Below the pieces are notes generated by a model. The model made no database searches, was not told the DNA's origin, and saw only the letters and a program-made list of their open reading frames with translations. From IMG/VR virus record IMGVR_UViG_3300032896_000431, positions 1,157 to 65,156 of that record: a stretch of 64,000 nucleotides of DNA, one strand, 5' to 3'. Each line of letters starts with the position of its first letter. Position 1 is the first letter of the stretch. The translations under genes were made by a program, and so were the position numbers. This DNA comes from a virus. Taxonomy: Duplodnaviria; Caudoviricetes. Shown here one piece after another: positions 1 through 64,000 of this stretch.

Positions 1-2
1 GA

Positions 3-461
3 CCGGTCTGCATTGCGCGCAACACTTTGGGCACCGGCGTCCCATATCGTGATGTCTGGTTGTCGCCCGACCATGCGGTCCTCATCAATGACGTGCTGAT
101 TCCGGTCAAGCACCTCATCAACGGCGAGTCGATTTATCAGGTGAGCGTAGGAAGAGTGGTTTACTACCACTTAGAATTGGCGCACCACGATGTGGTGCTA
201 GCAAATGGGCTGCCCTCGGAATCCTATCTCGATGTCGGCGATCGTAGGAAATTCTCGACGTCTCATAATGTTGTCGACCTATTTCCTGACCTTTCGGCTC
301 GGACTGTGGCGCCGGCCCTCTTTTGGGAGGCGTACGGCTGTGCGCCGTTGGTCGTGACGGGTCCAGAGGTTCTGTCGGCACGCCAGCTCGTTGATCGCAT
401 TGCAGCATCGGGGAGACACGGAACTTTTGCCAGTGCATCTCGGCTACCGAGCCGCGCCTAA
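3..461 (+). CDS. Hint (Hint_2) domain protein, C-terminal part (truncated by window start)
   Basis: Frame is open from the window edge: PVCIARNTLGTGVPYRDVWLSPDHAV...YYHLELAHHDVVLANGLPSESYLD, the typical alphaproteobacterial Hint_2 signature. Confidence 0.85.
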   Translation, partial: PVCIARNTLGTGVPYRDVWLSPDHAVLINDVLIPVKHLINGESIYQVSVGRVVYYHLELAHHDVVLANGLPSESYLDVGDRRKFSTSHNVVDLFPDLSARTVAPALFWEAYGCAPLVVTGPEVLSARQLVDRIAASGRHGTFASASRLPSRA

Positions 462-704
462 CAAATGAGCAACGCGGTGAAGGTGGCTACCTCGCTGGCC
501 CGGACAGACACACGCTGCCCAAAAATCAGCTAATATCGTCGCATCAGTCCGGCGCAGTGCCTTCGGAGGATCTCGTCAGCGCTTCAGATGCAGGCGCGCC
601 GGCCGCGCGTACCGGGCTACGGGAAGCTATCTCTGCCGCATGCATGGATGCCAATCCAGACGTCGATTTCCTCGACCGGCTGATTCGGGCCTGGGGCGCC
701 TCCC

Positions 705-1196
705 TCAAGCCGTATGGGCATGCTCCGGCTCCTCCCCCATAGTGGTTGCCTCGTCATACCAGCGGACCACCCACCGAATGCCGAGGCGGGAGAGGCCGTC
801 CATGATACGCCACAGGAAGGCGACGTGCGCTGGGAACGGCAGGCCGGCCTGCGCAAGCGCGCTGCCGGCGTAGCCCTCCGGCGAGCGGTAGCGGAGCAAC
901 GCCACGGGGTCGGCTGGCGGGCGACGCAGGCGGGCCAGCGGCTCGAGCACCAGGCTGGCCTGGGCGCGGATCAGATCGTCCAGGTTCTTGAGTCCGTCGC
1001 TGGCGGACTTGGGGACGGCGTTGCGCCCGGCCTCCCAATGTTGGACGGTGCGCAGGGCGGCGCCGAGGATCTGGCCGGCCTCCTGCTGCGTCAGGCCGCA
1101 AGCCTGGCGCAGCGTTATGAACTCGGCGACCGGCATGCGGTACACCGGGCGGCGGTGGACCTGGCGGGCGGCCGGGGCGGCGTCGATATCGGTCAC
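705..1196 (-). CDS. DUF1870/YdiL/Aca2-like HTH regulator
   Basis: GTG start overlaps the upstream stop (GTGA). EFITLRQACGLTQQEAGQILGAALRTVQHWEAGRNAVP HTH followed by an LLRYRSPEGY C-terminal motif resembling Aca2/DUF1870. Confidence 0.7.
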   Translation of the reverse strand: MTDIDAAPAARQVHRRPVYRMPVAEFITLRQACGLTQQEAGQILGAALRTVQHWEAGRNAVPKSASDGLKNLDDLIRAQASLVLEPLARLRRPPADPVALLRYRSPEGYAGSALAQAGLPFPAHVAFLWRIMDGLSRLGIRWVVRWYDEATTMGEEPEHAHTA

Positions 1197-1549
1197 GGCG
1201 CCAACTCCTCGCTCTCCTCCGGCTCGACCTCGACGCCGTACTCCGGGCGGCGGTCGTTGCAGGCGCACGACCATTGATCGGTCCAGGCGCCACCGCAACG
1301 GGGACATTTGTAGAAATTGACGAAACGGCAGGGGTTGCCGTCGCCGTCGGTGGGGTCCGGGTCCGGCAAACCGGGGCGCAGATCGACATGGACGGCAGTG
1401 CCGACAGAGAAACCGCCGTCGCGCTCCGGCACGTCGAACGATGTGGCGGTGCTGTTGGGGCTGCGCTGGATGTCCAGGGCCTTGCGGGCGGCTTGGTTGT
1501 GGCAATCGGCTTCCAGGTCGATTTCCCAGGTGACGCGATAGAGCGGCAT
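1193..1549 (-). CDS. Small acidic hypothetical protein with CxxC/CxC motifs
   Basis: MPLYRVTWEIDLEAD...YKCPRCGGAWTDQWSCAC; translationally coupled within the operon. Confidence 0.65.
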   Translation of the reverse strand: MPLYRVTWEIDLEADCHNQAARKALDIQRSPNSTATSFDVPERDGGFSVGTAVHVDLRPGLPDPDPTDGDGNPCRFVNFYKCPRCGGAWTDQWSCACNDRRPEYGVEVEPEESEELAP

Positions 1550-1551
1550 GG

Positions 1552-1839
1552 TCAGATCCTTTTCTCGGCTTCGTTGGCGATGTGGCCGCGGCACAGGAAC
1601 ACGACGGCCCAATCAATCGGCTCGGCCGGGCCGGTGCCCGATTCGGCGGCGGCGTTCAGGCCGGCGACGTAGGCGGCGGTGTGGGAGGCGGCGATGACGT
1701 GGGCGACGAAGGTCTTGGCCTCGATGTCCTGCACGCGGCCGGCGCGGGAGTCGTCTGGCACCAACACGACGGTAAACGGGGCGGGCGGCAACGCCAGCGC
1801 GGCCTGGCGCCGGCGTCTGGGCCTGTGGAGCATCGACAT
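1552..1839 (-). CDS. Small hypothetical protein
   Basis: GAGGAGG RBS upstream; tight operon spacing. Confidence 0.6.
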   Translation of the reverse strand: MSMLHRPRRRRQAALALPPAPFTVVLVPDDSRAGRVQDIEAKTFVAHVIAASHTAAYVAGLNAAAESGTGPAEPIDWAVVFLCRGHIANEAEKRI

Positions 1840-1849
1840 GGGCGCCTCC

Positions 1850-3709
1850 TCAGAACAGGGTCGGCTGCTCGATGCGGCGCGGCGGGCGCGGGGTGGCGGT
1901 GAACGACGCGACAGGCGGTGACGCCGCGGGTGCCTTGCGGGCGTCGATCACCAGCAGCAATGCGGAGACGCCTGTGCCCTGGTCGGCGAACGTGTCGGCG
2001 GGCAGCCCTTCGGCCTTGTTGGCGATCGGCAGGAAGGCGGCGCGCTGGCGGGGGCCGTTGGCGCAGAGCGCGACCAGCCGGCCGCCGGGTTTCAGGAACG
2101 TCAGGGCGTGCCGGATGTGCTTGATGTCAGCGCCGTGGTCGAACGGCGGGTTCATCACCACGCGGTCGAACAGGCTGACCGGATCGCCGGGCGGCAGGGC
2201 GTAGGCGAGGAAGTCGTCATTGCGGATCGCAACGCGGCCGAGCGGGAAGTTCTGCCGGAGACGTTCAGCCAGTTCGGGGTTGACCTCGATCGCGCAGACC
2301 TCGCAGCGCGGCTCGCCGTCAACGATGGCCCGCAACAGGCTGCCGGTGCCGGCCGACGGCTCGAGTACCTGATGGCCGGACTGGATGTCGGCCAGTTCCA
2401 CCATGCGGGCGGCGAGGTCGGGCGGGGTGGGGAACAGGCTGGGGACCGCCGCGACCTTGATGCCGTCGCGCAACGTGGTGCGCATGGCGGCGATGTCGGT
2501 TGGCTCGGAGTCGGGCTGGCCCGGCGTATGCGCAACCTGGACCTGATCGAGCAGGACGAAGCCGATGCCATCGCCGGTGTCGCGCAGGCGCCCGGCGGCG
2601 CGGGACTCGGCGACTTCTGCCGCGGACATGACGGCGCGGAGCTTGTCGAACGGGATGGTGCGAGTGAAGTTCTTGCCCCCGTTGCGCCAGTTGTCCTCTA
2701 CTGTGACGGAAGTCCGGTTGACCTTGCGGATGGTGGACCATCCGTGCGGGCCGGGCGGGGAGCACCAGCATTGGCAGCCCCCGCCCGGTTCGGGCCTTAC
2801 CTGATCGGCGGCAGTGCCGCCGGCCTCCGCGAGCATGGCGCGCTCGTAAGCGAGGCGGTTGGCGATGTGGGCCAGCCAGCGGTCGCAGTGGGCCATGACG
2901 CGCGGATAGTGGTCGCGGGCGGCGTCCAGGACCTGCGCGACGGTCCAGGCGGGGCAGCGCGCATAACGTTTGTCGTCGGGCTGCAGCACGTCGTAGGCCG
3001 ACCACCAGTTGGCCGGGCTGTGATCCTGGCGGATGGCGTACAGGTGGCCAGCCTCGGTGCAGCCGGCGATGCGGCGGGCGCGCGTGAGTTGCGCGTCGGG
3101 TTCGTTGTCCAGGCCGGCGACGCCTTCCCAGAGTTTCAGCCCCTCCTCGGCCTTGTCCTTGGCGCGCTGCTGGCGGCGTTGCTCCGCTTCCAGGGCCTTG
3201 ATGCGGCGGGCGCGGACGTCGGGCCGTTCCTTGTATTTGGCGGCACGGATCGCGCCCTCGGCGCGGGCCTGCCAGTAGCCGGCGGTTTCCCACAGGCGGA
3301 CGGCGCGGCGCATACCGGCCTGGATGCGCTCGGCATCCTTGCGGGCGCGGCGTTCGGAGTGATGGCCGACCAAGATGGGCTGGCCGAGCGGGATGTTGTC
3401 GGCGATGGCGGCAACCGCGGCGCGGGCGGCGCCGGCGTCAGCGGTTCGCCGATCAGCGTAATCGTCGAAACGGTCTGCGCGTTGCTCGGCGCGTTCGACG
3501 AGACTGGTATCCTCGTCGTCGATCTGGCCGGCGAGTTCCAGCAGCAGATCTTCCCGGGCCGGAGTCCAGGTGGGGGCGACCCAAAGCTGTTGCTTGGGTG
3601 CCCAGATGAAGCCGGCAGCCTTGACCTCGTCGCAGGTTTCCGGGTCCAGCCGGGCGGTGGAGTACAGCCGGAGCTTGTTGTCGTCCGGACTGTACGTTGC
3701 GGTGATCAC
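1850..3709 (-). CDS. DUF3560 domain fused to a SAM-dependent amino (N6-adenine-type) DNA methyltransferase
   Basis: TATYSPDDNKLRLY...IPLGQPILVGHHSERRARKDAERI (DUF3560); VLEPSAGTGSL motif I and VVMNPPF motif IV; AAGGA RBS before GTG at 3709. Confidence 0.85.
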   Translation of the reverse strand: MITATYSPDDNKLRLYSTARLDPETCDEVKAAGFIWAPKQQLWVAPTWTPAREDLLLELAGQIDDEDTSLVERAEQRADRFDDYADRRTADAGAARAAVAAIADNIPLGQPILVGHHSERRARKDAERIQAGMRRAVRLWETAGYWQARAEGAIRAAKYKERPDVRARRIKALEAEQRRQQRAKDKAEEGLKLWEGVAGLDNEPDAQLTRARRIAGCTEAGHLYAIRQDHSPANWWSAYDVLQPDDKRYARCPAWTVAQVLDAARDHYPRVMAHCDRWLAHIANRLAYERAMLAEAGGTAADQVRPEPGGGCQCWCSPPGPHGWSTIRKVNRTSVTVEDNWRNGGKNFTRTIPFDKLRAVMSAAEVAESRAAGRLRDTGDGIGFVLLDQVQVAHTPGQPDSEPTDIAAMRTTLRDGIKVAAVPSLFPTPPDLAARMVELADIQSGHQVLEPSAGTGSLLRAIVDGEPRCEVCAIEVNPELAERLRQNFPLGRVAIRNDDFLAYALPPGDPVSLFDRVVMNPPFDHGADIKHIRHALTFLKPGGRLVALCANGPRQRAAFLPIANKAEGLPADTFADQGTGVSALLLVIDARKAPAASPPVASFTATPRPPRRIEQPTLF

Positions 3710-3782
3710 GGGGTTATCCTTTCGGGCGATGCCGCGGCACCTGACGGGCGTTTTGCCCTGGTGCCCCGGTATCGGGTGGGGG

Positions 3783-3986
3783 TCAGGCGGCCTTTTTCGC
3801 CATGACGTTGAGCGAGTAGCTGAGGGCGATGCCCTTGGGGCCTGGGATGGGCAGTGGGCCGCTGGTCGATCCGACCAGTTTCGTCTTGCCCGATCCCGAG
3901 GGCGGTGCCGCGTCAAGCGCGGCCTTGCCGATCCCCACGGTGATGATGAGCTTGTCGCCCTCAATGCGGTGTTCGACATTGTGCAT
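3783..3986 (-). CDS. Small basic phage hypothetical protein
   Basis: MHNVEHRIEGDKLIITV...PSGSGKTKLVGSTSG; AAGGGGA RBS. Confidence 0.7.
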   Translation of the reverse strand: MHNVEHRIEGDKLIITVGIGKAALDAAPPSGSGKTKLVGSTSGPLPIPGPKGIALSYSLNVMAKKAA

Positions 3987-4077
3987 CGTCGGTCCCCTTG
4001 CTCTGCGCCGGCGGAATTGCCGATCGCATAGGGAGCGGCCGGCGTTTTAGCGGCGGTTCCCAATGCGGTCGGTTCGC

Positions 4078-4800
4078 TCACGCGTACTCCGGCTCGGGGA
4101 CGGTGATTTCGCCGGCTGGGGTGTATTCCAGGGTGAAGTCGGGGGCCGGTTGGTTGGCGGCGGCCTTGCGGGCGGTGGCTGCGGCTTGTTTGACCTTCCG
4201 CTCGCGCGCGGCCTCGGTCAGCGCATCGCCGCTCAGGCCGGCGAGTTCGGGGCACTCGGCGAGGATTTCGGCGCGGTGTTTGGCCTGGCGCTCGGCGGCG
4301 GTGCGGATGTCGCCCTCCGGGTCCAACGGCCCGATTTCGGCGTACTCGGGACCGGTCGGCAGGATGCCGCCGGGCCAGAACTGCGCCCGGGGGAAGTTTA
4401 CGTCGCGCGGCGAGACCGATGTGCGGCCGAAGGTCCGGCAGGACGTCCAGCCGGCAGGCAGGCGGGCGTGCATAGAGAGGTCCGGGTTGAGATACCAGCG
4501 CGGTCCGAAAGCATCGGCGGCGGCCTGGCGGGCGGCGGTGAAGGCGGGCGCGAAGTCATCCCAGCCCTTGTAGCTGCGACCGCCCAGCAGCCTGGGACGG
4601 GCGGGGCGAGCGGCAACTTCGGCGGCACGGAAGGCACGGGCGAGCTGACCCTGGTCGTATCGCGACAGGCTGGTGATCTGGCCAAGCACGGCGGCGAGTG
4701 CCGGCGAGGCGGCGGGCCAGGGGCCAGGCGTTGGCACGGGCGAACGGGCGCGGAGGGCGGCGGGTGGCTCGATGCCGAACATCATGGGTTGCTCGATCAT
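4078..4800 (-). CDS. Hypothetical protein
   Basis: AGGAGA RBS; ATGA overlap with the upstream gene. Confidence 0.65.
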   Translation of the reverse strand: MIEQPMMFGIEPPAALRARSPVPTPGPWPAASPALAAVLGQITSLSRYDQGQLARAFRAAEVAARPARPRLLGGRSYKGWDDFAPAFTAARQAAADAFGPRWYLNPDLSMHARLPAGWTSCRTFGRTSVSPRDVNFPRAQFWPGGILPTGPEYAEIGPLDPEGDIRTAAERQAKHRAEILAECPELAGLSGDALTEAARERKVKQAAATARKAAANQPAPDFTLEYTPAGEITVPEPEYA

Positions 4801-5249
4801 TGGGCGATCTCCTGCGGTGCGGGGTGAAGGGTGCCGACGTAGGGCAGTTCCCTGCCGGACATGATGGCGTCGCGCTGGGTGCGGCCGGTGAGGCGCACAA
4901 CCGCGCCACCGACGCGGATTTCCTGCTTGCCGCGTTCCCAGGTCATTGCGGCGGCGTCATCAAGGTCGAGATAGGCGATCACGCTGCGGCCGCGTTTGGC
5001 GACGGCCTGCATGATGGCGCGCATCGACGTTGCCTCGCTGTAGCAGAGCAAGGCGCGGTCGCCGTCGGGACGGGCGATCTCGACTTCGTACATCGTCCGG
5101 CGGTTGCGTAGGCATTCCAGGCGGCGGAGTTGCTCCTCCGACAGGGGTGGCGGGGGCGTGAACACGCGGGCGGTGGCAACCTCGCGCATTGGGCAGGGAT
5201 TGCGGGGCGGCGGCGGTGCGATGGCCCGGCAAAGGTCCAACAGGTCCAT
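4797..5249 (-). CDS. Hypothetical protein
   Basis: GGAGG RBS before ATG at 5249 (MDLLDLCRAIAP...). Confidence 0.6.
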   Translation of the reverse strand: MDLLDLCRAIAPPPPRNPCPMREVATARVFTPPPPLSEEQLRRLECLRNRRTMYEVEIARPDGDRALLCYSEATSMRAIMQAVAKRGRSVIAYLDLDDAAAMTWERGKQEIRVGGAVVRLTGRTQRDAIMSGRELPYVGTLHPAPQEIAQ

Positions 5250-5262
5250 GGCTGGCCTCCGA

Positions 5263-5532
5263 TCAGTGCTGCGAGTGTTCACCGGCCAACCGCGTGCGGA
5301 TGCGTGCCGCTTGCTCGCGGCGATCGGCAGCAAGGGCTGCGCGGTACAGCACGATCTCGTGGCCGTACACGCAGCCGCGGTGGGTGGTGTCGATGATCGC
5401 GAGGTTGCGGGCGATGGCGGGTGCCCATTGCAGGTCCTCGAAGCGGAAGCAGCCGGGCGGCTGCTGGGTCTGGGCATGGGCGGCTGTGCCAAGCCAGAGA
5501 ATGGCGGCGAAGGCGGCTATGGTGCGGCGCAT
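5263..5532 (-). CDS. Small secreted protein, first gene of early operon 1
   Basis: Signal peptide MRRTIAAFAAILWLGTAAHA; GGGAGA RBS. Confidence 0.65.
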   Translation of the reverse strand: MRRTIAAFAAILWLGTAAHAQTQQPPGCFRFEDLQWAPAIARNLAIIDTTHRGCVYGHEIVLYRAALAADRREQAARIRTRLAGEHSQH

Positions 5533-5544
5533 TGGTGATGTCTC

Positions 5545-5577
5545 CCATATCAATCAATCATCTGTAGATTGATATGG
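5545..5577. promoter_or_regulatory. Perfect 11-bp inverted repeat (candidate operator or 5'UTR hairpin)
   Basis: CCATATCAATC-N11-GATTGATATGG between the -10 box and the RBS. Confidence 0.6.
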
Positions 5578-5581
5578 TCGT

Positions 5582-5610
5582 ATATTACGAGCAAAACCGA
5601 GGGTTGTCCA
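5582..5610 (-). promoter_or_regulatory. sigma70-like promoter of early operon 1
   Basis: TGGACA-17 bp-TAATAT on the minus strand with an AT-rich element upstream. Confidence 0.65.
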
Positions 5611-5812
5611 GGAATATTTTTCCACACGCAAGTATGCCGACCGGCGGCTGTTCTCGCGTGGTGCTGTGGTATCCGGGGAATGGTAGTGGGTCAGCGTGAA
5701 TCTCGGCTTTCGACCCAAGCCCGTCGCTGGGTGCGATCCGAACCAACATCAAAAACAGACATTCGCAGAGTTCGACAAACGCCGCGCTGCGCGGTTGGCA
5801 ACTCGATCGCTC

Positions 5813-6751
5813 CTATAATAAAAACTCTTCTCTGATAACTAACCCGTAGACGTCCCTGCCGCTGCGCGTATGACCCGATTTCACAAAGCCGAGGGTTTCA
5901 AGCCAGGCGCGTCTGCGCGGATCAGCAGCGGGCGCCAGGACCTCGACGCCCTGGCGAAGTAGTCCACACAGCCTCAAATGGCTAAACGCCGCGCGGCCAA
6001 CAAATCCCAGGCTCGTGGTAACACCAGGTTTCAGCGCGACACTAATTAGCAAAGCATAGGGTGCAGACCGAGGATCCTGCAATTCCCCATCAGCGAGGTT
6101 ATATGCGACCACCTCACCATTCTTATATTTTGCAGCCACCTCCGCTGAAACTCCGAGGACAGCACAGATGCCTGAGGGTTCACCTTGCTGGCGACCGCTG
6201 ACTTGAGGCGAGAACCGAAGCCACCGTCGATTCTCAACCGGTGGAGGTTTAAGCAGCATCAGCGACGTAGGCTGGAGCCGGTGCCACGTGAAGATGGCGT
6301 GGATTTGGTCAGCCGGGGTTGCATTCCCTCCGAGAAAACTCGGTCGACGATGCGACTGTATCAACTCCTGATGGAGGCGCGAGAACACTAGCCTATCCTC
6401 CGGCCGTTGAACGAGTTCATATTCGGACGACTCTAACGGCTGAAGCACCAAGTTGAGAACTTCGGCCATCGTCTTGGCCTTCAACGGACCTGCACCAGGC
6501 ATCGAATGGGATGGGTCACTCGCACGGCGCGCCAGATAAATTTCGCCACCTAAGATCATCGTAAGCATAGCTAGCAAGGCGATTTTGAGAGATGATGACC
6601 AATCTGCAAGCCCGAGTTGGGTTCCGAATATTTCGAGAATCAGGGCGATGGCCGAACATATCAACTCCACGGTCAGTACAAGCCGATGATGCAGGGCGGC
6701 GAAGCCGCTAACTGCATAAAAGAACCTATCGACTGCGGCGATCATTCTCAT
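5813..6751 (-). CDS. 2-TM membrane protein with possible GNAT-like C-terminal domain
   Basis: Two N-terminal hydrophobic helices; VEVLAPAADPRRRAWLETLGFVKSG resembles GNAT motif B. Confidence 0.55.
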   Translation of the reverse strand: MRMIAAVDRFFYAVSGFAALHHRLVLTVELICSAIALILEIFGTQLGLADWSSSLKIALLAMLTMILGGEIYLARRASDPSHSMPGAGPLKAKTMAEVLNLVLQPLESSEYELVQRPEDRLVFSRLHQELIQSHRRPSFLGGNATPADQIHAIFTWHRLQPTSLMLLKPPPVENRRWLRFSPQVSGRQQGEPSGICAVLGVSAEVAAKYKNGEVVAYNLADGELQDPRSAPYALLISVALKPGVTTSLGFVGRAAFSHLRLCGLLRQGVEVLAPAADPRRRAWLETLGFVKSGHTRSGRDVYGLVIREEFLL

Positions 6752-6790
6752 GCAGGTACCAACCAACAGCGCCAGAGGTTCTTCAGTCGG

Positions 6791-7861
6791 CTAACGTCTC
6801 TGATTCGTACTAGTCGCCAACTCAGCCCATCTACTGAGCACAAAGTCACGTTGGGCTGCGTCTAATAATTGATGACCATACGTCCGCATCCCCGCCTCGA
6901 CGACCTTTTGGCCAAGAAACTTCCGGATGACCTGATCAATCCACCGAGGTGGGTCCTGTCTAGATGATAAGATACGGGACAAGATACTCAAATATACGGC
7001 CGCGATGCCTGGGACATCCCCGCACCGCCGCAGTCCATCCTTGATGTGGATAGATCTAAATATCAGCGGAAAATCGACCCATCTTCCTGTATTATCATCA
7101 AAATTCAACCTCGAGAAGTCCGAAGACGACACGATCCCGATCAAAAGAGATACATATGACGAAGCTGCGCGCGGTGACAGCAACCGAGCCTTAAAAGCTT
7201 CTTGGAGCGCCAGATCGATATACGACTGCCCTTGTAAGCGCCGCTCCGGACCAAGACCCTCAGATCCATTTTCGCCATCTTCAGAATGATCAGGGTCTTG
7301 CGATGCCGAAACAGGCGCCCCAATTTCGTCGGCAGTATATCGAACGTCCTTGTAAGGTTCTAGATGAGTGGTTGATGCCCTCCCTCCCCCTAGCGCTACG
7401 AAGTTCGACTCGACTAACAGCGGTGCAATGTCTGCCGGGACTCTTGGCTCCTGTTTGCGCGATATATAGATTCCGATCCCATGAAAATTCTGATGATCCT
7501 CATACACCTCAGCAGCGGCCCTACTGGAAAAAGAGAAGCCTTCAATTCTGCGAATTCGTCCACCCCTTCCCACCCTATTGACCTGCAGCTCACCTGTAAC
7601 TATGGCGCATTTGAAGTAATATGTATTCGCAAACATAGTGCTCCTTATCTTCTGAAGCCCCCGAAGCAACGCTGAGAGATCCTCGACATTGAAGACGGCA
7701 CTGTCGCTCAGCACATAACACTGACTGCTATCTCCGAGTTCATTCGCCAAGGCAGATACCTGGTTTAAGAATAAACCAAGCGCATCCGCGAGCCTCTCGG
7801 GCGGAAGCAGTGCACGCTGACGAGTCCCTATCAGGTCAAGGAATGCGACCCAGTTTGGCAT
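6791..7861 (-). CDS. Class III nucleotidyl cyclase-like protein
   Basis: WVAFLDLIG and YVLSDSAV supply the two metal-binding Asp; FKCAIVTGEL and AAAEVYED...IGIYIS follow cyclase-fold spacing. Confidence 0.65.
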   Translation of the reverse strand: MPNWVAFLDLIGTRQRALLPPERLADALGLFLNQVSALANELGDSSQCYVLSDSAVFNVEDLSALLRGLQKIRSTMFANTYYFKCAIVTGELQVNRVGRGGRIRRIEGFSFSSRAAAEVYEDHQNFHGIGIYISRKQEPRVPADIAPLLVESNFVALGGGRASTTHLEPYKDVRYTADEIGAPVSASQDPDHSEDGENGSEGLGPERRLQGQSYIDLALQEAFKARLLSPRAASSYVSLLIGIVSSSDFSRLNFDDNTGRWVDFPLIFRSIHIKDGLRRCGDVPGIAAVYLSILSRILSSRQDPPRWIDQVIRKFLGQKVVEAGMRTYGHQLLDAAQRDFVLSRWAELATSTNQRR

Positions 7862-7874
7862 GCCAACTCTCCCC

Positions 7875-8933
7875 TCACCCGGCGGCGACAAAGAATCGAA
7901 CCGGCGTAATAAAGTTGTCCGTGACTAGCCGCCGAAAATTCGGGGGCAGCTTGTCAGGCGGAAAGATCGCGACGGCACGCGAGGTCCATCGTCGCCGCTG
8001 AAATAGTGCCATGACCTGCCTGACGTCCCTCGATAACCTAGGCACCTCCCTTGGACGAATGAGGACGTAACTGCCCGGCGATGGATGCTTCGTCAATTCC
8101 TCCGCAATGGCCTTTGCGCTCAGCTGCCCCCCTATAAGTCTCCGCGATCGTAGGTTACGGATCGCGGCCTCTCTCGTCGGAAGAAAGGACGAGAGGCTCG
8201 TGGTGACGAATCGATCCCACATGCGAATTGCTTCGCCAAATGGATCGCGTCGAGCCTCTGCTCGCCCGAGCGACGTGAAGCTAACATATCTTGAATCTGG
8301 CAGCAGATCACCGTAGGGCGTTCTGCAGACGCGAGTTCCACTGAGCGCCGTGCCGTAGTCAGCAAGGGCGAACTCGACCTTGCGACGATAAAGCCCCTCG
8401 CGCGTCAATGCCTCGATCGCGGGTCTAAGCACGTCCATCATGCACTCAGAATTAGCAATGCTCATCTCCAAAATCAGATCGAGAACCAAGTCCGAGACCC
8501 TACGCTCAAATGTGCCGCTGCGCGCACCTCGCAAGCCGATGGACGCTTGTATCCAGGTGTCTCCCTCGGGACGCCACCCCGTGTCGTCCTTGGCAGAGTA
8601 CGCGACCACGAAACCCAGCTGGTTCGGGTCGGGTAATGGCTCGAGTGGGATGCGCGGCTCGGTAGCATAAATCGATACCCGAGCGACCCCAGCCGGCAGC
8701 TGTCGGAGATAATAGGCGGGGGTATCTAGCGCCGGGTCATCCGGCACGATTACATTCCTCGTTTCGAGATGAAAGGAGTGAGGCTGAAGGCCAGTCCACA
8801 GCCGAATCCTCTCAAGCTCCTCTGCGAGATTGCGTCGGCAAAAGACTACAACGTCGGCCAGCGGCGGAAGTTGGGGCTCCAAGCCCCGAACGAGCATCAC
8901 GTAACGGTGGTTCGAGAGGTCGGGCGGCGCCAT
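7875..8933 (-). CDS. Hypothetical protein, first gene of the cyclase operon
   Basis: 352-aa ORF with GGAGG RBS and lower GC; no family recognised. Confidence 0.7.
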   Translation of the reverse strand: MAPPDLSNHRYVMLVRGLEPQLPPLADVVVFCRRNLAEELERIRLWTGLQPHSFHLETRNVIVPDDPALDTPAYYLRQLPAGVARVSIYATEPRIPLEPLPDPNQLGFVVAYSAKDDTGWRPEGDTWIQASIGLRGARSGTFERRVSDLVLDLILEMSIANSECMMDVLRPAIEALTREGLYRRKVEFALADYGTALSGTRVCRTPYGDLLPDSRYVSFTSLGRAEARRDPFGEAIRMWDRFVTTSLSSFLPTREAAIRNLRSRRLIGGQLSAKAIAEELTKHPSPGSYVLIRPREVPRLSRDVRQVMALFQRRRWTSRAVAIFPPDKLPPNFRRLVTDNFITPVRFFVAAG

Positions 8934-9495
8934 AGGTTAACATTCCTCCCGCCCCTGGAGGTTCATCCTCCGAGGGTTCTACCGTCGTCAGGTTATTACG
9001 ACGTTAACATCACTTCTGGTTGAGAGACAAGTCACTGTCACTCATTTCGCGGACGGGTTGCAACACCCTCCCCGCACCACCGCCGCACTCGGCAGCGCCA
9101 GCCCCGTCGCATCACGAGACCTCCCACTCAGGATGCCCCGCCGTGCTCGCCTCGATATCCGCGACAACTCTCGCCAGTACCCTGTCCCACTGACCCTCGA
9201 TCATGGCGGTCATCCGTGCTGTTCGCGCTGGCGGAGGCGCCAGCAGTACGCGCTCGACGATCGCCCATCTCTTGCGCCGGGACCGGCCGTCCGGCGCCGC
9301 TGGGTGAATCTGGCCGTGATGATGGGGTCAAGTGGCGTCCCCGCCTGGAGGCGGGCAGACGGCTCAGCATCGAAAGCCGAGGTTCAAACCGACCAACTAC
9401 CCAGCGAATTTTCCGCTTGCGTTCTGGCAAAACGACTCGTATGGAGTCGGATATTGTTGGGGCAGTTGCGCCCTCCCCCCTTGCAAGGTGATCGA

Positions 9496-10137
9496 ATGGC
9501 TCGCCGGCCGGCTTCGCGGCAGGCGGATCAACCGTGGCTGCTGGCGATCGAGTTCAAGCGGCTGGACGATCTGCGCCCCGACCCGAACAACGCGCGCACG
9601 CACACCGAGCCGCAGATTGCGCTGGTGGAGAAGTCCCTGCTGGAGCGGGGATGGTATCTGCCGATCGGTGAGGGCGATGGGCAACTTGTCTTCGGCGAGG
9701 CCCGATGGCGGGCCGCGCAAAACATCCACGCGCGGCACCAGACGATTCGTGGTGCACCGGCTGGAATGGCGCCGGTGGTGGACCTGGCGCACCTGTCCCC
9801 GGCGGAACGGACGGCGCTGGCGCTGGCCGACAACCGGCTGGCCGAGCTGGCGGGATGGGATTCGGCGATCCTGGCCGAGCAAATCGGCCAGCTTGCCGGC
9901 CAGGGGTTCGATCTTGAGACGGTCGGGTTCACGGCGGATGACCTGGCGGCGATGACGACGGCGGCCGACCCTGCAGCCGTGGTGGAGACACCCGTGGCGC
10001 CGGTACAGGACCGGTTCTGGATCAGCGTCCGTGGGCCGCTGCGGAGTCAGGCGCGAGCGTTGAAGGCGCTGCAAAACCTGATGGCCGACATCGAAGGCGT
10101 GTCGGTGGAGCTGGGGACCGTCCTGGACGATGGTTAA
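9496..10137 (+). CDS. ParB/Srx N-terminal domain protein
   Basis: LDDLRPDPNNARTH...QLVFGEARWRAA...LALADNRLAELAGWD. Confidence 0.85.
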   Translation: MARRPASRQADQPWLLAIEFKRLDDLRPDPNNARTHTEPQIALVEKSLLERGWYLPIGEGDGQLVFGEARWRAAQNIHARHQTIRGAPAGMAPVVDLAHLSPAERTALALADNRLAELAGWDSAILAEQIGQLAGQGFDLETVGFTADDLAAMTTAADPAAVVETPVAPVQDRFWISVRGPLRSQARALKALQNLMADIEGVSVELGTVLDDG

Positions 10138-10771
10138 CCGGGTGGCGCGGGCGTTCTCGCGCACGCTGGACGCGACCCGGCGGCAGCGGCGGAACGATCC
10201 CGTGGCGATAGCCGCGAAGGCGGAGATTCGCCAGCGGGTCCTGGACATGATCGGGCCGGTCGAGGCTCGGGTGTTCGATGCGTTCGCCGGCGCGGGCGAG
10301 ATGTACCGGCGGGTGTGGCACGGGGCGGCCGGATATGTGGGGTGCGACCGGAATTGGTACGCCGACGAGCGGCTGGTGTACTGCGCCGACAACCGGCGGG
10401 TTATGCGCTGCATCGACCTGGCGCTGTTCAACGTGTTCGACTTGGATTCGCATGGCTCGCCGTGGGAACAGGCGATCATCCTGGCGGCGCGGCGGCCGGT
10501 CGGGGCAGGCGAGCGGCTGGGCCTGGTGCTGACCGATGGCAGCAACCTTGATCTGTCGCTGGGTGGCATGGTGGCGCCGCTGCGGGAGATTGCCGGCTTC
10601 GTGGGAATCCCAGCCGGCGCGGCGCGGTCGCATGCCGAGATCATCGAGCGGGCGATCAACGGGGTGTGCCGGCGGATGGGCGTGCAGGTTCTCCGGCGAT
10701 GGGAGAGCCAGGGCGGCAGCGGTGCCAGGGTGCGGCACATCGGCATGGTCCTGGAACGGATCAGCCGCTGA
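10130..10771 (+). CDS. Class I SAM-dependent methyltransferase-like protein
   Basis: RVFDAFAGAG motif I and FDLDSHGSPWEQ (Trm1/TcmP-like DxDxxGSP). Confidence 0.65.
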   Translation: MVNRVARAFSRTLDATRRQRRNDPVAIAAKAEIRQRVLDMIGPVEARVFDAFAGAGEMYRRVWHGAAGYVGCDRNWYADERLVYCADNRRVMRCIDLALFNVFDLDSHGSPWEQAIILAARRPVGAGERLGLVLTDGSNLDLSLGGMVAPLREIAGFVGIPAGAARSHAEIIERAINGVCRRMGVQVLRRWESQGGSGARVRHIGMVLERISR

Positions 10772-11669
10772 ACAGCGGTTGCAGGCGGGCGACCAGCCCC
10801 GCGTAAGCGGCGGGGAACGAGCGGAACGTCTCGCCGTCCAGCGTGGCGCCGCCTTTTTCGCCGGCGACACGCGGCTTGCCGTCGGTGCCGATTTCGATGC
10901 GGGCCAGGCGCTCGCCGGCGGCGATGGCGTCGCGCACGCGGTCGATGTGTTTGCCGGCGGTGGACGCCGCGTACAAGGGATTGGCCTGCCAGGTGCCCCA
11001 TTGCTTGAGCCACAGCGCGGCGCCGGCATGGAGTGCCAGGTCGCGGCCTTGGCGCATGTGGTCAGCAATGCAGGTGCGAGCGTTGCGTCCGGATTCGCCT
11101 CCCAGCAGGACCTGATCGATATCGGCAAACGACACGCCGCGGAGGGGACCGATCAGCGGCTCGACCGAGGCAAAGGCGGTGAACGGGCCAACGTCCTGTT
11201 TCAGCCGGCGCAGTTCATCGAGCCGGACACCGCGGGGCGCGTCCTCGACCGAGACGCCGAGCCACAGGTGCGGCGGCACGCCACTGGCGCGATAGCGGGA
11301 AGCGATGTAGCGGCGAAGGGTCTGGTGGCGCTTGGTCAGGACCTGGAACACGGTGTCCGGGCAGGCGTCGATCACGTCGAATACCGCATTCCGGAAGGCG
11401 TCCGGGATATCGCGGTGCATCAGGTCCGACATCGAGTTGACGAACACCATGCGGGGCCGGCGTTCGGCGCCGTCTCGGACCGGCCGGAAAGAGCGGCCTT
11501 CCGGCAGGCGGTCGGGGTGGAGTTTGACGGTCTCGAAGTTCCCGCCGAACAAGCGGTCGGTGATCTCGCGGGCGTAGCAAAACTTGCAGCCGGGTGAGAC
11601 CGGGGTGCAGCCCGTGGTGGGATTCCACGAGCTGTCCGTCCAGGAAATGTGCGTGTTGCGGGCGGTCAT
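10761..11669 (-). CDS. DUF5131 (phage Gp37/Gp68) three-Cys, radical-SAM-like protein
   Basis: ISWTDSSWNPTTGCTPVSPGCKFCYA; FVNSMSDLMH; FQVLTKR; GGESG. Confidence 0.9.
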   Translation of the reverse strand: MTARNTHISWTDSSWNPTTGCTPVSPGCKFCYAREITDRLFGGNFETVKLHPDRLPEGRSFRPVRDGAERRPRMVFVNSMSDLMHRDIPDAFRNAVFDVIDACPDTVFQVLTKRHQTLRRYIASRYRASGVPPHLWLGVSVEDAPRGVRLDELRRLKQDVGPFTAFASVEPLIGPLRGVSFADIDQVLLGGESGRNARTCIADHMRQGRDLALHAGAALWLKQWGTWQANPLYAASTAGKHIDRVRDAIAAGERLARIEIGTDGKPRVAGEKGGATLDGETFRSFPAAYAGLVARLQPLFSG

Positions 11670-11670
11670 G

Positions 11671-11823
11671 TCAGCCCTCCGGGAAGGTGCGCAGGGCCTC
11701 CATCAGCTTGTCCGCCAGCCCGCGCGCGTCGCGCTCCGACAGGCGCGGTTGATTGCCCATCAGCAGGGCGAACAGGGCTTTCAGTTCCGCCTCGGTCAGC
11801 GGAACATCCGCGGTGCGGGGCAT
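11671..11823 (-). CDS. Very small hypothetical protein
   Basis: GGAGG RBS; MPRTADVPLTEAELKALFALL; abuts the DUF5131 start. Confidence 0.55.
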   Translation of the reverse strand: MPRTADVPLTEAELKALFALLMGNQPRLSERDARGLADKLMEALRTFPEG

Positions 11824-11910
11824 GGGTGCCTCCGATTGTTGCGCTGGTGGATGGCAGGCCCGCGGGTGCGGCCAAGGGCCGTCCATGGCGCGGCGGGTGA
11901 GGCGCTAGGG

Positions 11911-12093
11911 TCATGGCTCTTCCCGGGCGCCGGCCTCCCACCATTCGGCCTGACGGTCGGCCGCCTCGGACTGGTGCAGCAGTGCTTCCCGGCCGGCAGG
12001 TTTCAGGTGCGGGGCCTGAGCCAGGTCGCGCAGGTTCTCGGCCTCGGCGCGCCAATGGCGTGCGGAGTCCAGACAGGATTCGCGGTTGGTCAT
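11911..12093 (-). CDS. Small hypothetical protein
   Basis: GAGG RBS; MTNRESCLDSARHWRAEAE... Confidence 0.55.
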   Translation of the reverse strand: MTNRESCLDSARHWRAEAENLRDLAQAPHLKPAGREALLHQSEAADRQAEWWEAGAREEP

Positions 12094-12101
12094 AGCGCGC
12101 C

Positions 12102-12317
12102 TCACATGCCACGACCGGCGCGGTACTGCGCCTCGTCGAAGCATTCCGCCTCGAAGCGGCGGGCCGCGGCGTCGGCCTCCTCGCCGAACAGGCAAGTCCG
12201 GCTGCTGGGAACGTAGAAGGCCCGGGTGCCGGCCGGAACGGTCTCGCCGTTCGCCAGCTTGGTTGGGTACTTGGTCGTGATCCAGTGCGGATCGCGTGAG
12301 AAACGATTGCGGCGCAT
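12102..12317 (-). CDS. Small hypothetical phage protein
   Basis: GGAG RBS; MRRNRFSRDPHWITTKY... Confidence 0.6.
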   Translation of the reverse strand: MRRNRFSRDPHWITTKYPTKLANGETVPAGTRAFYVPSSRTCLFGEEADAAARRFEAECFDEAQYRAGRGM

Positions 12318-12357
12318 GGCGTCACTCCATGGTGGTTGCGGGATTCGCCGTGGCAGA

Positions 12358-12999
12358 TTAGCCCCACGGCAGGCCGAACTTGTCGGCGCAGATCGGGCCG
12401 TAGCCGGCGTCGATTGATCGGTGATCGGTCAGTTCCAGGCCACAGAAGCAGCAGTGGCCGAACCGTTGGCCGTAGATCTTTGCTTGCCCGGCGGGTGCGG
12501 CAGCGAAGGCGTGCAACGCGGCGCCAATCGCTGCGGCATCATCGGGCGCGACGGTGTGGTGCGGGTGGAACATCCCGCCCAGGTCGATGCGGCCATAGAA
12601 CGTGCGGTCGGCAAATGCCTTGTCGTCGCTGGTGACGCTGACTGAACCGGGTTCGCGGGCGGCGATTCCGGCCCGGCCCAGGCGGAACCGCAGGCCGTTG
12701 TCCGCGGCAAACCGAACGACCGGCCATTTCAGGGCCAGGGCGGCATACGCCAGCATGTCAACGATGGGTGACAGACCATCGGTGGTTGGCGCGCGGGGTT
12801 GCCTGGCGCGGGCGGCAAGGCTGCCGGCCAGAGCGAATTGCCTGTCTGTCCAAGCGCGGGAGCGTGCCTGGTACAGCAGGCTGTCGGCGGTATCGCGGTC
12901 GCGTTCGCCCAGCCTGTCGCGGCAGGCGCGCAACGCGGCCACGGCGGGCGCTTCGCGCGGGGCGGGCGGGGCGAACATGTTGGGCGTTTGCAGTGGCAT
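12358..12999 (-). CDS. DUF6011 Zn-finger protein
   Basis: C-terminal YGQRFGHCCFCGLELTDHRSIDAGYGPICADK. Confidence 0.8.
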   Translation of the reverse strand: MPLQTPNMFAPPAPREAPAVAALRACRDRLGERDRDTADSLLYQARSRAWTDRQFALAGSLAARARQPRAPTTDGLSPIVDMLAYAALALKWPVVRFAADNGLRFRLGRAGIAAREPGSVSVTSDDKAFADRTFYGRIDLGGMFHPHHTVAPDDAAAIGAALHAFAAAPAGQAKIYGQRFGHCCFCGLELTDHRSIDAGYGPICADKFGLPWG

Positions 13000-13079
13000 G
13001 GCGGCGGCCTCCTGGCAGCCTTGGGTTTGCGCGGGCGCCAGCCTTTTGCTGGCGGCATCGCAAGCCCAAGGTCGGCGGG

Positions 13080-14225
13080 TCAGGCGGCGGCGGTTGCCTT
13101 GCCCTTTGCCTTGCCCTTCGCCTTGGCGGTGGGGGCGGCGGCGGCGGCGGGCGCATCGGGGGCGGGCGCGTCGGGCGCGGCGATTTGCGCGGGCGCGGGC
13201 GGTTCAGCCAGCGGCAGCATATCGGCAGTGCCAAGGTCGATTGCCTGGATGCGGGCGCGGTAGCCTTCGCACTTCGCTTCGGCAGCAGCGCGGGCATCGC
13301 CGGTCAGGTCGCCCAGCTTGGCTTCGGTCCGCGTCAGGTTTGCCAGGATCGCGGCGCGCGTACCTTTCGTGGCGGGCGCGAGGGCGCGGAAGGTCTCGGC
13401 GGGGATGTAGGCTTCGGTGCGAAGCGGCATCAGCACCAAAGCCGCGCCAGGGGCATCGTTGAACGTCGCCACGGCGGGCGCGATGTCGCCCCCACCTTGG
13501 CCGGCGAACAAGCTGATACCATCGGAGTACAGCGCGCTGGCAACCTCGGTCGCGGCGCGCATGATCTTGGGCGCGAAGCTGGCGGTTTCGCCGGCCTCGA
13601 ACTCGCGGTTGCCCATGACGTTTTCCAAGCCTGCCAGGATTGGCGCATAGTCCGGGTACGTGCCTTCAATGGGCACCATGCGGAACGTCGCGGACTCGCA
13701 CGTGTCGCGCAGCACAACGGCGGGCGCGCCATCGCAGAAGCCGACTTGCACGCTTGCGCTGGCGCGCTGGTCTTTGTCCAGCATGTCATCGAAGATTGCG
13801 AGACGTGCCTTGAGTCCGGCGCGCGGCAGGGTAACGCCATGGCCCAGCCACGTGGGCACTGCCTCGGGCGCGGCAATGCTGAACATGCCGGTGAAGAGCT
13901 TTGCGCCATCGGTGCCCGACACGCGCACGTCGCGGCCGGACGATTGCAGGCGTACGCCTTGCAGGTATTCGCGCTTTTCGTCGGCCGACGCGCACAGCAG
14001 CGCGGCTTTGATGAACGTCAGCGGGATGGTGACGTACTCGAGCGGCGGCATCTTGTCGGCGGAATCGGGCGCGGGCGCGTCGGTTGCGGCGGGCGCGGGC
14101 GCATTGGCGATGGCGCGCGCGACGGTATCCAGCGCGGCATTGATCGCGGTATCGCTGGCGGGCGCGGCGGGCGCGTTGCTCTCGGCGGCGGCGGCGGTTT
14201 CGGCGGCAGCGGTATCTTGCAGCAT
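13080..14225 (-). CDS. DNA polymerase III beta-clamp-like protein (partial clamp, Ala/Pro-rich tails)
   Basis: AALLCASADEKREYLQGVRL...VSGTDGAKL...IEGTYPDY matches DnaN central-domain motifs. Confidence 0.7.
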   Translation of the reverse strand: MLQDTAAAETAAAAESNAPAAPASDTAINAALDTVARAIANAPAPAATDAPAPDSADKMPPLEYVTIPLTFIKAALLCASADEKREYLQGVRLQSSGRDVRVSGTDGAKLFTGMFSIAAPEAVPTWLGHGVTLPRAGLKARLAIFDDMLDKDQRASASVQVGFCDGAPAVVLRDTCESATFRMVPIEGTYPDYAPILAGLENVMGNREFEAGETASFAPKIMRAATEVASALYSDGISLFAGQGGGDIAPAVATFNDAPGAALVLMPLRTEAYIPAETFRALAPATKGTRAAILANLTRTEAKLGDLTGDARAAAEAKCEGYRARIQAIDLGTADMLPLAEPPAPAQIAAPDAPAPDAPAAAAAPTAKAKGKAKGKATAAA

Positions 14226-14299
14226 GTGAGTTGCTCCATGAACAAGAGGGGTTATCACCATGCGCCGGTTATCCGATACCTGTGCATTGTGATGGGCGT

Positions 14300-14329
14300 A
14301 TCATACGTCCTAGAAATCGCCTTCGTCAA
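14300..14329 (-). promoter_or_regulatory. sigma70-like promoter of early operon 2
   Basis: TTGACG-18 bp-TATGAT on the minus strand with an AT-rich element upstream. Confidence 0.65.
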
Positions 14330-14884
14330 GAGAAATATTCAACTAATTTGAATACAAATGCATGGACAGGGGAAGGCGAGCGGGGCAGTCGCGGCTGGCT
14401 GAACAAGGTTCGGGCGGTCGGTTACGCGCGCGGGCGCGGCGGGCAGCGGGCGCAGCAGCAGCTTGCGGGCGCGGGATGTCCGGCGGTGACGGCCGGTCTG
14501 GCCGGACGTGCATGCGCAATATTGCTTCGTCGCCTCGACGGCGGAGCGAAGGAATGTTGCGCGCGGCATCCTGGCCGGCGGCAAATATGGTGCAGGGTTG
14601 CAAGGAACACCGTGCAACGCATTGACGGGGCGATGGTTTTGCCGGGTCGGCCCCTGCCCTATGCGGGCAGTGTCGGGCGGGGCGGGCGCGGCGGGCCGGG
14701 TTAGGCGGGGCCGGCCCCCGCCCCTGGACAGGGGGGGCAGGGGGTGGAGCGGCGGGCGCGGCCCCGCGGGCAACCGTCATCCGCGAACGTATTCAAAAAT
14801 TCTGGTGAAAAAATTGCGCGCTGAAATGTTTGGGGCGGATTGAAGGGGAGACTGTTCTCCCTGGTCGGGTGTCGAGCGGTAACA

Positions 14885-16417
14885 GTGTCCGGAGTGGAAA
14901 ACCCTGCTGTCGCGGATGGGCCGGCACCTGGCGCGCTGGCGGCGGCGTTCCTGCGGCTGGACGCGGATCGACGCGCGGCACTGCTGGAGGAGCTGACCGG
15001 CGAGGAGCTGGTGCAGCTTGAGGCCGACGTCGACGAGCAGGTGCGGTCGAGCCTGGAAGACTGGTGCCGGTTGGCGCTGGCGGATGAGGGCCAGGCTCCC
15101 GCGCTGCACCACCGGTTATTGCTGCGGGAGTTGGAAGACATCGCCGCCGGCGAGAACGACCGGCTGATGGTGCAGATGCCGCCGGGGACGGCGAAGTCAC
15201 GCTACGTGTCGGACCTGTTCCCACCGTGGTTCATGGCGCGGCAGCGGGGCACCTCGGTGATCGGGGCGTCGCACACCTCGGGGCTGGCGCAGTACTTCTC
15301 GCGCAAGGTGCTGGGGCGGATCCGGCAGCATGGCGCGACGCTGCGCATGCACCTGCGCTCGGAGGGCGTGGAAAGCTGGGAGACGACGAACGGCTCGGAA
15401 TACCGGGCGGCGGGCGTGGGCGCGGCTATCGCGGGCCGGCGCGCCGACCTGGTGCTGATCGACGATCCAGTGAAGTCGCGCGAGGAAGCGGACAACCTCG
15501 ACATCAGGAACCGGACCTGGGAGTGGTACCAGGGCGACGTGATCGGGCGGCTGAAGCCGACGGGCCGGATCGTGCTGATCATGACGCGGTGGCACGAGGA
15601 CGATCTGGCGGGCCGGTTGCTGGACCTGCAGCCCGGGCGGTGGCGGACGCTGGCGCTGCCGGCGCTGGCCGAGGCGGATGATCCGCTGGGCCGCGAGCCC
15701 GGGACGCCGCTGTGGCCGGAGTACTGGCCGCTGGAAAAGTGGCTGGCGAAGCAGGCCGAGGCCGGCGGGCCGAACTCGCGGGAGTGGAACTCGCAGTATC
15801 AGCAGCGGCCGGCATCGGCCACCGGTGCACTGTTCCAGGTGACGAAGCTGGCGGTGCATGACGACGTGCCGTCTCTGGTGCGGCGGGTGCGGGCGTGGGA
15901 CCTGGCGGCGACCGAGGCCGGCGCGACGGTGGGGAAGAAGCGCGGGGCGGACCCGGACTGGACTGTGGGTGTGCTGCTGGGGAAGACGACGGCGGGCCGG
16001 TTCGTGGTGCTGGACGTGGCGCGGGTGCGGGGCGGCCCGGAGGTTGTCGAGCGGACCATCGTGGAGACGGCGCGGGCGGACGGGGCTGCGGTGACGATCG
16101 GGCTGCCGCAGGACCCGGGGCAGGCCGGGAAGTGGCAGGGATCGTATCTGACGGCGCAGTTGGCTGGGTATGTGGTGCAGACCTCGCTGGAAAGCGGGTC
16201 GAAGACGACGCGGGCTATGCCAGTGTCGTCGCAGTGCAACGGCGGGAACCTAGGCATCATGCGGGCGCCGTGGAACGCCGCGTTTGTCGATGAACTGCGG
16301 AATTTCCCGGCGGGGCGGTTCGACGATCAGGTGGATGCGCTGTCGCGGGGCTTCGCGATGCTGCTGCTGACGGCGAAGCCGGCGCACGGCAGGCATCTGG
16401 GCTTCATGGCACGGTGA
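14885..16417 (+). CDS. terL: Terminase large subunit
   Basis: Walker A LMVQMPPGTAKS, Walker B LVLIDDP, IMTRWHEDD, nuclease RAWDLAA...DDQVDA; start codon uncertain. Confidence 0.95.
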   Translation: MSGVENPAVADGPAPGALAAAFLRLDADRRAALLEELTGEELVQLEADVDEQVRSSLEDWCRLALADEGQAPALHHRLLLRELEDIAAGENDRLMVQMPPGTAKSRYVSDLFPPWFMARQRGTSVIGASHTSGLAQYFSRKVLGRIRQHGATLRMHLRSEGVESWETTNGSEYRAAGVGAAIAGRRADLVLIDDPVKSREEADNLDIRNRTWEWYQGDVIGRLKPTGRIVLIMTRWHEDDLAGRLLDLQPGRWRTLALPALAEADDPLGREPGTPLWPEYWPLEKWLAKQAEAGGPNSREWNSQYQQRPASATGALFQVTKLAVHDDVPSLVRRVRAWDLAATEAGATVGKKRGADPDWTVGVLLGKTTAGRFVVLDVARVRGGPEVVERTIVETARADGAAVTIGLPQDPGQAGKWQGSYLTAQLAGYVVQTSLESGSKTTRAMPVSSQCNGGNLGIMRAPWNAAFVDELRNFPAGRFDDQVDALSRGFAMLLLTAKPAHGRHLGFMAR

Positions 16418-16971
16418 CGGTGCAGGGTGAGATGGAACAGGCGACCGGGCACCGGAACAAGCGAACCGAGCGGCAGGCGGACCTGCGGGCCGCGGCGAAG
16501 CTCCAGATCCTGGAAACCCTCGCCAAGGGGCTGTCGCCGGTGGCGGCGGCGAAGGCGGCTGGCGTCGCCTACTCGACCATCTGGACCTGGAAACGCGACG
16601 ACGCGGCGTTCTCGGCGGCCTGGGACGAAGCCTTCGAGCAAGGGACGGACGTGCTGGAAGACATCGCGCTGAAGCGCGCCACGGTGGGCAATCAGCGGCC
16701 GGTGTACCAGGGCGGCAAGCAGGTGGGCACGGTGCAGGAGTTCTCCGACCACCTGCTGTTGGCGACATTGGCGCGGCGGCGGGAGGCCTGGCGGCAGAGC
16801 AAGACCAAGGTGGAGCTGACCGGCAAGGATGGCGGGCCAGTGCAGGTGCAGCATGTCCGAGCGCGGATCGCGGAGAAGCTGGCGGCGCTGGCCGGCGGGC
16901 TGGGCTATGACGATGCGCAGCAGGCGGAGGCGTCGGCTGCGGCGCCAGCGAAGGACGGACCGCGCGGTTGA
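16414..16971 (+). CDS. terS: Terminase small subunit-like HTH protein
   Basis: AAAKAAGVAYSTIWTWKRDDAAFSAAWDEA...LEDIALKRA...FSDHLL...VELTGKDGGPV. Confidence 0.8.
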   Translation: MTVQGEMEQATGHRNKRTERQADLRAAAKLQILETLAKGLSPVAAAKAAGVAYSTIWTWKRDDAAFSAAWDEAFEQGTDVLEDIALKRATVGNQRPVYQGGKQVGTVQEFSDHLLLATLARRREAWRQSKTKVELTGKDGGPVQVQHVRARIAEKLAALAGGLGYDDAQQAEASAAAPAKDGPRG

Positions 16972-17000
16972 AGGCGGGCAAGTCGAACTAGGCGACAGGG

Positions 17001-20000
17001 GAGAGCGGATCGGCTCGAACTCTAGCTTTCGGTAGTTCTCTGTGAGCCTGCCTCCGGGTCGGGATGCATCAAACCAGAGATTCGGCCTAAGACAGGGCTG
17101 GTCGCGAGCCGGTTGGCGCCTTTGGGGTGGTTAGGCCCCTATAGTCGACCTCCACCGGACGATACTGTGCGTACATGCTGGAGCCGTGCCGCTTGGCATC
17201 CTATCTGAGACGAATGAGCAGACGATCCGACAACCAGAACAGAGCATCCGACGACGACCAGAACGACGAACAATCGGTCCCGGCCGCACCGCGCCAGGTC
17301 GAAACCGACGCCGATATGATCGACGCACTGTCCGACTTCATCGTGCGCAACCCTAACGTGCTAGGCGGTGGTGATATCCTAACAATCACGGGCGGCAGGC
17401 CGGTGGCGCGGGCGGGCATGCTGGCGGCGATCCTCGCTGGCTTGGCACTCGAAGGAGGGGCGCGGGCAATAAGGGGATATCTGATCGTCATTCCCCCTGC
17501 CGCTGATGCGGTGGCGGGACGTGAGCGTGCATGGGAAGGGTTCACATTCGCATTCGCGCGTCTGGCGGGCCGATCCCTGACCCCGGCGGAGGAACATTGG
17601 CTTCTGAGCCGATTTGAGGTGCGGGCCGCCCCGGATGGCCGCGCCGCATCGATACTCGCGCTGATCGGCGACCAGCGCGAGCGAACGGCAATTATTGTCA
17701 CTGAAGCGGCCGATTATCGGGATGACGCAATTGCGCCGTTCGTGCGCGAGGGCGCGGAGACGCCACTAGTTGCAGAAGATGTGTGGGTTCCTCAGCTCCA
17801 CAGCCTGGCGCAGGCCGCTGTAGCGGTCGCAAGCGAGAAGAGCTTGTATGTCGCACTTGACGCGGATGAGCTCAGCCCAATTCGCCCGCAGCTTGAACAG
17901 TTGCTGCGGTCGGTCGATGGCTGCGGGGTCATGGGCGCCGCGGACGACAACCGACCTGAGACCATCCTGGCAAGACATGTGGATACATGGGATCGGTGGA
18001 TTGCCGAGGGGCGCGTTGGCCGAGTCTTGCGCGATGTCAACGAGCTTCCGACGACACTGAATTCCGAAAAGCCATTTCTGCGGGTCCAGCTTCTGCATAA
18101 GGCGGGGTTGCGCTTGGAAGCGCTCGCAGCGATTCGCAGCGAATTCCTGTCGAGAGGCCATCTCGATCCGTCGTCGCGCGTGCGGCTCGCCCGCATCGCG
18201 GGCGATGCAGGCGCATCACGGCTCGCCCGGGAACTTCTTGAGCCATGTATCACCCATCTCGACAGTCGGGAGGAACTCGAAAGCGCGCTTCGCACGGCCG
18301 AGGCCTCGGGATCTAACGAACTCCAACAAAAGCTCGCGAATCGACTGGAAACACGCTTTCCCGGCGCTGAGGGTGTGCAACGTCATCATCGGCGGTTGCT
18401 GTTGCGCGACCGTGATTACGCCAGCGTCGCTGATCTGCTGCGTCCCGCAGACGCCAAACGCGCTACATTCTATGACGCGCTCGCTACCGCTCTGTCCGGT
18501 AGCGAGATCCCGGACTATATGACGCTCATTGGCTCTGCGCAGGATAACAATCAGGCTGAGGCGTTTCGCCTCGCGAGCGTCGAGGACGCATTGTCACACT
18601 GCCTCACCGTGCATGCTTTCGAACTGGCGCTCGCCAGGCCGGCGAGTTCGGCACTCACCGAGCGCTGGCAGCGGCTCCTGCTTGAGGCCCTGGAACGCTG
18701 CTTCCTCGACTGCGGACCCAGCGGGAGTCCCCCGGTCGAGATGTCGCGCATTGAGGAAGGGCTGCGCGCGCTTGTGGCTAGCCTCGCCTGCGATCCGCTA
18801 AATGCTGCTCTGCGCTTCGGCCTAGTCGACCTCCTTCGGCCCAACGTGTCGGGAACAACTGGGCTCGCGCTAATCGCAAAATTGGTGTTAGACGAAGCTG
18901 CGAACCCTATCACCCCCAGCAAAGGCTTCAAGTTCGGTTCGGCCGGAATGGATTGGCTGCTCAATAAGAAGCCATTTCTCAACAGAGCTTTGGACTGGTT
19001 GAAGAGCGAAGAGCCAATATTGATCGGCAAGCTCGCGCTTCCGGCGGAGCTACTGACCGAGGATGCCGACGCGATACTCTCTGCGATCGCATCCTATCTA
19101 GAACGGGTTCCGCTTGCAGACGCAAGCGACATTGAGTCCCTGCAGCTCTGGCTGACATTGGCTGCCGCTGTCGCTCCGCACAGTTCCGACCCGGACGTCG
19201 ACCTTCGCTTGTACCGCCTGGCGGCTGGCAAGCTTGCGAGCTATGGCTTCCCACAGCATGCGCGCGACTTGGTTGAGGTGGCGGTACAGGCGGGCACTGC
19301 AACGCCGCGGCGACGTCGATTGGCGTGGTTTTCCGTTGCGGATGTCTACCACCGAGTGCGTGACTATCTCGCCGGACTTGTCGCGCTGGCCTGCGCCTTC
19401 GCGGCAGATGACCACGCGGATGAGGAAGAGATCTGGCAGGAGATCTATGCGCTCGCCCGCTTCATGCGCGATGCGGGCCTGTCCGACGTCGCGTTTGCGA
19501 CGATCGCAAAGGGCCGTGATGTGCTTGCGCGAATGTCACTTTTGAAACCGTATGGCCACAGACTTGACCTGCTCGAATTGCAAGTGAGGCAGACGCGCCT
19601 TGATGAGCACGATGCCAAGGGATTGGCGGAGCTCCTATCGGACGCAATTCGCGTCGGAAAGGAAGTATTGAAGCGTCGTGAGCAGACCGCGCCGGCAGGG
19701 ATCACTCTGGGCCAGCTTATCCGTGCGGCGCGTACCGCAGCTATCCCTATTCCCGATGACGCTGAAACCGTGTTCCGGAAGCTCAACAAATGGGCGGGCG
19801 GCAATCTGGCGGCGATGATAGTCGCAGCCTCGTCATCGGCGCCAACGGCCGCACAAGTGGCGGAGCTCGTGGCGAGCATGCCTCGTGCTCGCTATGCCGA
19901 GGATGTTGGCTTTGACACAAGCGTCGTGGCGAGACTCGCGCGTCGCGCTCTTACAGACAACGCCTTGCTATTAAACTCAGTGGAAACGTCGTTCACGCTC

Positions 20001-21282
20001 GAAGTGCTCTCTGATTGGGGCGCAGCGCTGCCCGGTTGGGACGAAGCTGCTGCGCCGCCCTCGGCCCTTCGAAAGGAAGAGCCGGCGGCGATTGCGAGAT
20101 CGATCTCCAGCTCGGGACCGGCCATCCTCCAGTTGGGGTTGGATGCCAACGGCAGCTTGATCCGCGCGATTTCGGCCAGCGGTCGGAATGGCGCGGCAAT
20201 CCGCGAGGCGTCAGACATCTTCTCTCAAGAGGCATTCCACGACTGGATGCTCGAATTTCCGAGGCGCTATGGCTACGACGACAGCCCGAACCTGTTCTAC
20301 ACAACGACTGATCGTCTGCGCTTGAGCGCTGTACCAGAAGGCCCGACGATTGTGGTTGCCGCAACTGAGCTACAGACCTTCCCGCCAAATCTGCTGTTCG
20401 CCAACGGCGAATTCCTAGGGCGCAGACAGCCTGTCGCTGCGGCACCATCCCTTGCATGGCTGAGTGGTGCGCGTGATCGGAGCCAGGCCGGAGACGGGCG
20501 GATGGTCGCATGGATTTCCACGGCCGAAGGCGAGGATGGTCGAGCAACGCTGTCGCTGCTAGCGCAGCGGCTTGAGGCGCCTTTTGCAGACTTTGGCTTC
20601 TTGTTAGACACCAGTCCAGTGATACCGCGAGGTTTTGCCGACGCGACCATGGCCGTGATCACCGCGCATGGGCGCGTCCATCCCGAAGGCCGCTATTTTC
20701 AAGTCGTGTCAGATGAGGGTACGTTAAGGGTATCCGCTGCAGATCTTGCTGCTGCCGTCCGAAATGTTGGAGTCGTTGTCCTATTTGTGTGCAGCGGCGG
20801 GCGGTCTGACAAGCACCCCGGAGCGAACACGACGCTCGGGCTCGCAAAGCAAATACTCGACCGTGGTTGCAGTGCCGTGATCGCATCGCCATGGCCGCTC
20901 GACTCCCAAGTGCCACCGCACTGGCTTCCTGCCTTTCTCGCCGAGTGGGCGAACGGAGCGACGCTGATCGAGGCAAATTTCTCTGCAAATCGCGTGGTCG
21001 ACGCGCGGTTTGCGCTCGACCCAGCAAGAGGCCTCGCAATGACCGTCTATGGCGACCCGCTCCTGAAAAGGCTGCGAAGTTAGGTGCACGATTCCGACAA
21101 GGATTAGTCGTACGCTGGGGGAACTGCAACCTTCGCAAGCAACGTTCTAGGACTGCTTCGACTAGCTTTGGCACGATGCAGTCTGCGTCAGGCAGTGCGG
21201 TACGCCCGCTCCTGAGGCGGCATCACGGCCAGCCCTATAACCGAGTTACATCGAAAGCGAAGATTCACGCTGATTCACTGAC
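17001..21282. mobile_element. TIR-flanked cassette 2 (TPR-CHAT)
   Basis: Right end 21251-21282 matches the cassette-1 left end at 26/32; left end 17001-17032 is degenerate; no flanking duplication visible. Confidence 0.6.
17214..21083 (+). CDS. Large helical-repeat (TPR-like) protein with C-terminal CHAT caspase-like protease
   Basis: AVITAHG (His) ... VVVLFVCSGG (Cys) ... AVIASPWPL ... VYGDP; long amphipathic helical region. Confidence 0.85.
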   Translation: MSRRSDNQNRASDDDQNDEQSVPAAPRQVETDADMIDALSDFIVRNPNVLGGGDILTITGGRPVARAGMLAAILAGLALEGGARAIRGYLIVIPPAADAVAGRERAWEGFTFAFARLAGRSLTPAEEHWLLSRFEVRAAPDGRAASILALIGDQRERTAIIVTEAADYRDDAIAPFVREGAETPLVAEDVWVPQLHSLAQAAVAVASEKSLYVALDADELSPIRPQLEQLLRSVDGCGVMGAADDNRPETILARHVDTWDRWIAEGRVGRVLRDVNELPTTLNSEKPFLRVQLLHKAGLRLEALAAIRSEFLSRGHLDPSSRVRLARIAGDAGASRLARELLEPCITHLDSREELESALRTAEASGSNELQQKLANRLETRFPGAEGVQRHHRRLLLRDRDYASVADLLRPADAKRATFYDALATALSGSEIPDYMTLIGSAQDNNQAEAFRLASVEDALSHCLTVHAFELALARPASSALTERWQRLLLEALERCFLDCGPSGSPPVEMSRIEEGLRALVASLACDPLNAALRFGLVDLLRPNVSGTTGLALIAKLVLDEAANPITPSKGFKFGSAGMDWLLNKKPFLNRALDWLKSEEPILIGKLALPAELLTEDADAILSAIASYLERVPLADASDIESLQLWLTLAAAVAPHSSDPDVDLRLYRLAAGKLASYGFPQHARDLVEVAVQAGTATPRRRRLAWFSVADVYHRVRDYLAGLVALACAFAADDHADEEEIWQEIYALARFMRDAGLSDVAFATIAKGRDVLARMSLLKPYGHRLDLLELQVRQTRLDEHDAKGLAELLSDAIRVGKEVLKRREQTAPAGITLGQLIRAARTAAIPIPDDAETVFRKLNKWAGGNLAAMIVAASSSAPTAAQVAELVASMPRARYAEDVGFDTSVVARLARRALTDNALLLNSVETSFTLEVLSDWGAALPGWDEAAAPPSALRKEEPAAIARSISSSGPAILQLGLDANGSLIRAISASGRNGAAIREASDIFSQEAFHDWMLEFPRRYGYDDSPNLFYTTTDRLRLSAVPEGPTIVVAATELQTFPPNLLFANGEFLGRRQPVAAAPSLAWLSGARDRSQAGDGRMVAWISTAEGEDGRATLSLLAQRLEAPFADFGFLLDTSPVIPRGFADATMAVITAHGRVHPEGRYFQVVSDEGTLRVSAADLAAAVRNVGVVVLFVCSGGRSDKHPGANTTLGLAKQILDRGCSAVIASPWPLDSQVPPHWLPAFLAEWANGATLIEANFSANRVVDARFALDPARGLAMTVYGDPLLKRLRS

Positions 21283-21295
21283 ATCGGAGCATCCG

Positions 21296-21484
21296 ATGAC
21301 GATCCGCATCAAGCCTTCGCACGAAGGCCGGCTGCACCGTGCGTTGCACATTGCGGCGGGCAAGCCGATTCCGGAGCGGCGACTGCAACAGGCCGAGCAC
21401 TCGCGCGACCCGGCCACCCGGCGCGAGGCGGTGTTCGCCGAGAGCGCGCGCAAGTGGGATCACCCGAAGGGCGGCAAGAAATAG
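21296..21484 (+). CDS. Small basic phage protein
   Basis: GGAG RBS; MTIRIKPSHEGRLHRALHIAAGKPIP... Confidence 0.65.
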   Translation: MTIRIKPSHEGRLHRALHIAAGKPIPERRLQQAEHSRDPATRREAVFAESARKWDHPKGGKK

Positions 21485-21586
21485 GGGCACCGATGCCGCC
21501 GAAGCCCGGGAAGGCCAAGCCGACGAAGCGGGGTTAGGCCCGCGCGGCGGGGCCGTCGCCCCGCCGTTCAACCGGAGAACCCGAAC

Positions 21587-22246
21587 ATGAAGTCGTTGAA
21601 ACGACCGCGCCATCGGGCGCGGCGCGTGCTGCTGACGCTGTGCCTGGTGCTGGCGTTGTGCGCACTTGCGCAAATCCGGCCGGCAGCAGCCCAGACCGCG
21701 GCGGTGGCATCGAACACACTGGACGTGACCGGCATCGTGCAGGCGCTGCTGGAAACCGCGGCGTTGGTGATCGCGGGCCTGATCGCCCGCTTCGTGCCGC
21801 GGCTGATCGATATCCTGGAGCAGCGGACCGGGCTGATGCTGACGGCGCAACAGCAGCAGACGGTGCTGCATGGCGTGCAGACCGCCGCCGGAATCATCGA
21901 GACGCAGATCGACCAGGGGCTGATGCAGGTCTCGCACGTGCGGATCGACAACCAGGCCGTGCTGGCGCAGGCGCGGCAGGTGATCCAGGCGGTGCCAATG
22001 GCGGCGTCTGCCATGGGTGTCACCGAGGCCGGTGTGGCGCGGATGATCGTAGGCGCGGTGGACACCGGCAGCCGGGTCACGCCCGCGCCGGCGCAAGCGG
22101 TGCTGCCCCCGGCCCCCGCTGTGCTGGGCACAGCCCCACAACCGGCAGCCCAAGCTGCTCCCCCCGCCCCAACCCGGGCTGCGCCCTCTCCCTTTCCGGC
22201 CCTCGCGGCCACCCCGGCACCGGCACAAGCCGCTGCCACAACGTAA
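21587..22246 (+). CDS. Membrane protein, possible LL-H-like holin
   Basis: Two hydrophobic segments, then QTVLHGVQTAAGIIE...ARMIVGAV and a Pro/Ala tail. Confidence 0.5.
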   Translation: MKSLKRPRHRARRVLLTLCLVLALCALAQIRPAAAQTAAVASNTLDVTGIVQALLETAALVIAGLIARFVPRLIDILEQRTGLMLTAQQQQTVLHGVQTAAGIIETQIDQGLMQVSHVRIDNQAVLAQARQVIQAVPMAASAMGVTEAGVARMIVGAVDTGSRVTPAPAQAVLPPAPAVLGTAPQPAAQAAPPAPTRAAPSPFPALAATPAPAQAAATT

Positions 22247-22260
22247 CGGAGGTTCCACCG

Positions 22261-22644
22261 ATGAAATCGCTCAGACCACGCGCCGCTGGTGCGGCGCTGC
22301 TGCTGCTGGCTGGCTGCACCCAGGCCCAGCTCCAGGCGACCGGCCTGCCCGCCTCGACCGCCGCGCAGGTCGCCACCGTCACCCAGACGCTGGCGTCCGA
22401 CGGGCAACTCTTCTGCCAGGTCGGCAGCGTGATCTACCAGGCCGGCGACGTGAAGGTGACGAACGCCACCGCGGCAAGCGTCGCCGCCGCCTGCGGCGCG
22501 TTGCAGATCGGCTCGGCCATGATTGCCGGCGCCGTGCCGGTGCCGGTGCCGGCCGGCACGCAGGTCCAAGTCGCCTCGGTGCCGGCACCCGTCGCCGCGG
22601 CCGTCGCGGCGACGGGTGCCGCCGGCGAAGACCTGACGCCCTGA
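22261..22644 (+). CDS. Lipoprotein (possible spanin-like)
   Basis: GGAGG RBS; lipobox LLLLAGC. Confidence 0.6.
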   Translation: MKSLRPRAAGAALLLLAGCTQAQLQATGLPASTAAQVATVTQTLASDGQLFCQVGSVIYQAGDVKVTNATAASVAAACGALQIGSAMIAGAVPVPVPAGTQVQVASVPAPVAAAVAATGAAGEDLTP

Positions 22645-22653
22645 CGCGGCCGC

Positions 22654-24192
22654 ATGTTCCAGACGCTCGCCGACCGCATCCTGCGGGATGCCGATTACCC
22701 GCCGCGCACGCGGGAACTCGACATCCTGCGGCGGGTGCTGGAGGGGCGGCTGTATGACGTGCTGCCGCGGGAATTCCACCAAGAACGCACCTCGGGCGGC
22801 GAGTATATCCCGCTGCGGGATCGCCGCCCGTCGGTGCGCTACAACCTCTGCCGCCTCGTGGTCGAGGATTCGGTCGCGCTGCTGTTCTCGGAGGGGCATT
22901 TCCCTACCCTGGAATGCAACGACGCCACCGTGCGCGGCGCCCTGCTGGCGCTGGCGAAGGATGCCCGCCTGGCGCGGGTGATGACGGACGCCGCCATCTC
23001 CGGTTCCGTCGGCTCGACCTGCATCCTGATGCGGGTGCTGCGCGGCCGGGTGTTCTTCGACGTGCTGCGCACCGAGTTCCTGACTCCGGTGTGGCAGCGC
23101 GAGGCGCCCGACACGCTGGCGATGGTGACCGAGCGCTACAAGGTCCATCGCACCCAACTGGAAGAGAGCGGCTTCTCCCCCGACCCGCAGTGGCAATGGT
23201 TCTGGTTCCAGCGGCGGTGGGATAGCCAGCGCGAGATCTGGTACCTGCCGTGGCCCGTCGGCAAAGACGACGCCGGGCCGGTCGAGGACCCAGCGAACAC
23301 GGTGACGCACGCGCTCGGCTTCGTGCCGATGATATGGATCAGGAACCTGCCTGGCCCATCGGCCTCCGGCTCGCCGTTCGACGGGGCCTGCACGTTCCGC
23401 TCCGCTATCGAATCGCAGATCGAGATCGACTATCAGCTCTCCCAGGCCGGCCGCGGCCTGAAATACTCATCGGACCCGACCCTGCTCATCAAGGAGCCGG
23501 CGTTCGCGGAGCAACGGGAGTTCGTGCGGTCGCCGGCGGATGCGCTGGTGGTGTCGCTGGGAGGCGACGCGAAGCTGCTGGAAATCGGCGGCACGGCCGC
23601 GACCGTGGTGCTGGACTACTGCCGGCATCTGCGCGAGCTGGCGCTGGAGACGATGCACGGCAACCGCGCCAATGCGGACAAGCTGTCGGCGGCGCAGTCC
23701 GGGCGGGCGCTGGAACTGATGCACCAGGCGCTGATCTGGCTCGCCGACCATCTGCGGCAAAGCTACGGCGAGGACGGCCTGCTGCCGCTCATCCGAATGG
23801 TGATGCGGATATCGCGGGCGATGCCGTTGGTGCTGGCGGATGGCACCAGGCTGCCGGCGATCCCGGAGAACACGACGATCTCGCTGCGCTGGCCGCCGTG
23901 GTTCCCCCCAACCGGCGAGGACATGGTACAGCAGGCGAACGGACTGGTGACGCTGCGCGTCGGCGGCCTGATCTCGCGGGAGACCGGGGTCAAGCTGGTC
24001 GGCGAGACGCTGGACATCGAGGACGTGCCGGCGGAGCTGGCGCGGATCGCCGCCGACGAACAGGCGGTGATGGACGGCACGCAACTCCCGCCGACCGGCA
24101 GGATGCAGCAGAGCCCGGCCAATGCGCCGGGGCAGACCGGGCCTGGCCCGAACGGCAATCAAGGCAAGGGCGGCGACACGCCGCCGGTTTGA
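22654..24192 (+). CDS. Portal protein (SPP1 gp6-like)
   Basis: Size and position; YNLCRLVVEDSVALLF, HALGFVPMIWIRN, SGRALELM motifs. Confidence 0.85.
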   Translation: MFQTLADRILRDADYPPRTRELDILRRVLEGRLYDVLPREFHQERTSGGEYIPLRDRRPSVRYNLCRLVVEDSVALLFSEGHFPTLECNDATVRGALLALAKDARLARVMTDAAISGSVGSTCILMRVLRGRVFFDVLRTEFLTPVWQREAPDTLAMVTERYKVHRTQLEESGFSPDPQWQWFWFQRRWDSQREIWYLPWPVGKDDAGPVEDPANTVTHALGFVPMIWIRNLPGPSASGSPFDGACTFRSAIESQIEIDYQLSQAGRGLKYSSDPTLLIKEPAFAEQREFVRSPADALVVSLGGDAKLLEIGGTAATVVLDYCRHLRELALETMHGNRANADKLSAAQSGRALELMHQALIWLADHLRQSYGEDGLLPLIRMVMRISRAMPLVLADGTRLPAIPENTTISLRWPPWFPPTGEDMVQQANGLVTLRVGGLISRETGVKLVGETLDIEDVPAELARIAADEQAVMDGTQLPPTGRMQQSPANAPGQTGPGPNGNQGKGGDTPPV

Positions 24193-24205
24193 AGGAGAGT
24201 GACCC

Positions 24206-24847
24206 ATGCATTGGCGTCCCAGCCCCGTTTTCGAGACTGCCGACCCGCCTGGCGGCGGTGACCGCAACAGTTTCTCGGCCGACTATGTGGCCCGGCTACA
24301 GGCCGACCTGGACAAGGTCCGCGAGGATCTCCGCGCGGCGGAGGCGAAACACACCACCGAGGTCAACGACCTCAAGCGCACCCATGGTGAGGCGATGGCC
24401 ACGCTGCGGCGCGAGCACGAGGCGGCGGTGGCAGCAACCGCGCAGCAGCAAGCCGAGGCTCTGGATGCGGCCAAGAACGAAGGCAAGGCGGCATTGACCG
24501 CGGCCGAGACCGCTCATCGGCAGCGCGTGGTGGACTTCGCGTTGCGCGCCGAGGCGGCGGGCGCCGGGTTGCTCGACATGGACGCGCTGAAGTTGCTCGA
24601 CCAGGCCGAGGTGGACAAGCTGACGATGGACGATGCCGGTGCGGTGGCCGGGGCCAAGCCGCTGATCGAGGCGATGAAGAAGGCTAAGCCGTTCCTGTTC
24701 GGGCAGGGCAGCACCAGCAATCCAAACCCGACGCCGCCCAACAACACCCCGCCGGCGCTGAAGAACGCCCGCGACATGACCGACGCGGAGTTCGCCGAGG
24801 CCAATGCCCGTAGGGCGTGGCGAGGGGCGATCCCGCGGGCCGCGTAG
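24206..24847 (+). CDS. Capsid scaffolding protein
   Basis: Coiled coil followed by LIEAMKKAKPFLF; lies between portal and capsid. Confidence 0.8.
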   Translation: MHWRPSPVFETADPPGGGDRNSFSADYVARLQADLDKVREDLRAAEAKHTTEVNDLKRTHGEAMATLRREHEAAVAATAQQQAEALDAAKNEGKAALTAAETAHRQRVVDFALRAEAAGAGLLDMDALKLLDQAEVDKLTMDDAGAVAGAKPLIEAMKKAKPFLFGQGSTSNPNPTPPNNTPPALKNARDMTDAEFAEANARRAWRGAIPRAA

Positions 24848-24940
24848 TCGGTCTGCTTAGGGTATTGACCGATTGCGTCTGCGATTCTCCGGCTCCCAGT
24901 TTCTCGCAAATCCGGCGCGAAACTCATCGTCCCTACCCGC

Positions 24941-25909
24941 TCACTTTTGTGGAAACTGTCCGTAGGGATTTTTAGCCGGGTCATACCGCCAAGAGCCGAG
25001 ATCGAAGTCACCTAGCTCTATTTGCTCAATCTTACCGTGATGCATAAATGCGCGGCGGACAATAGCGAAGGCTTCGCCACAACGTCTCTGATTTAGGCAT
25101 CGGCTAACGATCGTGGCTGTCATATCTGCTATCCGGAGTTCTGGGCGTTGATGCGATGGGGCAAAAGAGAGGTTCTTTGTAAAGAGCTCGTTGAGATCAA
25201 GCTTTCCATGTCGCGTGAACTTATCCAAGAACGGATGCCCCGTGCTTCTCCACTCGCTAGCAATCAGCATGGGGGCCTTTTGGGTGATATGATAAAGCTG
25301 ATTGCGTAGAATCTCTTTCCAAAAAATTTCGTGACGTGGCGTACGGACAAAATCACGGTCTATAATGAACTGGAGCTCTGTCAGCTCACTATCATAGCCG
25401 CCACTGATCGCATGCCCAACACAGTTGGTCAAAGACTTTACGATGCAATGGCCAAGCAGAACGATCTTGAGAAAGACGTTGTCGTCCAAATTCTGAAACC
25501 AGTTTCCCATCTCTTCGTAGGTCCGAGCCACTGCCGGCCGTCCGAGAGCCTGGTATCCTTTGACGCCTTCCTGGATGCCAACGAGGGCGACGTGCCGGTG
25601 CTTCGCAATGATGGCCCGTGGATGCTGAGATTGCCGAAGCGCGACCGGCGTGATGCGGGGAATGGTGGGGATTTGGTAGATACGTGCGGCGAAGTCCCGC
25701 AGATGGGAATCAGTCAACGCGGCTCCTTTGAACTCACCTTTATGGTCCTTAAGGCGTCGTGGAAGGGTCCTTTCCCAATCGAGGAACTGAATGCACTTCT
25801 GTTCAGACAATTTGCCATGTTGTCGAAGAGACACTGCGACGAAGATGTTTGTGCGGTCAGCGCCAAATCCGAACGAACCTGATTCGTCTATCGCGATGAG
25901 CATCTGCAT
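24941..25909 (-). CDS. DUF3800 domain protein (moron)
   Basis: LIAIDESG N-terminal motif and ELRIADMTA C-terminal motif; low GC; antisense to the head operon. Confidence 0.8.
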   Translation of the reverse strand: MQMLIAIDESGSFGFGADRTNIFVAVSLRQHGKLSEQKCIQFLDWERTLPRRLKDHKGEFKGAALTDSHLRDFAARIYQIPTIPRITPVALRQSQHPRAIIAKHRHVALVGIQEGVKGYQALGRPAVARTYEEMGNWFQNLDDNVFLKIVLLGHCIVKSLTNCVGHAISGGYDSELTELQFIIDRDFVRTPRHEIFWKEILRNQLYHITQKAPMLIASEWRSTGHPFLDKFTRHGKLDLNELFTKNLSFAPSHQRPELRIADMTATIVSRCLNQRRCGEAFAIVRRAFMHHGKIEQIELGDFDLGSWRYDPAKNPYGQFPQK

Positions 25910-26124
25910 AACCCCGTGATGCGCGGCCCCCGCCTGCCTCCGCTGAAATACCCGGTATTGGCCGTGGCAACCCCAGACGCTGTATGCCGGCCTTGGGTCG
26001 GGATCGGCTTTCCCGCGTAGCTACCCGCTCCGACGGACAGGAAGTCGGGTGACCCGTCATGTGGTCTGTCAAGGCCGCTGTGCAAAGGCACTCGCCAACA
26101 CCCGGCCCAGCCGGGTGTCTGCCG

Positions 26125-26156
26125 AGCCGGTGTTCCCTCTGGGGCGCCGGCTTTTT
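26125..26156 (+). terminator. Intrinsic terminator-like hairpin upstream of the capsid gene
   Basis: AGCCGGTGTTCC-CTCT-GGGGCGCCGGCT followed by TTTT. Confidence 0.45.
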
Positions 26157-26207
26157 CATCTCCCCTGCGCCGGGTTGCGCGCGCTCCAACACGAAAGGGA
26201 CGCCAGC

Positions 26208-27623
26208 ATGGCGGTCAACGACCTTCCCGTTTCGCTCCAGGCTGCCATCCAGACCGGCTTCCTGGAGCGCCGGTTCCGCAACGCGCTGCGCGCCAAGCTC
26301 GGCTTCCGTGCGATCGCCGACAAGGAACCGTTCACCGGCAACATCGGCGAGACCATCACCAAGACCCGCCTGGGCCTGCTGCCCGCCATCACCACGCCGA
26401 TGCCCCCGGCGCAGACCACCGACATCACCTCGGGTCTCACGCCGCAGAACTATGGGCTGGAGCAATACACGCTCGGCATCGCGCAATACGCCGGCACCAT
26501 GCAGTTGAACGTCGCGACCGCCCGCGTCGCGATCGACGACCTCTACCTGCAGAACGCCGACAAGCTGGGCGAGCAAGCCGTGCGCTCGGTGGACACCCTG
26601 GCGCGCAACGCCCTGTTCGACATGTACATGGGCGGCAACACGCGCGTCACCACCACGCTCGGCTCGCCGGCCACCACCATCCACGTGGACGACGTGCGCG
26701 GCTTGTTCGCCTCGTGGAACAGCCAGAACGTGCCGGTGGCGGTCAGCAGCAGCAACCCGCTGACCGTTGTGGTGGGGAGCGACTCCTACACCCTGGTCGG
26801 GTGCGTGGCCGATGGCAGCGCGCCGACAACCATCACGCCATGGCTGTCGCTGCTTTCGTTCAGCGGCACCAGCAGCAACAGCTCCACCACGCCGGGCGGC
26901 TTTTCCGGCACCCTGACGTTCTCCGGCAACGTCTCGATCGCCGACGGCACGGCCGGCAACGCGGTGGTCAGCGCCGTTGCGCCGATGGTGGTGCGGCCGA
27001 GCAATGCGACCTCCGGGGCGATGGCGGCGACCACAGCGGCGATCAGCGCGGCCAACGACCTCAACAGCGGCAAGGTCACCATCGAGATGATCCTGCAGGC
27101 CAAGGCCACCATGAAGTCGAACGCCGTGCCGGAGGTCACCGCCACCGGCAATTACGCCTACTACGCCGACTCGATCCAGTTGACCGGCCTGTACCAGGAT
27201 CCGGCCTTCCAGCGCTTCTTCATCGGCAAGCCGGACACACCCGAATACCGGAGGGGCGTGGTTGCCGAGGTGCTGGGCTGCGACATCGTCGAGACCAACC
27301 TGGCGCTGGTGCAGGCGCTGGCCGGCGTGGGGACCGTGCGCCGCGGCATCCTGTGCGGCCAGGGCGCGCTGGTGGAAGGCGAATTCACCGAGGAGGCGGC
27401 GCAGGCCGCGGTACAGGTTGATGATGCTCGCATGATGACGATGGTGGACGGCATCGCCCACGTGACCCGCGAGCCGATCGACGCGTTGAAGCAGGTGGTG
27501 ACGCAGTCCTGGTACGCGATCACCGGCTTCGTGGCGCCGACCGACGTGCTGACCACGCCGACGACGATCCCGACCGCCAACAACTCCGCTTGGAAGCGGG
27601 CGATCATCGTGGAGTCGCTGTAG
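26208..27623 (+). CDS. Major capsid protein with central Ser/Thr-rich insertion
   Basis: GNIGETITKTRLGLL, LGEQAVRSVDTLARN, REPIDALKQVVTQSW; AAAGGGA RBS; position after scaffold. Confidence 0.85.
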   Translation: MAVNDLPVSLQAAIQTGFLERRFRNALRAKLGFRAIADKEPFTGNIGETITKTRLGLLPAITTPMPPAQTTDITSGLTPQNYGLEQYTLGIAQYAGTMQLNVATARVAIDDLYLQNADKLGEQAVRSVDTLARNALFDMYMGGNTRVTTTLGSPATTIHVDDVRGLFASWNSQNVPVAVSSSNPLTVVVGSDSYTLVGCVADGSAPTTITPWLSLLSFSGTSSNSSTTPGGFSGTLTFSGNVSIADGTAGNAVVSAVAPMVVRPSNATSGAMAATTAAISAANDLNSGKVTIEMILQAKATMKSNAVPEVTATGNYAYYADSIQLTGLYQDPAFQRFFIGKPDTPEYRRGVVAEVLGCDIVETNLALVQALAGVGTVRRGILCGQGALVEGEFTEEAAQAAVQVDDARMMTMVDGIAHVTREPIDALKQVVTQSWYAITGFVAPTDVLTTPTTIPTANNSAWKRAIIVESL

Positions 27624-27810
27624 CCCGCCGGTGCCTCCGACAACCGCGCCTCTGTCCGGGGCCAGGCTTGCCCCGCCTGCCCCGGCGGACCGGCCGGCGG
27701 CGAACCGGCCGGGACCGGACGGTCTGGCGCGGGCGCTCTATGGCCGGCCGCCCAAGCTGCCACGTGCGCCGCGCACGCCCCGCGCGGCCCCAACCGAGGA
27801 AGGATCGAGC

Positions 27811-28269
27811 ATGCCTGACGCCCAGAGCACCAACGCAGAACAGCAGCCTGCGCAGGAACTCGCCGCGCGCGACGCGACGATCGCCAGCCTGCGCGAACAG
27901 ATTGCCGAGCGCGAGAAGGAGCGCGACGACGCACGGCAGTCGGTGACGCAACTGACCTCGCAGGTAGGCGCCCTACAAAAGCAGGTGTCCGAGCGGGCGG
28001 CGCAGATCGCCGCGTATGAGGCAAAGGCTAAGGCGGCGACACAGCCCGCAGCGATTGCGCCTGCCCCGCCAGTGCCCGGCGGCACGCCGCAGGAGATCGT
28101 CCTGACGCAGCCCTATGGTTTCATCGACGAGCATGGCGCGAACCGCTCGTGGCCGGCCGGTATGACGATTCAGAACCCGCAGGACATCGCGCTGCTGATC
28201 GCGCGCGGGGCTGCCCACACGGTCACGGTGCTGGCTGCGACGCAGGCGATGGCAGCAGCCAAGAGCTGA
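27811..28269 (+). CDS. Coiled-coil virion-associated protein
   Basis: GAGGAAGGA RBS; follows the capsid gene. Confidence 0.65.
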   Translation: MPDAQSTNAEQQPAQELAARDATIASLREQIAEREKERDDARQSVTQLTSQVGALQKQVSERAAQIAAYEAKAKAATQPAAIAPAPPVPGGTPQEIVLTQPYGFIDEHGANRSWPAGMTIQNPQDIALLIARGAAHTVTVLAATQAMAAAKS

Positions 28270-28483
28270 TCCCTTCGCGATGGGTAGTGTCTCAGTCTGA
28301 ATTTTTGACCCAGGGCGGACAAAGCAGACCGGCGCGTCGACGCCGAAGCCGTGGCGCACCACCCCACACCGCAGAACCCGGGCTTGCCCCCTACTTGGCA
28401 GAGCGATGTCATCTGTATATTGCTGCTGCATCTGTTGGCCGCATAGCGTACGTTGTCTACGCTAGCTCGGGAGGGATGCTTCA

Positions 28484-29419
28484 GTGCGGCATCTGAGACC
28501 AGCGCTACTCACCTTAATTCAGGCGGTCAGCGTACCGATCATTCTGGAGGGGTTGTGGGCAGCCTACTGTTGGGGTCAAGGCTGGCCGACGTACTTCCGT
28601 TGGTTGGTGATCGGCTGCGAGTTCTTGATAACTCTGCTTGTTATAATTGGCCTACGCGTATGGGCGGCGGTCTGGCTTGCAAGTTTCATACATGCTGCAA
28701 ATGCGATTCGCTGGTCTGATTTGGGATCGTGGGTAGCAAAACAGAAGGTTGTGAGCTGGGGATCAGGTATTATACTCGTTCCCTTATATATCGTCCATTT
28801 TTTGAAGAAGGCCGTTTCGCATTGCGACGCCTCGAACATAAACTGGGCTTCTCACATAGCCTGTCAGTTTGACAGAGATGTCATGGCGTTTGATTTTCTA
28901 GGCCACCACTACGAAGCCACTGACATACTTACAATAGAGCTGCTCGGTCTTCTTATCGGCTTCGTCGCTCTGTACCTCTACAGAGCTTGGGCGCCTCCAC
29001 CTCTGAAGCAGCCCCCAAAGCTTGGACTCGCGGATGCATTGCGAGAGTGGCCACACGGGATCAAGGGGTACCAGCTAGCGAACACTCTCTCGCAGCAAGT
29101 AGATGAACAAGCGGCGAAGCCCGAATGGAGCAACCACGACTGGTCCAGCGCTCGGGAGGCAGTTAGTCAGCTCGACGAGGTGTCGATGCTCGATAACGAT
29201 CCAGGTGCAGCGCTTCAGGCTGGACGGGTAATCGAACTATTTCCGAAGATTCCGGGATTTCAAGAGCGCATGACACGTCTGTTTTTCGATGCCCTACACC
29301 CTGCAAGGCGCTGGGTGTTGGCGGGTATGCTTGCCGTCAGCGAGGTCTTGACCGCGTTCCCAATCCTGATACGCATCATTACCACCTTTTTCGAACGGCT
29401 TGGAGGAACACCGCAATGA
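28484..29419 (+). CDS. Multi-pass membrane protein
   Basis: About 4-6 hydrophobic segments; low GC. Confidence 0.7.
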   Translation: MRHLRPALLTLIQAVSVPIILEGLWAAYCWGQGWPTYFRWLVIGCEFLITLLVIIGLRVWAAVWLASFIHAANAIRWSDLGSWVAKQKVVSWGSGIILVPLYIVHFLKKAVSHCDASNINWASHIACQFDRDVMAFDFLGHHYEATDILTIELLGLLIGFVALYLYRAWAPPPLKQPPKLGLADALREWPHGIKGYQLANTLSQQVDEQAAKPEWSNHDWSSAREAVSQLDEVSMLDNDPGAALQAGRVIELFPKIPGFQERMTRLFFDALHPARRWVLAGMLAVSEVLTAFPILIRIITTFFERLGGTPQ

Positions 29420-29793
29420 ATGTGGACATGCCGCGCGGGATGCGGGATGAAGACTGGATTCTTTTTGCGGGTCGCATCGGCAACCAGGATGCTCACGAAG
29501 TCCACCTCGTGCCAGCAGAAGATGACGATATATCCATTGTTCATTCGAAGCAGGATGTCCATACGACAACCGATAGCGCGCAAAACACGTGGATATTTGT
29601 CCGCAAAGGTGCTCGATACGTTCGTTTTGTTGTTGGGCGTTATTCAAACTATTCTACCAGATCTGTCAGAGGTGACCGTTGCAGCCACAATTGCTCGGGA
29701 AGCTGTCAGTGTGTGGGACAGGTGGAATATTGCTGCAATGGCGGCGTGGCTGTGGGTTCGTGCTATGGCGAATGGGCGTGCCAAAATCCCTGA
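29416..29793 (+). CDS. Small protein with an 8-Cys C-terminal segment
   Basis: GGAGG RBS, ATGA overlap; CSHNCSGSCQCVGQVEYCCNGGVAVGSCYGEWAC. Confidence 0.7.
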   Translation: MNVDMPRGMRDEDWILFAGRIGNQDAHEVHLVPAEDDDISIVHSKQDVHTTTDSAQNTWIFVRKGARYVRFVVGRYSNYSTRSVRGDRCSHNCSGSCQCVGQVEYCCNGGVAVGSCYGEWACQNP

Positions 29794-29955
29794 GGTAGCC
29801 AAATAGGAACTATTTCAACAGTCTAATCTGCTCTACCCCGTCCTGCGTCAACCACTGCTCCGCTCGGTCGTAGAGCGGGGTTGTGGGGCCAGCGTCGTAC
29901 GTCCAACCCCCACCCAAAGCCGAAGTTCAAACTGACCCGCTGCCGGGGGCGACCT

Positions 29956-30366
29956 ATGTCGGGCTTCGATGCCTTCCAGTTCACGGATGCGCAGTTGACC
30001 GACATCCGGCGCTTCTGTGGCTATCCGGCCCGAGCCGACGGCGCCGTACTGTTCCCGGCACCGTGGGTGAACGTGCAGTACCTCGCGCTGGAATACCGGC
30101 TACAGCACCTCAGCCAGAGCGAGGGCGCCATCGTCGTCAACACATACCTGGCGAATCTCAACACGCTGGAGCAGGCGGTGCTGGGGGCCGGGAACAACCT
30201 CGATACCGATCAGGCCGCGATATGGAAGCGCAACCGCACCGAGGTCGCGGACCGCATGGCGTTGTTCGACAACTTGCGCCGCCGGCTGTGTGCCTTCCTG
30301 GGCATCAAGCCGGGCCCGGAGTTCGTCAGCGGCGGCGGGATCGGCACCGTAGCGATGGTGGTTTGA
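29956..30366 (+). CDS. Head-tail adaptor-like protein
   Basis: FTDAQLTDIRRFCGYP; position after the head genes. Confidence 0.6.
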   Translation: MSGFDAFQFTDAQLTDIRRFCGYPARADGAVLFPAPWVNVQYLALEYRLQHLSQSEGAIVVNTYLANLNTLEQAVLGAGNNLDTDQAAIWKRNRTEVADRMALFDNLRRRLCAFLGIKPGPEFVSGGGIGTVAMVV

Positions 30367-30409
30367 TCCGATGCCGGGGCCGTGCCAAGGCTGACGGGGT
30401 GCGCCTCTG

Positions 30410-31102
30410 ATGGTCAGCCAGGCGACGATCCAGGCCAAGGTCAATGTCGGCTTCGCCAAGGCAGCGAACGCGGCCGGCGTGCCGTGCCAGCAGTTCCGTC
30501 CGACCGGCGCGATCAGCCCGTTGGACCCCGGCAACGTGGTCGGCACGCTACAAGTCCTGTTCGACACCAATGCAAGTCTGCGCCAGATCGCGCCGCGGCA
30601 ACGCCAGAAGCCGGAGGAGTGGTACGCCGCATTCGATCCGAGCAACGTCCAGGTAGGCGACTATCTGGTAACGCCGCCCTCGCCATCGGCCGGAGGCCAG
30701 CCCGAGACCCTGTTCGTTGCTGCCCTCGACCCGTTCCGCCCGGCCCGGCTGGTGCTGTGCAACCGGATCATCGACATCCACGCCCCAGGCACGATGCCGC
30801 AGCAGGGCCTCAACCAAGGCTATGGCGGCGACACGCGGCTGCGAGAGACGGTGGTTGCCGCGGGATGGCCCGCGGCCGTGCTGAAAGGTCCGCGGCAGGA
30901 AGTCGGCGACCTGAAACTGCCGGGCGACACCAAGCTGCCATGGGAGGAAATCCTGCTGCCGCCGATGCCCGGCGCCGCGCTGCGCAACGATATGATTGCG
31001 ATCTACACCGACGCGGCCGGCGTGGGCTTCCGGCTGATCCTGAGCACGGTCGAGCTGACCTCGCTGGGTTACCGCTGCATCGCCAACCTGGAAACTGCGT
31101 GA
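30410..31102 (+). CDS. Head-closure/neck protein (putative)
   Basis: Position in the structural operon. Confidence 0.55.
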   Translation: MVSQATIQAKVNVGFAKAANAAGVPCQQFRPTGAISPLDPGNVVGTLQVLFDTNASLRQIAPRQRQKPEEWYAAFDPSNVQVGDYLVTPPSPSAGGQPETLFVAALDPFRPARLVLCNRIIDIHAPGTMPQQGLNQGYGGDTRLRETVVAAGWPAAVLKGPRQEVGDLKLPGDTKLPWEEILLPPMPGAALRNDMIAIYTDAAGVGFRLILSTVELTSLGYRCIANLETA

Positions 31103-31105
31103 TCC

Positions 31106-32077
31106 ATGGCCGACACGTCGGATGTGCAGGATGCGCTCGCGGCGCTGGTGGCGAGCATCCTCTACCCGCCGGGTGCCATGGGCGCCGGAGCGTGGTCGGT
31201 CGCCGGCGGATGGGCCTCCGGCGGCCTGGCGTGGGCCGATCGGTTGGCAGCCGGCACATCGGCGGCCGGCGTGCCCGTGCGGATCTATCGCGGCTGGCCG
31301 GTGGCACAGCAGCTCGACCCGGACCTGGCCGCCGGCATCGCGCATGTCTCGATCTATGAGGACCCGGGCCGCAACCGCCTGACCGGCGGCTATTTGGATC
31401 GCAGAATCCCGGTGCCGGGGCCGCCGCCGACCATCCAGGCCTTGATCTCCGGCCAGGTGGTGACGCTGTCCGGCGAGGCAACGCCGGGCAACATGGTGGG
31501 ACTGCTGCAGGCCGGGCAGTCGGCGAGCTACGTGGTGCAGCCAGGCGACACGCTGCTGTCGGTAGCCCAGGCGCTGGCGGCGCAGTTCGGCTCGGGGACG
31601 GTGATGCTGGAGAGCGGCGCCACGGTGACGGACGACGCTGGCAACCCGCTGCTGGTGGCCGACAGCGTGGTGGCGGCAGCAAACGGCAGCGGCGCCACGA
31701 TCACGTTCAGCAACCCGGCGCCGATCACGGCGCGTGTGGCGTCGCAGGGCAGCGTGATCCGGCGCGGACGGCAACAGACCCAAGGGTATCGTCTGATCTG
31801 CTGGGCACCCACGCCGACGGTGCGAGACGCGATCTGCCGCCTGGTGGATGCCGAGCTGGCCGACACGCACTGGCTGCAACTGCCGGATCAGCGCGGGCGG
31901 CTTCTGTGGGCTGGCACCCGCAGCGACGACGTCCCGAGCAAAGCCGCGACCTGGCGGCGCGACCTGACCTTCCTGGTGACCTTTTGGACAACCCGGGAAC
32001 GCCCGGCGCCACCGATGCTGTTCGGTCAGCTTGGCCTGAGTGGCAGCGTCGGCGCCACGTTGACCACAACCTCGTAG
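31106..32077 (+). CDS. Tail terminator-like protein (putative)
   Basis: Directly precedes the sheath gene; RIYRGWP, LICWAPTPTVRD. Confidence 0.55.
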   Translation: MADTSDVQDALAALVASILYPPGAMGAGAWSVAGGWASGGLAWADRLAAGTSAAGVPVRIYRGWPVAQQLDPDLAAGIAHVSIYEDPGRNRLTGGYLDRRIPVPGPPPTIQALISGQVVTLSGEATPGNMVGLLQAGQSASYVVQPGDTLLSVAQALAAQFGSGTVMLESGATVTDDAGNPLLVADSVVAAANGSGATITFSNPAPITARVASQGSVIRRGRQQTQGYRLICWAPTPTVRDAICRLVDAELADTHWLQLPDQRGRLLWAGTRSDDVPSKAATWRRDLTFLVTFWTTRERPAPPMLFGQLGLSGSVGATLTTTS

Positions 32078-32089
32078 GGATCCATCGCG

Positions 32090-33700
32090 ATGCCAATCGT
32101 GCAGCAAGGGCAGATCAACACGACTGCCCTGGTGGTGCCGGACCTGTACGTCCAGATCGTGCCGCCGCAGAACCTCGTGGTGAACGGGGTGCCGACCAAC
32201 GTTGTCGGCGTGGTGGGCACGGCGTCGTGGGGGCCGGCGAACACACCGGCCATCATCCCGGACATGCCGACCTATGCGGCGACCTTCGGCCCGGTGATGC
32301 CGCGCAAGTACGACATGGGGACGCAGGTGGCGACGGCGGTGCAGCAGGGCGCCAGCAATTTCCGTTGCGTCCGGGTCACCGACGGGACCGACACCGCGGC
32401 AACAGCGCTGTTTAACGGCAGCACCACCGGCGATTGCTCGCTGATCGTCACGTCGCTCTACACCGGGTCGGAGGCGAACGGCGACACGTTCACACTGTCG
32501 GCCGGCTCGGCGGCGGGATCCTACAAGGCGACCGTGGCGCGGCCGGGCCTGACGCCGGAGGTGTTCGACAACATTCCGGCTGCAACCGGCTCCCCCTTCT
32601 GGTCGGCCGTTGCGGTCGCGGTGAACAGCGGCAACGGCCCGCTGCGGGGCAAGTCGAACCTGGTCAGCGTGGCGGCGGGCGCCGGCGCCAATGCCTCGGT
32701 GAATGTGAGCAGCCTGACGCTGCCCATGACGGCGACGCTGGGGGTCGGCGCCGGGGCGGTGGCCGGCACCGACGGCGTCACCACACTGTCTGCCGCGACG
32801 CTGGTGGGACAGGACACGCTGCCGCGCAAGGGCATGTACTGCCTGCGCGGACAGGGTTGCTCCATCGGCCTGCTGGCGGACACCGACGACTCAACGCAGT
32901 GGACGACGCAGGCGGCGCTTGGGTTGCAGGAGGGGATTTACATGATCCTCACCGGGCCGGCGGGCGACACCATCACCAACGCGACCACCACGAAGGCAAC
33001 GGCGGGGCTGGACACCTATGGCGCCAAGCTGATGTTCGGCGATTGGCTGTGGTGGAACGACCAGACCAACAACATCGTCCGCCTGGTCTCGCCGCAGGGA
33101 TTCGCCGCCGGCCGCCTGGCGAACCTCTCGCCTGAGCAATCCAGCCTGAACAAGCCGATCTACAGCATCGTGGCGTCGCAGAAGTCCGGCTCTCCCGCCT
33201 CGCCGCAGACCGGGACGTATGCCTCGGCCGATCTGGCGGCACTGCTGGGCGCCGGCATCGACGTGATCTGCAACCCGCAGCCGGGCGGCACCTATTGGGG
33301 CGTCCGAGGCGGACACAACGCCAGCAGCAACGCGGCGATCAACGGCGACAACTATACGCGGCTGACCAATTACATCGCGGCCACGCTGGCGGCGGCGATG
33401 GGCCAGTTCGTCGGCATGACGATCGACGCCGATCTGTTCGACGACATCCGCAGTGCGGAACTCGGGTTCCTGCAAAACATGCTCGACCAGGGCATGCTGG
33501 GCAGCACCGACGGCAGCATTCCGTTCTCGGTGGTGTGCGACACGTCGAACAATCCGCCGAGCCGCACCGGCCTGGGTTACGTGCAGTCCAACGCTCAGGT
33601 GCAGTACATGGCGATCAACGAGAAGTTCATCGTCAACATCGAAGGCGGCACGACGGTTCAGGTGACCACGCAAACGCTGCCTTCCGGTCAGCCGGCATAA
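32090..33700 (+). CDS. Contractile tail sheath protein
   Basis: VVPDLYVQIV, VVGVVGTASWGP, SPEQSSLNKP, FSVVCDTSNN. Confidence 0.9.
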   Translation: MPIVQQGQINTTALVVPDLYVQIVPPQNLVVNGVPTNVVGVVGTASWGPANTPAIIPDMPTYAATFGPVMPRKYDMGTQVATAVQQGASNFRCVRVTDGTDTAATALFNGSTTGDCSLIVTSLYTGSEANGDTFTLSAGSAAGSYKATVARPGLTPEVFDNIPAATGSPFWSAVAVAVNSGNGPLRGKSNLVSVAAGAGANASVNVSSLTLPMTATLGVGAGAVAGTDGVTTLSAATLVGQDTLPRKGMYCLRGQGCSIGLLADTDDSTQWTTQAALGLQEGIYMILTGPAGDTITNATTTKATAGLDTYGAKLMFGDWLWWNDQTNNIVRLVSPQGFAAGRLANLSPEQSSLNKPIYSIVASQKSGSPASPQTGTYASADLAALLGAGIDVICNPQPGGTYWGVRGGHNASSNAAINGDNYTRLTNYIAATLAAAMGQFVGMTIDADLFDDIRSAELGFLQNMLDQGMLGSTDGSIPFSVVCDTSNNPPSRTGLGYVQSNAQVQYMAINEKFIVNIEGGTTVQVTTQTLPSGQPA

Positions 33701-33718
33701 TTGGGGAGGCGGGCAGCG

Positions 33719-34165
33719 ATGAGTGCATCGGTGACGCAGGTCAACGACTTCTCGACCGGCAATGACCTCCGGTTGGTGCTGATTTTCGGCCTGTTGGGCC
33801 GCATCGATTTGCAGCACAAGGTGGGGTTCCGGGCGACGCCGGTGGTGAAGCAGCTCCGGATCAACAAACTTTCTGCCCCGCCGATCGGGCGCGACGTTCC
33901 CGGCGGGTGGAACATCGCCATCTCGCTGGAACGCGGCAACTCGGTTGCCGACAACCTGATGGCGACGCTGGAGCAAATGTATTGGTCCGGGCAGCGCCTG
34001 CCAACCGGCCAGGTTTACCAGTACATCCGCGAACCGGATGGCTCGCGTTCGACGTTCTTCTTCAACCCGGTGACGCTGCACCTGTCGGATGCCGGCAACT
34101 GGCGGCAGGAGGTGACGGTGCAGCAGACCATCACCGGATTCTCCGGCACGAGGAGGCGCCTGTAA
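33719..34165 (+). CDS. Tail tube protein
   Basis: About 148 aa, beta-rich, directly after the sheath. Confidence 0.75.
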   Translation: MSASVTQVNDFSTGNDLRLVLIFGLLGRIDLQHKVGFRATPVVKQLRINKLSAPPIGRDVPGGWNIAISLERGNSVADNLMATLEQMYWSGQRLPTGQVYQYIREPDGSRSTFFFNPVTLHLSDAGNWRQEVTVQQTITGFSGTRRRL

Positions 34166-34536
34166 TGGCCGAAACACCGACCGTCGTCACCGATGCACGG
34201 GGACGCAAGCTCTCGATCCGGCTGCCGGATGCGGGGGATCAGTTCGACCTGATCGAAATCGCCGGAGCCGTCGCCGACAACCGCCCGTGGATGTTCCGGG
34301 CGATGGTGGTGTACGCGGTGTCGGCGATCGACGGCGTGCCGCTGCCGTTGCCGGCCAGCAAGGACGATCTGAAAACCAACGCGCGCGCCCTGGGCGACGA
34401 CGGCATCATGGCGGTGATGGAGTCGCTGTTTCCCGAGGCGGTTGCCGCGGCCAGGGCGGCGGATGCCAGGGCGCGCGGCGAGAAGCTGCCGCCGCCCGGG
34501 CCGGATGGCGCGATGCTGGTCGCCGCAAAAAACTGA
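34165..34536 (+). CDS. Tail assembly chaperone (gpG-like)
   Basis: VTDARGRKLSIR; ends GCA AAA AAC TGA. Confidence 0.8.
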   Translation: MAETPTVVTDARGRKLSIRLPDAGDQFDLIEIAGAVADNRPWMFRAMVVYAVSAIDGVPLPLPASKDDLKTNARALGDDGIMAVMESLFPEAVAAARAADARARGEKLPPPGPDGAMLVAAKN

Positions 34537-34706
34537 GCCGGCACCCCGTTGTCCGGGACACGCTGTACCTGGTCAGCAAGGGGGTGCCGTGGGACGTGGC
34601 GGTGAAGCTGTCGCCGGCGCGGCGGTTCGCTTTCTGCGTTGCCCTAGGCGAGCTCGGCGGCGGCAAGTTCGATTGGCGGGTACGCCAGTGGGTTGACCCG
34701 AAATGA
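34527..34706 (+). CDS. -1 frameshift extension of the tail chaperone (gpGT-like)
   Basis: Slippery heptamer A AAA AAC at 34527-34533; the -1 frame reads KKLSRHPVVRDTLYLVSKGVPWDVA...FDWRVRQW. Confidence 0.75.
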   Translation, partial: KKLSRHPVVRDTLYLVSKGVPWDVAVKLSPARRFAFCVALGELGGGKFDWRVRQWVDPK

Positions 34707-34732
34707 CCCGCCGACGTGGGTGAGGAACGAGC

Positions 34733-34930
34733 ATGGCAGACGAACTTATGGAGCGCATCCGAGACGCCGTCGTTGCGGAGTGCCTGTTTCAGCCTGCCGA
34801 CAGGGTGCGGCGGGCGGTAACGACGGTTTGCGATGGCATCCTGTCCTGCCTGGATGATCCCGCGCAGGACTGGCCCGGCTCGCCGGCCATCGGTTCGCAT
34901 CTGCTGGCGTGGGGAGCCAATGATGGGTAG
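34733..34930 (+). CDS. Small hypothetical protein; stop codon supplied by the cassette TIR
   Basis: GAGGA RBS; its TAG lies inside the GGTAG of the repeat. Confidence 0.5.
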   Translation: MADELMERIRDAVVAECLFQPADRVRRAVTTVCDGILSCLDDPAQDWPGSPAIGSHLLAWGANDG

Positions 34931-36368
34931 TAGATCGGTCTGAATCTCACCTTTCGACCCCAGCGGGCCCTGATCCATTCGTTGCCTCAGAACGATGCCC
35001 ATAGTAAAATCGAACAAAACCTCTTGCCCACGTTGAGTGAATCGTCGACGACTCCTATGTTACCCTTTCTTGGCTCTATGGCGGCACCGGAAAACGCGGC
35101 CTTCTTGCGGCCGCTTACGCGAATGTTCGCATACTCTCTTGCGCGACAACAGGCAGATCTTAACATGACCAAAAGGGATAGGTGGACCGAGGACGACGCC
35201 AGGAACCTACCGAGTGAAGAGCCGGACGCGTTTGAGCGCAAATCCGGAAAGCTTTTCGACAGCGGCCAGGACCTTTTCTTGAATGCGCTAGCCAAGGCGC
35301 TTTCGGCTTTTGCCAACTCAGGTGGAGGGTCAATCATAATTGGCGTACGCGACGACGGTACCTTCGATGGCCTCACTCCTTATGTCGGGCGCGCGACCAT
35401 ACGTGATTGGATTGAGATGAAGGTACCTACGCTGTTGGAATATCCTTTGTCGGATTTTCGCGTTCATACGGTAGAGAGAGGCGATTCTTCAGGAGTGCCT
35501 GCTGGCCGTGTAGTCGTCGTCATCGATGTGGGGGACAGTGCCGTCGCACCCCATCAAAGCAAGAGGGATAAAATCTACTATCGACGCGAGGGCGGAAGGT
35601 CGGTGCCTGCTCCTCATTTCTATTTAGAACTGTTGAGACAACGGCTAACAAACCCTAGGCTGGAGATAGAGCTAAAGGAGATTAAACCGTTCCATGCGTA
35701 CGAGATTGCGGATCAAGAAGGAATACTAGTTAAGTTGAAGCTCGGCTTCTTGGTGCAGAACATCGGTCGGGTCTCGGCGAATAACTGGCAAATAAATATT
35801 CGGACCCTGTCTTGGGATAGCGCGCTAGATTTCAAAAGAGCAGAAGACATCATGTTTTCTGGCTTCCCAGAACCCAAGGTTCGCAAGTCAGTAGAGACCA
35901 CCATCCCGTTTGGAAGCCGGGCGATTTTGCCTGGCTGCAGCTACCTTGAGCACAGAGAGGTAGGGCTCCACCTGCGCCCGACGTTGCGGACTTTTGACGA
36001 GCTCGTAAGGGAGTTGGACGCTTTGATACTGCCGATCTCCATCGGCTGCCAAGTTGCGACTGAGACGTCACCAGGTGAGCTTGTCTCGGTCAAATTGAGT
36101 CCAGCCTATGACGCTGCGACAATCAAGGCTGCAATTGCCCAATCCTGTCCTGAATTTCTTGCGGCCACGCCGTCACAGGACGGTGTTGCACCTAACTATC
36201 CCGCTAAATCTGGTGAATCCGAAGCATGATCACTTCCATTTATTAGCGTGGTGCATTGTCGAGGTCCCACGATCAATCGAGTTTTACGTCAATCCAGCCA
36301 CAGCCCAGCGGACGCCGCGAAACGTCCCGTCCCCACTTCAAAGCTGAAGTTCAAACCGACCCACTGCC
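34926..36368. mobile_element. TIR-flanked cassette 4 (Schlafen/AlbA_2)
   Basis: Inverted repeats at 34926-34957 and 36337-36368 (23/32); flanks CAATGATG / AAATGATG (7/8). Confidence 0.8.
35165..36229 (+). CDS. Schlafen/AlbA_2 domain protein with Ig-like C-terminal domain
   Basis: EEPDAFERKS, LAKALSAFANSGGGSIIIGVRDDG, PHQ...YYRREG; C-terminal LGFLVQNIGRVSANNWQINI. Confidence 0.85.
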   Translation: MTKRDRWTEDDARNLPSEEPDAFERKSGKLFDSGQDLFLNALAKALSAFANSGGGSIIIGVRDDGTFDGLTPYVGRATIRDWIEMKVPTLLEYPLSDFRVHTVERGDSSGVPAGRVVVVIDVGDSAVAPHQSKRDKIYYRREGGRSVPAPHFYLELLRQRLTNPRLEIELKEIKPFHAYEIADQEGILVKLKLGFLVQNIGRVSANNWQINIRTLSWDSALDFKRAEDIMFSGFPEPKVRKSVETTIPFGSRAILPGCSYLEHREVGLHLRPTLRTFDELVRELDALILPISIGCQVATETSPGELVSVKLSPAYDAATIKAAIAQSCPEFLAATPSQDGVAPNYPAKSGESEA

Positions 36369-36370
36369 AA

Positions 36371-36901
36371 ATGATGATGACCTTCGACCGCCCAGCCGCG
36401 TTTGCCCGACATCTGCGGCTGATCCAGATGGGCCTCGCGGGTGCCGAGCGGCAGGGCCTTGAGGCGGGCATCACGCTGATCCAACGCGAGGCGCAACATG
36501 TGCTGGGCGAATACCAGCGCAGCGACACCGGGCCGTTCGTGCCGTGGGCGGAGTTGGCTCAGTTGACCAAAGAAGAGCGCGAGGAGCAGGGCTATCCGGA
36601 GAACGATCCGCTGCTGCGGGAAGGCATCCTGCACGACAACATCGAGCATAGCGTCGGCGACCGCGAGGCGGCGACGGGCGTACCGGACCGTGAGGTGCAG
36701 CATCCCTACCAAGACGCGCCGGTGAACATCGGCGTGGTCGCGGAGGTGCTGGAAAACGGCAATGAGCGCGTGCCGCCGCGTTCTTTCCTGGGTGTGGCCG
36801 GGTTCCGCAAGGTCGAGGCGGCGTGTGACCAGGTTGCCCGGCATGTGGCCTACTGGCTGGCGGCGATGCCGGTGCCAGCCGAACCAGAGGAAAGCCCGTG
36901 A
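36371..36901 (+). CDS. Phage virion morphogenesis / tail completion protein
   Basis: PWAELAQLT...PLLREGILHDNI...VPPRSFLG. Confidence 0.7.
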   Translation: MMMTFDRPAAFARHLRLIQMGLAGAERQGLEAGITLIQREAQHVLGEYQRSDTGPFVPWAELAQLTKEEREEQGYPENDPLLREGILHDNIEHSVGDREAATGVPDREVQHPYQDAPVNIGVVAEVLENGNERVPPRSFLGVAGFRKVEAACDQVARHVAYWLAAMPVPAEPEESP

Positions 36902-39174
36902 TCGAAGCCTATCGCATCGGCTGCACGCTGGCGCTGGGGCCGTCGATCGACACCGAGCTGACCACCGTCATCGGTCTGTTTGAGCGGCTGGATGCAGTGG
37001 TCAAACAGGTGCAGCGAGATCTCGCTGCCCTGTCTGGACCAATCCGTGCTGCGGCGGCGCTGGACGGCACGTTGACGCGGTCGGCTGCGGCGTCCGAGCG
37101 TATGAGCCGGGCCACGGCCGACATGCAGCGCACGATGCCGGACGTGGCGCAGCAGGCGGCGCAGACCGCCGCGGCGATGGAGCGGGCGGCAACGGCGAGC
37201 CGCGGCTTTACTCTGGTCGGCGGCCCTGTCTCGCAACCAAACTTCGAACTGGTGGGGTCGCCGTACGAGCCGCCGCGGCAGGCGCTGGTGCCGTTCGCAG
37301 CGCCGGGAACGCCGGTGCCGTTCTATGGCAGCTATGGCGGCTATCCGGGGCCGCACACGGCCTATGCCCCTGGCGGCCCTGTGGTGCCGTATGTCGGCGG
37401 CGGGGGAAGCGGCGCCGTGCCGCCGCCGATCGATCTGTCGTGGCCGGTCAATCCCCGGCCGTCCGGCCACGACTTCGCCCTGGCTGCGCTGGGCTATGGC
37501 ATTGCCGGGCGCGCGTTGACCGGCTTCACCGGCGACGTGCTGCAGGCCGGCGCCGAGTATGGTCATCAGTTGACCATGCTGCGGGCAATGGGTTGGACCG
37601 AGGATCAGGTCGCCGCGGCCAACCGGACCGCGATGCAAGCGCAGCGCGACATTCTTGGCGTGCAGCCGGCGGGCGCGCTGGAGGCGCAGCGCGACATCTT
37701 CACCGTGACGCGCAATGTGCAGGAATCGATGCACCTTGCGCCGGACCTGTTGCGGGCGTCGGTGGTGCTGTCGGAGGTCGGCAAGGGCGGGCAGTTGCAG
37801 CAACTCTTTCAGGCGCTGCAAGCCGGCGAACTGCGCGGCGTGATCTCGGCCGAGCAAATCCCGAATTTCCTGCGCGAGATGGAAACTGCGGCGGTTGTCA
37901 CCGGCGGCCGGGTGGGACCGGCGGAGATCCTGCAATTCCTGCGCAGCAGCGGCGTGGCCGGGCGCATCCTGGCTCAGCCGGATCTGTTCGGGCAGTTCAT
38001 CCCGGAAATCCTGTCGATGGGGGCGAGCCGAGGCGGCACCGGGCTGCAGGCGTTCTTCCAGCAGTTCGGCATCGGCCGCATGTCGGACGCGGCGGTGAAG
38101 AACTTCCTTGAGCAGATGGGCCTGGCGCAGGAGGGAGGTAAATTCATCAAGGCCGGCATCGGCCAGTGGATGGCGCTACCCGGCGGGCTGAAGGGCGAGC
38201 AGTTGGTCTATACCGGCAACGAGGCGCAGTTCATGCGCGAGGTGCTGCTGACGGCGATCGACGAGTACAACCGAACGCATTTCGGCTACACCGACCCGCT
38301 GATGGAAGCGCGCACCGGCGCGGCATTGTCGAGCCGCATTCCTGGCGGCCGGTTCCTGGGCGAGTATTTCACTCTGCTGCCGCTGAGCGCCCGCTACAGC
38401 GAGGCGATGCGGGAGGGATCGGCGCGGGACCCGTACGCGATCTTTTCGCAGAACGATCCGACGCTGAAGGTGATGGGCTTGCAGGCGGCGTGGTCGGGTT
38501 TCCTGACCTCGCTGGCAAACGGGCCGGTGATGGATGCTGCGACCAAGGTGTTGCAGGACGTGACGGGCGCGCTGAACAACCTCGGCAAGTTCGCGGACGA
38601 TCACAAGACGCTGGCGGCGACGATCGTGGGTATCGCTGAGGCGCTGGGCGTGCTGGCGACCGCAGCAGCGGGTGTATCGGCAGCGCTGTGGCTGCTGGGA
38701 CCAATGATCCGCGTGGGACGCTGGGCCTACACCGCACTGGGCAGCGCGGCCGTCGGTGCGGCAGCGGTCGACGCGGCGCCGGTCGCGACTGCCGCTGGCG
38801 CAGGTGCGTTGGCGAGCAGAGCTGGGCCGGCCGGCCTGGTGGGCGCGCTGCTGTGGGATGCGCCGAGCGCAATGGGCCTCGGCGACGACTGGTGGGGCTA
38901 CAAGTACGGGTGGAGTCCGATGCACCCGTTCAGCATGTCGACCTGGAACCCGAACACTAGCCGCTACGAGTACGGTTGGGAGCATTCGGCGGCGCCTCCT
39001 CCGGGCGGCGGCCAGGCGGTGACCATGCATGGCGACGTGTATCTGGACGGGCACCAGGTGGGCACCGTGGTTGCGCACGGCCAGGCCGACCAGATGTCGT
39101 TGCCCTCGGCCGGACCGACTGCTCCCGATGTCCGCATTGACCCACCACAGACCGGATCGGGGTGGCCCTGGTGA
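36898..39174 (+). CDS. Tail tape measure protein
   Basis: MIEAYRIG start; Ala/Gly-rich and helical with TM segments; ends GDVYLDG. Confidence 0.8.
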   Translation: MIEAYRIGCTLALGPSIDTELTTVIGLFERLDAVVKQVQRDLAALSGPIRAAAALDGTLTRSAAASERMSRATADMQRTMPDVAQQAAQTAAAMERAATASRGFTLVGGPVSQPNFELVGSPYEPPRQALVPFAAPGTPVPFYGSYGGYPGPHTAYAPGGPVVPYVGGGGSGAVPPPIDLSWPVNPRPSGHDFALAALGYGIAGRALTGFTGDVLQAGAEYGHQLTMLRAMGWTEDQVAAANRTAMQAQRDILGVQPAGALEAQRDIFTVTRNVQESMHLAPDLLRASVVLSEVGKGGQLQQLFQALQAGELRGVISAEQIPNFLREMETAAVVTGGRVGPAEILQFLRSSGVAGRILAQPDLFGQFIPEILSMGASRGGTGLQAFFQQFGIGRMSDAAVKNFLEQMGLAQEGGKFIKAGIGQWMALPGGLKGEQLVYTGNEAQFMREVLLTAIDEYNRTHFGYTDPLMEARTGAALSSRIPGGRFLGEYFTLLPLSARYSEAMREGSARDPYAIFSQNDPTLKVMGLQAAWSGFLTSLANGPVMDAATKVLQDVTGALNNLGKFADDHKTLAATIVGIAEALGVLATAAAGVSAALWLLGPMIRVGRWAYTALGSAAVGAAAVDAAPVATAAGAGALASRAGPAGLVGALLWDAPSAMGLGDDWWGYKYGWSPMHPFSMSTWNPNTSRYEYGWEHSAAPPPGGGQAVTMHGDVYLDGHQVGTVVAHGQADQMSLPSAGPTAPDVRIDPPQTGSGWPW

Positions 39175-40001
39175 GCCAGTCGCTTTCATCGGTTGTCGCG
39201 ACGGTCGCCGGTATCGGCGGCACCGTCAGCGACCTGCTGGGCGGTGGCACCACCGTCACGCTCGGCGGGTTCGTGTTCAAGGATATTCAGGTGCCCGCTA
39301 CGATGCGCTGGGGCGTGCGCCAGCGCATCGTGAGGCAGCGCCTGCCGGGCGGCGTCATCGTCGCCAACATGAACGGTCCGGATTGGCCGCCGATCGCCTG
39401 GCGCGGTATCCTGGAAGGGCCGCAGGCGGTCAGGCAGGCGCAGCAGCTTTATACGATGACGAAAGCGGGCCAACCGTTGCAGCTATCGTGGATGAGCCAG
39501 GTGTTCATCGTCGCGATCGAGAGCTTCGTGGCCGACGACACCACCACGGGATGGGTGCCGTATAAAATCTCCTGCCAGGTGTTGGCAGACGCCAGTCAGA
39601 TCAACGGGCCGCCTGCACCGCCGTCGCTGGCCCAGCAGATCCTCGGCAACGTCAACGCGGCAGTGGGTTTCGATGTGGTCGATGCGGCGGGGCAGGCTGC
39701 GTCCGTGCTCAGCCAGGTGCAGGTTGCGGCAGGCGTCGTCGGCGCGCTGGTGCCGGGAACGCAGGCGTTCACCACGTTGTCGAGCGCGGCCGGCATTGCC
39801 TCCGGCGTGGTGGCCGGTGCGATCCCGCTGGCGGAAACCGCGGTGAACGGGCTCGACACCGTGGTCAGCGGCGCCACCGCAGCGATGACCTGGCTGGGCC
39901 GTGCCGTGAGCGGGACCGGCAACCTGGCGCAGGCGACCGCGGCCAACGGCTATCTCGGCGCGGCGCAATCGAACATGGCAGTGGACGACGGCACGACATG
40001 A
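39171..40001 (+). CDS. Tail tube initiator / baseplate-associated protein
   Basis: VTLGGFVF...RLPGG...YKISCQV; follows the tape measure gene. Confidence 0.6.
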   Translation: MSQSLSSVVATVAGIGGTVSDLLGGGTTVTLGGFVFKDIQVPATMRWGVRQRIVRQRLPGGVIVANMNGPDWPPIAWRGILEGPQAVRQAQQLYTMTKAGQPLQLSWMSQVFIVAIESFVADDTTTGWVPYKISCQVLADASQINGPPAPPSLAQQILGNVNAAVGFDVVDAAGQAASVLSQVQVAAGVVGALVPGTQAFTTLSSAAGIASGVVAGAIPLAETAVNGLDTVVSGATAAMTWLGRAVSGTGNLAQATAANGYLGAAQSNMAVDDGTT

Positions 40002-40210
40002 GCGGCACGATTTCGGTGGTAGGCGGCGACCTCTTCCACATCGCATTGCAGCAGCTCGGCGACGCGACGCAGTGGAACCTGATCGCCGGCCTGAACGGGC
40101 TGACCGATCCGTTCATCAGCGGGCCGATGACGCTGACCCTGCCGCCGCTCAACCCGAATGCCGGCGGCGGAGTGACCGTGGTGGCCGGCACCGAGATCGC
40201 CCCGGCCTGA
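39998..40210 (+). CDS. Tail protein X / LysM-like
   Basis: GDLFHIALQQLGDATQWNLIAGLNGLTDP. Confidence 0.75.
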   Translation: MSGTISVVGGDLFHIALQQLGDATQWNLIAGLNGLTDPFISGPMTLTLPPLNPNAGGGVTVVAGTEIAPA

Positions 40211-40211
40211 C

Positions 40212-41327
40212 ATGCCGCTGAACAACCCGCAGGTGACGCCGCAGAGCTTGCGGCCGCGGCCGCGCGTGCTGACCAATGGCAGCCTGATCCCGAACTGCAA
40301 ATCGGTCAGCGTCACGTCCACCAACAATTTCCACGGTGACACCTTCAGCGCGTCGTTCGCGCTCGACCGCACGATGCAGAACGGCCAGGTCGGGTCCGAC
40401 GCATGGTGGGCCTCGCAGGACACGCTGCCGGTCGATGTTCAGCTTGGCCTGGTGCCGCCCGGCGGCGGCGAGAGCGACGCCAACTGGACTTCGATGCTGA
40501 CCGGCAAGGGGGATCGCATCTCGCTGAACCGCCAGCAGGCGGTGGCGACGATCGACGGCCGCGACCTGACCGCGCTGCTGCGCGACACCACCAGCGGCGC
40601 CTTCGAGGTCAATCAGACCAGCAGCGACATCGTGACCGCGCTGGCGAACATGGTGGGCCTGACGCCGGCGGTGACACAGACGACGGAATTGGTCGGCCGC
40701 TACTTCGGCTCCGACCACACCATCAGCTATACCGACCGCGCGCACCGTGCCGCCAATATGTGGGACGCGATCGTGGAGTTGGCGCGCTACGAGGGCTTCG
40801 ATGCCTTCGTGCAAGGCAACACGCTGTATTTCCAGCCGCAGACAGATTCCAATTCCGATTCGTACCTGATCAGCGAAACCGTCGATCCCACCACACGGAT
40901 TCTAGTAGCGAACGTCACCGGGCTTTTGCTGCAACGGCGGCTCGATGTGGCGCAGGGCGTGAAGGTGACGGTGCGTTCCTGGGCATCGCGGTCGGCGCAG
41001 ACGATCGAGGGTATGGCGTCAACGCCGGGCAGCGGGCCGCTCAAGCAGTACAACATCGTCCGGCCCGGGCTGTCGCAGGATCAGGCGGACAATCTGGCGG
41101 CGCGCTACCTGGCGGAGATCACCCGCCACGAGCGCACGATCAGCGGCACGCTGCCGGGCGACATGGTTCTGACGCCGCGCGTGATGCTGCGGCTGATCGG
41201 CACCGGCACGGCATTCGACCAGTCGTACTATCCGGAAACGGTCGAACGGCAGGTGGGCGGGCGCGGGTTCACCATGTCGTTCACGGCGAAGAACGTGTCG
41301 CCGGAAGTCGAAAGCGGGGCGGGCTGA
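40212..41327 (+). CDS. Baseplate hub (gpD-like)
   Basis: IDGRDLTALL, GNTLYF; position and size. Confidence 0.75.
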   Translation: MPLNNPQVTPQSLRPRPRVLTNGSLIPNCKSVSVTSTNNFHGDTFSASFALDRTMQNGQVGSDAWWASQDTLPVDVQLGLVPPGGGESDANWTSMLTGKGDRISLNRQQAVATIDGRDLTALLRDTTSGAFEVNQTSSDIVTALANMVGLTPAVTQTTELVGRYFGSDHTISYTDRAHRAANMWDAIVELARYEGFDAFVQGNTLYFQPQTDSNSDSYLISETVDPTTRILVANVTGLLLQRRLDVAQGVKVTVRSWASRSAQTIEGMASTPGSGPLKQYNIVRPGLSQDQADNLAARYLAEITRHERTISGTLPGDMVLTPRVMLRLIGTGTAFDQSYYPETVERQVGGRGFTMSFTAKNVSPEVESGAG

Positions 41328-41905
41328 TGTGGCGCCTGGTCAACGCCTTCAAGTCGCACGCCTTGCAGTTGGACGCGCAGGTTGGACAGCCGCGGTTTGG
41401 CACGATCAGCAGCGCCGATCCCGGCTCCGGCACCGCCAAGGTCCTGCTGCAGCCGGAGAACATCCTGACCGGCTGGCTGCCGATGCTGGCGCCTTGGGTC
41501 GGTTCCGGCTGGGGCATGTTCGCACCGCCGCCGCCCGGCACACAGGTCGCGTTGGTGATGCAGGAGGGCGATATCGACAACGGCATCATTCTCGGGCCGG
41601 TGTGGTCGAACGCAATGAGGCCGCCGGCCGCGTGCGACGGCGAGGCAGTGATCCGCCACCAATCGGGCAGCGAGGTGCATCTGGCGAGCGACGGCACGGT
41701 GACGTTGCAAGACCCGTCCGGCACGTCGATGAAGTTCACCAACAACGGGACGCTGCTGGTGACGGGCAACCTGATGGTGACCGGCGATGTCAGCGACAAC
41801 GGCGGCGCGCACCGCAGCGTTGCTTCGCTGCGCAACGCCTACGATCCGCACACGCATGTCGATTCCCGTGGCGGCACGACCTCCGGACCGAGCGAGACGG
41901 TGTGA
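41327..41905 (+). CDS. Baseplate spike (gpV-like)
   Basis: OB-fold TGWLP...PPPGTQV; C-terminal HTH (HxH) metal-binding tip. Confidence 0.85.
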   Translation: MWRLVNAFKSHALQLDAQVGQPRFGTISSADPGSGTAKVLLQPENILTGWLPMLAPWVGSGWGMFAPPPPGTQVALVMQEGDIDNGIILGPVWSNAMRPPAACDGEAVIRHQSGSEVHLASDGTVTLQDPSGTSMKFTNNGTLLVTGNLMVTGDVSDNGGAHRSVASLRNAYDPHTHVDSRGGTTSGPSETV

Positions 41906-42267
41906 TGGCGATTTCGCATGTCTGGGGCGCGGACTTGCAGATTGGTCCGAGCGGAGATCTCGCGCAGGTGTCGGCGCCGCAGTTGGGGCAGCAGCGGGTG
42001 CTGCGCCGGCTGCTGACATCGCCGCTCGAGTACATCTGGGAGCCGACCTATGGCGGCGGGCTCGGCGGCATGGTGGGGCAGCCGGCCGACCCGCAGGCGA
42101 TCCAAGGTCTGATCCTGGCGCAGATGCAGTTGGAATCCGCGGTGCTGCAAGACCCGCCGCCCGTCGTCACGGTGCAGGGCAATGCCGGCGGCGTTGTGGT
42201 GGCGACCATCCAGTATGTCGATGCGTCCAGCGGGCAGACCGTGACGCTAACCGCTCCGATCGGGTGA
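41905..42267 (+). CDS. Baseplate wedge (gpW/gp25-like)
   Basis: QRVLRRLLTSPLEYIWEPTYGGGL. Confidence 0.75.
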   Translation: MAISHVWGADLQIGPSGDLAQVSAPQLGQQRVLRRLLTSPLEYIWEPTYGGGLGGMVGQPADPQAIQGLILAQMQLESAVLQDPPPVVTVQGNAGGVVVATIQYVDASSGQTVTLTAPIG

Positions 42268-42273
42268 GGCGCG

Positions 42274-43425
42274 ATGTTGCAGCTCCTGACGTTCACGACG
42301 CTGGTGCAGCGGTTCGCCGCGGCGGCGCTGGCCCAGGCCGGGCTGCTGCTGGATTTCAGCGGCGGCTCGATCGAACTGGCGCTGGCACAGGCCTCGTCGT
42401 CCGTCGCGATCTGGATCCAATGGCTGATCGTGCTGCTGTTGCAGCAGATACGGGCCGCGACCAGCACCGGTTCGGCGCTCGATTCCTGGATGGCCGACTT
42501 CATGGTCACCCGGCTGCCGGCGACACCGGCGACCGGACAGGTGACATTCTCCCGCTTCACGCCGACCGCCGCGGCGCTGATCCCGGTCGGCGCGACGGTT
42601 CGCACGGCGGACGGTTCGCAGACCTTTGCCGTGGTGGCGGATGCGACGCAGACCTATTGGAACGCGGCGCAAAACGGCTACCTGATCCCGGCCAGCGTCG
42701 CTTCCGGCAATGCCACCGTGCAGGCGACGGTGGCGGGAACTGGCGGCAACGTGCTGGCGGGGATGATCTCGCTGCTGGCCTCGGCGATCGCCGGCATCGA
42801 CAGCGTGACGAACGCTGCGGCGTTCACCAACGGCATGGCGGCCGAGAGCGATGCCGCACTGCGCAGCCGCTTCCAGAACTTCCTCGCGACGCGCAGCCGC
42901 GCGACGGTATCGGCGGTCGAGTATGCGATCCAGGGCGTGCAACAGGGTTTGTTCTATTGGGTTTCGGAGAACACCGCTGCCAATGGCGCCTATCAGCTCG
43001 GCAACTTCCTGGTCGTGGTCGATGACGGCAGCGGCGATCCGCCGACCGCGTTGCTGACTGCGGTGCAGGCGGCGATCGACGCCGTGCGGCCGGTGGGCAG
43101 CACGTTTGCGGTGCTGCCGCCGACCGTGATCACCGCCACCGTGACACTGACCATCGCCACGACGCCGGCCTCTGCCAAGACGGCCACGCTGCTCGGCCAG
43201 GTGCAGAGTGCCATCGCGAGCTACATCAATGCGCTGCCGCCCGGTGCGCCGCTGCCGTACAGCCAGATCTATCGCATTGCCTATGCGGTCGGCGGCGCAT
43301 GGGTACAGGGCGCATGGGTGCCGCTGATCACCAACATCACCGGCTACACGCTGAACGGCGGCACGGCGGACATCGCCGGTGCCACCGGGCAGTCGATCAA
43401 GGCCGGCACCGTTACGGTGAACTGA
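42274..43425 (+). CDS. Baseplate J/gp47 protein
   Basis: ATGQVTF, FTNGMAAESDAALRSRF, IDAVRPVG. Confidence 0.9.
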   Translation: MLQLLTFTTLVQRFAAAALAQAGLLLDFSGGSIELALAQASSSVAIWIQWLIVLLLQQIRAATSTGSALDSWMADFMVTRLPATPATGQVTFSRFTPTAAALIPVGATVRTADGSQTFAVVADATQTYWNAAQNGYLIPASVASGNATVQATVAGTGGNVLAGMISLLASAIAGIDSVTNAAAFTNGMAAESDAALRSRFQNFLATRSRATVSAVEYAIQGVQQGLFYWVSENTAANGAYQLGNFLVVVDDGSGDPPTALLTAVQAAIDAVRPVGSTFAVLPPTVITATVTLTIATTPASAKTATLLGQVQSAIASYINALPPGAPLPYSQIYRIAYAVGGAWVQGAWVPLITNITGYTLNGGTADIAGATGQSIKAGTVTVN

Positions 43426-43426
43426 C

Positions 43427-45379
43427 GTGGCGACCGGCGACCAGTCCGACATGATGGCGCGCATGCAGGCGGTGCTGCCGCCTTCATGGTTCCCCGATAC
43501 GAGGCCGGTGCTGGATTCGATCCTGGCCGGCATGGGCGCGGTGTGGGCCCGGATCTATGGCGTGCTGTCGTGGGTCCCGTTGCAGACCAGGATCATGACC
43601 TCGACCGAGGCGATGCTGGACCTGGCGGCGTGGGATTTCTTCGGCAACGCACTGCTGCGGCGGGCGGGCGAGGCGGACGGGCCGTTCCTGACACGCATCC
43701 AAAACGAGATGTTCCGTGAGCGGGGGATCCGTGCTGCGGTGGTCGAGGCGCTGATCGACCTGACCGGCGTTGCACCTTGGGTGTTTGAGCCGGCCCGGCC
43801 GGCTGACACCGGCGGTTACGGCACGTCCGGCAGCAGCGCGGGCACCGGCCTGGGCTATGGCTGTGCCGGCGGATATGGCTCGCTGGCGCCCCCGTTCCAG
43901 TTCTTCGTGATCGCCTATCCCGGCACGCCGGAGCCTGGCCCGGCGAACGTCATGGGTTACTACGCCGGATCGGGATGGGCGGGCGGCGGCTACGGCCAGG
44001 GCGCGATCGAGTACGCCACGCCGGCATGGCAGCAAGGGCTGGTGGCCGATTCCGACATCGACAACGCAGTGTCGGAGGTGCTGCCGATCAACACCATCGC
44101 CTGGACGGCTATCACAGAAACCTCGCCGTTCACCGAGCCGCCCGGGGCGGTCACGGGGCTGGCGGCCGGATCGGTGACACAGACCTCGGTGGCCCTCACC
44201 TGGACGGCACCGGCCGGCGGTGGCGCGGTGGGCGCATACGACGTGCTCTATCGGGTGACCGGGAGCGGGGCGTTCTCGATCCTGGCGAGCACGGGGGCGA
44301 CGAACGACACGCTGGCGAGCCTGTATCCGAACACGTCCTATGATTTCGCGGTCTTTGCGGCCAACGGTGCGGGGCCGGGCGCGCTGTCCAACGTGGTGAC
44401 GGTGCAGACGGTGGGGGCGGTGCCGAACACACCAGGCGGGTTCTCTGCGGCGGCGGCGACGCCGGCCTACAGTTCCGCCGCCCTGTCCTGGGCAGCATCC
44501 GTGCCCGACAGCACGCATGGTCCGGCCGCGAGCTACACGGTCAGCTACAGTGCGGGCAACACCGGGGCGTGGACGGTGTTGCAGAGCGGGATCACCGGAC
44601 TGTTCGTGACCGTCACCGGGCTGGCGCACGACACGCTGTACGGCTTCAAGGTCGATGCGGTGAACAGTGACGGGACCAATGTCACGGGCGCCACCACGAC
44701 GCTGACCACCGACTATGCGCCGCCGAATGTGCCGACGGCATTGTCCGTGGCGCCGGTGCCGGATGGCACCACGTCGGAACTGAGTGTCGCCTGGACGGCT
44801 TCGGCCACCGACGGCGCGCACGACGCGGCGACCGGCTACGATGTGCGATACAGCTTGAGCGGCGCGGGATCGTGGACCACGCAAACCGGCGTCACCAGCG
44901 GCGTCGTGCTGACCGGCCTGACCGCCGGCACGGCATACGACGTGCAAGCGCGCGCTACCAACGCTTCCACCACGTCGCCCAGCGCGTGGTCGGCCACCGT
45001 CACCGCGACGACCTGGGCGACGGCCCTGGTGTGGGGTTCTGATGGTCAGGGTGGCAGCCTGCCGCCGACCTCACCGGTCTCGCACACCGGCAGTTGGCCC
45101 GGCGGCGGTTTGAATTTTGCCGCGACGAACCCGCTTTCGCATCCATCCGGCATGACCGGCTGGCTGGTCTATGACACCCAAGGCGTCGTCCCGCCGTCTA
45201 CCGGAAACGAATATGCGGTGTCGTGCTCGACGCCGTGGACCTCGACCTATGGGCAATATCTGGCGCCGCCGCCGACCGCGGGCACCTGGTATGTGTGGGC
45301 GGAGCTGACCACCAGCGCCACGGCCGGCGCCGGGTCCGTGACGGCTGCCATCGTGTCCGGCCCGATCACTGTCACATAG
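43427..45379 (+). CDS. Baseplate gpI-like protein fused to three fibronectin type III repeats
   Basis: N-terminal LDLAAWDFFG...RRAGEAD; repeats of LTWTAP...LYPNTSYDFAVFAAN type. Confidence 0.75.
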   Translation: MATGDQSDMMARMQAVLPPSWFPDTRPVLDSILAGMGAVWARIYGVLSWVPLQTRIMTSTEAMLDLAAWDFFGNALLRRAGEADGPFLTRIQNEMFRERGIRAAVVEALIDLTGVAPWVFEPARPADTGGYGTSGSSAGTGLGYGCAGGYGSLAPPFQFFVIAYPGTPEPGPANVMGYYAGSGWAGGGYGQGAIEYATPAWQQGLVADSDIDNAVSEVLPINTIAWTAITETSPFTEPPGAVTGLAAGSVTQTSVALTWTAPAGGGAVGAYDVLYRVTGSGAFSILASTGATNDTLASLYPNTSYDFAVFAANGAGPGALSNVVTVQTVGAVPNTPGGFSAAAATPAYSSAALSWAASVPDSTHGPAASYTVSYSAGNTGAWTVLQSGITGLFVTVTGLAHDTLYGFKVDAVNSDGTNVTGATTTLTTDYAPPNVPTALSVAPVPDGTTSELSVAWTASATDGAHDAATGYDVRYSLSGAGSWTTQTGVTSGVVLTGLTAGTAYDVQARATNASTTSPSAWSATVTATTWATALVWGSDGQGGSLPPTSPVSHTGSWPGGGLNFAATNPLSHPSGMTGWLVYDTQGVVPPSTGNEYAVSCSTPWTSTYGQYLAPPPTAGTWYVWAELTTSATAGAGSVTAAIVSGPITVT

Positions 45380-45624
45380 CAATGCCGCGATGGCGCTTCG
45401 GCATGGACGTGCCAACCGAACCATGGGGGCCGGAGGATGTGGCGTTCTGGACCGGCACCGCATGGTATGAGCCGTGGAAGGATGTAGCGGCATTCTTCCG
45501 AGAGCCGCCCGTGCCGTCTGACACCACCACCGTCACATAGCGAGGACCAACACGGCCAGACGATGCAGAGCGGCGCTGCAATTACCCCGGCCGTCACCGT
45601 CACCTGACAACTTCGGAGAGACCG

Positions 45625-46896
45625 ATGGACCGCCAGATTGTCTATCCGGGCGCGATTCCGCTCGACACCGACCTGTTGAGCGTGCAGCGCAACATGATGA
45701 TTGCCCATGGCTTCCTGGCGCTGGCCGTGCTGGGCAGCGGGCCGGTGGTCAACGGATTGGCGTGCAATCCGACCAGCCCGGCCTCCATGCAGGTGACGGT
45801 CGGGCCGGGCATCATGGCGTCGATGCAGGTGGTCGATGCGCTGGCGTTCGGCTCCCTGCCGGCAGACACCACGGACGCGCTGATGAAGGTCGGCGTCAAC
45901 CTGACCTCGACCAGCTTCACGCTGACCGCGCCCACCACCTCGGGCGATTCGATCAACTATTTGATCGAGGCGGCGTTCAGCGAGGCGGACGCCGACCCTG
46001 TGGTGCTGCCCTACTACAACGCATCCAACCCGGCGGTGTCCTATTCCGGGCCAGCCAACAGCGGGGCGGCGCAGAACACGCAACGCCAGCAGCGGGTGGC
46101 GCTGACGTTGAAGCCCGGCACCGCGGCGCCGACCAACACCCAGACCACGCCGGCCGTCGATAACAACAATGTCGGCCTGTGGGTCATCACCGCCGCGTAC
46201 GGCGCGAGCAGCATCGTCGCGGCCAACATCGCGCAATATTCCGCCGCCCCTATCATCCCGTTCGCGCTGCCACAGCTTCGCCCCGGCTTCGGCTCTGGCG
46301 TGGCTGCGTTCAACGTTGGCACATCGACATGGACCGTGCCCTCCGGAGTAGCTGCCATCGAAGCGGAGATTTGGGCTGGCGGCTCTGGGTCCTGGGCATC
46401 GACCCCCACGCTGCCGGGTGGGGGCGGCTCCGGCGGCGGCTATTCGCGCAAGCGTATTCTCGTGACGCCGGGGCAGGTTGTTACAGTAGTGGTTGGGGGT
46501 GCCGGGAATGGCGGCACGGTATCACCGGCGGCAGCCCCAACTGCCGGGGGCAATTCGTCTCTGTCGGTCGCCGGCACGGTGGTCATCAGCGCCACCGGCG
46601 GCCAGGTTAACACGACAACGACCGTTACCCAGCCGACCAGCGGCAACCTCGGAGGCGTCGGCTCCGGCGGTGATCTGAACCTTGCTGGTGGCGACGGTGG
46701 TAACGGCGACGCCCCTATTGGCTATGGTGGGATGGGCGGAGATGGCCCGCTGTCCGGCGGGCAGGCCAACTCCGGCACCTTTGGTCGCGGCGGGTATTTT
46801 CCTGGTGGCGGCTCCGGCGGCGCAGGCACGGCGCCGGGTAACACCGCCTATAATGGCGGTAACGGCGCCGCCGGCTACTGCCTTATCCGCTGGTGA
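45625..46896 (+). CDS. Tail fibre protein with glycine-rich C-terminal domain
   Basis: MDRQIVYPGAIP start; WTVPSGV...GGGGSGGG...GYCLIRW. Confidence 0.8.
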   Translation: MDRQIVYPGAIPLDTDLLSVQRNMMIAHGFLALAVLGSGPVVNGLACNPTSPASMQVTVGPGIMASMQVVDALAFGSLPADTTDALMKVGVNLTSTSFTLTAPTTSGDSINYLIEAAFSEADADPVVLPYYNASNPAVSYSGPANSGAAQNTQRQQRVALTLKPGTAAPTNTQTTPAVDNNNVGLWVITAAYGASSIVAANIAQYSAAPIIPFALPQLRPGFGSGVAAFNVGTSTWTVPSGVAAIEAEIWAGGSGSWASTPTLPGGGGSGGGYSRKRILVTPGQVVTVVVGGAGNGGTVSPAAAPTAGGNSSLSVAGTVVISATGGQVNTTTTVTQPTSGNLGGVGSGGDLNLAGGDGGNGDAPIGYGGMGGDGPLSGGQANSGTFGRGGYFPGGGSGGAGTAPGNTAYNGGNGAAGYCLIRW

Positions 46897-46905
46897 GGGC
46901 GCGAC

Positions 46906-48732
46906 ATGCCGACGCTCGATCAGATCCCAGCAGCCAGCCAGGCGATCTCGCCCGCCGACGAGATCATGGTATCGCAGGACGTAGGCGGCGTACGGGTCAC
47001 CGGGAAAGCCACCGTCGGAACGCTGATCGCGCTGCTGGCGTCGCAGGGCTTGCTGCCGGGCGGGTTCATTTCCGGGCAGGGCGCGCCGGCGAGCAGTCTT
47101 GGCGAGGACGGTTGGACCTATCTGAACGCCAGCACGGGCGATGTGTATCAGCGCGCCGCGGGCGTGTGGACCAAGACCGGCAATATCGCTGGGCCGGAGG
47201 GACCGGCTGGCCCGGCGCAGCCGACATTCGCTGTGCCGTCGCTTTCGACGGTCGATTCCATTGGCTCCTCGGACCTGATCCCGATCGGCCAGAACGGCAG
47301 CACCGTGGCCGTGTCCTATGCCACGCTGCTTGATTCCGAGACGATCGACGAACTGACCCCTGCCAGCGCCGCGGCCCAGACCGACACGTTCCTGACGGGG
47401 CAGAACAGCAGCACGCTTGTCCGGCAGACGCTATCGGCGGTGTGGACGCTGATCGCGTCGCTGCTGCCATCGTGGCATCGGCCGGTGGTGGAGCTGACCA
47501 CCAACACCACGCTGGACGGATCGGTGCACAACAACGCGATCCTGGTGGTAAGCCAGCCGATCACGATCACGCCGGCCGCGACGATGGCGAGCGGCTTTTC
47601 CTGCGACATCATCAACGTGTCCGGCAGCAGCGTGACGCTGGGCGCCGGGTTCACCACCAGCAACGCGAGCAATGTCCTGCCTTCCGGCGAGACGGCGCGG
47701 GTGCAGTGCGCGGTGTACAGCGGCGGGACGCTGTATTTCGCCACGCTGTCGGCGGGCAGCGGCGGCTCGGCGCCGGCGGCACCGGGCGAGGTCTCGGCCC
47801 TGTCGGCGACGGCGACGACATCGAGCAGTGTCACGCTGTCGTGGACGGCGCCGGCTTCGGGCGGCCAGGTCACGAGCTACGCGGTGAACTATCGCACGCC
47901 GTCCGGGTCGGGATCGTGGACCGCGGCGGCCGGCAGTCCGGGGTCGGCCTCGGCGACCACATTCACCGTGAGCGGCCTGTCGGCATCGACGGCGTACGAT
48001 TTCGAGGTCATTGCGCAGAACTCGGCGGGCGCGGGGACGGCGGCGGTGCTGTCCGACATCTCAACCGCGGCTGCCGGGACGGCGCCGGGCGCGCCGACCG
48101 ACGTGGCCGCGAGCGGGGCCACCGCGAGCACCATGACGGTTTCCTGGGGCGCGCCGGCCTCGGGCGGCGCGGTGTCCGGGTATTCGGTCTATTACCGGGT
48201 GACCGGCACGACTTCGTGGACGCTGGCGACGGCGAGCCTGGCGGCGAGCGCCACCAGCTATGTCGTCACCGGGCTGTCGGCGAGCACCAGCTACGATTTC
48301 TATGTGGCGGCCAATTCGACCAGCAACGGCAGCACCGCGTCGGCGACGGTGACCGCATCGACCGCGGCCGGCGGCAATTACCTGCTGACCCTGGCCGGCA
48401 CTGGCGGGAATAACCTGCAGCCCGGGGCGACGCTCACGCACGGCCAGGGCGGCATCGTCTGTCAGATCAACATCAACACATCAGCGACCGACGGCAGCTA
48501 TACCGCCCCGGCAAGCGTGTTCTTCGCATGGGGCGCCAACAACACCACGGCTCCGACGACGGGATTGCAGAGCACCTATCCGTATTCGCCGGATGGTTCG
48601 CACAACCTCATGGTGCAGTACCTGAACGCACCGGCAACGGCAGGCAGCGATTACCTGTGGGCGCTGGCGTTCGACATCGGCAGCAATTTGGTTGCTTCGT
48701 TCGTCTGGCCCGGCGCGTTCACCATCACCTGA
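46906..48732 (+). CDS. Tail fibre / adhesin with two Fn3 repeats
   Basis: GAPASSLGEDG...YLN...GDVY motif, a short collagen-like stretch and Fn3 repeats. Confidence 0.7.
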   Translation: MPTLDQIPAASQAISPADEIMVSQDVGGVRVTGKATVGTLIALLASQGLLPGGFISGQGAPASSLGEDGWTYLNASTGDVYQRAAGVWTKTGNIAGPEGPAGPAQPTFAVPSLSTVDSIGSSDLIPIGQNGSTVAVSYATLLDSETIDELTPASAAAQTDTFLTGQNSSTLVRQTLSAVWTLIASLLPSWHRPVVELTTNTTLDGSVHNNAILVVSQPITITPAATMASGFSCDIINVSGSSVTLGAGFTTSNASNVLPSGETARVQCAVYSGGTLYFATLSAGSGGSAPAAPGEVSALSATATTSSSVTLSWTAPASGGQVTSYAVNYRTPSGSGSWTAAAGSPGSASATTFTVSGLSASTAYDFEVIAQNSAGAGTAAVLSDISTAAAGTAPGAPTDVAASGATASTMTVSWGAPASGGAVSGYSVYYRVTGTTSWTLATASLAASATSYVVTGLSASTSYDFYVAANSTSNGSTASATVTASTAAGGNYLLTLAGTGGNNLQPGATLTHGQGGIVCQININTSATDGSYTAPASVFFAWGANNTTAPTTGLQSTYPYSPDGSHNLMVQYLNAPATAGSDYLWALAFDIGSNLVASFVWPGAFTIT

Positions 48733-48745
48733 TCGGGTCCGCGGG

Positions 48746-50809
48746 ATGAGCATGCTTCTGATCGCGCCTGGGGTCGCCCTGGCGCTGGGCAGTGGCGAAC
48801 ATGCGCTGTCGCGTTCGCTTGCCGGATCCTCGGGAGGCGCGGGCGGTTCGCCGGGATCGGCGACCCTGGCCGGCATTTCGGGCCTTTCCGCGTGGTGGGA
48901 CGCCAGCACGGCGTCGGGGCTGCTGGACGCCAACGGCGTGGCGCTGCCTGCGCTTGGGTCCGGCACGGTGGCCTTGATCGCCGATCAGTCCGGTTCCAAC
49001 CGGCCGCTGGCGCCGGTGTTCCTGCAAGTGCCGGGCACGTGGTCGGCCAGCGCCGCGCCGCGGATCAATGGTCTGCTGGGCGGCGTCGGGCGCCCGACCG
49101 GCTATTCCGGCGTGGCGCCGCAGCTTGATCCCAACCTTGGCTTCCAGTGTGCCGGGATTGCGATGGGGTCGGCCGGCGCGTGGACGCGCTACCTGGTCTG
49201 GACTCGGCCGAACCTGCGGCTCAACAGCGGCCAGAACAGCTTGCCGGTTGGTCTGCTGACCGCCGGCTCGACGGTGGTGCTGGCGTTGGACAGCGTTGCC
49301 GGCGGCCGGCTGGTGCTGTTTCCCGGCGCGGCGCAAACGGTGCTGTCGCAGACGATGGAGCGACGGCACACGCACGCTGTCATCATGCGCTATGCCCCGG
49401 GCGCCGGCGTGGATGTGTGGTTGGACGGCCTGCGGGTTGCCACCGGGGCGCCGAATCCGCTGCCGTCGAGCGGCCAGTCACCGCTGACCCTGTTGCACGA
49501 CACCACTTGGCAGGGCAGCGCGCAGTGCTGGTTCAATGAGGCTGCATGCTGGGAACGGTCGCTGTCCGATAGCGAGGTCGGGGTAGCGGTGCTCGCTGCG
49601 GCGCGCTGGGGCCTGGGAGCCAGGCGCGGCATCAACCTGCTGGTGGTGGGACAGAGCAATGCCGGGCTCGGGCTGAATGACGGCGCCTGGCTGGAAACGG
49701 CGCAGGGGGTGGCGTGGCACCTGGGCGCGGCGTCGTATTGCGTGATCGGGCTGTACGGCAGCGGCTCGGCCTATACCTGCATCGGCGGGCACCCGATCTA
49801 CAACGTGCGCCAGCCGCCCGGCACCGGCAGCATCTACCTGCCGGGTTCGTTCCTGAACGATCCGGGCGACGGGTCCGATCCGGCCGGGTGGAGCCTCGGG
49901 TCGCCGGATGGCGAGGCGGTACAGGCCTATCTCGCCGAGCAGGCGGCGGATGACGTGAGCGACATCGCGGCGATCCTGTGGCCGTGGTCGGAGAGCGACA
50001 GCACCCGAGAGTATTCCGAGCTGGCCTACTACAGCGACGGCGCGGTGAACCTGCTGGGGCAGTTGCGCACCATGCTGGGCAAGTCCGCCGCGCAGATGCC
50101 ACTGGTGTGGTGGAACGCCATGCCGTTCTGGACGGACGAAGGCGTGCAGATGGTGCGCGTCGCGATGGCGACGCTGGTGGCGAATGCCGGGCTCAACGTC
50201 ATCTGCGGGATGCCGATGACGGCGGACAGCAATCCGTTGAACGGCACCGATTACAATCACCTGAACACGCCCGACGTGATGCGGCAGGGGATGCTGGCGG
50301 CGGGGCCGACGGCGCGGGCGGTGCTGGCGGCGAGCGGCGGCGACACGATCAGCGCCATCCCCGCTGGCGTGCCGAACGCCGGGCCGGTGATCACGCACGC
50401 CTACAGGCAAAGCAACACCAGCATCATCGTCACGATCCAGCATGATGCCGGCAACGACGTGGTGCTGCCTGGCACCGCGGCGCAGGGCACCGGGTGGACG
50501 GTGATGGACGGCGGCTCGCTGGCTGCGCCCGGCACGCTGGTTTCCGCAACGGCGTGTGCGCGGGTCGATGCAACGCACCTGGAACTGACCTTGTCGCAGG
50601 CGCTGGTCTCGCCCAGCTCGGGCTGCTTGCTGCTCTATCCGTGGGGTTCGACCCGGATTGGCACCGGCAATGCGGTGACCGACAACGCGGCGTCGGTCAC
50701 GCCGCCGGCGGGGTGGAACATCGGCAGCGATCTCGGCAGCGGATGGCTGTGGAATTTTCCGTTGCGGGCGACCACGGCCGGCGTGGCATTGAGCGACAGT
50801 GCGACGTAA
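48746..50809 (+). CDS. Putative virion-associated SGNH esterase (sialate O-acetylesterase-like) with lectin/LamG-like N-terminus
   Basis: LLVVGQSNA nucleophile motif, WSESD and DYNH (DxxH). Confidence 0.65.
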   Translation: MSMLLIAPGVALALGSGEHALSRSLAGSSGGAGGSPGSATLAGISGLSAWWDASTASGLLDANGVALPALGSGTVALIADQSGSNRPLAPVFLQVPGTWSASAAPRINGLLGGVGRPTGYSGVAPQLDPNLGFQCAGIAMGSAGAWTRYLVWTRPNLRLNSGQNSLPVGLLTAGSTVVLALDSVAGGRLVLFPGAAQTVLSQTMERRHTHAVIMRYAPGAGVDVWLDGLRVATGAPNPLPSSGQSPLTLLHDTTWQGSAQCWFNEAACWERSLSDSEVGVAVLAAARWGLGARRGINLLVVGQSNAGLGLNDGAWLETAQGVAWHLGAASYCVIGLYGSGSAYTCIGGHPIYNVRQPPGTGSIYLPGSFLNDPGDGSDPAGWSLGSPDGEAVQAYLAEQAADDVSDIAAILWPWSESDSTREYSELAYYSDGAVNLLGQLRTMLGKSAAQMPLVWWNAMPFWTDEGVQMVRVAMATLVANAGLNVICGMPMTADSNPLNGTDYNHLNTPDVMRQGMLAAGPTARAVLAASGGDTISAIPAGVPNAGPVITHAYRQSNTSIIVTIQHDAGNDVVLPGTAAQGTGWTVMDGGSLAAPGTLVSATACARVDATHLELTLSQALVSPSSGCLLLYPWGSTRIGTGNAVTDNAASVTPPAGWNIGSDLGSGWLWNFPLRATTAGVALSDSAT

Positions 50810-50827
50810 CGACGGCCGGAGCCGGTC

Positions 50828-51028
50828 ATGCGCAAGGATCATCCGCGCCAGAAAGCGCGCAACGCCTCGGTTGACCGTCAGATTGCATTCGCGCGCAGCG
50901 AGGAACTGTCGATCCGCCGGACGATCCTCTCCGGCATCACGGCCGGGATCTCGGCCGCTGTCTCCACCCTGATTGTGAGCCTCATCCAATGGGCGATACG
51001 ACTGTTGGCCGCGAGCGGCCATTTCTGA
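50828..51028 (+). CDS. Small single-TM protein (holin-like?)
   Basis: Basic N-terminus and one hydrophobic helix; upstream of the endolysin remnant. Confidence 0.45.
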   Translation: MRKDHPRQKARNASVDRQIAFARSEELSIRRTILSGITAGISAAVSTLIVSLIQWAIRLLAASGHF

Positions 51029-51202
51029 CGTTGGTGCGCGCGAAGGTGCGCCGCTGCCACGCCCAGCATCCCACACTGTGCTTCATGGTGTGGGCGGCTG
51101 GATCATTCCAGGTGGCCGCCGCGATCATCGCTGCGGCGGCTCGCATCCTGCACCTGCACTGGCAACCGCTTCTGTTCTCGCTGTTCTGACCCCACGGGGC
51201 CG

Positions 51203-51770
51203 ATCACGGGCACGCTCGACCGCCTGCCGGCGGCGCTTCACGCTGTTGCGCCGTGGGTCAATGCTGCTATGTGGACCGAGCCGCTGGCGCCTTCGATCCG
51301 CAGTTGCGGGCTGACCACGCCGCGCCGAGCCGGCATGTTCCCTGGGCAGTTCACCGAGGAGTACCAAGTGCGGGTATTCGGGAGAACCTGAACTTTAGCG
51401 CCGACGCGCTGCGGGCGGAATCTCAACCGCACTTTGCGCTGGCGCCGGGCAAGCCGGCGGCGGACGAGTATGCGCGGCAGCCGGCGCGCAACACCAACTA
51501 CGTGGATTCGATAGCGTGTCACCCAGACCTCGGCAATACCGAACCGGTCGACGGTCAGATCTGCCGTGGGGTGGGCAGGCTGCTGTTGATGGGACGGGCG
51601 ATGAACTCACGGTTCGCGCGGGCGGTGGAGACGAGGATGGAGGCGCCGATCGACTGGATGTAGACGCCGCAGGGCGCGGTGCGGTCCGCGTGCTGGTGCT
51701 GGTTGCCCGCGGACCCTCTGCTGGAGCTGTCGTATGCGTGGGACATCGAGACCGTAAGCCACTTCAATGA
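51203..51770 (+). pseudogene. GH19 endolysin pseudogene
   Basis: GLTTPRRAGMFPGQFTEE, frameshift near 51370-51380, ENLNFSADAL...LGNTEPVDGQICRGVG, in-frame TAG at 51661, then TPQGAVRSACWCW...WDIETVS. Confidence 0.8.
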
Positions 51771-51932
51771 TCGACCGCGGCTGCGGACAGCCAAAATACC
51801 CTTTCCTGAGCGCACCAACCGTTTTATAACCAACCAGCTTAGGGAGCGGGCAAGGCTGACGACCGCAATCGTTTTGTCAAAAAAAGAAGAGCAATCTCGG
51901 TCTGTAATACAGCATCAGGTGGGGGGAGGGAA

Positions 51933-52667
51933 ATGGCTTTCTTCGCAGGCTTTGACGCGAAAAACTACCCGGGCAACGATACGATGAACTGGCTCGCCAC
52001 CAATACCAACCTCAGATGGTGTGGATATTATCTAGCTCCCGCCCCGAACCGCCCTCCATCCGGCTGGCAAGGTCAGTATGCCTCGCTCAAGGCGCAATGG
52101 GGGGTATTACCTATCTATGTCGGCCAACAGGATCCGAACACGGGTAATACTAATTACAACCCATCCAGCATCCTGACGGCGGATCAGGGCACAATCGATG
52201 GAAAGAATGCGGCCGATCTGGCCTCGGCTGATCAATTTCCATCCGGAACATTCGTCTATCTCGACTGGGAGGAGGGAGACCTTAACACGGGCGGCGCCAA
52301 AGATTACATCAGGTCGTGGATCGCGGCAGTGGCCGCAAGCGGCCAGATCATGCCCGGAATATATTGTTCGCACGCGATAGCGTCAGACGTCGCGGCGCTG
52401 GTCGATCAGATCAACCCGACGCCAATTGTCAAGTTCTGGTGCTGGAAAGTAAGCAATCCGACGACGCCGCATCCATATCATGGCGACCTGATGAACATTC
52501 CGCTGCTCGACCCATCGGGTTGCGGAGTTGTGGGCGCTGACGCGTGGCAACGAGAAGACAATGTGGTCCTTGCATTGGGAGACGGCGCACCCGTTACAAC
52601 GTTGCAGGTTGACTTCAGTAGCGCATCTTCTGCCAATCCTGGGGCACCTATCCAACCGGTAGCCTGA
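51933..52667 (+). CDS. DUF1906 (Rv2525c-like, GH25-related) glycoside hydrolase
   Basis: GFDAKNYPG, WCGYYL, VLPIYVGQQ, VYLDWE, PGIYCS. Confidence 0.8.
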   Translation: MAFFAGFDAKNYPGNDTMNWLATNTNLRWCGYYLAPAPNRPPSGWQGQYASLKAQWGVLPIYVGQQDPNTGNTNYNPSSILTADQGTIDGKNAADLASADQFPSGTFVYLDWEEGDLNTGGAKDYIRSWIAAVAASGQIMPGIYCSHAIASDVAALVDQINPTPIVKFWCWKVSNPTTPHPYHGDLMNIPLLDPSGCGVVGADAWQREDNVVLALGDGAPVTTLQVDFSSASSANPGAPIQPVA

Positions 52668-52711
52668 GCAATCAGGGGAGAGACCGAGTTTTCGCGACTG
52701 TCGGAGGCGGT

Positions 52712-55700
52712 ATGGGTCTCTGGAAAATCTTCGCCGCCATCGGCATTGCCCCGAATGGGCGGAATATATGCGTAACCGCCTCGGTGAACGAGACATGGGA
52801 TCTCGATCTGGAGTATTCGCCGGTGCTCCAGGGCGCATTGTGGCCTGCTGATAATGCGGCCTGGGAGAAGTGGCAGACAGACTCGGTGGAGTCTGTTTCG
52901 CGGGTGGTGTATTTCAAGCAGGGCGTTAGCGATCCGTGCTTGGTGGTCGATACGGTACCGTCTAATACAACCGTCATATTCGATACGAAATTTTTTGGCC
53001 AGACCCAGACCCAGATCACGCTTAAAGGGGTTCTGCCAGCCGTGATTGTGGCTCCCGGTTCTACGCCGGACTACATGCCCCCGCTTGAGCTGAAAATCAC
53101 TAGATTTGGCGAGTCGTCCGGCCCTCCCTTCAGCGACGACGGATACCCAATTTTCGCCGACGGCCTTCTCGGTTCGCAACAAATTCCACCCAATACGAAA
53201 TTGCCGGATCTGGTCCACTATCCTGGGCTATACGAGTCGGGGAATCAGCCCGGACCGGCGGTCGCGGCCGCGCTCGGCCTCACCGTGCATAATTCGTTGC
53301 CGTTCAACGACTGGCGCCGGCCGATATCGCTGCGTTTCGTCGCGACGGACGACGGTCAGGGCGTGCGCCTGGTCATGTCGAGATACTTCGAGCTGGACAC
53401 CCAGTCCCAAATCCTGTCAGCTCCCTACTATTGCGAATTCCAAATATCTGTCGTCCCTACAACAGATGCAGACGAGATGCCTCGTACCTCGGTGTTCCCG
53501 GCGGACCGAGTCCCCACCGTTTTTACCCAGGAACAACCAGCTGATATTCTCAGTAAGGCCCGCTCCGGCACCGTCACTGAGTGGCCTACTTGGGACCTCG
53601 TGCTGGCAGGCATTTCTTATCGCGCCATCCAGGATTTTTGGAACACGGTGGTGGCGCGCCCATACCATCGCTCCATCCGTGTGGCGGCACAGAGCCGGCC
53701 GAATTCGGTCGTTCCATTCTGGCGCGACTCAGAGCCGCTCAACCCGATCCCGCCGCCGGCGCTCACGGAACCGGTCTACGCGCTGCGATTCAAAATCGCC
53801 GGCTGGCGGGACGTCAGCAAGCCGATCACGAAAGACAACCTTTTCGTGTGTGGTCTGGAGCTGACGCCCGAGACAGTCAATGCAGACCCATTCCCGAAAA
53901 TCGAAACCCAACTGGAATTCGCCGGCTTGGTAGATCATGGCGGAAATCCAGTCACGGTACAGATCGATCCGGGAAAACCAACCGGCAAGAAGTATTTCAT
54001 TACCCTTGCACTATATAAGCCAAAGACAATCCCGGAAAACGGAGCAATCAACGCAGCCTGGAACTTTAGCAAAGCCGAGTCGACGACGACGCATCAATCC
54101 GTGCGGATCGGCGCGATGGATCTCACCTTCCTGAACAGTGGTGCCGGCCTTGACTATCCCGGTGGTGCTCTGGCGCTGACCGTTCAGGTCGATTTCGAAA
54201 GACAGACGATTGGTGGCGAACCGTTCAGCATCCCGCGGCCTCGGGTGATTTCGCCAAGCAATCTGCCGGTCCTGGATGCGCGTCCCGGCGGCCAGGACAC
54301 GCCGGTCGGCGCCGAATATCTCCCATCCGAGCGCAGCGCTCAGTACGCGCGGCCTCCGGCGCTCGTGTTCGCACCGTATGCCACGCCAATCCCGCAGCCG
54401 CTTTTTCTGGAAGTTGCCGAAGATACCGGCGATCCAGAACACGGCGACGCGCAATCGCCGAAGCTCACGTTGCGTCTGAGGCAGCCGGAAGGGGCGCCAT
54501 CGGACTTTGGCCAGGTCATCGTGCTCGATCCAGCTCCATTCACCGTGGCCGCCGTGCAGGCAAAACTGCTGCGGCAGACCGCATCGAACCTGCTTGGCAC
54601 CTGGAGCAATGGCAGCGTCGATGGTTCGTCCTGGCAACTCGCGCTCGATCCAACCGGCTTCGCCCTGACCCTGCCGCCGCAGGCGATCGCAGAGACAATG
54701 TCGAAATGCGCGACCTCCGATGATCTTCAGCCCGGACAATTTTCGGACCTGCGCTTATCGCCGGTCGCCAGCGCGACCCTGGACGCGGCGCCGTTCCCTC
54801 AGCAGTTCGTCGAGCCATACTGGAATCTCCGCCGCCGGCTCGGCTTTCCTGGGCAGCGCGCGCCCGGTTCGGGGCTGAGAAGCTTGCGCTTCGAGCTGCT
54901 CTATGGTCTGCAAATCGACGTCAACGCGCCATTGATGTCCCTCGCGGAATTGCAATCGCGGATCGGTACGCCGCCTGGGCCACTTGACGATCCGCTGCCC
55001 TGGGCCAACGTGTCGCATGCACAGCAAATGCAGTTGCCGAAGGCCAACGAGGAATGGGCGGCGAAATACGCCGAACTCGACCGCCGGCTTGGCTGGCTGG
55101 AAATCTGGAGCCCGGCTCAACCGGCTGAATTCCAACTCAGTTCAAACGTGAATTTTACCCAGCGTGGCGCAGCGCTGAGCCAGATGCGCTCGCCGTTCGA
55201 CAAGCAGCACGACGCCTCGAAAATCGCCGGCGGATGGATGTGGGGCTTCGAGTCCGCCAACATCCTGGCGGCAGTCCAGCGTTCGGCGAGCTCGACCGGC
55301 GGTGAACTGGCTAGACCGGCGTTGTCCGCGCTTGGCGGATGGGGTTGGCAAAAAGCCTGGTTTGACAACAACCGCACGGCGATCATCGCGGACGTGGCGA
55401 TGGGGCGGACCGATTTCTACAGTCTGGAGCGGATCGGACGCATCGCGCCGTTCTGGAATACCGCCAAACACGTTATCGTCTATGAACGCACGGTGCGTCA
55501 GCATCGCGCTGAATTCAGCCGTACCGGGCTGGAGCGTCGACCGGTGCTACGCAAGGTCGCTGAGTACGTCGAGATCCTGCAGCCCGTGCGGCAACTGATC
55601 AACGACGGGACTGACAATCCGCTGGCCATGAGATTTTTCGAATCGGTCGAGTTTCCAAAACAGAACAATACTAATCCGCGGATTCCCGTTGACGGCGCCT

Positions 55701-58700
55701 GGGGTGGCGACTGGAACTCGGTCGATCCAAGCGGCAAAGCAGTCACCGGCTGGCAGGTTCCGCTGTGGCGTCCGGGAGAGGATCCGGCTGCCTATCCGAA
55801 GCCGCACATTCTCTCGCGCGTGACGGCGGTGCCGGGCAGCGCTGTGCCGGCGTCGACGGTCGAGCATGACAATCCGGACTTGTTCCGTTTCTATACCAGC
55901 ACTGTGGCCAGCGATCATGATGATCCCGATCAATGGCAGCCGGTGAAGGGCATCGATTTCGTCGATCGGCCAGTGACGATAGCGTCGCCCGCGCTGGATA
56001 ACCACAATCTGGATGCGTTGCTGCCCTCTCCAACGCCGATTGGCGTCGGGCTGGAACAATTCACCTTTGGCCTGAAGCCCGCGCCGGTCAAGGTGAATCT
56101 CACAGCCGGAAGCGCGACCGCCGTAGGTGCCACGCTGCGCAACGTGGTCGTGATGCGCGGAACCGGCGTTGGCAACTCAGCGGTCTCAGGGCCCTTGGAC
56201 GCCATCGTCAAGGCGTCTTCCAAGCTTGATGAGATTGAAAGCGCGGCCAACGGCGTGCTCGCGTCATATCCGCCGGACTCGCAGCTGAACTCCGTGCTGA
56301 CGGATTTGAAGCAAAAGTTGATGCGGTTGCCGGCCGCCACAGAGTGTCAGAACGCTCTGAATGGCGCACAAAGACTACTGGGCTCGCTGGCGGACAAAGC
56401 GCCGTGCGCCTTTCTCCAGCAGACTGCGACGAACAAAATCAACGATTACGCGACCAGTCTGAAAAACCAAATCGATCAGGTACAAACAAACCTGCTGTCG
56501 GCGCTCAGTAACATCTTGCCTTCAAGTATTGATCAGTTCAAGGTGCGTGCGAGGATCAAGCTGGCCCAGATCGTCGATCCCATCGCCTCTGTCTCCGGCG
56601 CGTTCGACGACGTGATCGAATCCGCGATTGCCCGGGTGCAATCCGCGATCCGATCGGTCAATTCCGCCCAATCAACGTTGCAACGGGAGGCTGAGACATT
56701 CTCACGGGGCGTGGCGCAAGTGATGCAAACGCCGCTGCCCAGTACCTTTACGCCGATCGGCAACACGCTCTTCGCGGATATCGACAGTTATCGGTCCGGA
56801 CTAGAAACGTTGCTGCGATCGACCGAGACGGGGGTTCAGGCGGTTGGCCAGATCCGCTTCGGCGGCCTGGTTCCCCCAGCCGGAGTAACTGGGCTTCCGG
56901 CGAGCCTAAGTGACGCGCTCGCCGCTGTACGCCGGACGTTGCCGGTCACGTTGGCGAAGTTGCGCGCCCGTGTGAACGCGCTCGCCGGAACGCCGGATGT
57001 TCAGTCGGTCAGCCAGGTCGTCGCGGATCTTGGAGGTTTGGCCAGGGCGGAGTGCAAGGTCGCATCGGATCAACTCGGCCTCGCATCTGGTCTGTTGCGA
57101 GCAGGTATCGATGCCCTGAATGCCGCGGGAATGGCGCGTGCCTCGGCGTACAACGCGCTGACCGGCCAACTGGCATCGGTCACGGCGCAGCTCGATCAGG
57201 CGCTCGATCAGATGGGCAGCGACGCCAACGCGTTTATTCAATCGGTCAAGGCGATACTGACGGATGCCAGCAATCAGATCAGCAACGCCGCCAATACGCT
57301 GAATGGCGTGGTGTCAACGGCGATACAAAACAACGTTTGCCCTCTATTGGCTAACCGACAAAGCTGGATTGGTCAGTGCACCGCTCTCGAGACCGCGATG
57401 GGCCGGGTCGGCGCGGGGATCTGCGCGGAACTGGATGCGTTGCTGGGCCAGTACCCTTACGCAACGATCGCAGGCGCGCGGCAATTGGTCAGCGATTTCC
57501 TCAACTCCTCGCGGATCGAAGTCGATCAGATCGCCGGACAGGCCCTGTCGTCTATCGACAGTAGCGGCAACCCTGTCTTCTTCTCCGGCGGCCGTGGCAT
57601 TTCGCTGCCGCGGGCGCTAGTCGAGGCGCCGGAAGCGCTTGGTCAGGCGATCAACCGCGAACTCGTGGCGCTGCACTTTCCGATCGCGAGCCCCACGATC
57701 AACATGACCCCGGTCGGCGTGCTGGTCGACCGAGTTGGCGGCGAACTCAAATCGCTCGGCGTGCGCATGCCGAGCACGAGCTTGTGGGACGGGTTCATAC
57801 CAGATACGAAGGCGATTGGCCTGAGCGACCTGCTACCGGATTTCTCCGGTCTGAAGCTGGATGGTTTGTTCAAGGGCATCTCGCTCACGGATCTCAAGAT
57901 CGACCAAATCAGGCTGTCTCACGGCATCGAAGCCGAAACGCACCGGGCCTGGCTCGAGGCGGCGATTAACATAAAGATGCCGCCCGACATGACGATCTTC
58001 AACTGGGAAGTGCTTGAACTGCACGTATTGGACGCGCGGTTTCAGGCCACGTCGCGTATCAGCGTCGACACCGCTGGCGCGGTTCAGCGCTCGGCCCAGG
58101 GAAGCATCACTGGAAACTGGGGACTGGTTATTTCGGGTGCGACATTCGTCACGTTCAACAATACGACGTTGACGTTCAATGATGGCCATATATCTTTCAT
58201 GCTCAATCCAAAAGACATCAATCTTAGTGGCGGACTACAGTTCCTCTCGACCTATCTCACCGATGTAAGCGGCCATCTGCCGGGCGGGCCCGACGCGGGC
58301 GTCGCGGTGCGGCAGATCGAGAACAATGGCTTGCCGGTTGGTGCCGAGGCGTTGCTCGATCTGCCATTGCCACCGTTGGATTTTGGCACCTTCGGCATCG
58401 CCAACGTCGAACTGATCGGCGCGCTTGGTCTTGGCCTGTTGGGCAGCGAAGATAGTTTCGCGGTACGGTTGATGTTTTCCTTGGCCGAACAGACGACGCC
58501 CTTTACGTTGTCCGTCTTCGTCCTGGGCGGCGGCGGCTGGCTCAATGCCGATTGCATCTACTATCCGCTGCTCGGCCGCCTCGACTCCGACATAACGATC
58601 AGCTTTGGCGCGACGGCGCGGCTCGCCGTCGATCTGGTGATCGTCAGCGGGTCGGTTGAACTGTATTTCGGTTTGGCGGCCGAGTTTCACTCGGGCGGTG

Positions 58701-58984
58701 GGACGTCGTTCTCGCTGGCGATCATCTTCGTCATGGACGGCAGCGTCTCAGTTCTTGGCATCCTGTCAATTGATCTGAACCTGACGCTGGAGGTAGTTTA
58801 CGATGGCCGTAACGTGACTGGCTTTGGAACGGTCCGCGTGCGTGCCAAACTGGGGCCGTTCTTCAGCATCTCGATCGACCAATCGGTGCAATACCAACTC
58901 GGCGACGCCAGCCAGCATCCAAGTGCGTTGGACATATCGGCGGCGGCGAACGATTACCATCAGCAACTTGATTCCGAAGGCTAG
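52712..58984 (+). CDS. Giant hypothetical protein (2090 aa): beta-rich N-terminus, amphipathic helical middle, beta-sheet C-terminus (DUF6603-like?)
   Basis: Intact ORF with GGAGG RBS; alternating Gly/hydrophobic strands over the last ~400 aa. Confidence 0.75.
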   Translation: MGLWKIFAAIGIAPNGRNICVTASVNETWDLDLEYSPVLQGALWPADNAAWEKWQTDSVESVSRVVYFKQGVSDPCLVVDTVPSNTTVIFDTKFFGQTQTQITLKGVLPAVIVAPGSTPDYMPPLELKITRFGESSGPPFSDDGYPIFADGLLGSQQIPPNTKLPDLVHYPGLYESGNQPGPAVAAALGLTVHNSLPFNDWRRPISLRFVATDDGQGVRLVMSRYFELDTQSQILSAPYYCEFQISVVPTTDADEMPRTSVFPADRVPTVFTQEQPADILSKARSGTVTEWPTWDLVLAGISYRAIQDFWNTVVARPYHRSIRVAAQSRPNSVVPFWRDSEPLNPIPPPALTEPVYALRFKIAGWRDVSKPITKDNLFVCGLELTPETVNADPFPKIETQLEFAGLVDHGGNPVTVQIDPGKPTGKKYFITLALYKPKTIPENGAINAAWNFSKAESTTTHQSVRIGAMDLTFLNSGAGLDYPGGALALTVQVDFERQTIGGEPFSIPRPRVISPSNLPVLDARPGGQDTPVGAEYLPSERSAQYARPPALVFAPYATPIPQPLFLEVAEDTGDPEHGDAQSPKLTLRLRQPEGAPSDFGQVIVLDPAPFTVAAVQAKLLRQTASNLLGTWSNGSVDGSSWQLALDPTGFALTLPPQAIAETMSKCATSDDLQPGQFSDLRLSPVASATLDAAPFPQQFVEPYWNLRRRLGFPGQRAPGSGLRSLRFELLYGLQIDVNAPLMSLAELQSRIGTPPGPLDDPLPWANVSHAQQMQLPKANEEWAAKYAELDRRLGWLEIWSPAQPAEFQLSSNVNFTQRGAALSQMRSPFDKQHDASKIAGGWMWGFESANILAAVQRSASSTGGELARPALSALGGWGWQKAWFDNNRTAIIADVAMGRTDFYSLERIGRIAPFWNTAKHVIVYERTVRQHRAEFSRTGLERRPVLRKVAEYVEILQPVRQLINDGTDNPLAMRFFESVEFPKQNNTNPRIPVDGAWGGDWNSVDPSGKAVTGWQVPLWRPGEDPAAYPKPHILSRVTAVPGSAVPASTVEHDNPDLFRFYTSTVASDHDDPDQWQPVKGIDFVDRPVTIASPALDNHNLDALLPSPTPIGVGLEQFTFGLKPAPVKVNLTAGSATAVGATLRNVVVMRGTGVGNSAVSGPLDAIVKASSKLDEIESAANGVLASYPPDSQLNSVLTDLKQKLMRLPAATECQNALNGAQRLLGSLADKAPCAFLQQTATNKINDYATSLKNQIDQVQTNLLSALSNILPSSIDQFKVRARIKLAQIVDPIASVSGAFDDVIESAIARVQSAIRSVNSAQSTLQREAETFSRGVAQVMQTPLPSTFTPIGNTLFADIDSYRSGLETLLRSTETGVQAVGQIRFGGLVPPAGVTGLPASLSDALAAVRRTLPVTLAKLRARVNALAGTPDVQSVSQVVADLGGLARAECKVASDQLGLASGLLRAGIDALNAAGMARASAYNALTGQLASVTAQLDQALDQMGSDANAFIQSVKAILTDASNQISNAANTLNGVVSTAIQNNVCPLLANRQSWIGQCTALETAMGRVGAGICAELDALLGQYPYATIAGARQLVSDFLNSSRIEVDQIAGQALSSIDSSGNPVFFSGGRGISLPRALVEAPEALGQAINRELVALHFPIASPTINMTPVGVLVDRVGGELKSLGVRMPSTSLWDGFIPDTKAIGLSDLLPDFSGLKLDGLFKGISLTDLKIDQIRLSHGIEAETHRAWLEAAINIKMPPDMTIFNWEVLELHVLDARFQATSRISVDTAGAVQRSAQGSITGNWGLVISGATFVTFNNTTLTFNDGHISFMLNPKDINLSGGLQFLSTYLTDVSGHLPGGPDAGVAVRQIENNGLPVGAEALLDLPLPPLDFGTFGIANVELIGALGLGLLGSEDSFAVRLMFSLAEQTTPFTLSVFVLGGGGWLNADCIYYPLLGRLDSDITISFGATARLAVDLVIVSGSVELYFGLAAEFHSGGGTSFSLAIIFVMDGSVSVLGILSIDLNLTLEVVYDGRNVTGFGTVRVRAKLGPFFSISIDQSVQYQLGDASQHPSALDISAAANDYHQQLDSEG

Positions 58985-58993
58985 GACCCAGCA

Positions 58994-61900
58994 ATGGCGC
59001 GCACTCTCGTCATAAAACTGGACCCGCATGAGCTTCTACCAACGTATTCCGCCGGCTGCACCGACTACAGCATAGCGCTGACCACCAGCGTCGACAGCGC
59101 GAGCGCCGACGCCGCCGACCCAGTCGTTGCTAAACAGTATCTGACGCCGTGGCGCTGGGAGGCAATTCAGGCGTTCCAAGTGTGGAATTTATCAACTCCG
59201 GTCGGACAGCCTGTCGACCAGATCAATACGGCGGTGACCGTCTCGCCGACGCCAGCAGGCACGCCAGACCTATCAAAATTCCTGAACACCCTTGACGGAA
59301 CGTTGCCTGATCCGACGCCGGGCGACCTTTTCTACGATGACAAGAATACGTCCGGTGATCCAGAGCAATGTTTCGCGACGAAGCTAGCGTCGCTGCAAGG
59401 CGTGGGCGCATCGACGCCACAATGGCTCAAGCTGGTCAGTTTCGCGCGGGTCAAAACCGCCGACTTACCGCCGCTCCCCCCGCCGGTGGGGCAACAACCG
59501 CGGAAAATAGCGCTCGTTCCGGTGATCGAAGTACCCGGTCTGGCGGCCGGCCAGAGTGTCGTGCTCACCCCGGATACAGTCAGTGCGCGTACCACGAAGC
59601 CAAAAAATGATGGGGGCGCGGCGGCGACGTTCAACTATCTTCAAAGTCCGGCAAACGCGTTGCCGTTCATTGTCCGGGGCGAAATCCAGCTTGATCCGCC
59701 CTGGCAACCGGACCCCGGCGCGCTCATCGATCCCAATAATCTGCTTGTCTTCGCCAGCGGACACCCGAACAACTTTGGCCTCTACAGCGATGACTGGCTG
59801 TCCGGGTTGGCCGCGCGGGTGGCCGAGGGAGCCGATCTGCTGAACCTGGTCGTCGCCTGGGCAGAAAAGTTTCTCTCGCTTGATCCGATCACCATTCCGA
59901 CTCCGTGTATTATTACGCCGAACCCGACCCACGGCGGGCTGTACACGGTGCGGCTGGCTTTTCTGGCGGCCTGCCGGAGCGTCGCGCATGCCGGCGCCAA
60001 GGCCGAAGCGGGCCAGGCCGCTCCACCTAAATTGCTCACGGACCCGCCCGACCCGGCTTCGCTCGCCGATGACCTGATCGCGGCAGTCAATCCAAGCGGT
60101 AACCCGAATGCGCGCCATGGTTTGGTTCGCGCCCTACGGGAGCAAGACGCGAACAGCGACAGCATTTACAGCGCCAATTGGGATCTATGGCGGAACAAGT
60201 TCAATTGCCTTCTGGGCAATCTGCCGGGCAAACCGGCGTGGCTTAACGGGGCGCTGGTTGCGCCATCGCAGACGGATCAACGGCTGACACGGGACGAGAT
60301 CGATCAGGAATTGCTGGGCATGCGCGCTATCAGCACGGCGCTGTGGCGCGCCGACATCGCGTCGACGGTAATCACTAAGCAATGGGAGGGAGTGACCGAC
60401 CCAACGACCAACGCGGTGATCGACCCGACGATCATCAGCTCGGCCCTGGCGGCGGCCCAGTCGCGCGATCGCGGTCTGCGTCGACAACTGACGCTCGGGT
60501 CATTCGGGCCAGACCTTTGGACGAAGCTGCTGACGCCGGCCACCGGCGTGACGGACCCGGTCGCGATCAGCCAGGCATTCCCGGAAGTCGTTGCCGATTA
60601 TGCAAAGGGCGCCCTGGGCGGCGCCTTACCCAATGCGCAATTTACTAGTTTCGTGACGGACAGGGCGATCGCCTATGCCTCGCTGGCGACGACCCCGACG
60701 TCGCCGCCACCAGCGGTGGGGCAGACGGCCAAAAACAGCCTTCTCGGCTTCAACCCAACACGCAAAGGGAATTGTGAATACGGCGACGGAACGCCGACGC
60801 AACAGTCTGGGGGGCTGGTCTATGCCTTCGATAGGGTCGGACCGGAAAACGGCGCGGCGGATTTTCTCAATCGGCTAGCCGGTGTGGTGGTGTTCCTGAA
60901 GCAGGGCAATGCTAGCGCGATCGGCCATACGTTGCAGGACCTGGCATCGCCCGCCAACCTGCAAGGCTGCTTTGGCTCGTGGCGCGCGCTGAACATCGCC
61001 GATCTTTACCTCAAATATAGCACTACCGATCCGGCGATCATTGAGCGCGCGATATTGCCCGCGGTCCGGTTTACCACCGATGGCGGCGTGCGCCACGCTC
61101 TGATCACCTACAACGCCCATCCGCTGATCGCCCGAAGTCCGGCGGCGAAGCTTGTCGGCGATGTCAACGCGACGCCGCCGCCGAAAGGGCTGTCGCGAGG
61201 CCCGATCGATACGGAATACCACGCGCCGAAAAAGCCCAATGGCCAATATGAGGATTGGGCCAGGCTGCCGGAGCTGCGGTTCGGCCAAGTTTACGCGCTG
61301 CAGGCCTTCGCGCGCACCCATGCGGGCGCGTTGCCCAGCGAACTGGTAGCGCCGGGTGGGCATCCCGCTTACCTCAAGCCCTGGAGCGAAACGGTCGATA
61401 TTGGCACTGTGTCGACGGATGGCACGGTTCTGGCTCGGGTCGCGCGGTATCTGCGTCGCGTCGCGGTCGGAGCTCCGGTGTGGCAGGCCGCGCCAGGCGA
61501 TCCCCGGTATGGCAAGGCATCGCCTCTGCCGGCGCCAACCTTGCCACCGATCCCCTCCGGCGTCACGCCGCTAGCTCCCGAAGTGCCGCCCTGGTCCGGA
61601 GGTGGCAGCTTCGATTTGCCGCTGCTGCTGTTGCAGCCGAACTGGAAAGCGCTGTCGCGGCCGGAGCAGCACCCGCCGCCGCCAGATACGATGGCGCCGA
61701 CGAGCTTCACGTTCCAGCTTCGCATGCCGACGGTGGACCTGGAGACCTGGGACCACTGGGTGGCGACAGGCGCGGTACGGCACACATCAGCGGCGGCCGT
61801 GGCGCAAAAGGCCGGCAACGCCGCGGCGGCGGACGCCGCGACTAAAGCCGCGAAGGCCGTCCAGGATCAGCGGATTAAGGTCAGAGCCGAGTATTACACC

Positions 61901-64000
61901 AACCTGTCCTTGCGAAAGTCGAAACAGCCCGCGGCGTCCATCGACATTGACGATCCTGCGGTGACGGGCGTGCTGGTTAAGGTGATCGATCGATCGCCGG
62001 GAGGCGCCGACGCGGCTCCGCCAGCGACGACTCTCACGCTGCCAATCACGACGCTGCCGGCCTGTGCGGGCACTGGCCTCGCCGGGGTTCGGAGACCGCC
62101 GATTGCCGTCACGGTCACTGTCGCTACCGGGGCGTGGGGCGTGCAGCCGTACGACACCGCCAACAACGCGCTCGAAATCTGCGTGCCAAAGGGGCACGTG
62201 ATCGAGGTCGATATCAGCGTCCTGGTTCCGGCGTCGGAATTTTTTACGGGCGTGACGGCCACGCCGCCAGCGCGCATGATCGCGATCAGCGACTTTGGTT
62301 ACGCGCCACTCGACACCGACCGTTCCCTGATCTGTTGCGGCATGATGCGCTTTGTCGTCGAGGTCGCGACCAACACGTTGCCCGATGCCGGGGCGCTGCG
62401 GGACGCACTGGTGCCCTCGATCGCTGGAGACCAGTTGCGGGTCGCGTTCAATACCCTGCCGACCGCGCCGTTCGCTTACTGCCAGTGGGCTGAGCCGATG
62501 CGTCAGATATGGCGTTGGGATGGCAGGGCATTGGCCGATTTCCCCTGGCCAAAGCTGACGCCAGCTAACACACTCGCGTTCGATCCGCTGGATGCAACGG
62601 ACGGTATCGGGACGGATGCCTGCGCGAACTGGGAAGTGCGAGGTTTTGGCTCGCGCGCGGATACAGATTACTCCCAGCAGCGGGTACGGCTGATTTACAA
62701 TCAGGCGCGATCCGCAAACGAAGTTCCGGTGCTGTATCAGGAGTCGATCGAAGGGGATCGGCGCGCGCTGTATAACCGGTTCGCGGTGCGGGTGATCAGC
62801 CGGTATCAGGGCGTGATCCCGCTGGATGCGTCGGACACGCTCAATCATCTCGGCCGGTCCTCTTTGGAGGCGGCGAAAAGCAATGAGCTGGCGGCCTGGC
62901 AACGTCTGGTCGTACGACCGCGATGGAGCCAGGCGCTGCCTCGCCCGAACCTGCGCTGTCTGCTGCCGCTGTCGAAAGCCGGCGCCCACGGCAAGACCAA
63001 CCTCTTGGCGGTGTTCGACGAGACCTGGTACGACATGGCCGGTTTCGCCGAAATCGCGCGCGCGAAGGTGGCTGCCGCAGCGCCGATCAGCGACGCTCAG
63101 CCGCCCGATGCGTCGCCCATGACCGAAATCGGCTATGACCCGATTGTCAGCGCGCGCGCGTGGGAAAGAGGCGACGATATCGTGTTCGCCGCGTCGGGCG
63201 GGATTGGTTTCACGTCGGACACGGATTCGGACGCGCCGTTGTTCAACACGACGGCATTTCTGATTTCCAGTTCCGTTCCGCTGGATGCATGGACATTCGT
63301 GAAACTGAGTTTTGCCCGCGACATCGCGGCCGGGGCCTCGGCGATAACGATGTCACCCGCAACCGACGCTGACGACGAAGCCTGGACCCCTGGGCACTGG
63401 GTTCAGATCCTGCCGGACTCGGGCCAATTCGATTGTGGCACGCCGGAGGCGCCGGCGTTGATAGCGGCCAGCGATCTGCGGCTCATGCTGACGCCGGCCA
63501 CTCCCCCAGAAAGCGGGACGTCGCTGTCGTTCACGGATGCGAGCGACACGCCGGTCGTGCTGTTGCCGACGCAACTGAAGACCAGCGATGCGGCGAAAGC
63601 CGCGACCGGGTTCGTGACGTTTGAATTCTGGTTGGTGGTCACCGTTGGCATCAGATCGACTGGATTCGAAACGGACGAGAATGGTTTCGCTGGCGAAGCC
63701 TATATCCTAACGGTGAAGCTGGACGGCGCGTCCGCCCTGCTGCCGGCAAAATACGCGCGGGCCACCGGGCCGATCTTCGCGCGGGTCGTGGAAGTGCAGC
63801 GGCGTATCGGCGCGCCCCCGCAGCCATCCGATGGCTCGCCGCCGCCCGACGATCCGCTGTGGCTCGAACTGTTCCCGGATGAAAAGGGCGGGCTGTTGGA
63901 GCCCGCCATGCGGATCGTACGCGTCTCCGATCCGATCGGTGAGAACGGACCGAAATGGAATCAGGGCAAGCCGACAAACCCGGCCGCCCTAGGCGTCTGA
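58994..64000 (+). CDS. Giant hypothetical Pro-rich protein (1668 aa)
   Basis: Intact ORF 9 bp after the previous stop, AGGA RBS, TGA at 63998-64000. Confidence 0.75.
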   Translation: MARTLVIKLDPHELLPTYSAGCTDYSIALTTSVDSASADAADPVVAKQYLTPWRWEAIQAFQVWNLSTPVGQPVDQINTAVTVSPTPAGTPDLSKFLNTLDGTLPDPTPGDLFYDDKNTSGDPEQCFATKLASLQGVGASTPQWLKLVSFARVKTADLPPLPPPVGQQPRKIALVPVIEVPGLAAGQSVVLTPDTVSARTTKPKNDGGAAATFNYLQSPANALPFIVRGEIQLDPPWQPDPGALIDPNNLLVFASGHPNNFGLYSDDWLSGLAARVAEGADLLNLVVAWAEKFLSLDPITIPTPCIITPNPTHGGLYTVRLAFLAACRSVAHAGAKAEAGQAAPPKLLTDPPDPASLADDLIAAVNPSGNPNARHGLVRALREQDANSDSIYSANWDLWRNKFNCLLGNLPGKPAWLNGALVAPSQTDQRLTRDEIDQELLGMRAISTALWRADIASTVITKQWEGVTDPTTNAVIDPTIISSALAAAQSRDRGLRRQLTLGSFGPDLWTKLLTPATGVTDPVAISQAFPEVVADYAKGALGGALPNAQFTSFVTDRAIAYASLATTPTSPPPAVGQTAKNSLLGFNPTRKGNCEYGDGTPTQQSGGLVYAFDRVGPENGAADFLNRLAGVVVFLKQGNASAIGHTLQDLASPANLQGCFGSWRALNIADLYLKYSTTDPAIIERAILPAVRFTTDGGVRHALITYNAHPLIARSPAAKLVGDVNATPPPKGLSRGPIDTEYHAPKKPNGQYEDWARLPELRFGQVYALQAFARTHAGALPSELVAPGGHPAYLKPWSETVDIGTVSTDGTVLARVARYLRRVAVGAPVWQAAPGDPRYGKASPLPAPTLPPIPSGVTPLAPEVPPWSGGGSFDLPLLLLQPNWKALSRPEQHPPPPDTMAPTSFTFQLRMPTVDLETWDHWVATGAVRHTSAAAVAQKAGNAAAADAATKAAKAVQDQRIKVRAEYYTNLSLRKSKQPAASIDIDDPAVTGVLVKVIDRSPGGADAAPPATTLTLPITTLPACAGTGLAGVRRPPIAVTVTVATGAWGVQPYDTANNALEICVPKGHVIEVDISVLVPASEFFTGVTATPPARMIAISDFGYAPLDTDRSLICCGMMRFVVEVATNTLPDAGALRDALVPSIAGDQLRVAFNTLPTAPFAYCQWAEPMRQIWRWDGRALADFPWPKLTPANTLAFDPLDATDGIGTDACANWEVRGFGSRADTDYSQQRVRLIYNQARSANEVPVLYQESIEGDRRALYNRFAVRVISRYQGVIPLDASDTLNHLGRSSLEAAKSNELAAWQRLVVRPRWSQALPRPNLRCLLPLSKAGAHGKTNLLAVFDETWYDMAGFAEIARAKVAAAAPISDAQPPDASPMTEIGYDPIVSARAWERGDDIVFAASGGIGFTSDTDSDAPLFNTTAFLISSSVPLDAWTFVKLSFARDIAAGASAITMSPATDADDEAWTPGHWVQILPDSGQFDCGTPEAPALIAASDLRLMLTPATPPESGTSLSFTDASDTPVVLLPTQLKTSDAAKAATGFVTFEFWLVVTVGIRSTGFETDENGFAGEAYILTVKLDGASALLPAKYARATGPIFARVVEVQRRIGAPPQPSDGSPPPDDPLWLELFPDEKGGLLEPAMRIVRVSDPIGENGPKWNQGKPTNPAALGV

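What the first reader, a model, noticed from the sequence alone, without database searches (positions are those of the whole stretch)
5682..36368. Family of transposase-less, TIR-bounded cargo cassettes loading defence-like genes into a prophage
Seen: the same ~32-bp imperfect repeat brackets four lower-GC cargo blocks in inverted orientation. Ends, with right ends reverse-complemented: 5682 GGTAGTGGGTCAGCGTGAATCTCGGCTTTCGA / 9401 GGTAGTTGGTCGGTTTGAACCTCGGCTTTCGA; 17001 (degenerate) / 21282 GTCAGTGAATCAGCGTGAATCTTCGCTTTCGA; 28283 GGTAGTGTCTCAGTCTGAATT / 29944 GGCAGCGGGTCAGTTTGAACTTCGGCTTTGGG; 34926 GGTAGTAGATCGGTCTGAATCTCACCTTTCGA / 36368 GGCAGTGGGTCGGTTTGAACTTCAGCTTTGAA. Two cassettes have near-identical 8-bp flanks. 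All sit at gene boundaries, none encodes a recombinase, and the cargos are unrelated (cyclase operon, TPR-CHAT, membrane + Cys-rich protein, Schlafen). Known: IS1595-family elements make 8-bp target duplications and can carry passenger genes, and non-autonomous mobile insertion cassettes exist. Inference: a trans-mobilised cassette system that delivers anti-phage morons, whose end motif could serve as a tag for finding new defence genes.
Basis: partly seen in the sequence, partly recalled or inferred. Interest (0 to 1): 0.92.

Follow-up and report, generated by a model that had tools for sequence, protein, structure and literature searches.

The report
IS1-type cargo cassettes inside a phage
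Four foreign gene blocks in this phage genome are transposase-less cargo cassettes bounded by the end repeats of an IS1-family transposon, which shows one concrete way that phages pick up extra, possibly defensive, genes.

Summary
Eight copies of a 22-34 bp motif (GGTAGTG..TCAGTTTGAA..) lie in strict +/- alternation around four low-GC blocks of a myovirus-like phage contig. Shuffled sequence gave none.

The motif is the terminal inverted repeat of a widespread IS1-family transposon group, not IS1595. Elsewhere, inverted pairs of this motif carry 8-bp target duplications: 21 of 26 pairs in genomes (at least 6 of 8 bases identical) and 23 of 38 in viral contigs (at least 7 of 8). An IS1-type transposase sits next to the motif in 28 of 32 transposase loci. 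One 585-bp transposase-less cassette occurs in several genomes at different sites, and two copies have their own duplications.

The window's contig has no transposase. Cassettes 4 and 1 keep 7/8 and 6/8 duplications. Two related phages lack the cassettes, and one has a single AAATGATG at the homologous site of cassette 4. So these are mobile insertion cassettes, presumably moved in trans.

The defence claim is only partly supported. The window's cargo (CHAT, Schlafen, unknowns) matches no PADLOC model. Chromosomal cassettes of the same long-end subtype carry mostly accessory genes (2 of 41 ORFs hit PADLOC). Short-end relatives in viral contigs often carry Rosmer-, PD-Lambda-2- or BstA-type genes.

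Verdict: a new variant of a known kind.

The parts
5682..9401 (.). Cassette 1 (3720 bp, GC 0.565). The ends are 5682-5715 (+) and 9368-9401 (-). The 8-bp flanks are 5674-5681 CGGGGAAT and 9402-9409 CAGCGAAT (6/8).
   Evidence: The upstream phage gene 9397-11013 (-) now stops at the TAG inside the end repeat.
5813..8933 (-). Cargo of cassette 1: three co-directional ORFs (5813-6766, 6791-7891, 7875-8933) of unknown function.
   Evidence: No Pfam, PADLOC or NCBIfam hit. For 6791-7891 the Atlas neighbours are unnamed clusters, and the nearest named one is Guanylate_cyc at 0.90, a lead only. No PDB relative.
17001..21282 (.). Cassette 2 (4282 bp, GC 0.613). The left end 17001-17034 is degenerate (PWM 12.3, missed by nhmmer). 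The right end 21249-21282 scores 24.3. There is no target duplication (1/8).
17175..21083 (+). Cargo of cassette 2: a 1302-aa protein with a C-terminal CHAT protease domain.
   Evidence: Pfam PF12770 CHAT, E 1.3e-09, residues 1164-1267. No PADLOC hit. No PDB relative by sequence.
28283..29944 (.). Cassette 3 (1662 bp, GC 0.545). At the left end only the 22-nt core 28283-28304 is conserved (core score 37.6). The right end is 29911-29944 (43.9). There is no target duplication (2/8).
28484..29793 (+). Cargo of cassette 3: two overlapping ORFs (28484-29419, 311 aa; 29416-29793, 125 aa) of unknown function.
   Evidence: No Pfam, PADLOC or NCBIfam hit.
34926..36368 (.). Cassette 4 (1443 bp, GC 0.532). 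The ends are 34926-34959 (+) and 36335-36368 (-). The 8-bp target duplication is 34918-34925 CAATGATG and 36369-36376 AAATGATG (7/8).
   Evidence: The small upstream ORF 34733-34930 stops at the TAG inside the end repeat. Relative L128 has one AAATGATG at the homologous junction.
35165..36229 (+). Cargo of cassette 4: a Schlafen/AlbA_2-domain protein. The called product is 354 aa; the longest ORF starts at 34982.
   Evidence: Pfam PF04326, E 4e-12. 399 relatives at E <= 1e-10, all listed ones with PF04326 except one. No PADLOC hit. A promoter-like site lies at 34982-35010 inside the cassette.

Best explanation
The four blocks are mobile insertion cassettes. These are non-autonomous derivatives of an IS1-family transposon group: each has the transposon's terminal inverted repeats and one to three passenger genes, but no transposase.

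Likely mechanism, with the status of each step:
- (Inferred) While the phage DNA sat in a host cell, most likely as a prophage, an IS1-type DDE transposase encoded elsewhere in that cell bound the two ends. It moved the cassette into the phage genome with an 8-bp staggered cut.
- (Shown) Such a cut leaves an 8-bp target duplication, and this is still readable at cassettes 4 and 1.
- (Inferred) Only insertions between genes that run with the flow of phage transcription left the phage viable. That would explain why all four sit at gene boundaries and are co-oriented with their neighbours.
- (Inferred) Cassette 2, with decayed ends and no duplication, is probably old and immobile.
- (Inferred) Cassettes 1, 3 and 4 have ends good enough to move again.
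- (Inferred) The cargo acts as morons that may benefit the lysogen. A defence role is plausible for the CHAT and Schlafen proteins but is not shown.
For: (1) Motif and pairing are real.

(2) The same motif is the end of transposable elements elsewhere.
Most consensus-like hits are in Alphaproteobacteria.
- Of 26 inverted pairs there, 21 have >=6/8 identical 8-bp flanks and 9 are perfect. Shifted-flank controls gave 1 of 26 and 0 of 26.
- In IMG/VR, 38 inverted pairs were found: 22 with perfect flanks, one with 7/8 and 15 with <=3/8.

(3) The cognate enzyme is identified.
- Elements in L057 (2614 bp, duplication AAACGAAC), L046 and L054 hold a ~300-aa IS1-type transposase.
- The transposase is present in 50 of 401 sampled Alphaproteobacteria.
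- 28 of 32 transposase loci carry the end motif. In 17 of them it lies within about 50 bp past the 3' end of the gene.
- Named examples are the Hoeflea sp. IMCC20628 plasmid NZ_CP011481.1 (4224 bp, GATGATTG) and the Acidiphilium multivorum plasmid NZ_CP041717.1 (2634 bp, AAGCCGAG). Both are annotated 'IS1 family transposase'.

(4) Transposase-less cargo copies are the rule for the window's long-end subtype.
- Only 3 loci among the 96 ends have a transposase within 3.5 kb.
- One 585-bp cassette is present at 75-87% identity in 5 further loci. Two copies have different perfect duplications, GCCATTCG and CAAGCAGG.

(5) The window's contig has no transposase.

(6) Sites are empty in relatives.
- 160 related phage loci (1.78 Mb) carry no such end.
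- In L128 the genes flanking cassettes 3 and 4 are adjacent, and a single AAATGATG sits at the cassette 4 site.
- In L437 the genes flanking cassettes 1 and 3 are adjacent, and terminase to portal is 440 bp.

(7) The cassettes are 7-15 GC points below the backbone.
Against: - No transposition event was observed.
- The host genome is not available, so the transposase that would act in trans is unknown.
- In five genomes that hold long-type ends, transposase relatives were only 47-51% identical to the L057 enzyme. They were flanked by short-type ends and were found in only 3 of 5 genomes.
- Cassettes 2 and 3 lack target duplications.
- Related phages are only 56-71% identical in protein. The empty sites are therefore gene-level, except for the single 8-mer at site 4.
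- Contigs of three wetland runs show only the cassette-bearing form. No precise empty-site joint appeared among the 15 of 39 joints that were shown.
- None of the window's cargo proteins matches a known defence model.
Confidence: 0.85

Rival explanations
1. Each block arrived as an autonomous IS1-type transposon that carried passenger genes, and later lost its transposase by internal deletion inside the phage. On this view no trans-mobilisation of a cassette was needed.
For: Deletion derivatives exist. L362 (454 bp) and L379 (776 bp) are pairs with perfect duplications that keep only a transposase fragment. Autonomous elements with 1-4 kb of passengers are common.
Against: No transposase remnant is detectable in the window; tblastn gave only noise at E > 5. 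In autonomous copies the transposase ends about 20-50 bp from one end repeat, so four clean deletions that spare the repeat would be needed. The long-end subtype is almost always transposase-less elsewhere (3 loci of 96 ends). One such cassette has inserted independently at different sites.
Confidence: 0.1
2. The repeats belong to the phage itself, for example as boundary or regulatory sequences, or as sites for a phage recombinase that swaps modules. On this view they are not transposon ends.
For: They lie exactly at gene boundaries, and the cargo runs with phage transcription.
Against: None of 160 related phage loci has them. The same repeats bound elements with 8-bp duplications in bacterial chromosomes and plasmids, next to an IS1-type transposase.
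Confidence: 0.02
3. The cassettes are real transposon derivatives but selfish or neutral hitch-hikers. The cargo has no anti-phage role and gives the lysogen no benefit.
For: 0 of 8 window cargo proteins hit PADLOC. Chromosomal cassettes of the same subtype carry GSTs, methyltransferases, transporters and dehydrogenases, and only 2 of 41 ORFs hit PADLOC.
Against: CHAT and Schlafen/AlbA_2 domains occur in known immune proteins (recalled, not tested here). Related short-end elements in viral contigs carry BstA, RmrA and PD-Lambda-2_B homologues. This rival concerns function only and is compatible with the main explanation.
Confidence: 0.45

Closest known systems
IS1-family insertion sequences (ISfinder family IS1; Pfam DDE_Tnp_IS1 PF03400)
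   Same: The cognate autonomous elements encode a PF03400 transposase that NCBI names 'IS1 family transposase'. The ends begin GGTAGTG, which fits the family's GGnnnTG ends (a family feature I recalled from ISfinder). They make a short target duplication of 8 bp.
   Different: The transposase is a single ~290-320-aa ORF with an N-terminal HTH. It scores below the NCBIfam IS1 cut-off (71.8 against 100). The elements usually carry passenger genes. The window's copies have no transposase at all.
Mobile insertion cassettes (MICs), e.g. IS231-MIC231 of Bacillus cereus and Tn3-derived MICs of Xanthomonas, and 'transporter IS' elements with passenger genes
   Same: IS-type inverted repeats around passenger genes, with no transposase and presumed activation by a cognate transposase in trans. 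This is the definition given in passages of PMC3129680. For the Xanthomonas case (PMC4337579) I saw only the search listing and the start of the abstract.
   Different: These derive from a different IS family (IS1 type). There are four copies with unrelated cargo inside one phage genome. The subtype has a longer conserved end (..CTTTCGACC) and is almost entirely non-autonomous.
IS1595 family
   Same: 8-bp target duplication, passenger-carrying members and a distant relation to IS1 (Siguier et al. 2009, seen only as a reference in PMC3129680).
   Different: The transposase does not meet the IS1595 model (20.1 bits against a cut-off of 75).
Phage morons
   Same: Extra genes of deviant GC content sit between conserved phage genes, are co-oriented with them, and are dispensable in relatives.
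   Different: Here the mode of entry can be read from the sequence: inverted repeats plus a target duplication. Classical morons have no such scars (recalled).
Defence cargo on Tn7-like transposons (PMC8649781; search listing and start of abstract only)
   Same: Transposons act as vehicles of defence systems. Short-end IS1-type relatives in viral contigs carry RmrA, PD-Lambda-2_B, BstA and R-M homologues.
   Different: Much smaller elements, a different transposase, no target-site selector, and many non-autonomous copies.

Membership tests
IS1 family (autonomous relatives of the cassettes) | DDE transposase of the IS1 type (PF03400) | tested here: met
   The L057 transposase scores 32.5 bits against a cut-off of 24.1. 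12 of 73 ORFs of the viral-contig elements and 2 of 41 of the genome elements match at E <= 1e-5. Relatives are annotated 'IS1 family transposase'. The NCBIfam IS1 equivalog scores below its cut-off (71.8 against 100).
IS1 family (autonomous relatives of the cassettes) | Terminal inverted repeats beginning GGnnnTG (feature recalled from ISfinder) | tested here: met
   The consensus is GGTAGTGnnTCAGTTTGAA. It was found at 28 of 32 transposase loci and at all 8 ends in the window, 2 of them degenerate.
IS1 family (autonomous relatives of the cassettes) | Short target-site duplication (8-9 bp, recalled) | tested here: met
   8 bp. 21 of 26 pairs have >=6/8 identical flanks, against 1 of 26 and 0 of 26 in controls. 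22 of 38 pairs in viral contigs are perfect.
IS1 family (the window's cassettes as insertion sequences in their own right) | Encodes its own transposase | tested here: not met
   No transposase homologue in the contig. No transposase domain in the cargo ORFs.
Mobile insertion cassette (MIC) | IS-type inverted repeats at both ends | tested here: met
   The left end of cassette 2 is weak.
Mobile insertion cassette (MIC) | Passenger gene(s) and no transposase between the ends | tested here: met
Mobile insertion cassette (MIC) | Target-site duplication of the length made by the parent IS | tested here: inconclusive
   Cassette 4 has 7/8 and cassette 1 has 6/8. Cassettes 2 and 3 have 1/8 and 2/8.
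Mobile insertion cassette (MIC) | Mobilised in trans by the cognate transposase | not testable with these tools
   Only comparative support. The same 585-bp transposase-less cassette sits at different sites, and two copies have their own perfect duplications.
IS1595 family | IS1595-type transposase (NCBIfam NF033547) | tested here: not met
   20.1 bits against a cut-off of 75.
Known anti-phage defence systems (PADLOC-DB 2.0) | A cargo protein matches a defence-system model | tested here: not met
   0 of 8 window proteins match at E <= 0.01; these are the seven cargo ORFs plus 24941-25909.

The most novel reading that the evidence does not exclude
In peat and wetland Alphaproteobacteria, a largely non-autonomous IS1-derived cassette family shuttles single operons between chromosomes, plasmids and prophages. 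It would thus be a general, scar-leaving route by which phages gain morons. On this reading the four cargo operons here (the three-gene operon, TPR-CHAT, the membrane protein plus Cys-rich protein, and Schlafen) are previously unrecognised anti-phage or superinfection-exclusion systems. The end motif, when it occurs inside viral contigs, would then mark new defence genes.
Probability: 0.3. Interest if true: 0.85.

Novelty: new variant of a known kind. Interest (0 to 1): 0.7.

Why it matters
How phages acquire morons is usually put down to untraceable illegitimate recombination. Here the entry route can be read directly from the sequence: IS1-type inverted repeats, an 8-bp duplication, and an empty site in a relative. 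It can also be tested with a simple trans-mobilisation assay.

The work also defines a large and, as far as my searches show, undescribed group of IS1-type passenger-carrying transposons with cassette and miniature derivatives. Members of this group found in viral contigs often carry known defence genes (Rosmer RmrA, PD-Lambda-2, BstA, R-M). That gives a bounded, small search space for new phage-borne defence or exclusion genes.

The limit is that the subtype present in this window carries ordinary accessory genes in chromosomes. The motif alone is therefore not a defence tag.

Tried and rejected
- A scan of IMG/VR with the long-end pattern GGYAGYNNNTCRGNNTGAAYYTNNNCTTT found 0 stretches. A second long-end pattern without the terminal bases found 95 stretches. 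None has a GG(T/C)AG(T/C) terminus, the best matrix score is 24.0 against 37-44 for good ends, and several are plainly a conserved gene start. So I found no other viral contig with the long-end subtype. The window's own record may be left out of these scans.
- Sequencing runs: three wetland metagenome runs hold the stretch, and two may be the source. Their contigs bridge the junctions of cassettes 2, 3 and 4 exactly as in the window. The listed joints have short sides (20-38 letters) and none matches the cassette ends. Only 15 of 39 joints were shown. This gives no evidence either way for an empty-site allele.
- Donor copies of the cargo:
  - The Schlafen protein is recorded on two contigs, the longer of 86,831 bp.
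  - Relatives in two chromosomes (L313, 48% identity; L314, 55%) have no end repeats nearby.
  - No close relative of the Schlafen protein or of 6791-7891 was found in viral contigs.
- The 'cyclase' label for 6791-7891:
  - Pfam, NCBIfam and PDB sequence searches were empty.
  - The single-sequence AlphaFold model was too poor to search with (mean pLDDT 41.5), so no fold search was run.
  - The Atlas lead is 0.90 only.
- PDB sequence searches for the CHAT and Schlafen proteins were empty.
- A fifth low-GC block (24848-26048) has GTAGT..CGGTCTG at its left edge. nhmmer and the weight matrix do not support end repeats there, so I did not count it.
- I compared the flanks of cassettes 2 and 3 with each other by eye, using the flanks printed, to look for an inversion or exchange. 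They do not match.
- A literature search for part of the motif as a string returned only unrelated papers.
- Earlier-findings look-up by sequence was blank.
- Supplementary files of papers were not consulted.

Full report
WHAT IS IN THE WINDOW.

The window is almost all of a 65,156-bp record that the tools treat as a virus. It encodes a terminase large subunit (14840-16417), a terminase small-subunit-like protein (16414-16971) and a portal (22654-24192). It also encodes a scaffold (24206-24847), a major head protein (26049-27623), a tail sheath (32090-33700), a tape measure (36898-39174) and baseplate and tail proteins. No integrase was seen among the 20 backbone proteins scanned.

Four blocks of lower GC content interrupt a backbone of GC 0.684. 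Their GC values are 0.565, 0.613, 0.545 and 0.532.

THE OBSERVATION.

Seven of them are the ends as described, against 0.09 matches expected. A 34-nt weight matrix built only from ends found in other genomes picks exactly eight sites in the window. They alternate strictly +/- at 5682, 9401, 17001, 21282, 28283, 29944, 34926 and 36368. Fifty shuffles gave no hit.

nhmmer recovers seven of the eight. The left end of cassette 2 is too decayed for it. Similarity among the ends runs for about 32-42 nt.

The 8-bp flanks match 7/8 at cassette 4 and 6/8 at cassette 1, but not at cassettes 2 and 3. In cassettes 1 and 4 the upstream phage gene now ends at the TAG inside the terminal GGTAGT.

All four cargos run in the same direction as the neighbouring phage genes.

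WHAT THE MOTIF IS.

The consensus-like hits are mostly in Alphaproteobacteria: Methylocella, Methylocapsa, Methylocystis, Methylosinus, Rhodopila, Acidocella, Roseiarcus, Aestuariivirga, Rhizobium and Novosphingobium. A few are in Terriglobia, Gammaproteobacteria and Burkholderiales.

Where both ends lie in the stretch held, they form inverted pairs 68 bp to 6,952 bp apart. Of 26 pairs with enough flank to test, 21 have at least 6 of 8 identical flanking bases and 9 are perfect. Shifted-flank controls gave 1 of 26 and 0 of 26. These are therefore transposable elements that make 8-bp target duplications.

What lies between the ends is diverse. The only protein shared by three loci is a ~300-aa transposase. 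It meets Pfam DDE_Tnp_IS1 (32.5 bits against a cut-off of 24.1). It does not meet the IS1595 model (20.1 against 75), and it is below the strict NCBIfam IS1 cut-off (71.8 against 100). At least 8,000 relatives exist. Those with a name are called 'IS1 family transposase'.

The link between enzyme and ends is systematic. The transposase occurs in 50 of 401 sampled Alphaproteobacteria. Of 32 loci fetched around it, 28 carry the GGTAGTG..TCAGTTTGAA end. In 17 of them the end lies within about 50 bp beyond the 3' end of the gene.

Complete autonomous elements with perfect duplications are seen in four places:
- L057: 2614 bp, AAACGAAC.
- Many IMG/VR contigs.
- The Hoeflea sp. IMCC20628 plasmid: 4224 bp, GATGATTG.
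- The Acidiphilium multivorum JZ-6 plasmid: 2634 bp, AAGCCGAG.

They carry 1-4 kb of passenger genes besides the transposase.

NON-AUTONOMOUS COPIES AND THEIR MOBILITY.

The window's ends belong to a 'long' subtype in which the 22-nt core is followed by nnnCTTT(C/T)GACC. The genome scan required this extension, and 55 of the 62 genome-scan ends picked up by a looser core pattern have it. It is rare at transposase-adjacent ends (2 of 28) and in the viral-contig set (1 of 155).

Only 3 loci among the 96 long-type ends have a transposase within 3.5 kb. Miniature 68-bp forms also exist.

One 585-bp cassette with a single ~158-aa ORF recurs at 75-87% identity in five further loci from other contigs. 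Two copies have different perfect duplications, GCCATTCG and CAAGCAGG. A transposase-less cassette of this subtype has therefore inserted more than once.

Five genomes that hold long-type ends have 1-6 such ends each, and the reversed-pattern control found 0. Three of the five have IS1-type transposase relatives (47-51% identity to L057's). These are flanked by short-type ends that share the core. Cross-mobilisation is plausible but not shown.

EMPTY SITES.

The contig has no IS1-type transposase.

None of 80 IMG/VR loci and 80 metagenome loci with related sheath genes carries an end. These loci are 63-71% identical in the sheath protein and total 1.78 Mb.

In relative L128, the genes that flank cassette 3 are adjacent, with stop, 12 nt, then start. 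The start of the gene downstream of cassette 4 is preceded by ..tggggagtcaagAAATGATG... That is one copy of the 8-mer that is duplicated around cassette 4 in the window, with the same upstream ggggag.

In L437 (terminase 61% identical, from a 47-kb contig):
- The homologues of 4797-5492 and 9397-11013 are about 150 bp apart, against 3.9 kb in the window.
- Their intergenic sequence is alignable by eye with the window's flanks.
- Terminase to portal is 440 bp.
- The genes that flank cassette 3 are adjacent.

These relatives are distant. Apart from site 4, the empty sites are therefore gene-level only.

CARGO AND THE DEFENCE CLAIM.

Window cargo:
- A CHAT protease domain at the end of a 1302-aa protein, and a Schlafen/AlbA_2 protein, are confirmed.
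- The three genes of cassette 1 and the two of cassette 3 have no Pfam, PADLOC or NCBIfam match.
- The 'cyclase' label rests only on a 0.90 Atlas lead.
- 0 of 8 proteins match PADLOC.

Chromosomal elements found with the long-end pattern: I scanned 41 of the 55 ORFs called in 21 of the 23 listed elements, choosing the longer ones. They match GST, methyltransferase, DUF3604, HupE/UreJ, DMT exporter, GyrI-like, zinc dehydrogenase, HWE kinase and nested IS families. Only 2 of 41 hit PADLOC, both on the mad2 model.

A scan of IMG/VR with the core alone gave a different picture. It returned at least 120 loci, 42 of them with the transposase. There were 38 inverted pairs: 22 perfect, one 7/8 and 15 with <=3/8. 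Of the 38, 21 had a transposase or a fragment and 17 had none.

Among 73 ORFs of >=100 aa from 33 of these elements:
- Pfam finds 12 IS1 transposases, 8 HTH_3, 7 Peptidase_M78 and single R-M, AbiEii-like, HigB, SocA and Mrr domains.
- PADLOC finds RmrA in 6 (best E 2.5e-131), PD-Lambda-2_B in 3, and BstA, RmrT and MTase_I in 1 each.

blastp clusters of 6 and 3 proteins lie next to the transposases. I infer, without a per-protein test, that these are the RmrA and PD-Lambda-2_B sets. One member, L322:5552-6703, was confirmed as PD-Lambda-2_B.

L336 is a 1945-bp transposase-less cassette with the perfect duplication CGACGATT. It carries a BstA homologue (E 6.1e-122). The cargo of five other transposase-less viral-contig cassettes that I tested had no PADLOC hit.

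So IS1-type elements do carry defence genes into viral contigs. The window's own subtype and cargo give no direct evidence of defence.

CONCLUSION.

The blocks are IS1-family-derived mobile insertion cassettes. The ends, the duplication rule, the cognate transposase family, the existence and repeated insertion of transposase-less copies, and the absence of the cassettes from relatives are all shown here. Mobilisation in trans in this phage's host, selection for intergenic co-oriented insertions, and any benefit of the cargo are inferred.

The concept of MICs and of passenger-carrying IS is established (passages of PMC3129680). I found no paper that describes this IS1-type group or its presence in phages. 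The library lacks most subscription journals, and I could not query ISfinder.

I rate it a new variant of a known kind, with interest 0.7.

Noticed in passing
window 24848-26048: A fifth low-GC block (GC 0.54) lies between the scaffold and major head genes. It holds a reverse-strand 322-aa ORF (24941-25909) with a weak DUF3800 match (E 0.0028, below cut-off). Its left edge reads GTAGT..CGGTCTG right at the scaffold gene's TAG, like a decayed end repeat. The weight matrix and nhmmer do not support this.
   Followed up: partly
L054, L006, L339, L358, L403, L420, L421, L431; Hoeflea plasmid locus L436:2786-3973: A 350-395-aa XRE-HTH plus Peptidase_M78 protein is a recurrent neighbour of the IS1-type transposase; PADLOC matches RmrA of Rosmer in 6 of 73 ORFs. 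It may be defence cargo, or it may be a regulatory module of the transposon itself.
   Followed up: partly
L001:7391-7543, L035:4734-4801, L114:16-83: 68-bp miniature elements made of two back-to-back end repeats. L035 and L114 have 7/8 and 8/8 flank matches. L001 and L035 are from a Terriglobia MAG; the title of L114 was not shown. This is outside the Alphaproteobacteria, where most copies lie.
   Followed up: no
loci (e.g. L286, L287, L291-L294): Many full-length transposase matches contain exactly one in-frame stop codon (TAA, TAG or TGA). This could be decay or a recoding signal, such as the frameshift of classical IS1.
   Followed up: no
window 52712-64000 and G000:C1:1-1156 (outside the window): Two giant ORFs (2090 aa and >1668 aa) of lower GC content follow a lysis-like gene. 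The first 1156 bases of the contig hold a ~390-bp tandem duplication, then a stretch that I read by eye as Hint-domain-like (not tested with any tool). This may be the continuation of the last ORF if the record is circular.
   Followed up: no
window 34165-34930: The tail chaperone gene (34165-34536) has an overlapping frame that continues as a G/GT-like frameshift product. A small extra ORF (34733-34930) lies between it and cassette 4, and relative L128 lacks that ORF.
   Followed up: partly
H7, Brevundimonas phage vB_BpoS-Gurke ON529850.1:174788-175672: The only isolated phage among 50,697 records with a relative of the transposase (35.5% identity). No feature is annotated under the match.
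   Followed up: no

Follow-up and report, generated by a model that had tools for sequence, protein, structure and literature searches.

A conserved gene pair built on a divergent class III cyclase-fold enzyme: a candidate defense module of mobile elements

The window analyzed in this study is a 64,000-nucleotide stretch of viral DNA, and the locus described here consists of three co-directional open reading frames on its minus strand. Gene A (7875..8933) starts with ATG and encodes a soluble protein of 352 amino acids (aa); gene B (6791..7861) encodes a 356-aa protein in which a cyclase-fold enzyme is joined to a helical C-terminal domain; and gene C (5813..6745), 310 aa as called (P0003), encodes a protein that is predicted to have two membrane helices, with a C-terminal part that is soluble. 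The ATG of gene B lies downstream of a GGGGAGAG-type ribosome-binding site and is separated by 13 nt from the TGA of gene A. The intergenic gap between genes B and C is 24–45 nt, depending on which start is taken for gene C, the longest frame of which begins with TTG at 6766 and yields 317 aa. The earlier note had described a closely spaced, low-GC operon, and consistent with this description, the GC content was 0.51–0.61 across positions 5501–9000 versus 0.69–0.72 on either flank. A terminator-like hairpin with a T-run was found 30 nt past the stop codon of gene C (5758..5783, minus strand) by a consensus scan, which returned 4 sites against 3.5 expected in shuffles. No family in Pfam, NCBIfam, PADLOC, or PHROG was matched by A, B, or C, and this included the cNMP-binding domain, which had likewise been reported as not recognizable in the trio. 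Further, A and B contained no hydrophobic stretch (19-aa Kyte-Doolittle windows ≥1.6).

As had been suggested from the sequence, the three genes lie in a cassette, and terminal inverted repeats bear this out, with one low-depth contig pointing to an empty site. The cargo cassette (5667..9401; 3,735 bp) is defined by the low-GC block together with a left terminal inverted repeat of 32 nt (5682..5713, plus strand) and a right one of the same length (9370..9401, minus strand), and it includes a non-coding stretch upstream of gene A (8934..9369) in which we found no convincing open reading frame, Rfam match, or sigma-70-like site. Two further cassettes of the window are bounded by inverted pairs of this end motif (28284/29943 and 34927/36367), and there were 6 matches to it in the window compared with 0.26 expected. 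A single 174-nt metagenome contig (depth 3, ∼92% alike) from run X2, possibly the source sample, joins position 5666 to position 9402, with 5 other letters in place of the cassette. The 8 nt immediately outside the repeats (5674–5681 compared with 9402–9409) agree at 6 of 8 positions. Because none of A, B, and C matched a transposase family, the cassette would be non-autonomous. It is located between divergent early operons of the prophage, one of which includes a DUF3560-methyltransferase gene, as we confirmed.

The earlier note had proposed that the middle gene encodes a class III cyclase-like enzyme, and an AF2 model of B built with 94 homologues (pLDDT 93.2, pTM 0.92), a Foldseek search, and an exhaustive structural search agreed on this class. 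In the exhaustive search (VIA-align), class III cyclases occupied ranks 1–24 (Z 12.9–10.1, with 144–169 residues aligned), the best match being 3et6_B (Z 12.9, 163 residues aligned, rmsd 3.8). The cyclase structures from Pycsar systems were also matched: 7r65, a cUMP synthase, at Z 11.9, 8jsz at Z 10.9, and 8jsf at Z 10.6. Lower-ranked matches included GGDEF domains (Z 8.3–9.5, ∼113 residues aligned), GTP cyclohydrolase III (2qv6, Z 9.2), the class III cyclase-like ATP-binding protein 6yii (Z 9.1), Cas10/Cmr2 (Z 8.4), and polymerase palm domains. Similarly, Foldseek returned 120 PDB matches at E ≤ 1e-3 with 2w01_B on top (E 1.4e-6), and the top-ranked matches listed were all class III nucleotidyl cyclases. 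As modeled, the N-terminal ∼177 residues of B adopt the class III nucleotidyl-cyclase fold, in a palm domain that resembles the cyclase homology domain (7325..7861, minus strand; residues 1–179), and B is a soluble, enzyme-like protein. The C-terminal domain (6794..7249, minus strand; residues 205–356) is all-helical in the AF2 secondary structure and lies outside the coverage of the fold searches; it bears a conserved R-Y-Y patch in the family, which reads S-S-Y in the window copy.

The B family comprised 291 proteins at E ≤ 1e-3, and conservation was counted over 94 relatives at ∼17–40% identity. The acidic motifs FLDLIG (residues 7–12) and LSDS (residues 51–54), noted previously, are both present, and the choice of their aspartates as the key acids proved apt: D9 (codon 7835..7837, minus strand) and D53 (codon 7703..7705, minus strand), the two putative metal-binding residues, were conserved in 94/94 relatives and were the sole invariant positions other than Met. 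Their spacing of 44 residues is that of nine PF00211 domains (D16/D60). The corresponding pairs of EaPycC (D102/D146) and AnPycC (D62/D106) are also 44 residues apart (PMC11224242). Near-invariant positions were S52 (88 of 94), R73 (87), G90 (90), F111 (93), G128 (93), G130 (92), and D172 (92), and position 84 is basic, with Lys in 61/94 and Arg in 10/94 relatives. B is nevertheless a divergent class III cyclase-fold enzyme and not an ordinary member of the family. PF00211 did not match B at E ≤ 1, nor any of the 94 relatives at E ≤ 0.01, and a six-frame PF00211 search of the genomes or records of three related loci (L002, L004, and L009) recovered 14 canonical domains, none of them at a B homologue. 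Profile alignment by hhalign placed D9 and D53 opposite the metal-binding aspartates of PF00211 domains, with a score that was not significant (probability 1.3%, E 0.039). PADLOC models, including those for Pycsar, gave no match to B and just two single, chance-level matches among the 94 relatives. The family is also rare: the 10 members sampled were singleton clusters, annotated as "hypothetical protein" or nameless.

A further departure concerns the transition-state Asn/Arg pair (N132 and R136 in alignment numbering), which lies on the helix that follows the dimerization arm and is invariant in 9/9 PF00211 domains. The helix of the B family at residues 112–120, equated with the canonical Asn/Arg helix by the order of secondary-structure elements and not by superposition, follows a pattern of G/S, a variable residue, A/V, and Y, with no conserved Asn or Arg. 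Because the pair has no conserved counterpart in B, cyclization chemistry is not assured. The same loss, with retention of the metal-binding Asp pair and of basic residue 84, would be compatible with B being the effector itself or another two-metal nucleotidyl transferase that depletes or modifies NTPs or makes a non-cyclic product, with A as its regulator, sensor, or inhibitor. The matches to 2qv6, 6yii, and polymerase palm domains point in the same direction, and neither A nor B has a recognizable killing domain or membrane segment; because both are soluble, the classical layout of signal plus effector is not evident. However, class III cyclases, PycC included, surpassed the other palm families by 2.6–4 Z units with alignments 30–50 residues longer, and the conserved residues R73, K127, and R234 could stand in for Asn/Arg. 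We regard this alternative as unlikely, with a minor but appreciable share of the probability, and tentatively read B as a candidate signal producer.

We compared the surroundings of B homologues at 11 distinct loci (the window, L002, L003 = L006, L004, L005, L007, L008, L009, L010, L011 = L012 = L013, and L041). At 11/11 of these, an open reading frame of 338–371 aa lies immediately upstream of the B homologue on the same strand, and the two genes are separated by ≤14 nt or overlap by 4 nt in 10/11 cases, with a gap of 54 nt in L010. An HMM built from six upstream frames of other loci recovered gene A as its sole match among the 576 open reading frames of the window (E 1.4e-17). Homology of the upstream frame to A was detected by HMM or phmmer at 7/10 other loci, and at the remaining 3/10 by profile-profile comparison only (68%, E 4.6e-5). 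Consistent with the earlier remark that the 352-aa protein resembles nothing recognizable, A had no relatives in Pfam, PDB, or the Atlas, and sequence-based searches of Pfam and PADLOC gave no effector or nucleotide-binding domain in A or the A-like proteins. The expectation that all three genes would co-occur did not hold: A accompanies B at every one of the 11 loci, and a C homologue is found at none of the other 10. The conserved unit is thus A+B and not A+B+C, and its synteny spans Alpha- and Betaproteobacteria, Bacteroidales, and low-GC gut elements.

Next we considered gene C, which the earlier note had cast as a membrane effector that reads the cyclase signal through a repurposed GNAT-like fold. 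Its two membrane segments were confirmed as hydrophobic stretches (6527..6694, minus strand; residues 25–54 and 60–80 of the 317-aa frame) in 19-aa Kyte-Doolittle windows ≥1.6. For the C-terminal region (5816..6169, minus strand), which we treat as GNAT-like as a lead only, the first ESM Atlas match was at 0.95 (178/256 features) to a cluster named "N-acetyltransferase domain-containing protein," with a PF00583-bearing cluster at 0.90. On the other hand, every sequence-profile test was negative: the isolated domain matched no Pfam GNAT family even at E ≤ 10, a PDB sequence search gave no GNAT match, and an ad hoc HMM of 12 PF00583 proteins did not recover C among the 576 window frames. Alignment with GNATs by hhalign covered 17 columns (E 0.52), placing the C-terminal end of C on a helix-strand element near the GNAT C-terminus.

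C had no homologue at the 10 other A-B loci (best E 0.29 among 984 open reading frames) or in plasmids or phages, and a search of 5.8 billion proteins returned nothing besides C itself. Among the 6 other loci with ≥1 kb of sequence downstream of B, a close same-strand frame of ≥100 aa was present only in L002 and was unrelated to C. Because C lacks a homologue in any related locus, a relay through C cannot be the general mechanism of the family. In the window itself, a three-part relay, in which the signal of B would be read by C via its GNAT-like domain and A would be an accessory, accords with the tight, co-directional, low-GC arrangement of the genes ahead of one terminator-like site, with their mobilization in a single cassette, with the hydrophobic segments and Atlas match of C, and with the use of membrane effectors by Pycsar, as described in PMC11224242. 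Weighed against the isolation of C, the composition of the other loci downstream of B, and the failure of GNAT membership in Pfam, PDB sequence, ad hoc HMM, and hhalign comparisons, we give the relay only a slim chance. Instead, C is probably a lineage-specific add-on of the cassette that lies outside the core mechanism.

We also surveyed the genomic contexts of the pair. Loci in prophages or viral contigs comprise the window, L010, L011–13, and L041; in L041, the pair has a GC content of 0.447 versus 0.64 and sits in another prophage between ParB/methylase genes and the terminase. In L002, the gene order is tRNA-Leu, integrase, A, B, which defines an integrase islet; L009 is on a Rhizobium plasmid, flanked by recombinase and IS genes; and L008 belongs to a recombinase-rich element. 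Defense-type genes adjoin the pair at a handful of loci found by motif-biased searches: an OLD/GajA-like ATPase-TOPRIM protein in L004 (PADLOC Old, E 6.8e-23), PtuA/GajA-like ATPase fragments in L010, and a CapP-like M78 peptidase in L011 (E 9.6e-20). Prophage accessory cargo of this kind commonly consists of superinfection-defense genes. All contexts seen are mobile elements, and the window cassette is placed between divergent early operons, so A-B could also serve its element otherwise, through counter-defense (by producing or capturing the nucleotide signals of host immunity), as a stabilizer akin to addiction or toxin-antitoxin modules, or in host takeover. We assign this a small probability, because the neighbors that could be typed are of the defense type (OLD/GajA-like, PtuA-like, and CapP-like) and there is no specific sign of a sponge or nuclease directed against immune signals. 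The family is very sparse, B is split or broken at 2/11 loci (L003/L006 and L008), and none of the listed runs is recorded as RNA, as would be seen if A, B, and C were decaying or unrelated cargo with no joint function. However, three long intact frames within a block of foreign GC, catalytic residues kept across 94 relatives at such low identity, and strict A-B synteny across distant bacterial groups make this explanation highly improbable.

Overall, we propose that A-B is an undescribed, mobile-element-borne candidate defense module with a divergent cyclase-fold enzyme at its core, a reading to which we give about an even chance. In this reading, A and B form a conserved two-gene module carried by mobile elements, and in the window, this module together with C is the cargo of the 3.7-kb cassette inserted in the prophage early region. 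On sensing of a phage cue, perhaps via its helical domain, B would bind NTP with two metal ions and convert it to a nucleotide signal, most simply a cyclic mononucleotide. A would be the cognate receptor or effector, or else the sensor, and the lysogen would as a result be protected from other phages. A bolder version, which we hold more tentatively, is that A-B constitutes an unrecognized immune system across several phyla, in which a cyclase fold lacking Asn/Arg is coupled to a helical sensor, A is an effector or receptor of new fold, and in this prophage a family of non-autonomous cassettes with inverted-repeat ends shuttles the module and other defense-like cargo; because the canonical pair is missing, the product of B might then be a non-canonical nucleotide, or its catalytic arrangement might be new. 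If A-B is an immune system, it would represent a new branch of cyclase-fold signaling, invisible to Pfam, PADLOC, NCBIfam, and PHROGs, and A would be a new type of receptor or effector. The missing pair makes the chemistry of B, namely the NTP used and the product, directly testable, and the presence of at least three like-ended cassettes in one prophage, one of them with a putative empty site, offers a handle on how phages gain and shuffle defense-like accessory genes.

Finally, we compared the locus with known systems. Likeness to GNATs is confined to gene C and consists of the nearest ESM Atlas cluster and the 17-column hhalign stretch, whereas Pfam and the ad hoc GNAT HMM were negative. 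Like GGDEF and Cas10/mCpol domains, B has the palm superfold and a pair of acidic residues as metal ligands, but it has no GGDEF or GGDD hairpin motif, and GGDEF and Cas10 structures matched it at lower Z than class III cyclases, with ∼50 fewer residues aligned. Panoptes-type guard systems are built on GGDEF/mCpol-like palm domains, with the synthase beside its partner. A-B is similar in that a small, putative nucleotide-synthase gene lies beside a partner in candidate defense loci, although the conserved partner A is soluble and not a membrane effector. Compared with canonical class III cyclases (3et6, 1ybt, 2w01, and 1cs4), residues 1–177 of B have the same fold and order of elements and keep the metal Asp pair and the Gly after strand 4, with a basic residue where the phosphate-binding Arg would be (read from the alignment, not from a computed superposition); B differs in lacking a PF00211 match and the conserved Asn/Arg. 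Several features set A-B apart from Pycsar: PADLOC recognizes neither B nor its relatives as PycC, B has an extra helical domain of ∼150 residues, and the partner gene lies upstream and is apparently translationally coupled. Judged by Pfam and PADLOC, both of which are sequence methods, A has no cNMP-binding, TM, or TIR domain, and the Pycsar effector combination of a cNMP-binding domain with a TM or TIR domain was absent from A, C, and the A-like proteins. Like Pycsar, however, A-B is a compact operon on mobile or defense loci arranged around a class III cyclase-fold enzyme, and B resembles the PycC structures, with the same metal Asp pair at the same 44-residue spacing.

The window takes in most of a provirus record of 65,156 bases that IMG/VR estimates to be 84% complete, and its GC content falls from about 0.70 to 0.51-0.63 across 5.5-9.4 kb. 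Within this dip lie three genes on the minus strand: gene A (8933-7875, 352 aa), gene B (7861-6791, 356 aa) and gene C (6745-5813, 310 aa according to the public protein P0003, or 317 aa if read from an alternative TTG start at 6766), followed by a terminator-like hairpin at 5783-5758. B starts with an ATG 13 nt past the A stop, with a GGGGAGAG-type ribosome-binding site in front. The flanks were confirmed to encode a terminase, DUF5131, a DUF3560-methyltransferase and a CHAT protein. None of the three products matched any Pfam, NCBIfam, PADLOC or PHROGs model; the picture drawn in the earlier note, that of a tightly spaced, lower-GC operon of three genes, is thus correct by ORF, GC and profile checks.

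When 5.8 billion proteins were searched by word index, B had only one relative among them, P0002, at 39% identity, and an exhaustive HMMER search with a two-sequence profile returned 291 proteins at E ≤ 1e-3 (144 at E ≤ 1e-10), mostly 310-400 aa long among the matches listed. Our alignment holds 94 of the best 98 listed matches (the fragments P0005, P0057, P0059 and P0095 were dropped, and 52 further listed matches were left out), at 17-40% identity to B. Besides the start Met, D9 and D53 are its sole invariant positions, and these are exactly the two acidic residues that the earlier note had proposed. Against Pfam and PADLOC the 94 relatives gave single chance-level matches only; ten longer members (401-481 aa) carry no fused known domain in Pfam, and ten sampled members are singleton clusters called "hypothetical protein" or left without a name.

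The AlphaFold2 model of B built from the 94-row alignment reached a pLDDT of 93.2 and a pTM of 0.92, superseding a poor earlier model on two sequences (pLDDT 56). Foldseek against the PDB gave 120 matches at E ≤ 1e-3, led by 2w01_B (E 1.4e-6), and the best-ranked matches listed were all class III adenylyl, guanylyl or uridylyl cyclases. A second structural aligner, independent of Foldseek and run against 48,161 chains, likewise placed class III cyclases at ranks 1-24 (Z 12.9 to 10.1, 144-169 residues aligned), with the Pycsar enzymes 7r65, 8jsz and 8jsf at Z 11.9, 10.9 and 10.6, respectively. Ranked lower were GGDEF domains (Z ≤ 9.5, about 113 residues aligned), GTP cyclohydrolase III (Z 9.2) and Cmr2 (Z 8.4). 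The matches cover residues 1 to ~177 of the model; residues 205-356 form a helical C-terminal domain outside the fold-match lists. In BFVD, a fold search reached nothing beyond generic viral proteins of the guanylate-cyclase or GGDEF kind (best E 7.6e-5). B profiles searched against the sequences of solved structures gave either nothing or chance matches (malate dehydrogenase, CdiI, GFP), which were discarded. Overall, the class III cyclase-like fold first suggested from the sequence is borne out by AlphaFold2, Foldseek and the second aligner.

As a reference for B we used nine PF00211 domains encoded in the same genomes as L002 and L004 (a Rhodobacteraceae and a Betaproteobacteria MAG, respectively). 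In these reference domains D16, D60, N132 and R136 are invariant; D16/D60 are the metal-binding Asp pair and N132/R136 the transition-state Asn and Arg of class III cyclases. The two Asp residues are 44 positions apart in the reference domains and likewise in B. The same spacing is found in EaPycC (D102/D146) and AnPycC (D62/D106), as given in PMC11224242. An hhalign comparison of the B family with the nine domains was not significant (E 0.039, probability 1.3%), and its 49 columns pair D9/D53 with the canonical Asp residues exactly. In the family alignment, neither Asn nor Arg is conserved in the B helix that comes after the arm (positions 112-125); the B family instead keeps Phe111, Tyr120 and a Lys127-Gly-Ile-Gly turn there. 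Further, a PF00211 search picked up 14 canonical domains across the three genomes or records of L002, L004 and L009 (the last a Rhizobium plasmid) and none at the B homologues. The fold and the Asp pair are present but the profile and Asn/Arg tests fail, and B is therefore best described as a protein that has the predicted class III cyclase fold and its metal site but falls outside PF00211 as defined, from which it departs in two defining features. With the canonical Asn and Arg missing, B could itself be the effector, or another kind of nucleotidyl transferase; we consider this unlikely.

Gene A has no relative detectable by word search, no hydrophobic segment, no Pfam, PADLOC or PDB relative, and its profile gave 0 matches among the sequences of solved structures. 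However, each locus reached through B homologues has a 338-371-aa ORF directly upstream on the same strand, a pairing seen in 11 of 11 distinct loci, the window counted, in a sample that is small and biased (the loci were reached through motif patterns built on 14, 14, 8 and 9 of the 94 members and through two tblastn searches). Besides the window, these are the MAG loci L002, L003 (Bacteroidales, identical in sequence to metagenome contig L006) and L004, the metagenome contigs L005, L007 and L008, the Rhizobium leguminosarum plasmid NZ_CP016287.1 (L009), MT838369.1 (L010), and two IMG/VR loci, L011 (the same as L012 and L013) and L041. The two genes are separated by at most 14 nt or overlap by 4 nt in 10 of the 11, and by 54 nt in L010. 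Of the 576 ORFs of the window, an HMM made from six of the upstream ORFs, with the A of the window excluded, matched only A (E 1.4e-17). A second HMM, of six core members, was searched against 355 ORFs; it matched the ORFs upstream of B in L009 (3e-20) and L041 (7e-14) and missed those of L008, L010 and L011, which tie to the core by profile-profile comparison only (probability 68%, E 4.6e-5, 150 columns). A is an obligate partner of B, and the two are probably translationally coupled.

The best score of A in the Atlas was 0.81 and the stored model has a pLDDT of 0.31, which makes the structure rows meaningless. Scans of viral contigs with the alignments labelled A1, A4 and A10 gave no match. 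The A family is unrelated by hhalign to the B family (E 0.65) and to the PF00211 domains (E 0.15), and the idea of A as a degenerate second cyclase half is, given these values, unsupported. The B homologue is split in L003 at 1201-2222 (and hence L006; 64+266 aa) and in L008 at 4977-6025 (182+151 aa), with the A-like gene upstream intact in both; the splits could be decay or sequencing errors.

The earlier note had called the product of gene C a two-TM, GNAT-like protein, and the two hydrophobic stretches are there, but the GNAT part found its sole support in a language-model search (first match 0.95, 178 shared features), in which the cluster of the first match is automatically named as N-acetyltransferase-domain proteins. 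All sequence tests were negative: the isolated soluble part had no Pfam match at E ≤ 10 and nothing meaningful among PDB sequences (E ≥ 0.24), an HMM of 12 PF00583 proteins from two genomes did not match C, and hhalign against GNAT aligned 17 C-terminal columns only (E 0.52). Conservation of the trio, which had been named as a check, did not hold: the A-B pair is kept throughout, but the 984 ORFs of the related loci include no homologue of C (best E 0.29). Plasmids and phages likewise held no homologue, and the search of 5.8 billion proteins returned only C itself. Six of the other loci extend 1 kb or more past B, and in just one of them, L002, is B closely followed by an ORF of at least 100 aa on the same strand; the 164-aa product of this ORF is unrelated to C and has an N-terminal segment under the membrane threshold. 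Since no homologue turned up in related loci, plasmids, phages or the protein search, C is a lineage-specific passenger or add-on outside the conserved system, and a relay of the signal through C, as first proposed, is very unlikely.

We also examined the surroundings of the other A-B loci. The L041 pair is again low in GC (0.447 versus 0.64) and belongs to a high-GC prophage, where it has ParB/methyltransferase genes on one side and the terminase on the other, and in L002 the order is tRNA-Leu, P4-type integrase, A, B. The pair of L009 is surrounded by recombinase and IS genes on the R. leguminosarum megaplasmid, and that of L008 lies in a recombinase- and conjugation-like region. In L004, a 659-aa OLD-family ATPase-TOPRIM protein (2864-4843; PADLOC Old 6.8e-23, GajA 1.4e-17, AriA also matched) ends 96 nt before the A-like gene; PtuA/GajA-like ATPase fragments follow the pair in L010; and a CapP-like M78/ImmA peptidase (PADLOC capP 9.6e-20) is encoded upstream of it in L011 (1970-2779). 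This peptidase may be a damage-responsive regulator of A-B or the prophage's own switch. Overall, A-B is carried on mobile elements, often beside defence-type genes; that the module serves the mobile element in some non-defence role is quite unlikely. Two further neighbours were seen: a 194-aa hydrophobic protein upstream of A-B in L011, itself a low-GC IMG/VR provirus, and in L009 a 1,046-aa radical-SAM protein (9315-12455) with weak pVip (prokaryotic-viperin) matches (8e-13), 2.3 kb downstream of A-B and past an IS-type gene.

In the window, A, B and C sit in a discrete mobile unit, cassette 1, bounded by 32-nt inverted repeats at 5682-5713 and 9370-9401. The same end motif recurs at 28284-28301/29926-29943 and 34926-34957/36350-36367, giving 6 matches against 0.26 expected, all in correctly inverted pairs, so that no fewer than three distinct low-GC cargo cassettes of the prophage have such ends; the pattern was absent from the other IMG/VR contigs scanned. 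Just outside the arms of cassette 1, the two flanking 8-nt stretches are the same at 6 of 8 positions. When contigs from three wetland-metagenome runs were mapped onto the region, one of 174 nt from run X2 (depth 3, about 92% alike) was seen to connect 5666 with 9402, leaving out 3,735 nt, with five other letters at the joint. It looks like an empty site in a related phage, although it is a single contig of low depth and the window itself may come from the same run. A second joint, 5946/10176 (runs X2 and X3), has a shorter side of only 22 nt and is probably chance or a foreign short word; a ParB-based search for empty-site sister prophages reached one distant locus, L026, which was set aside. 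Because profile searches found no transposase among the cassette 1 proteins, the cassettes look like non-autonomous cargo transposons. That A, B and C are decaying cargo is highly improbable. Among the sequencing runs listed as containing this DNA, none is recorded as RNA. Between A and the right arm lie 436 nt (8934-9369, GC about 0.61-0.63) with no convincing ORF, Rfam match or recognised sigma-70-like/promoter-like site, and an Rfam search of 5400-9600 matched nothing; the stretch may be a promoter/regulatory region or a remnant.

In the mechanism that we propose, B would bind an NTP and two metal ions, and a phage cue, possibly sensed by the helical domain of B, would trigger a nucleotide product; A would receive this product, or control B, and the lysogen would be protected. 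We give this reading, taken whole, an even chance. No published description of the A-B pair was found, and the supplements of PMC13069673 and PMC11224242 could list related candidates. A-B is a good candidate system of putative function, and the family of cassettes is of interest as well. Compared with known systems, B is not recognised as a PycC, the module has no recognisable cNMP-binding TM or TIR effector, and the B family is not part of the Pycsar clade found with a PycC HMM in PMC13069673. In its proposed working, however, the A-B module would come closest to Pycsar.
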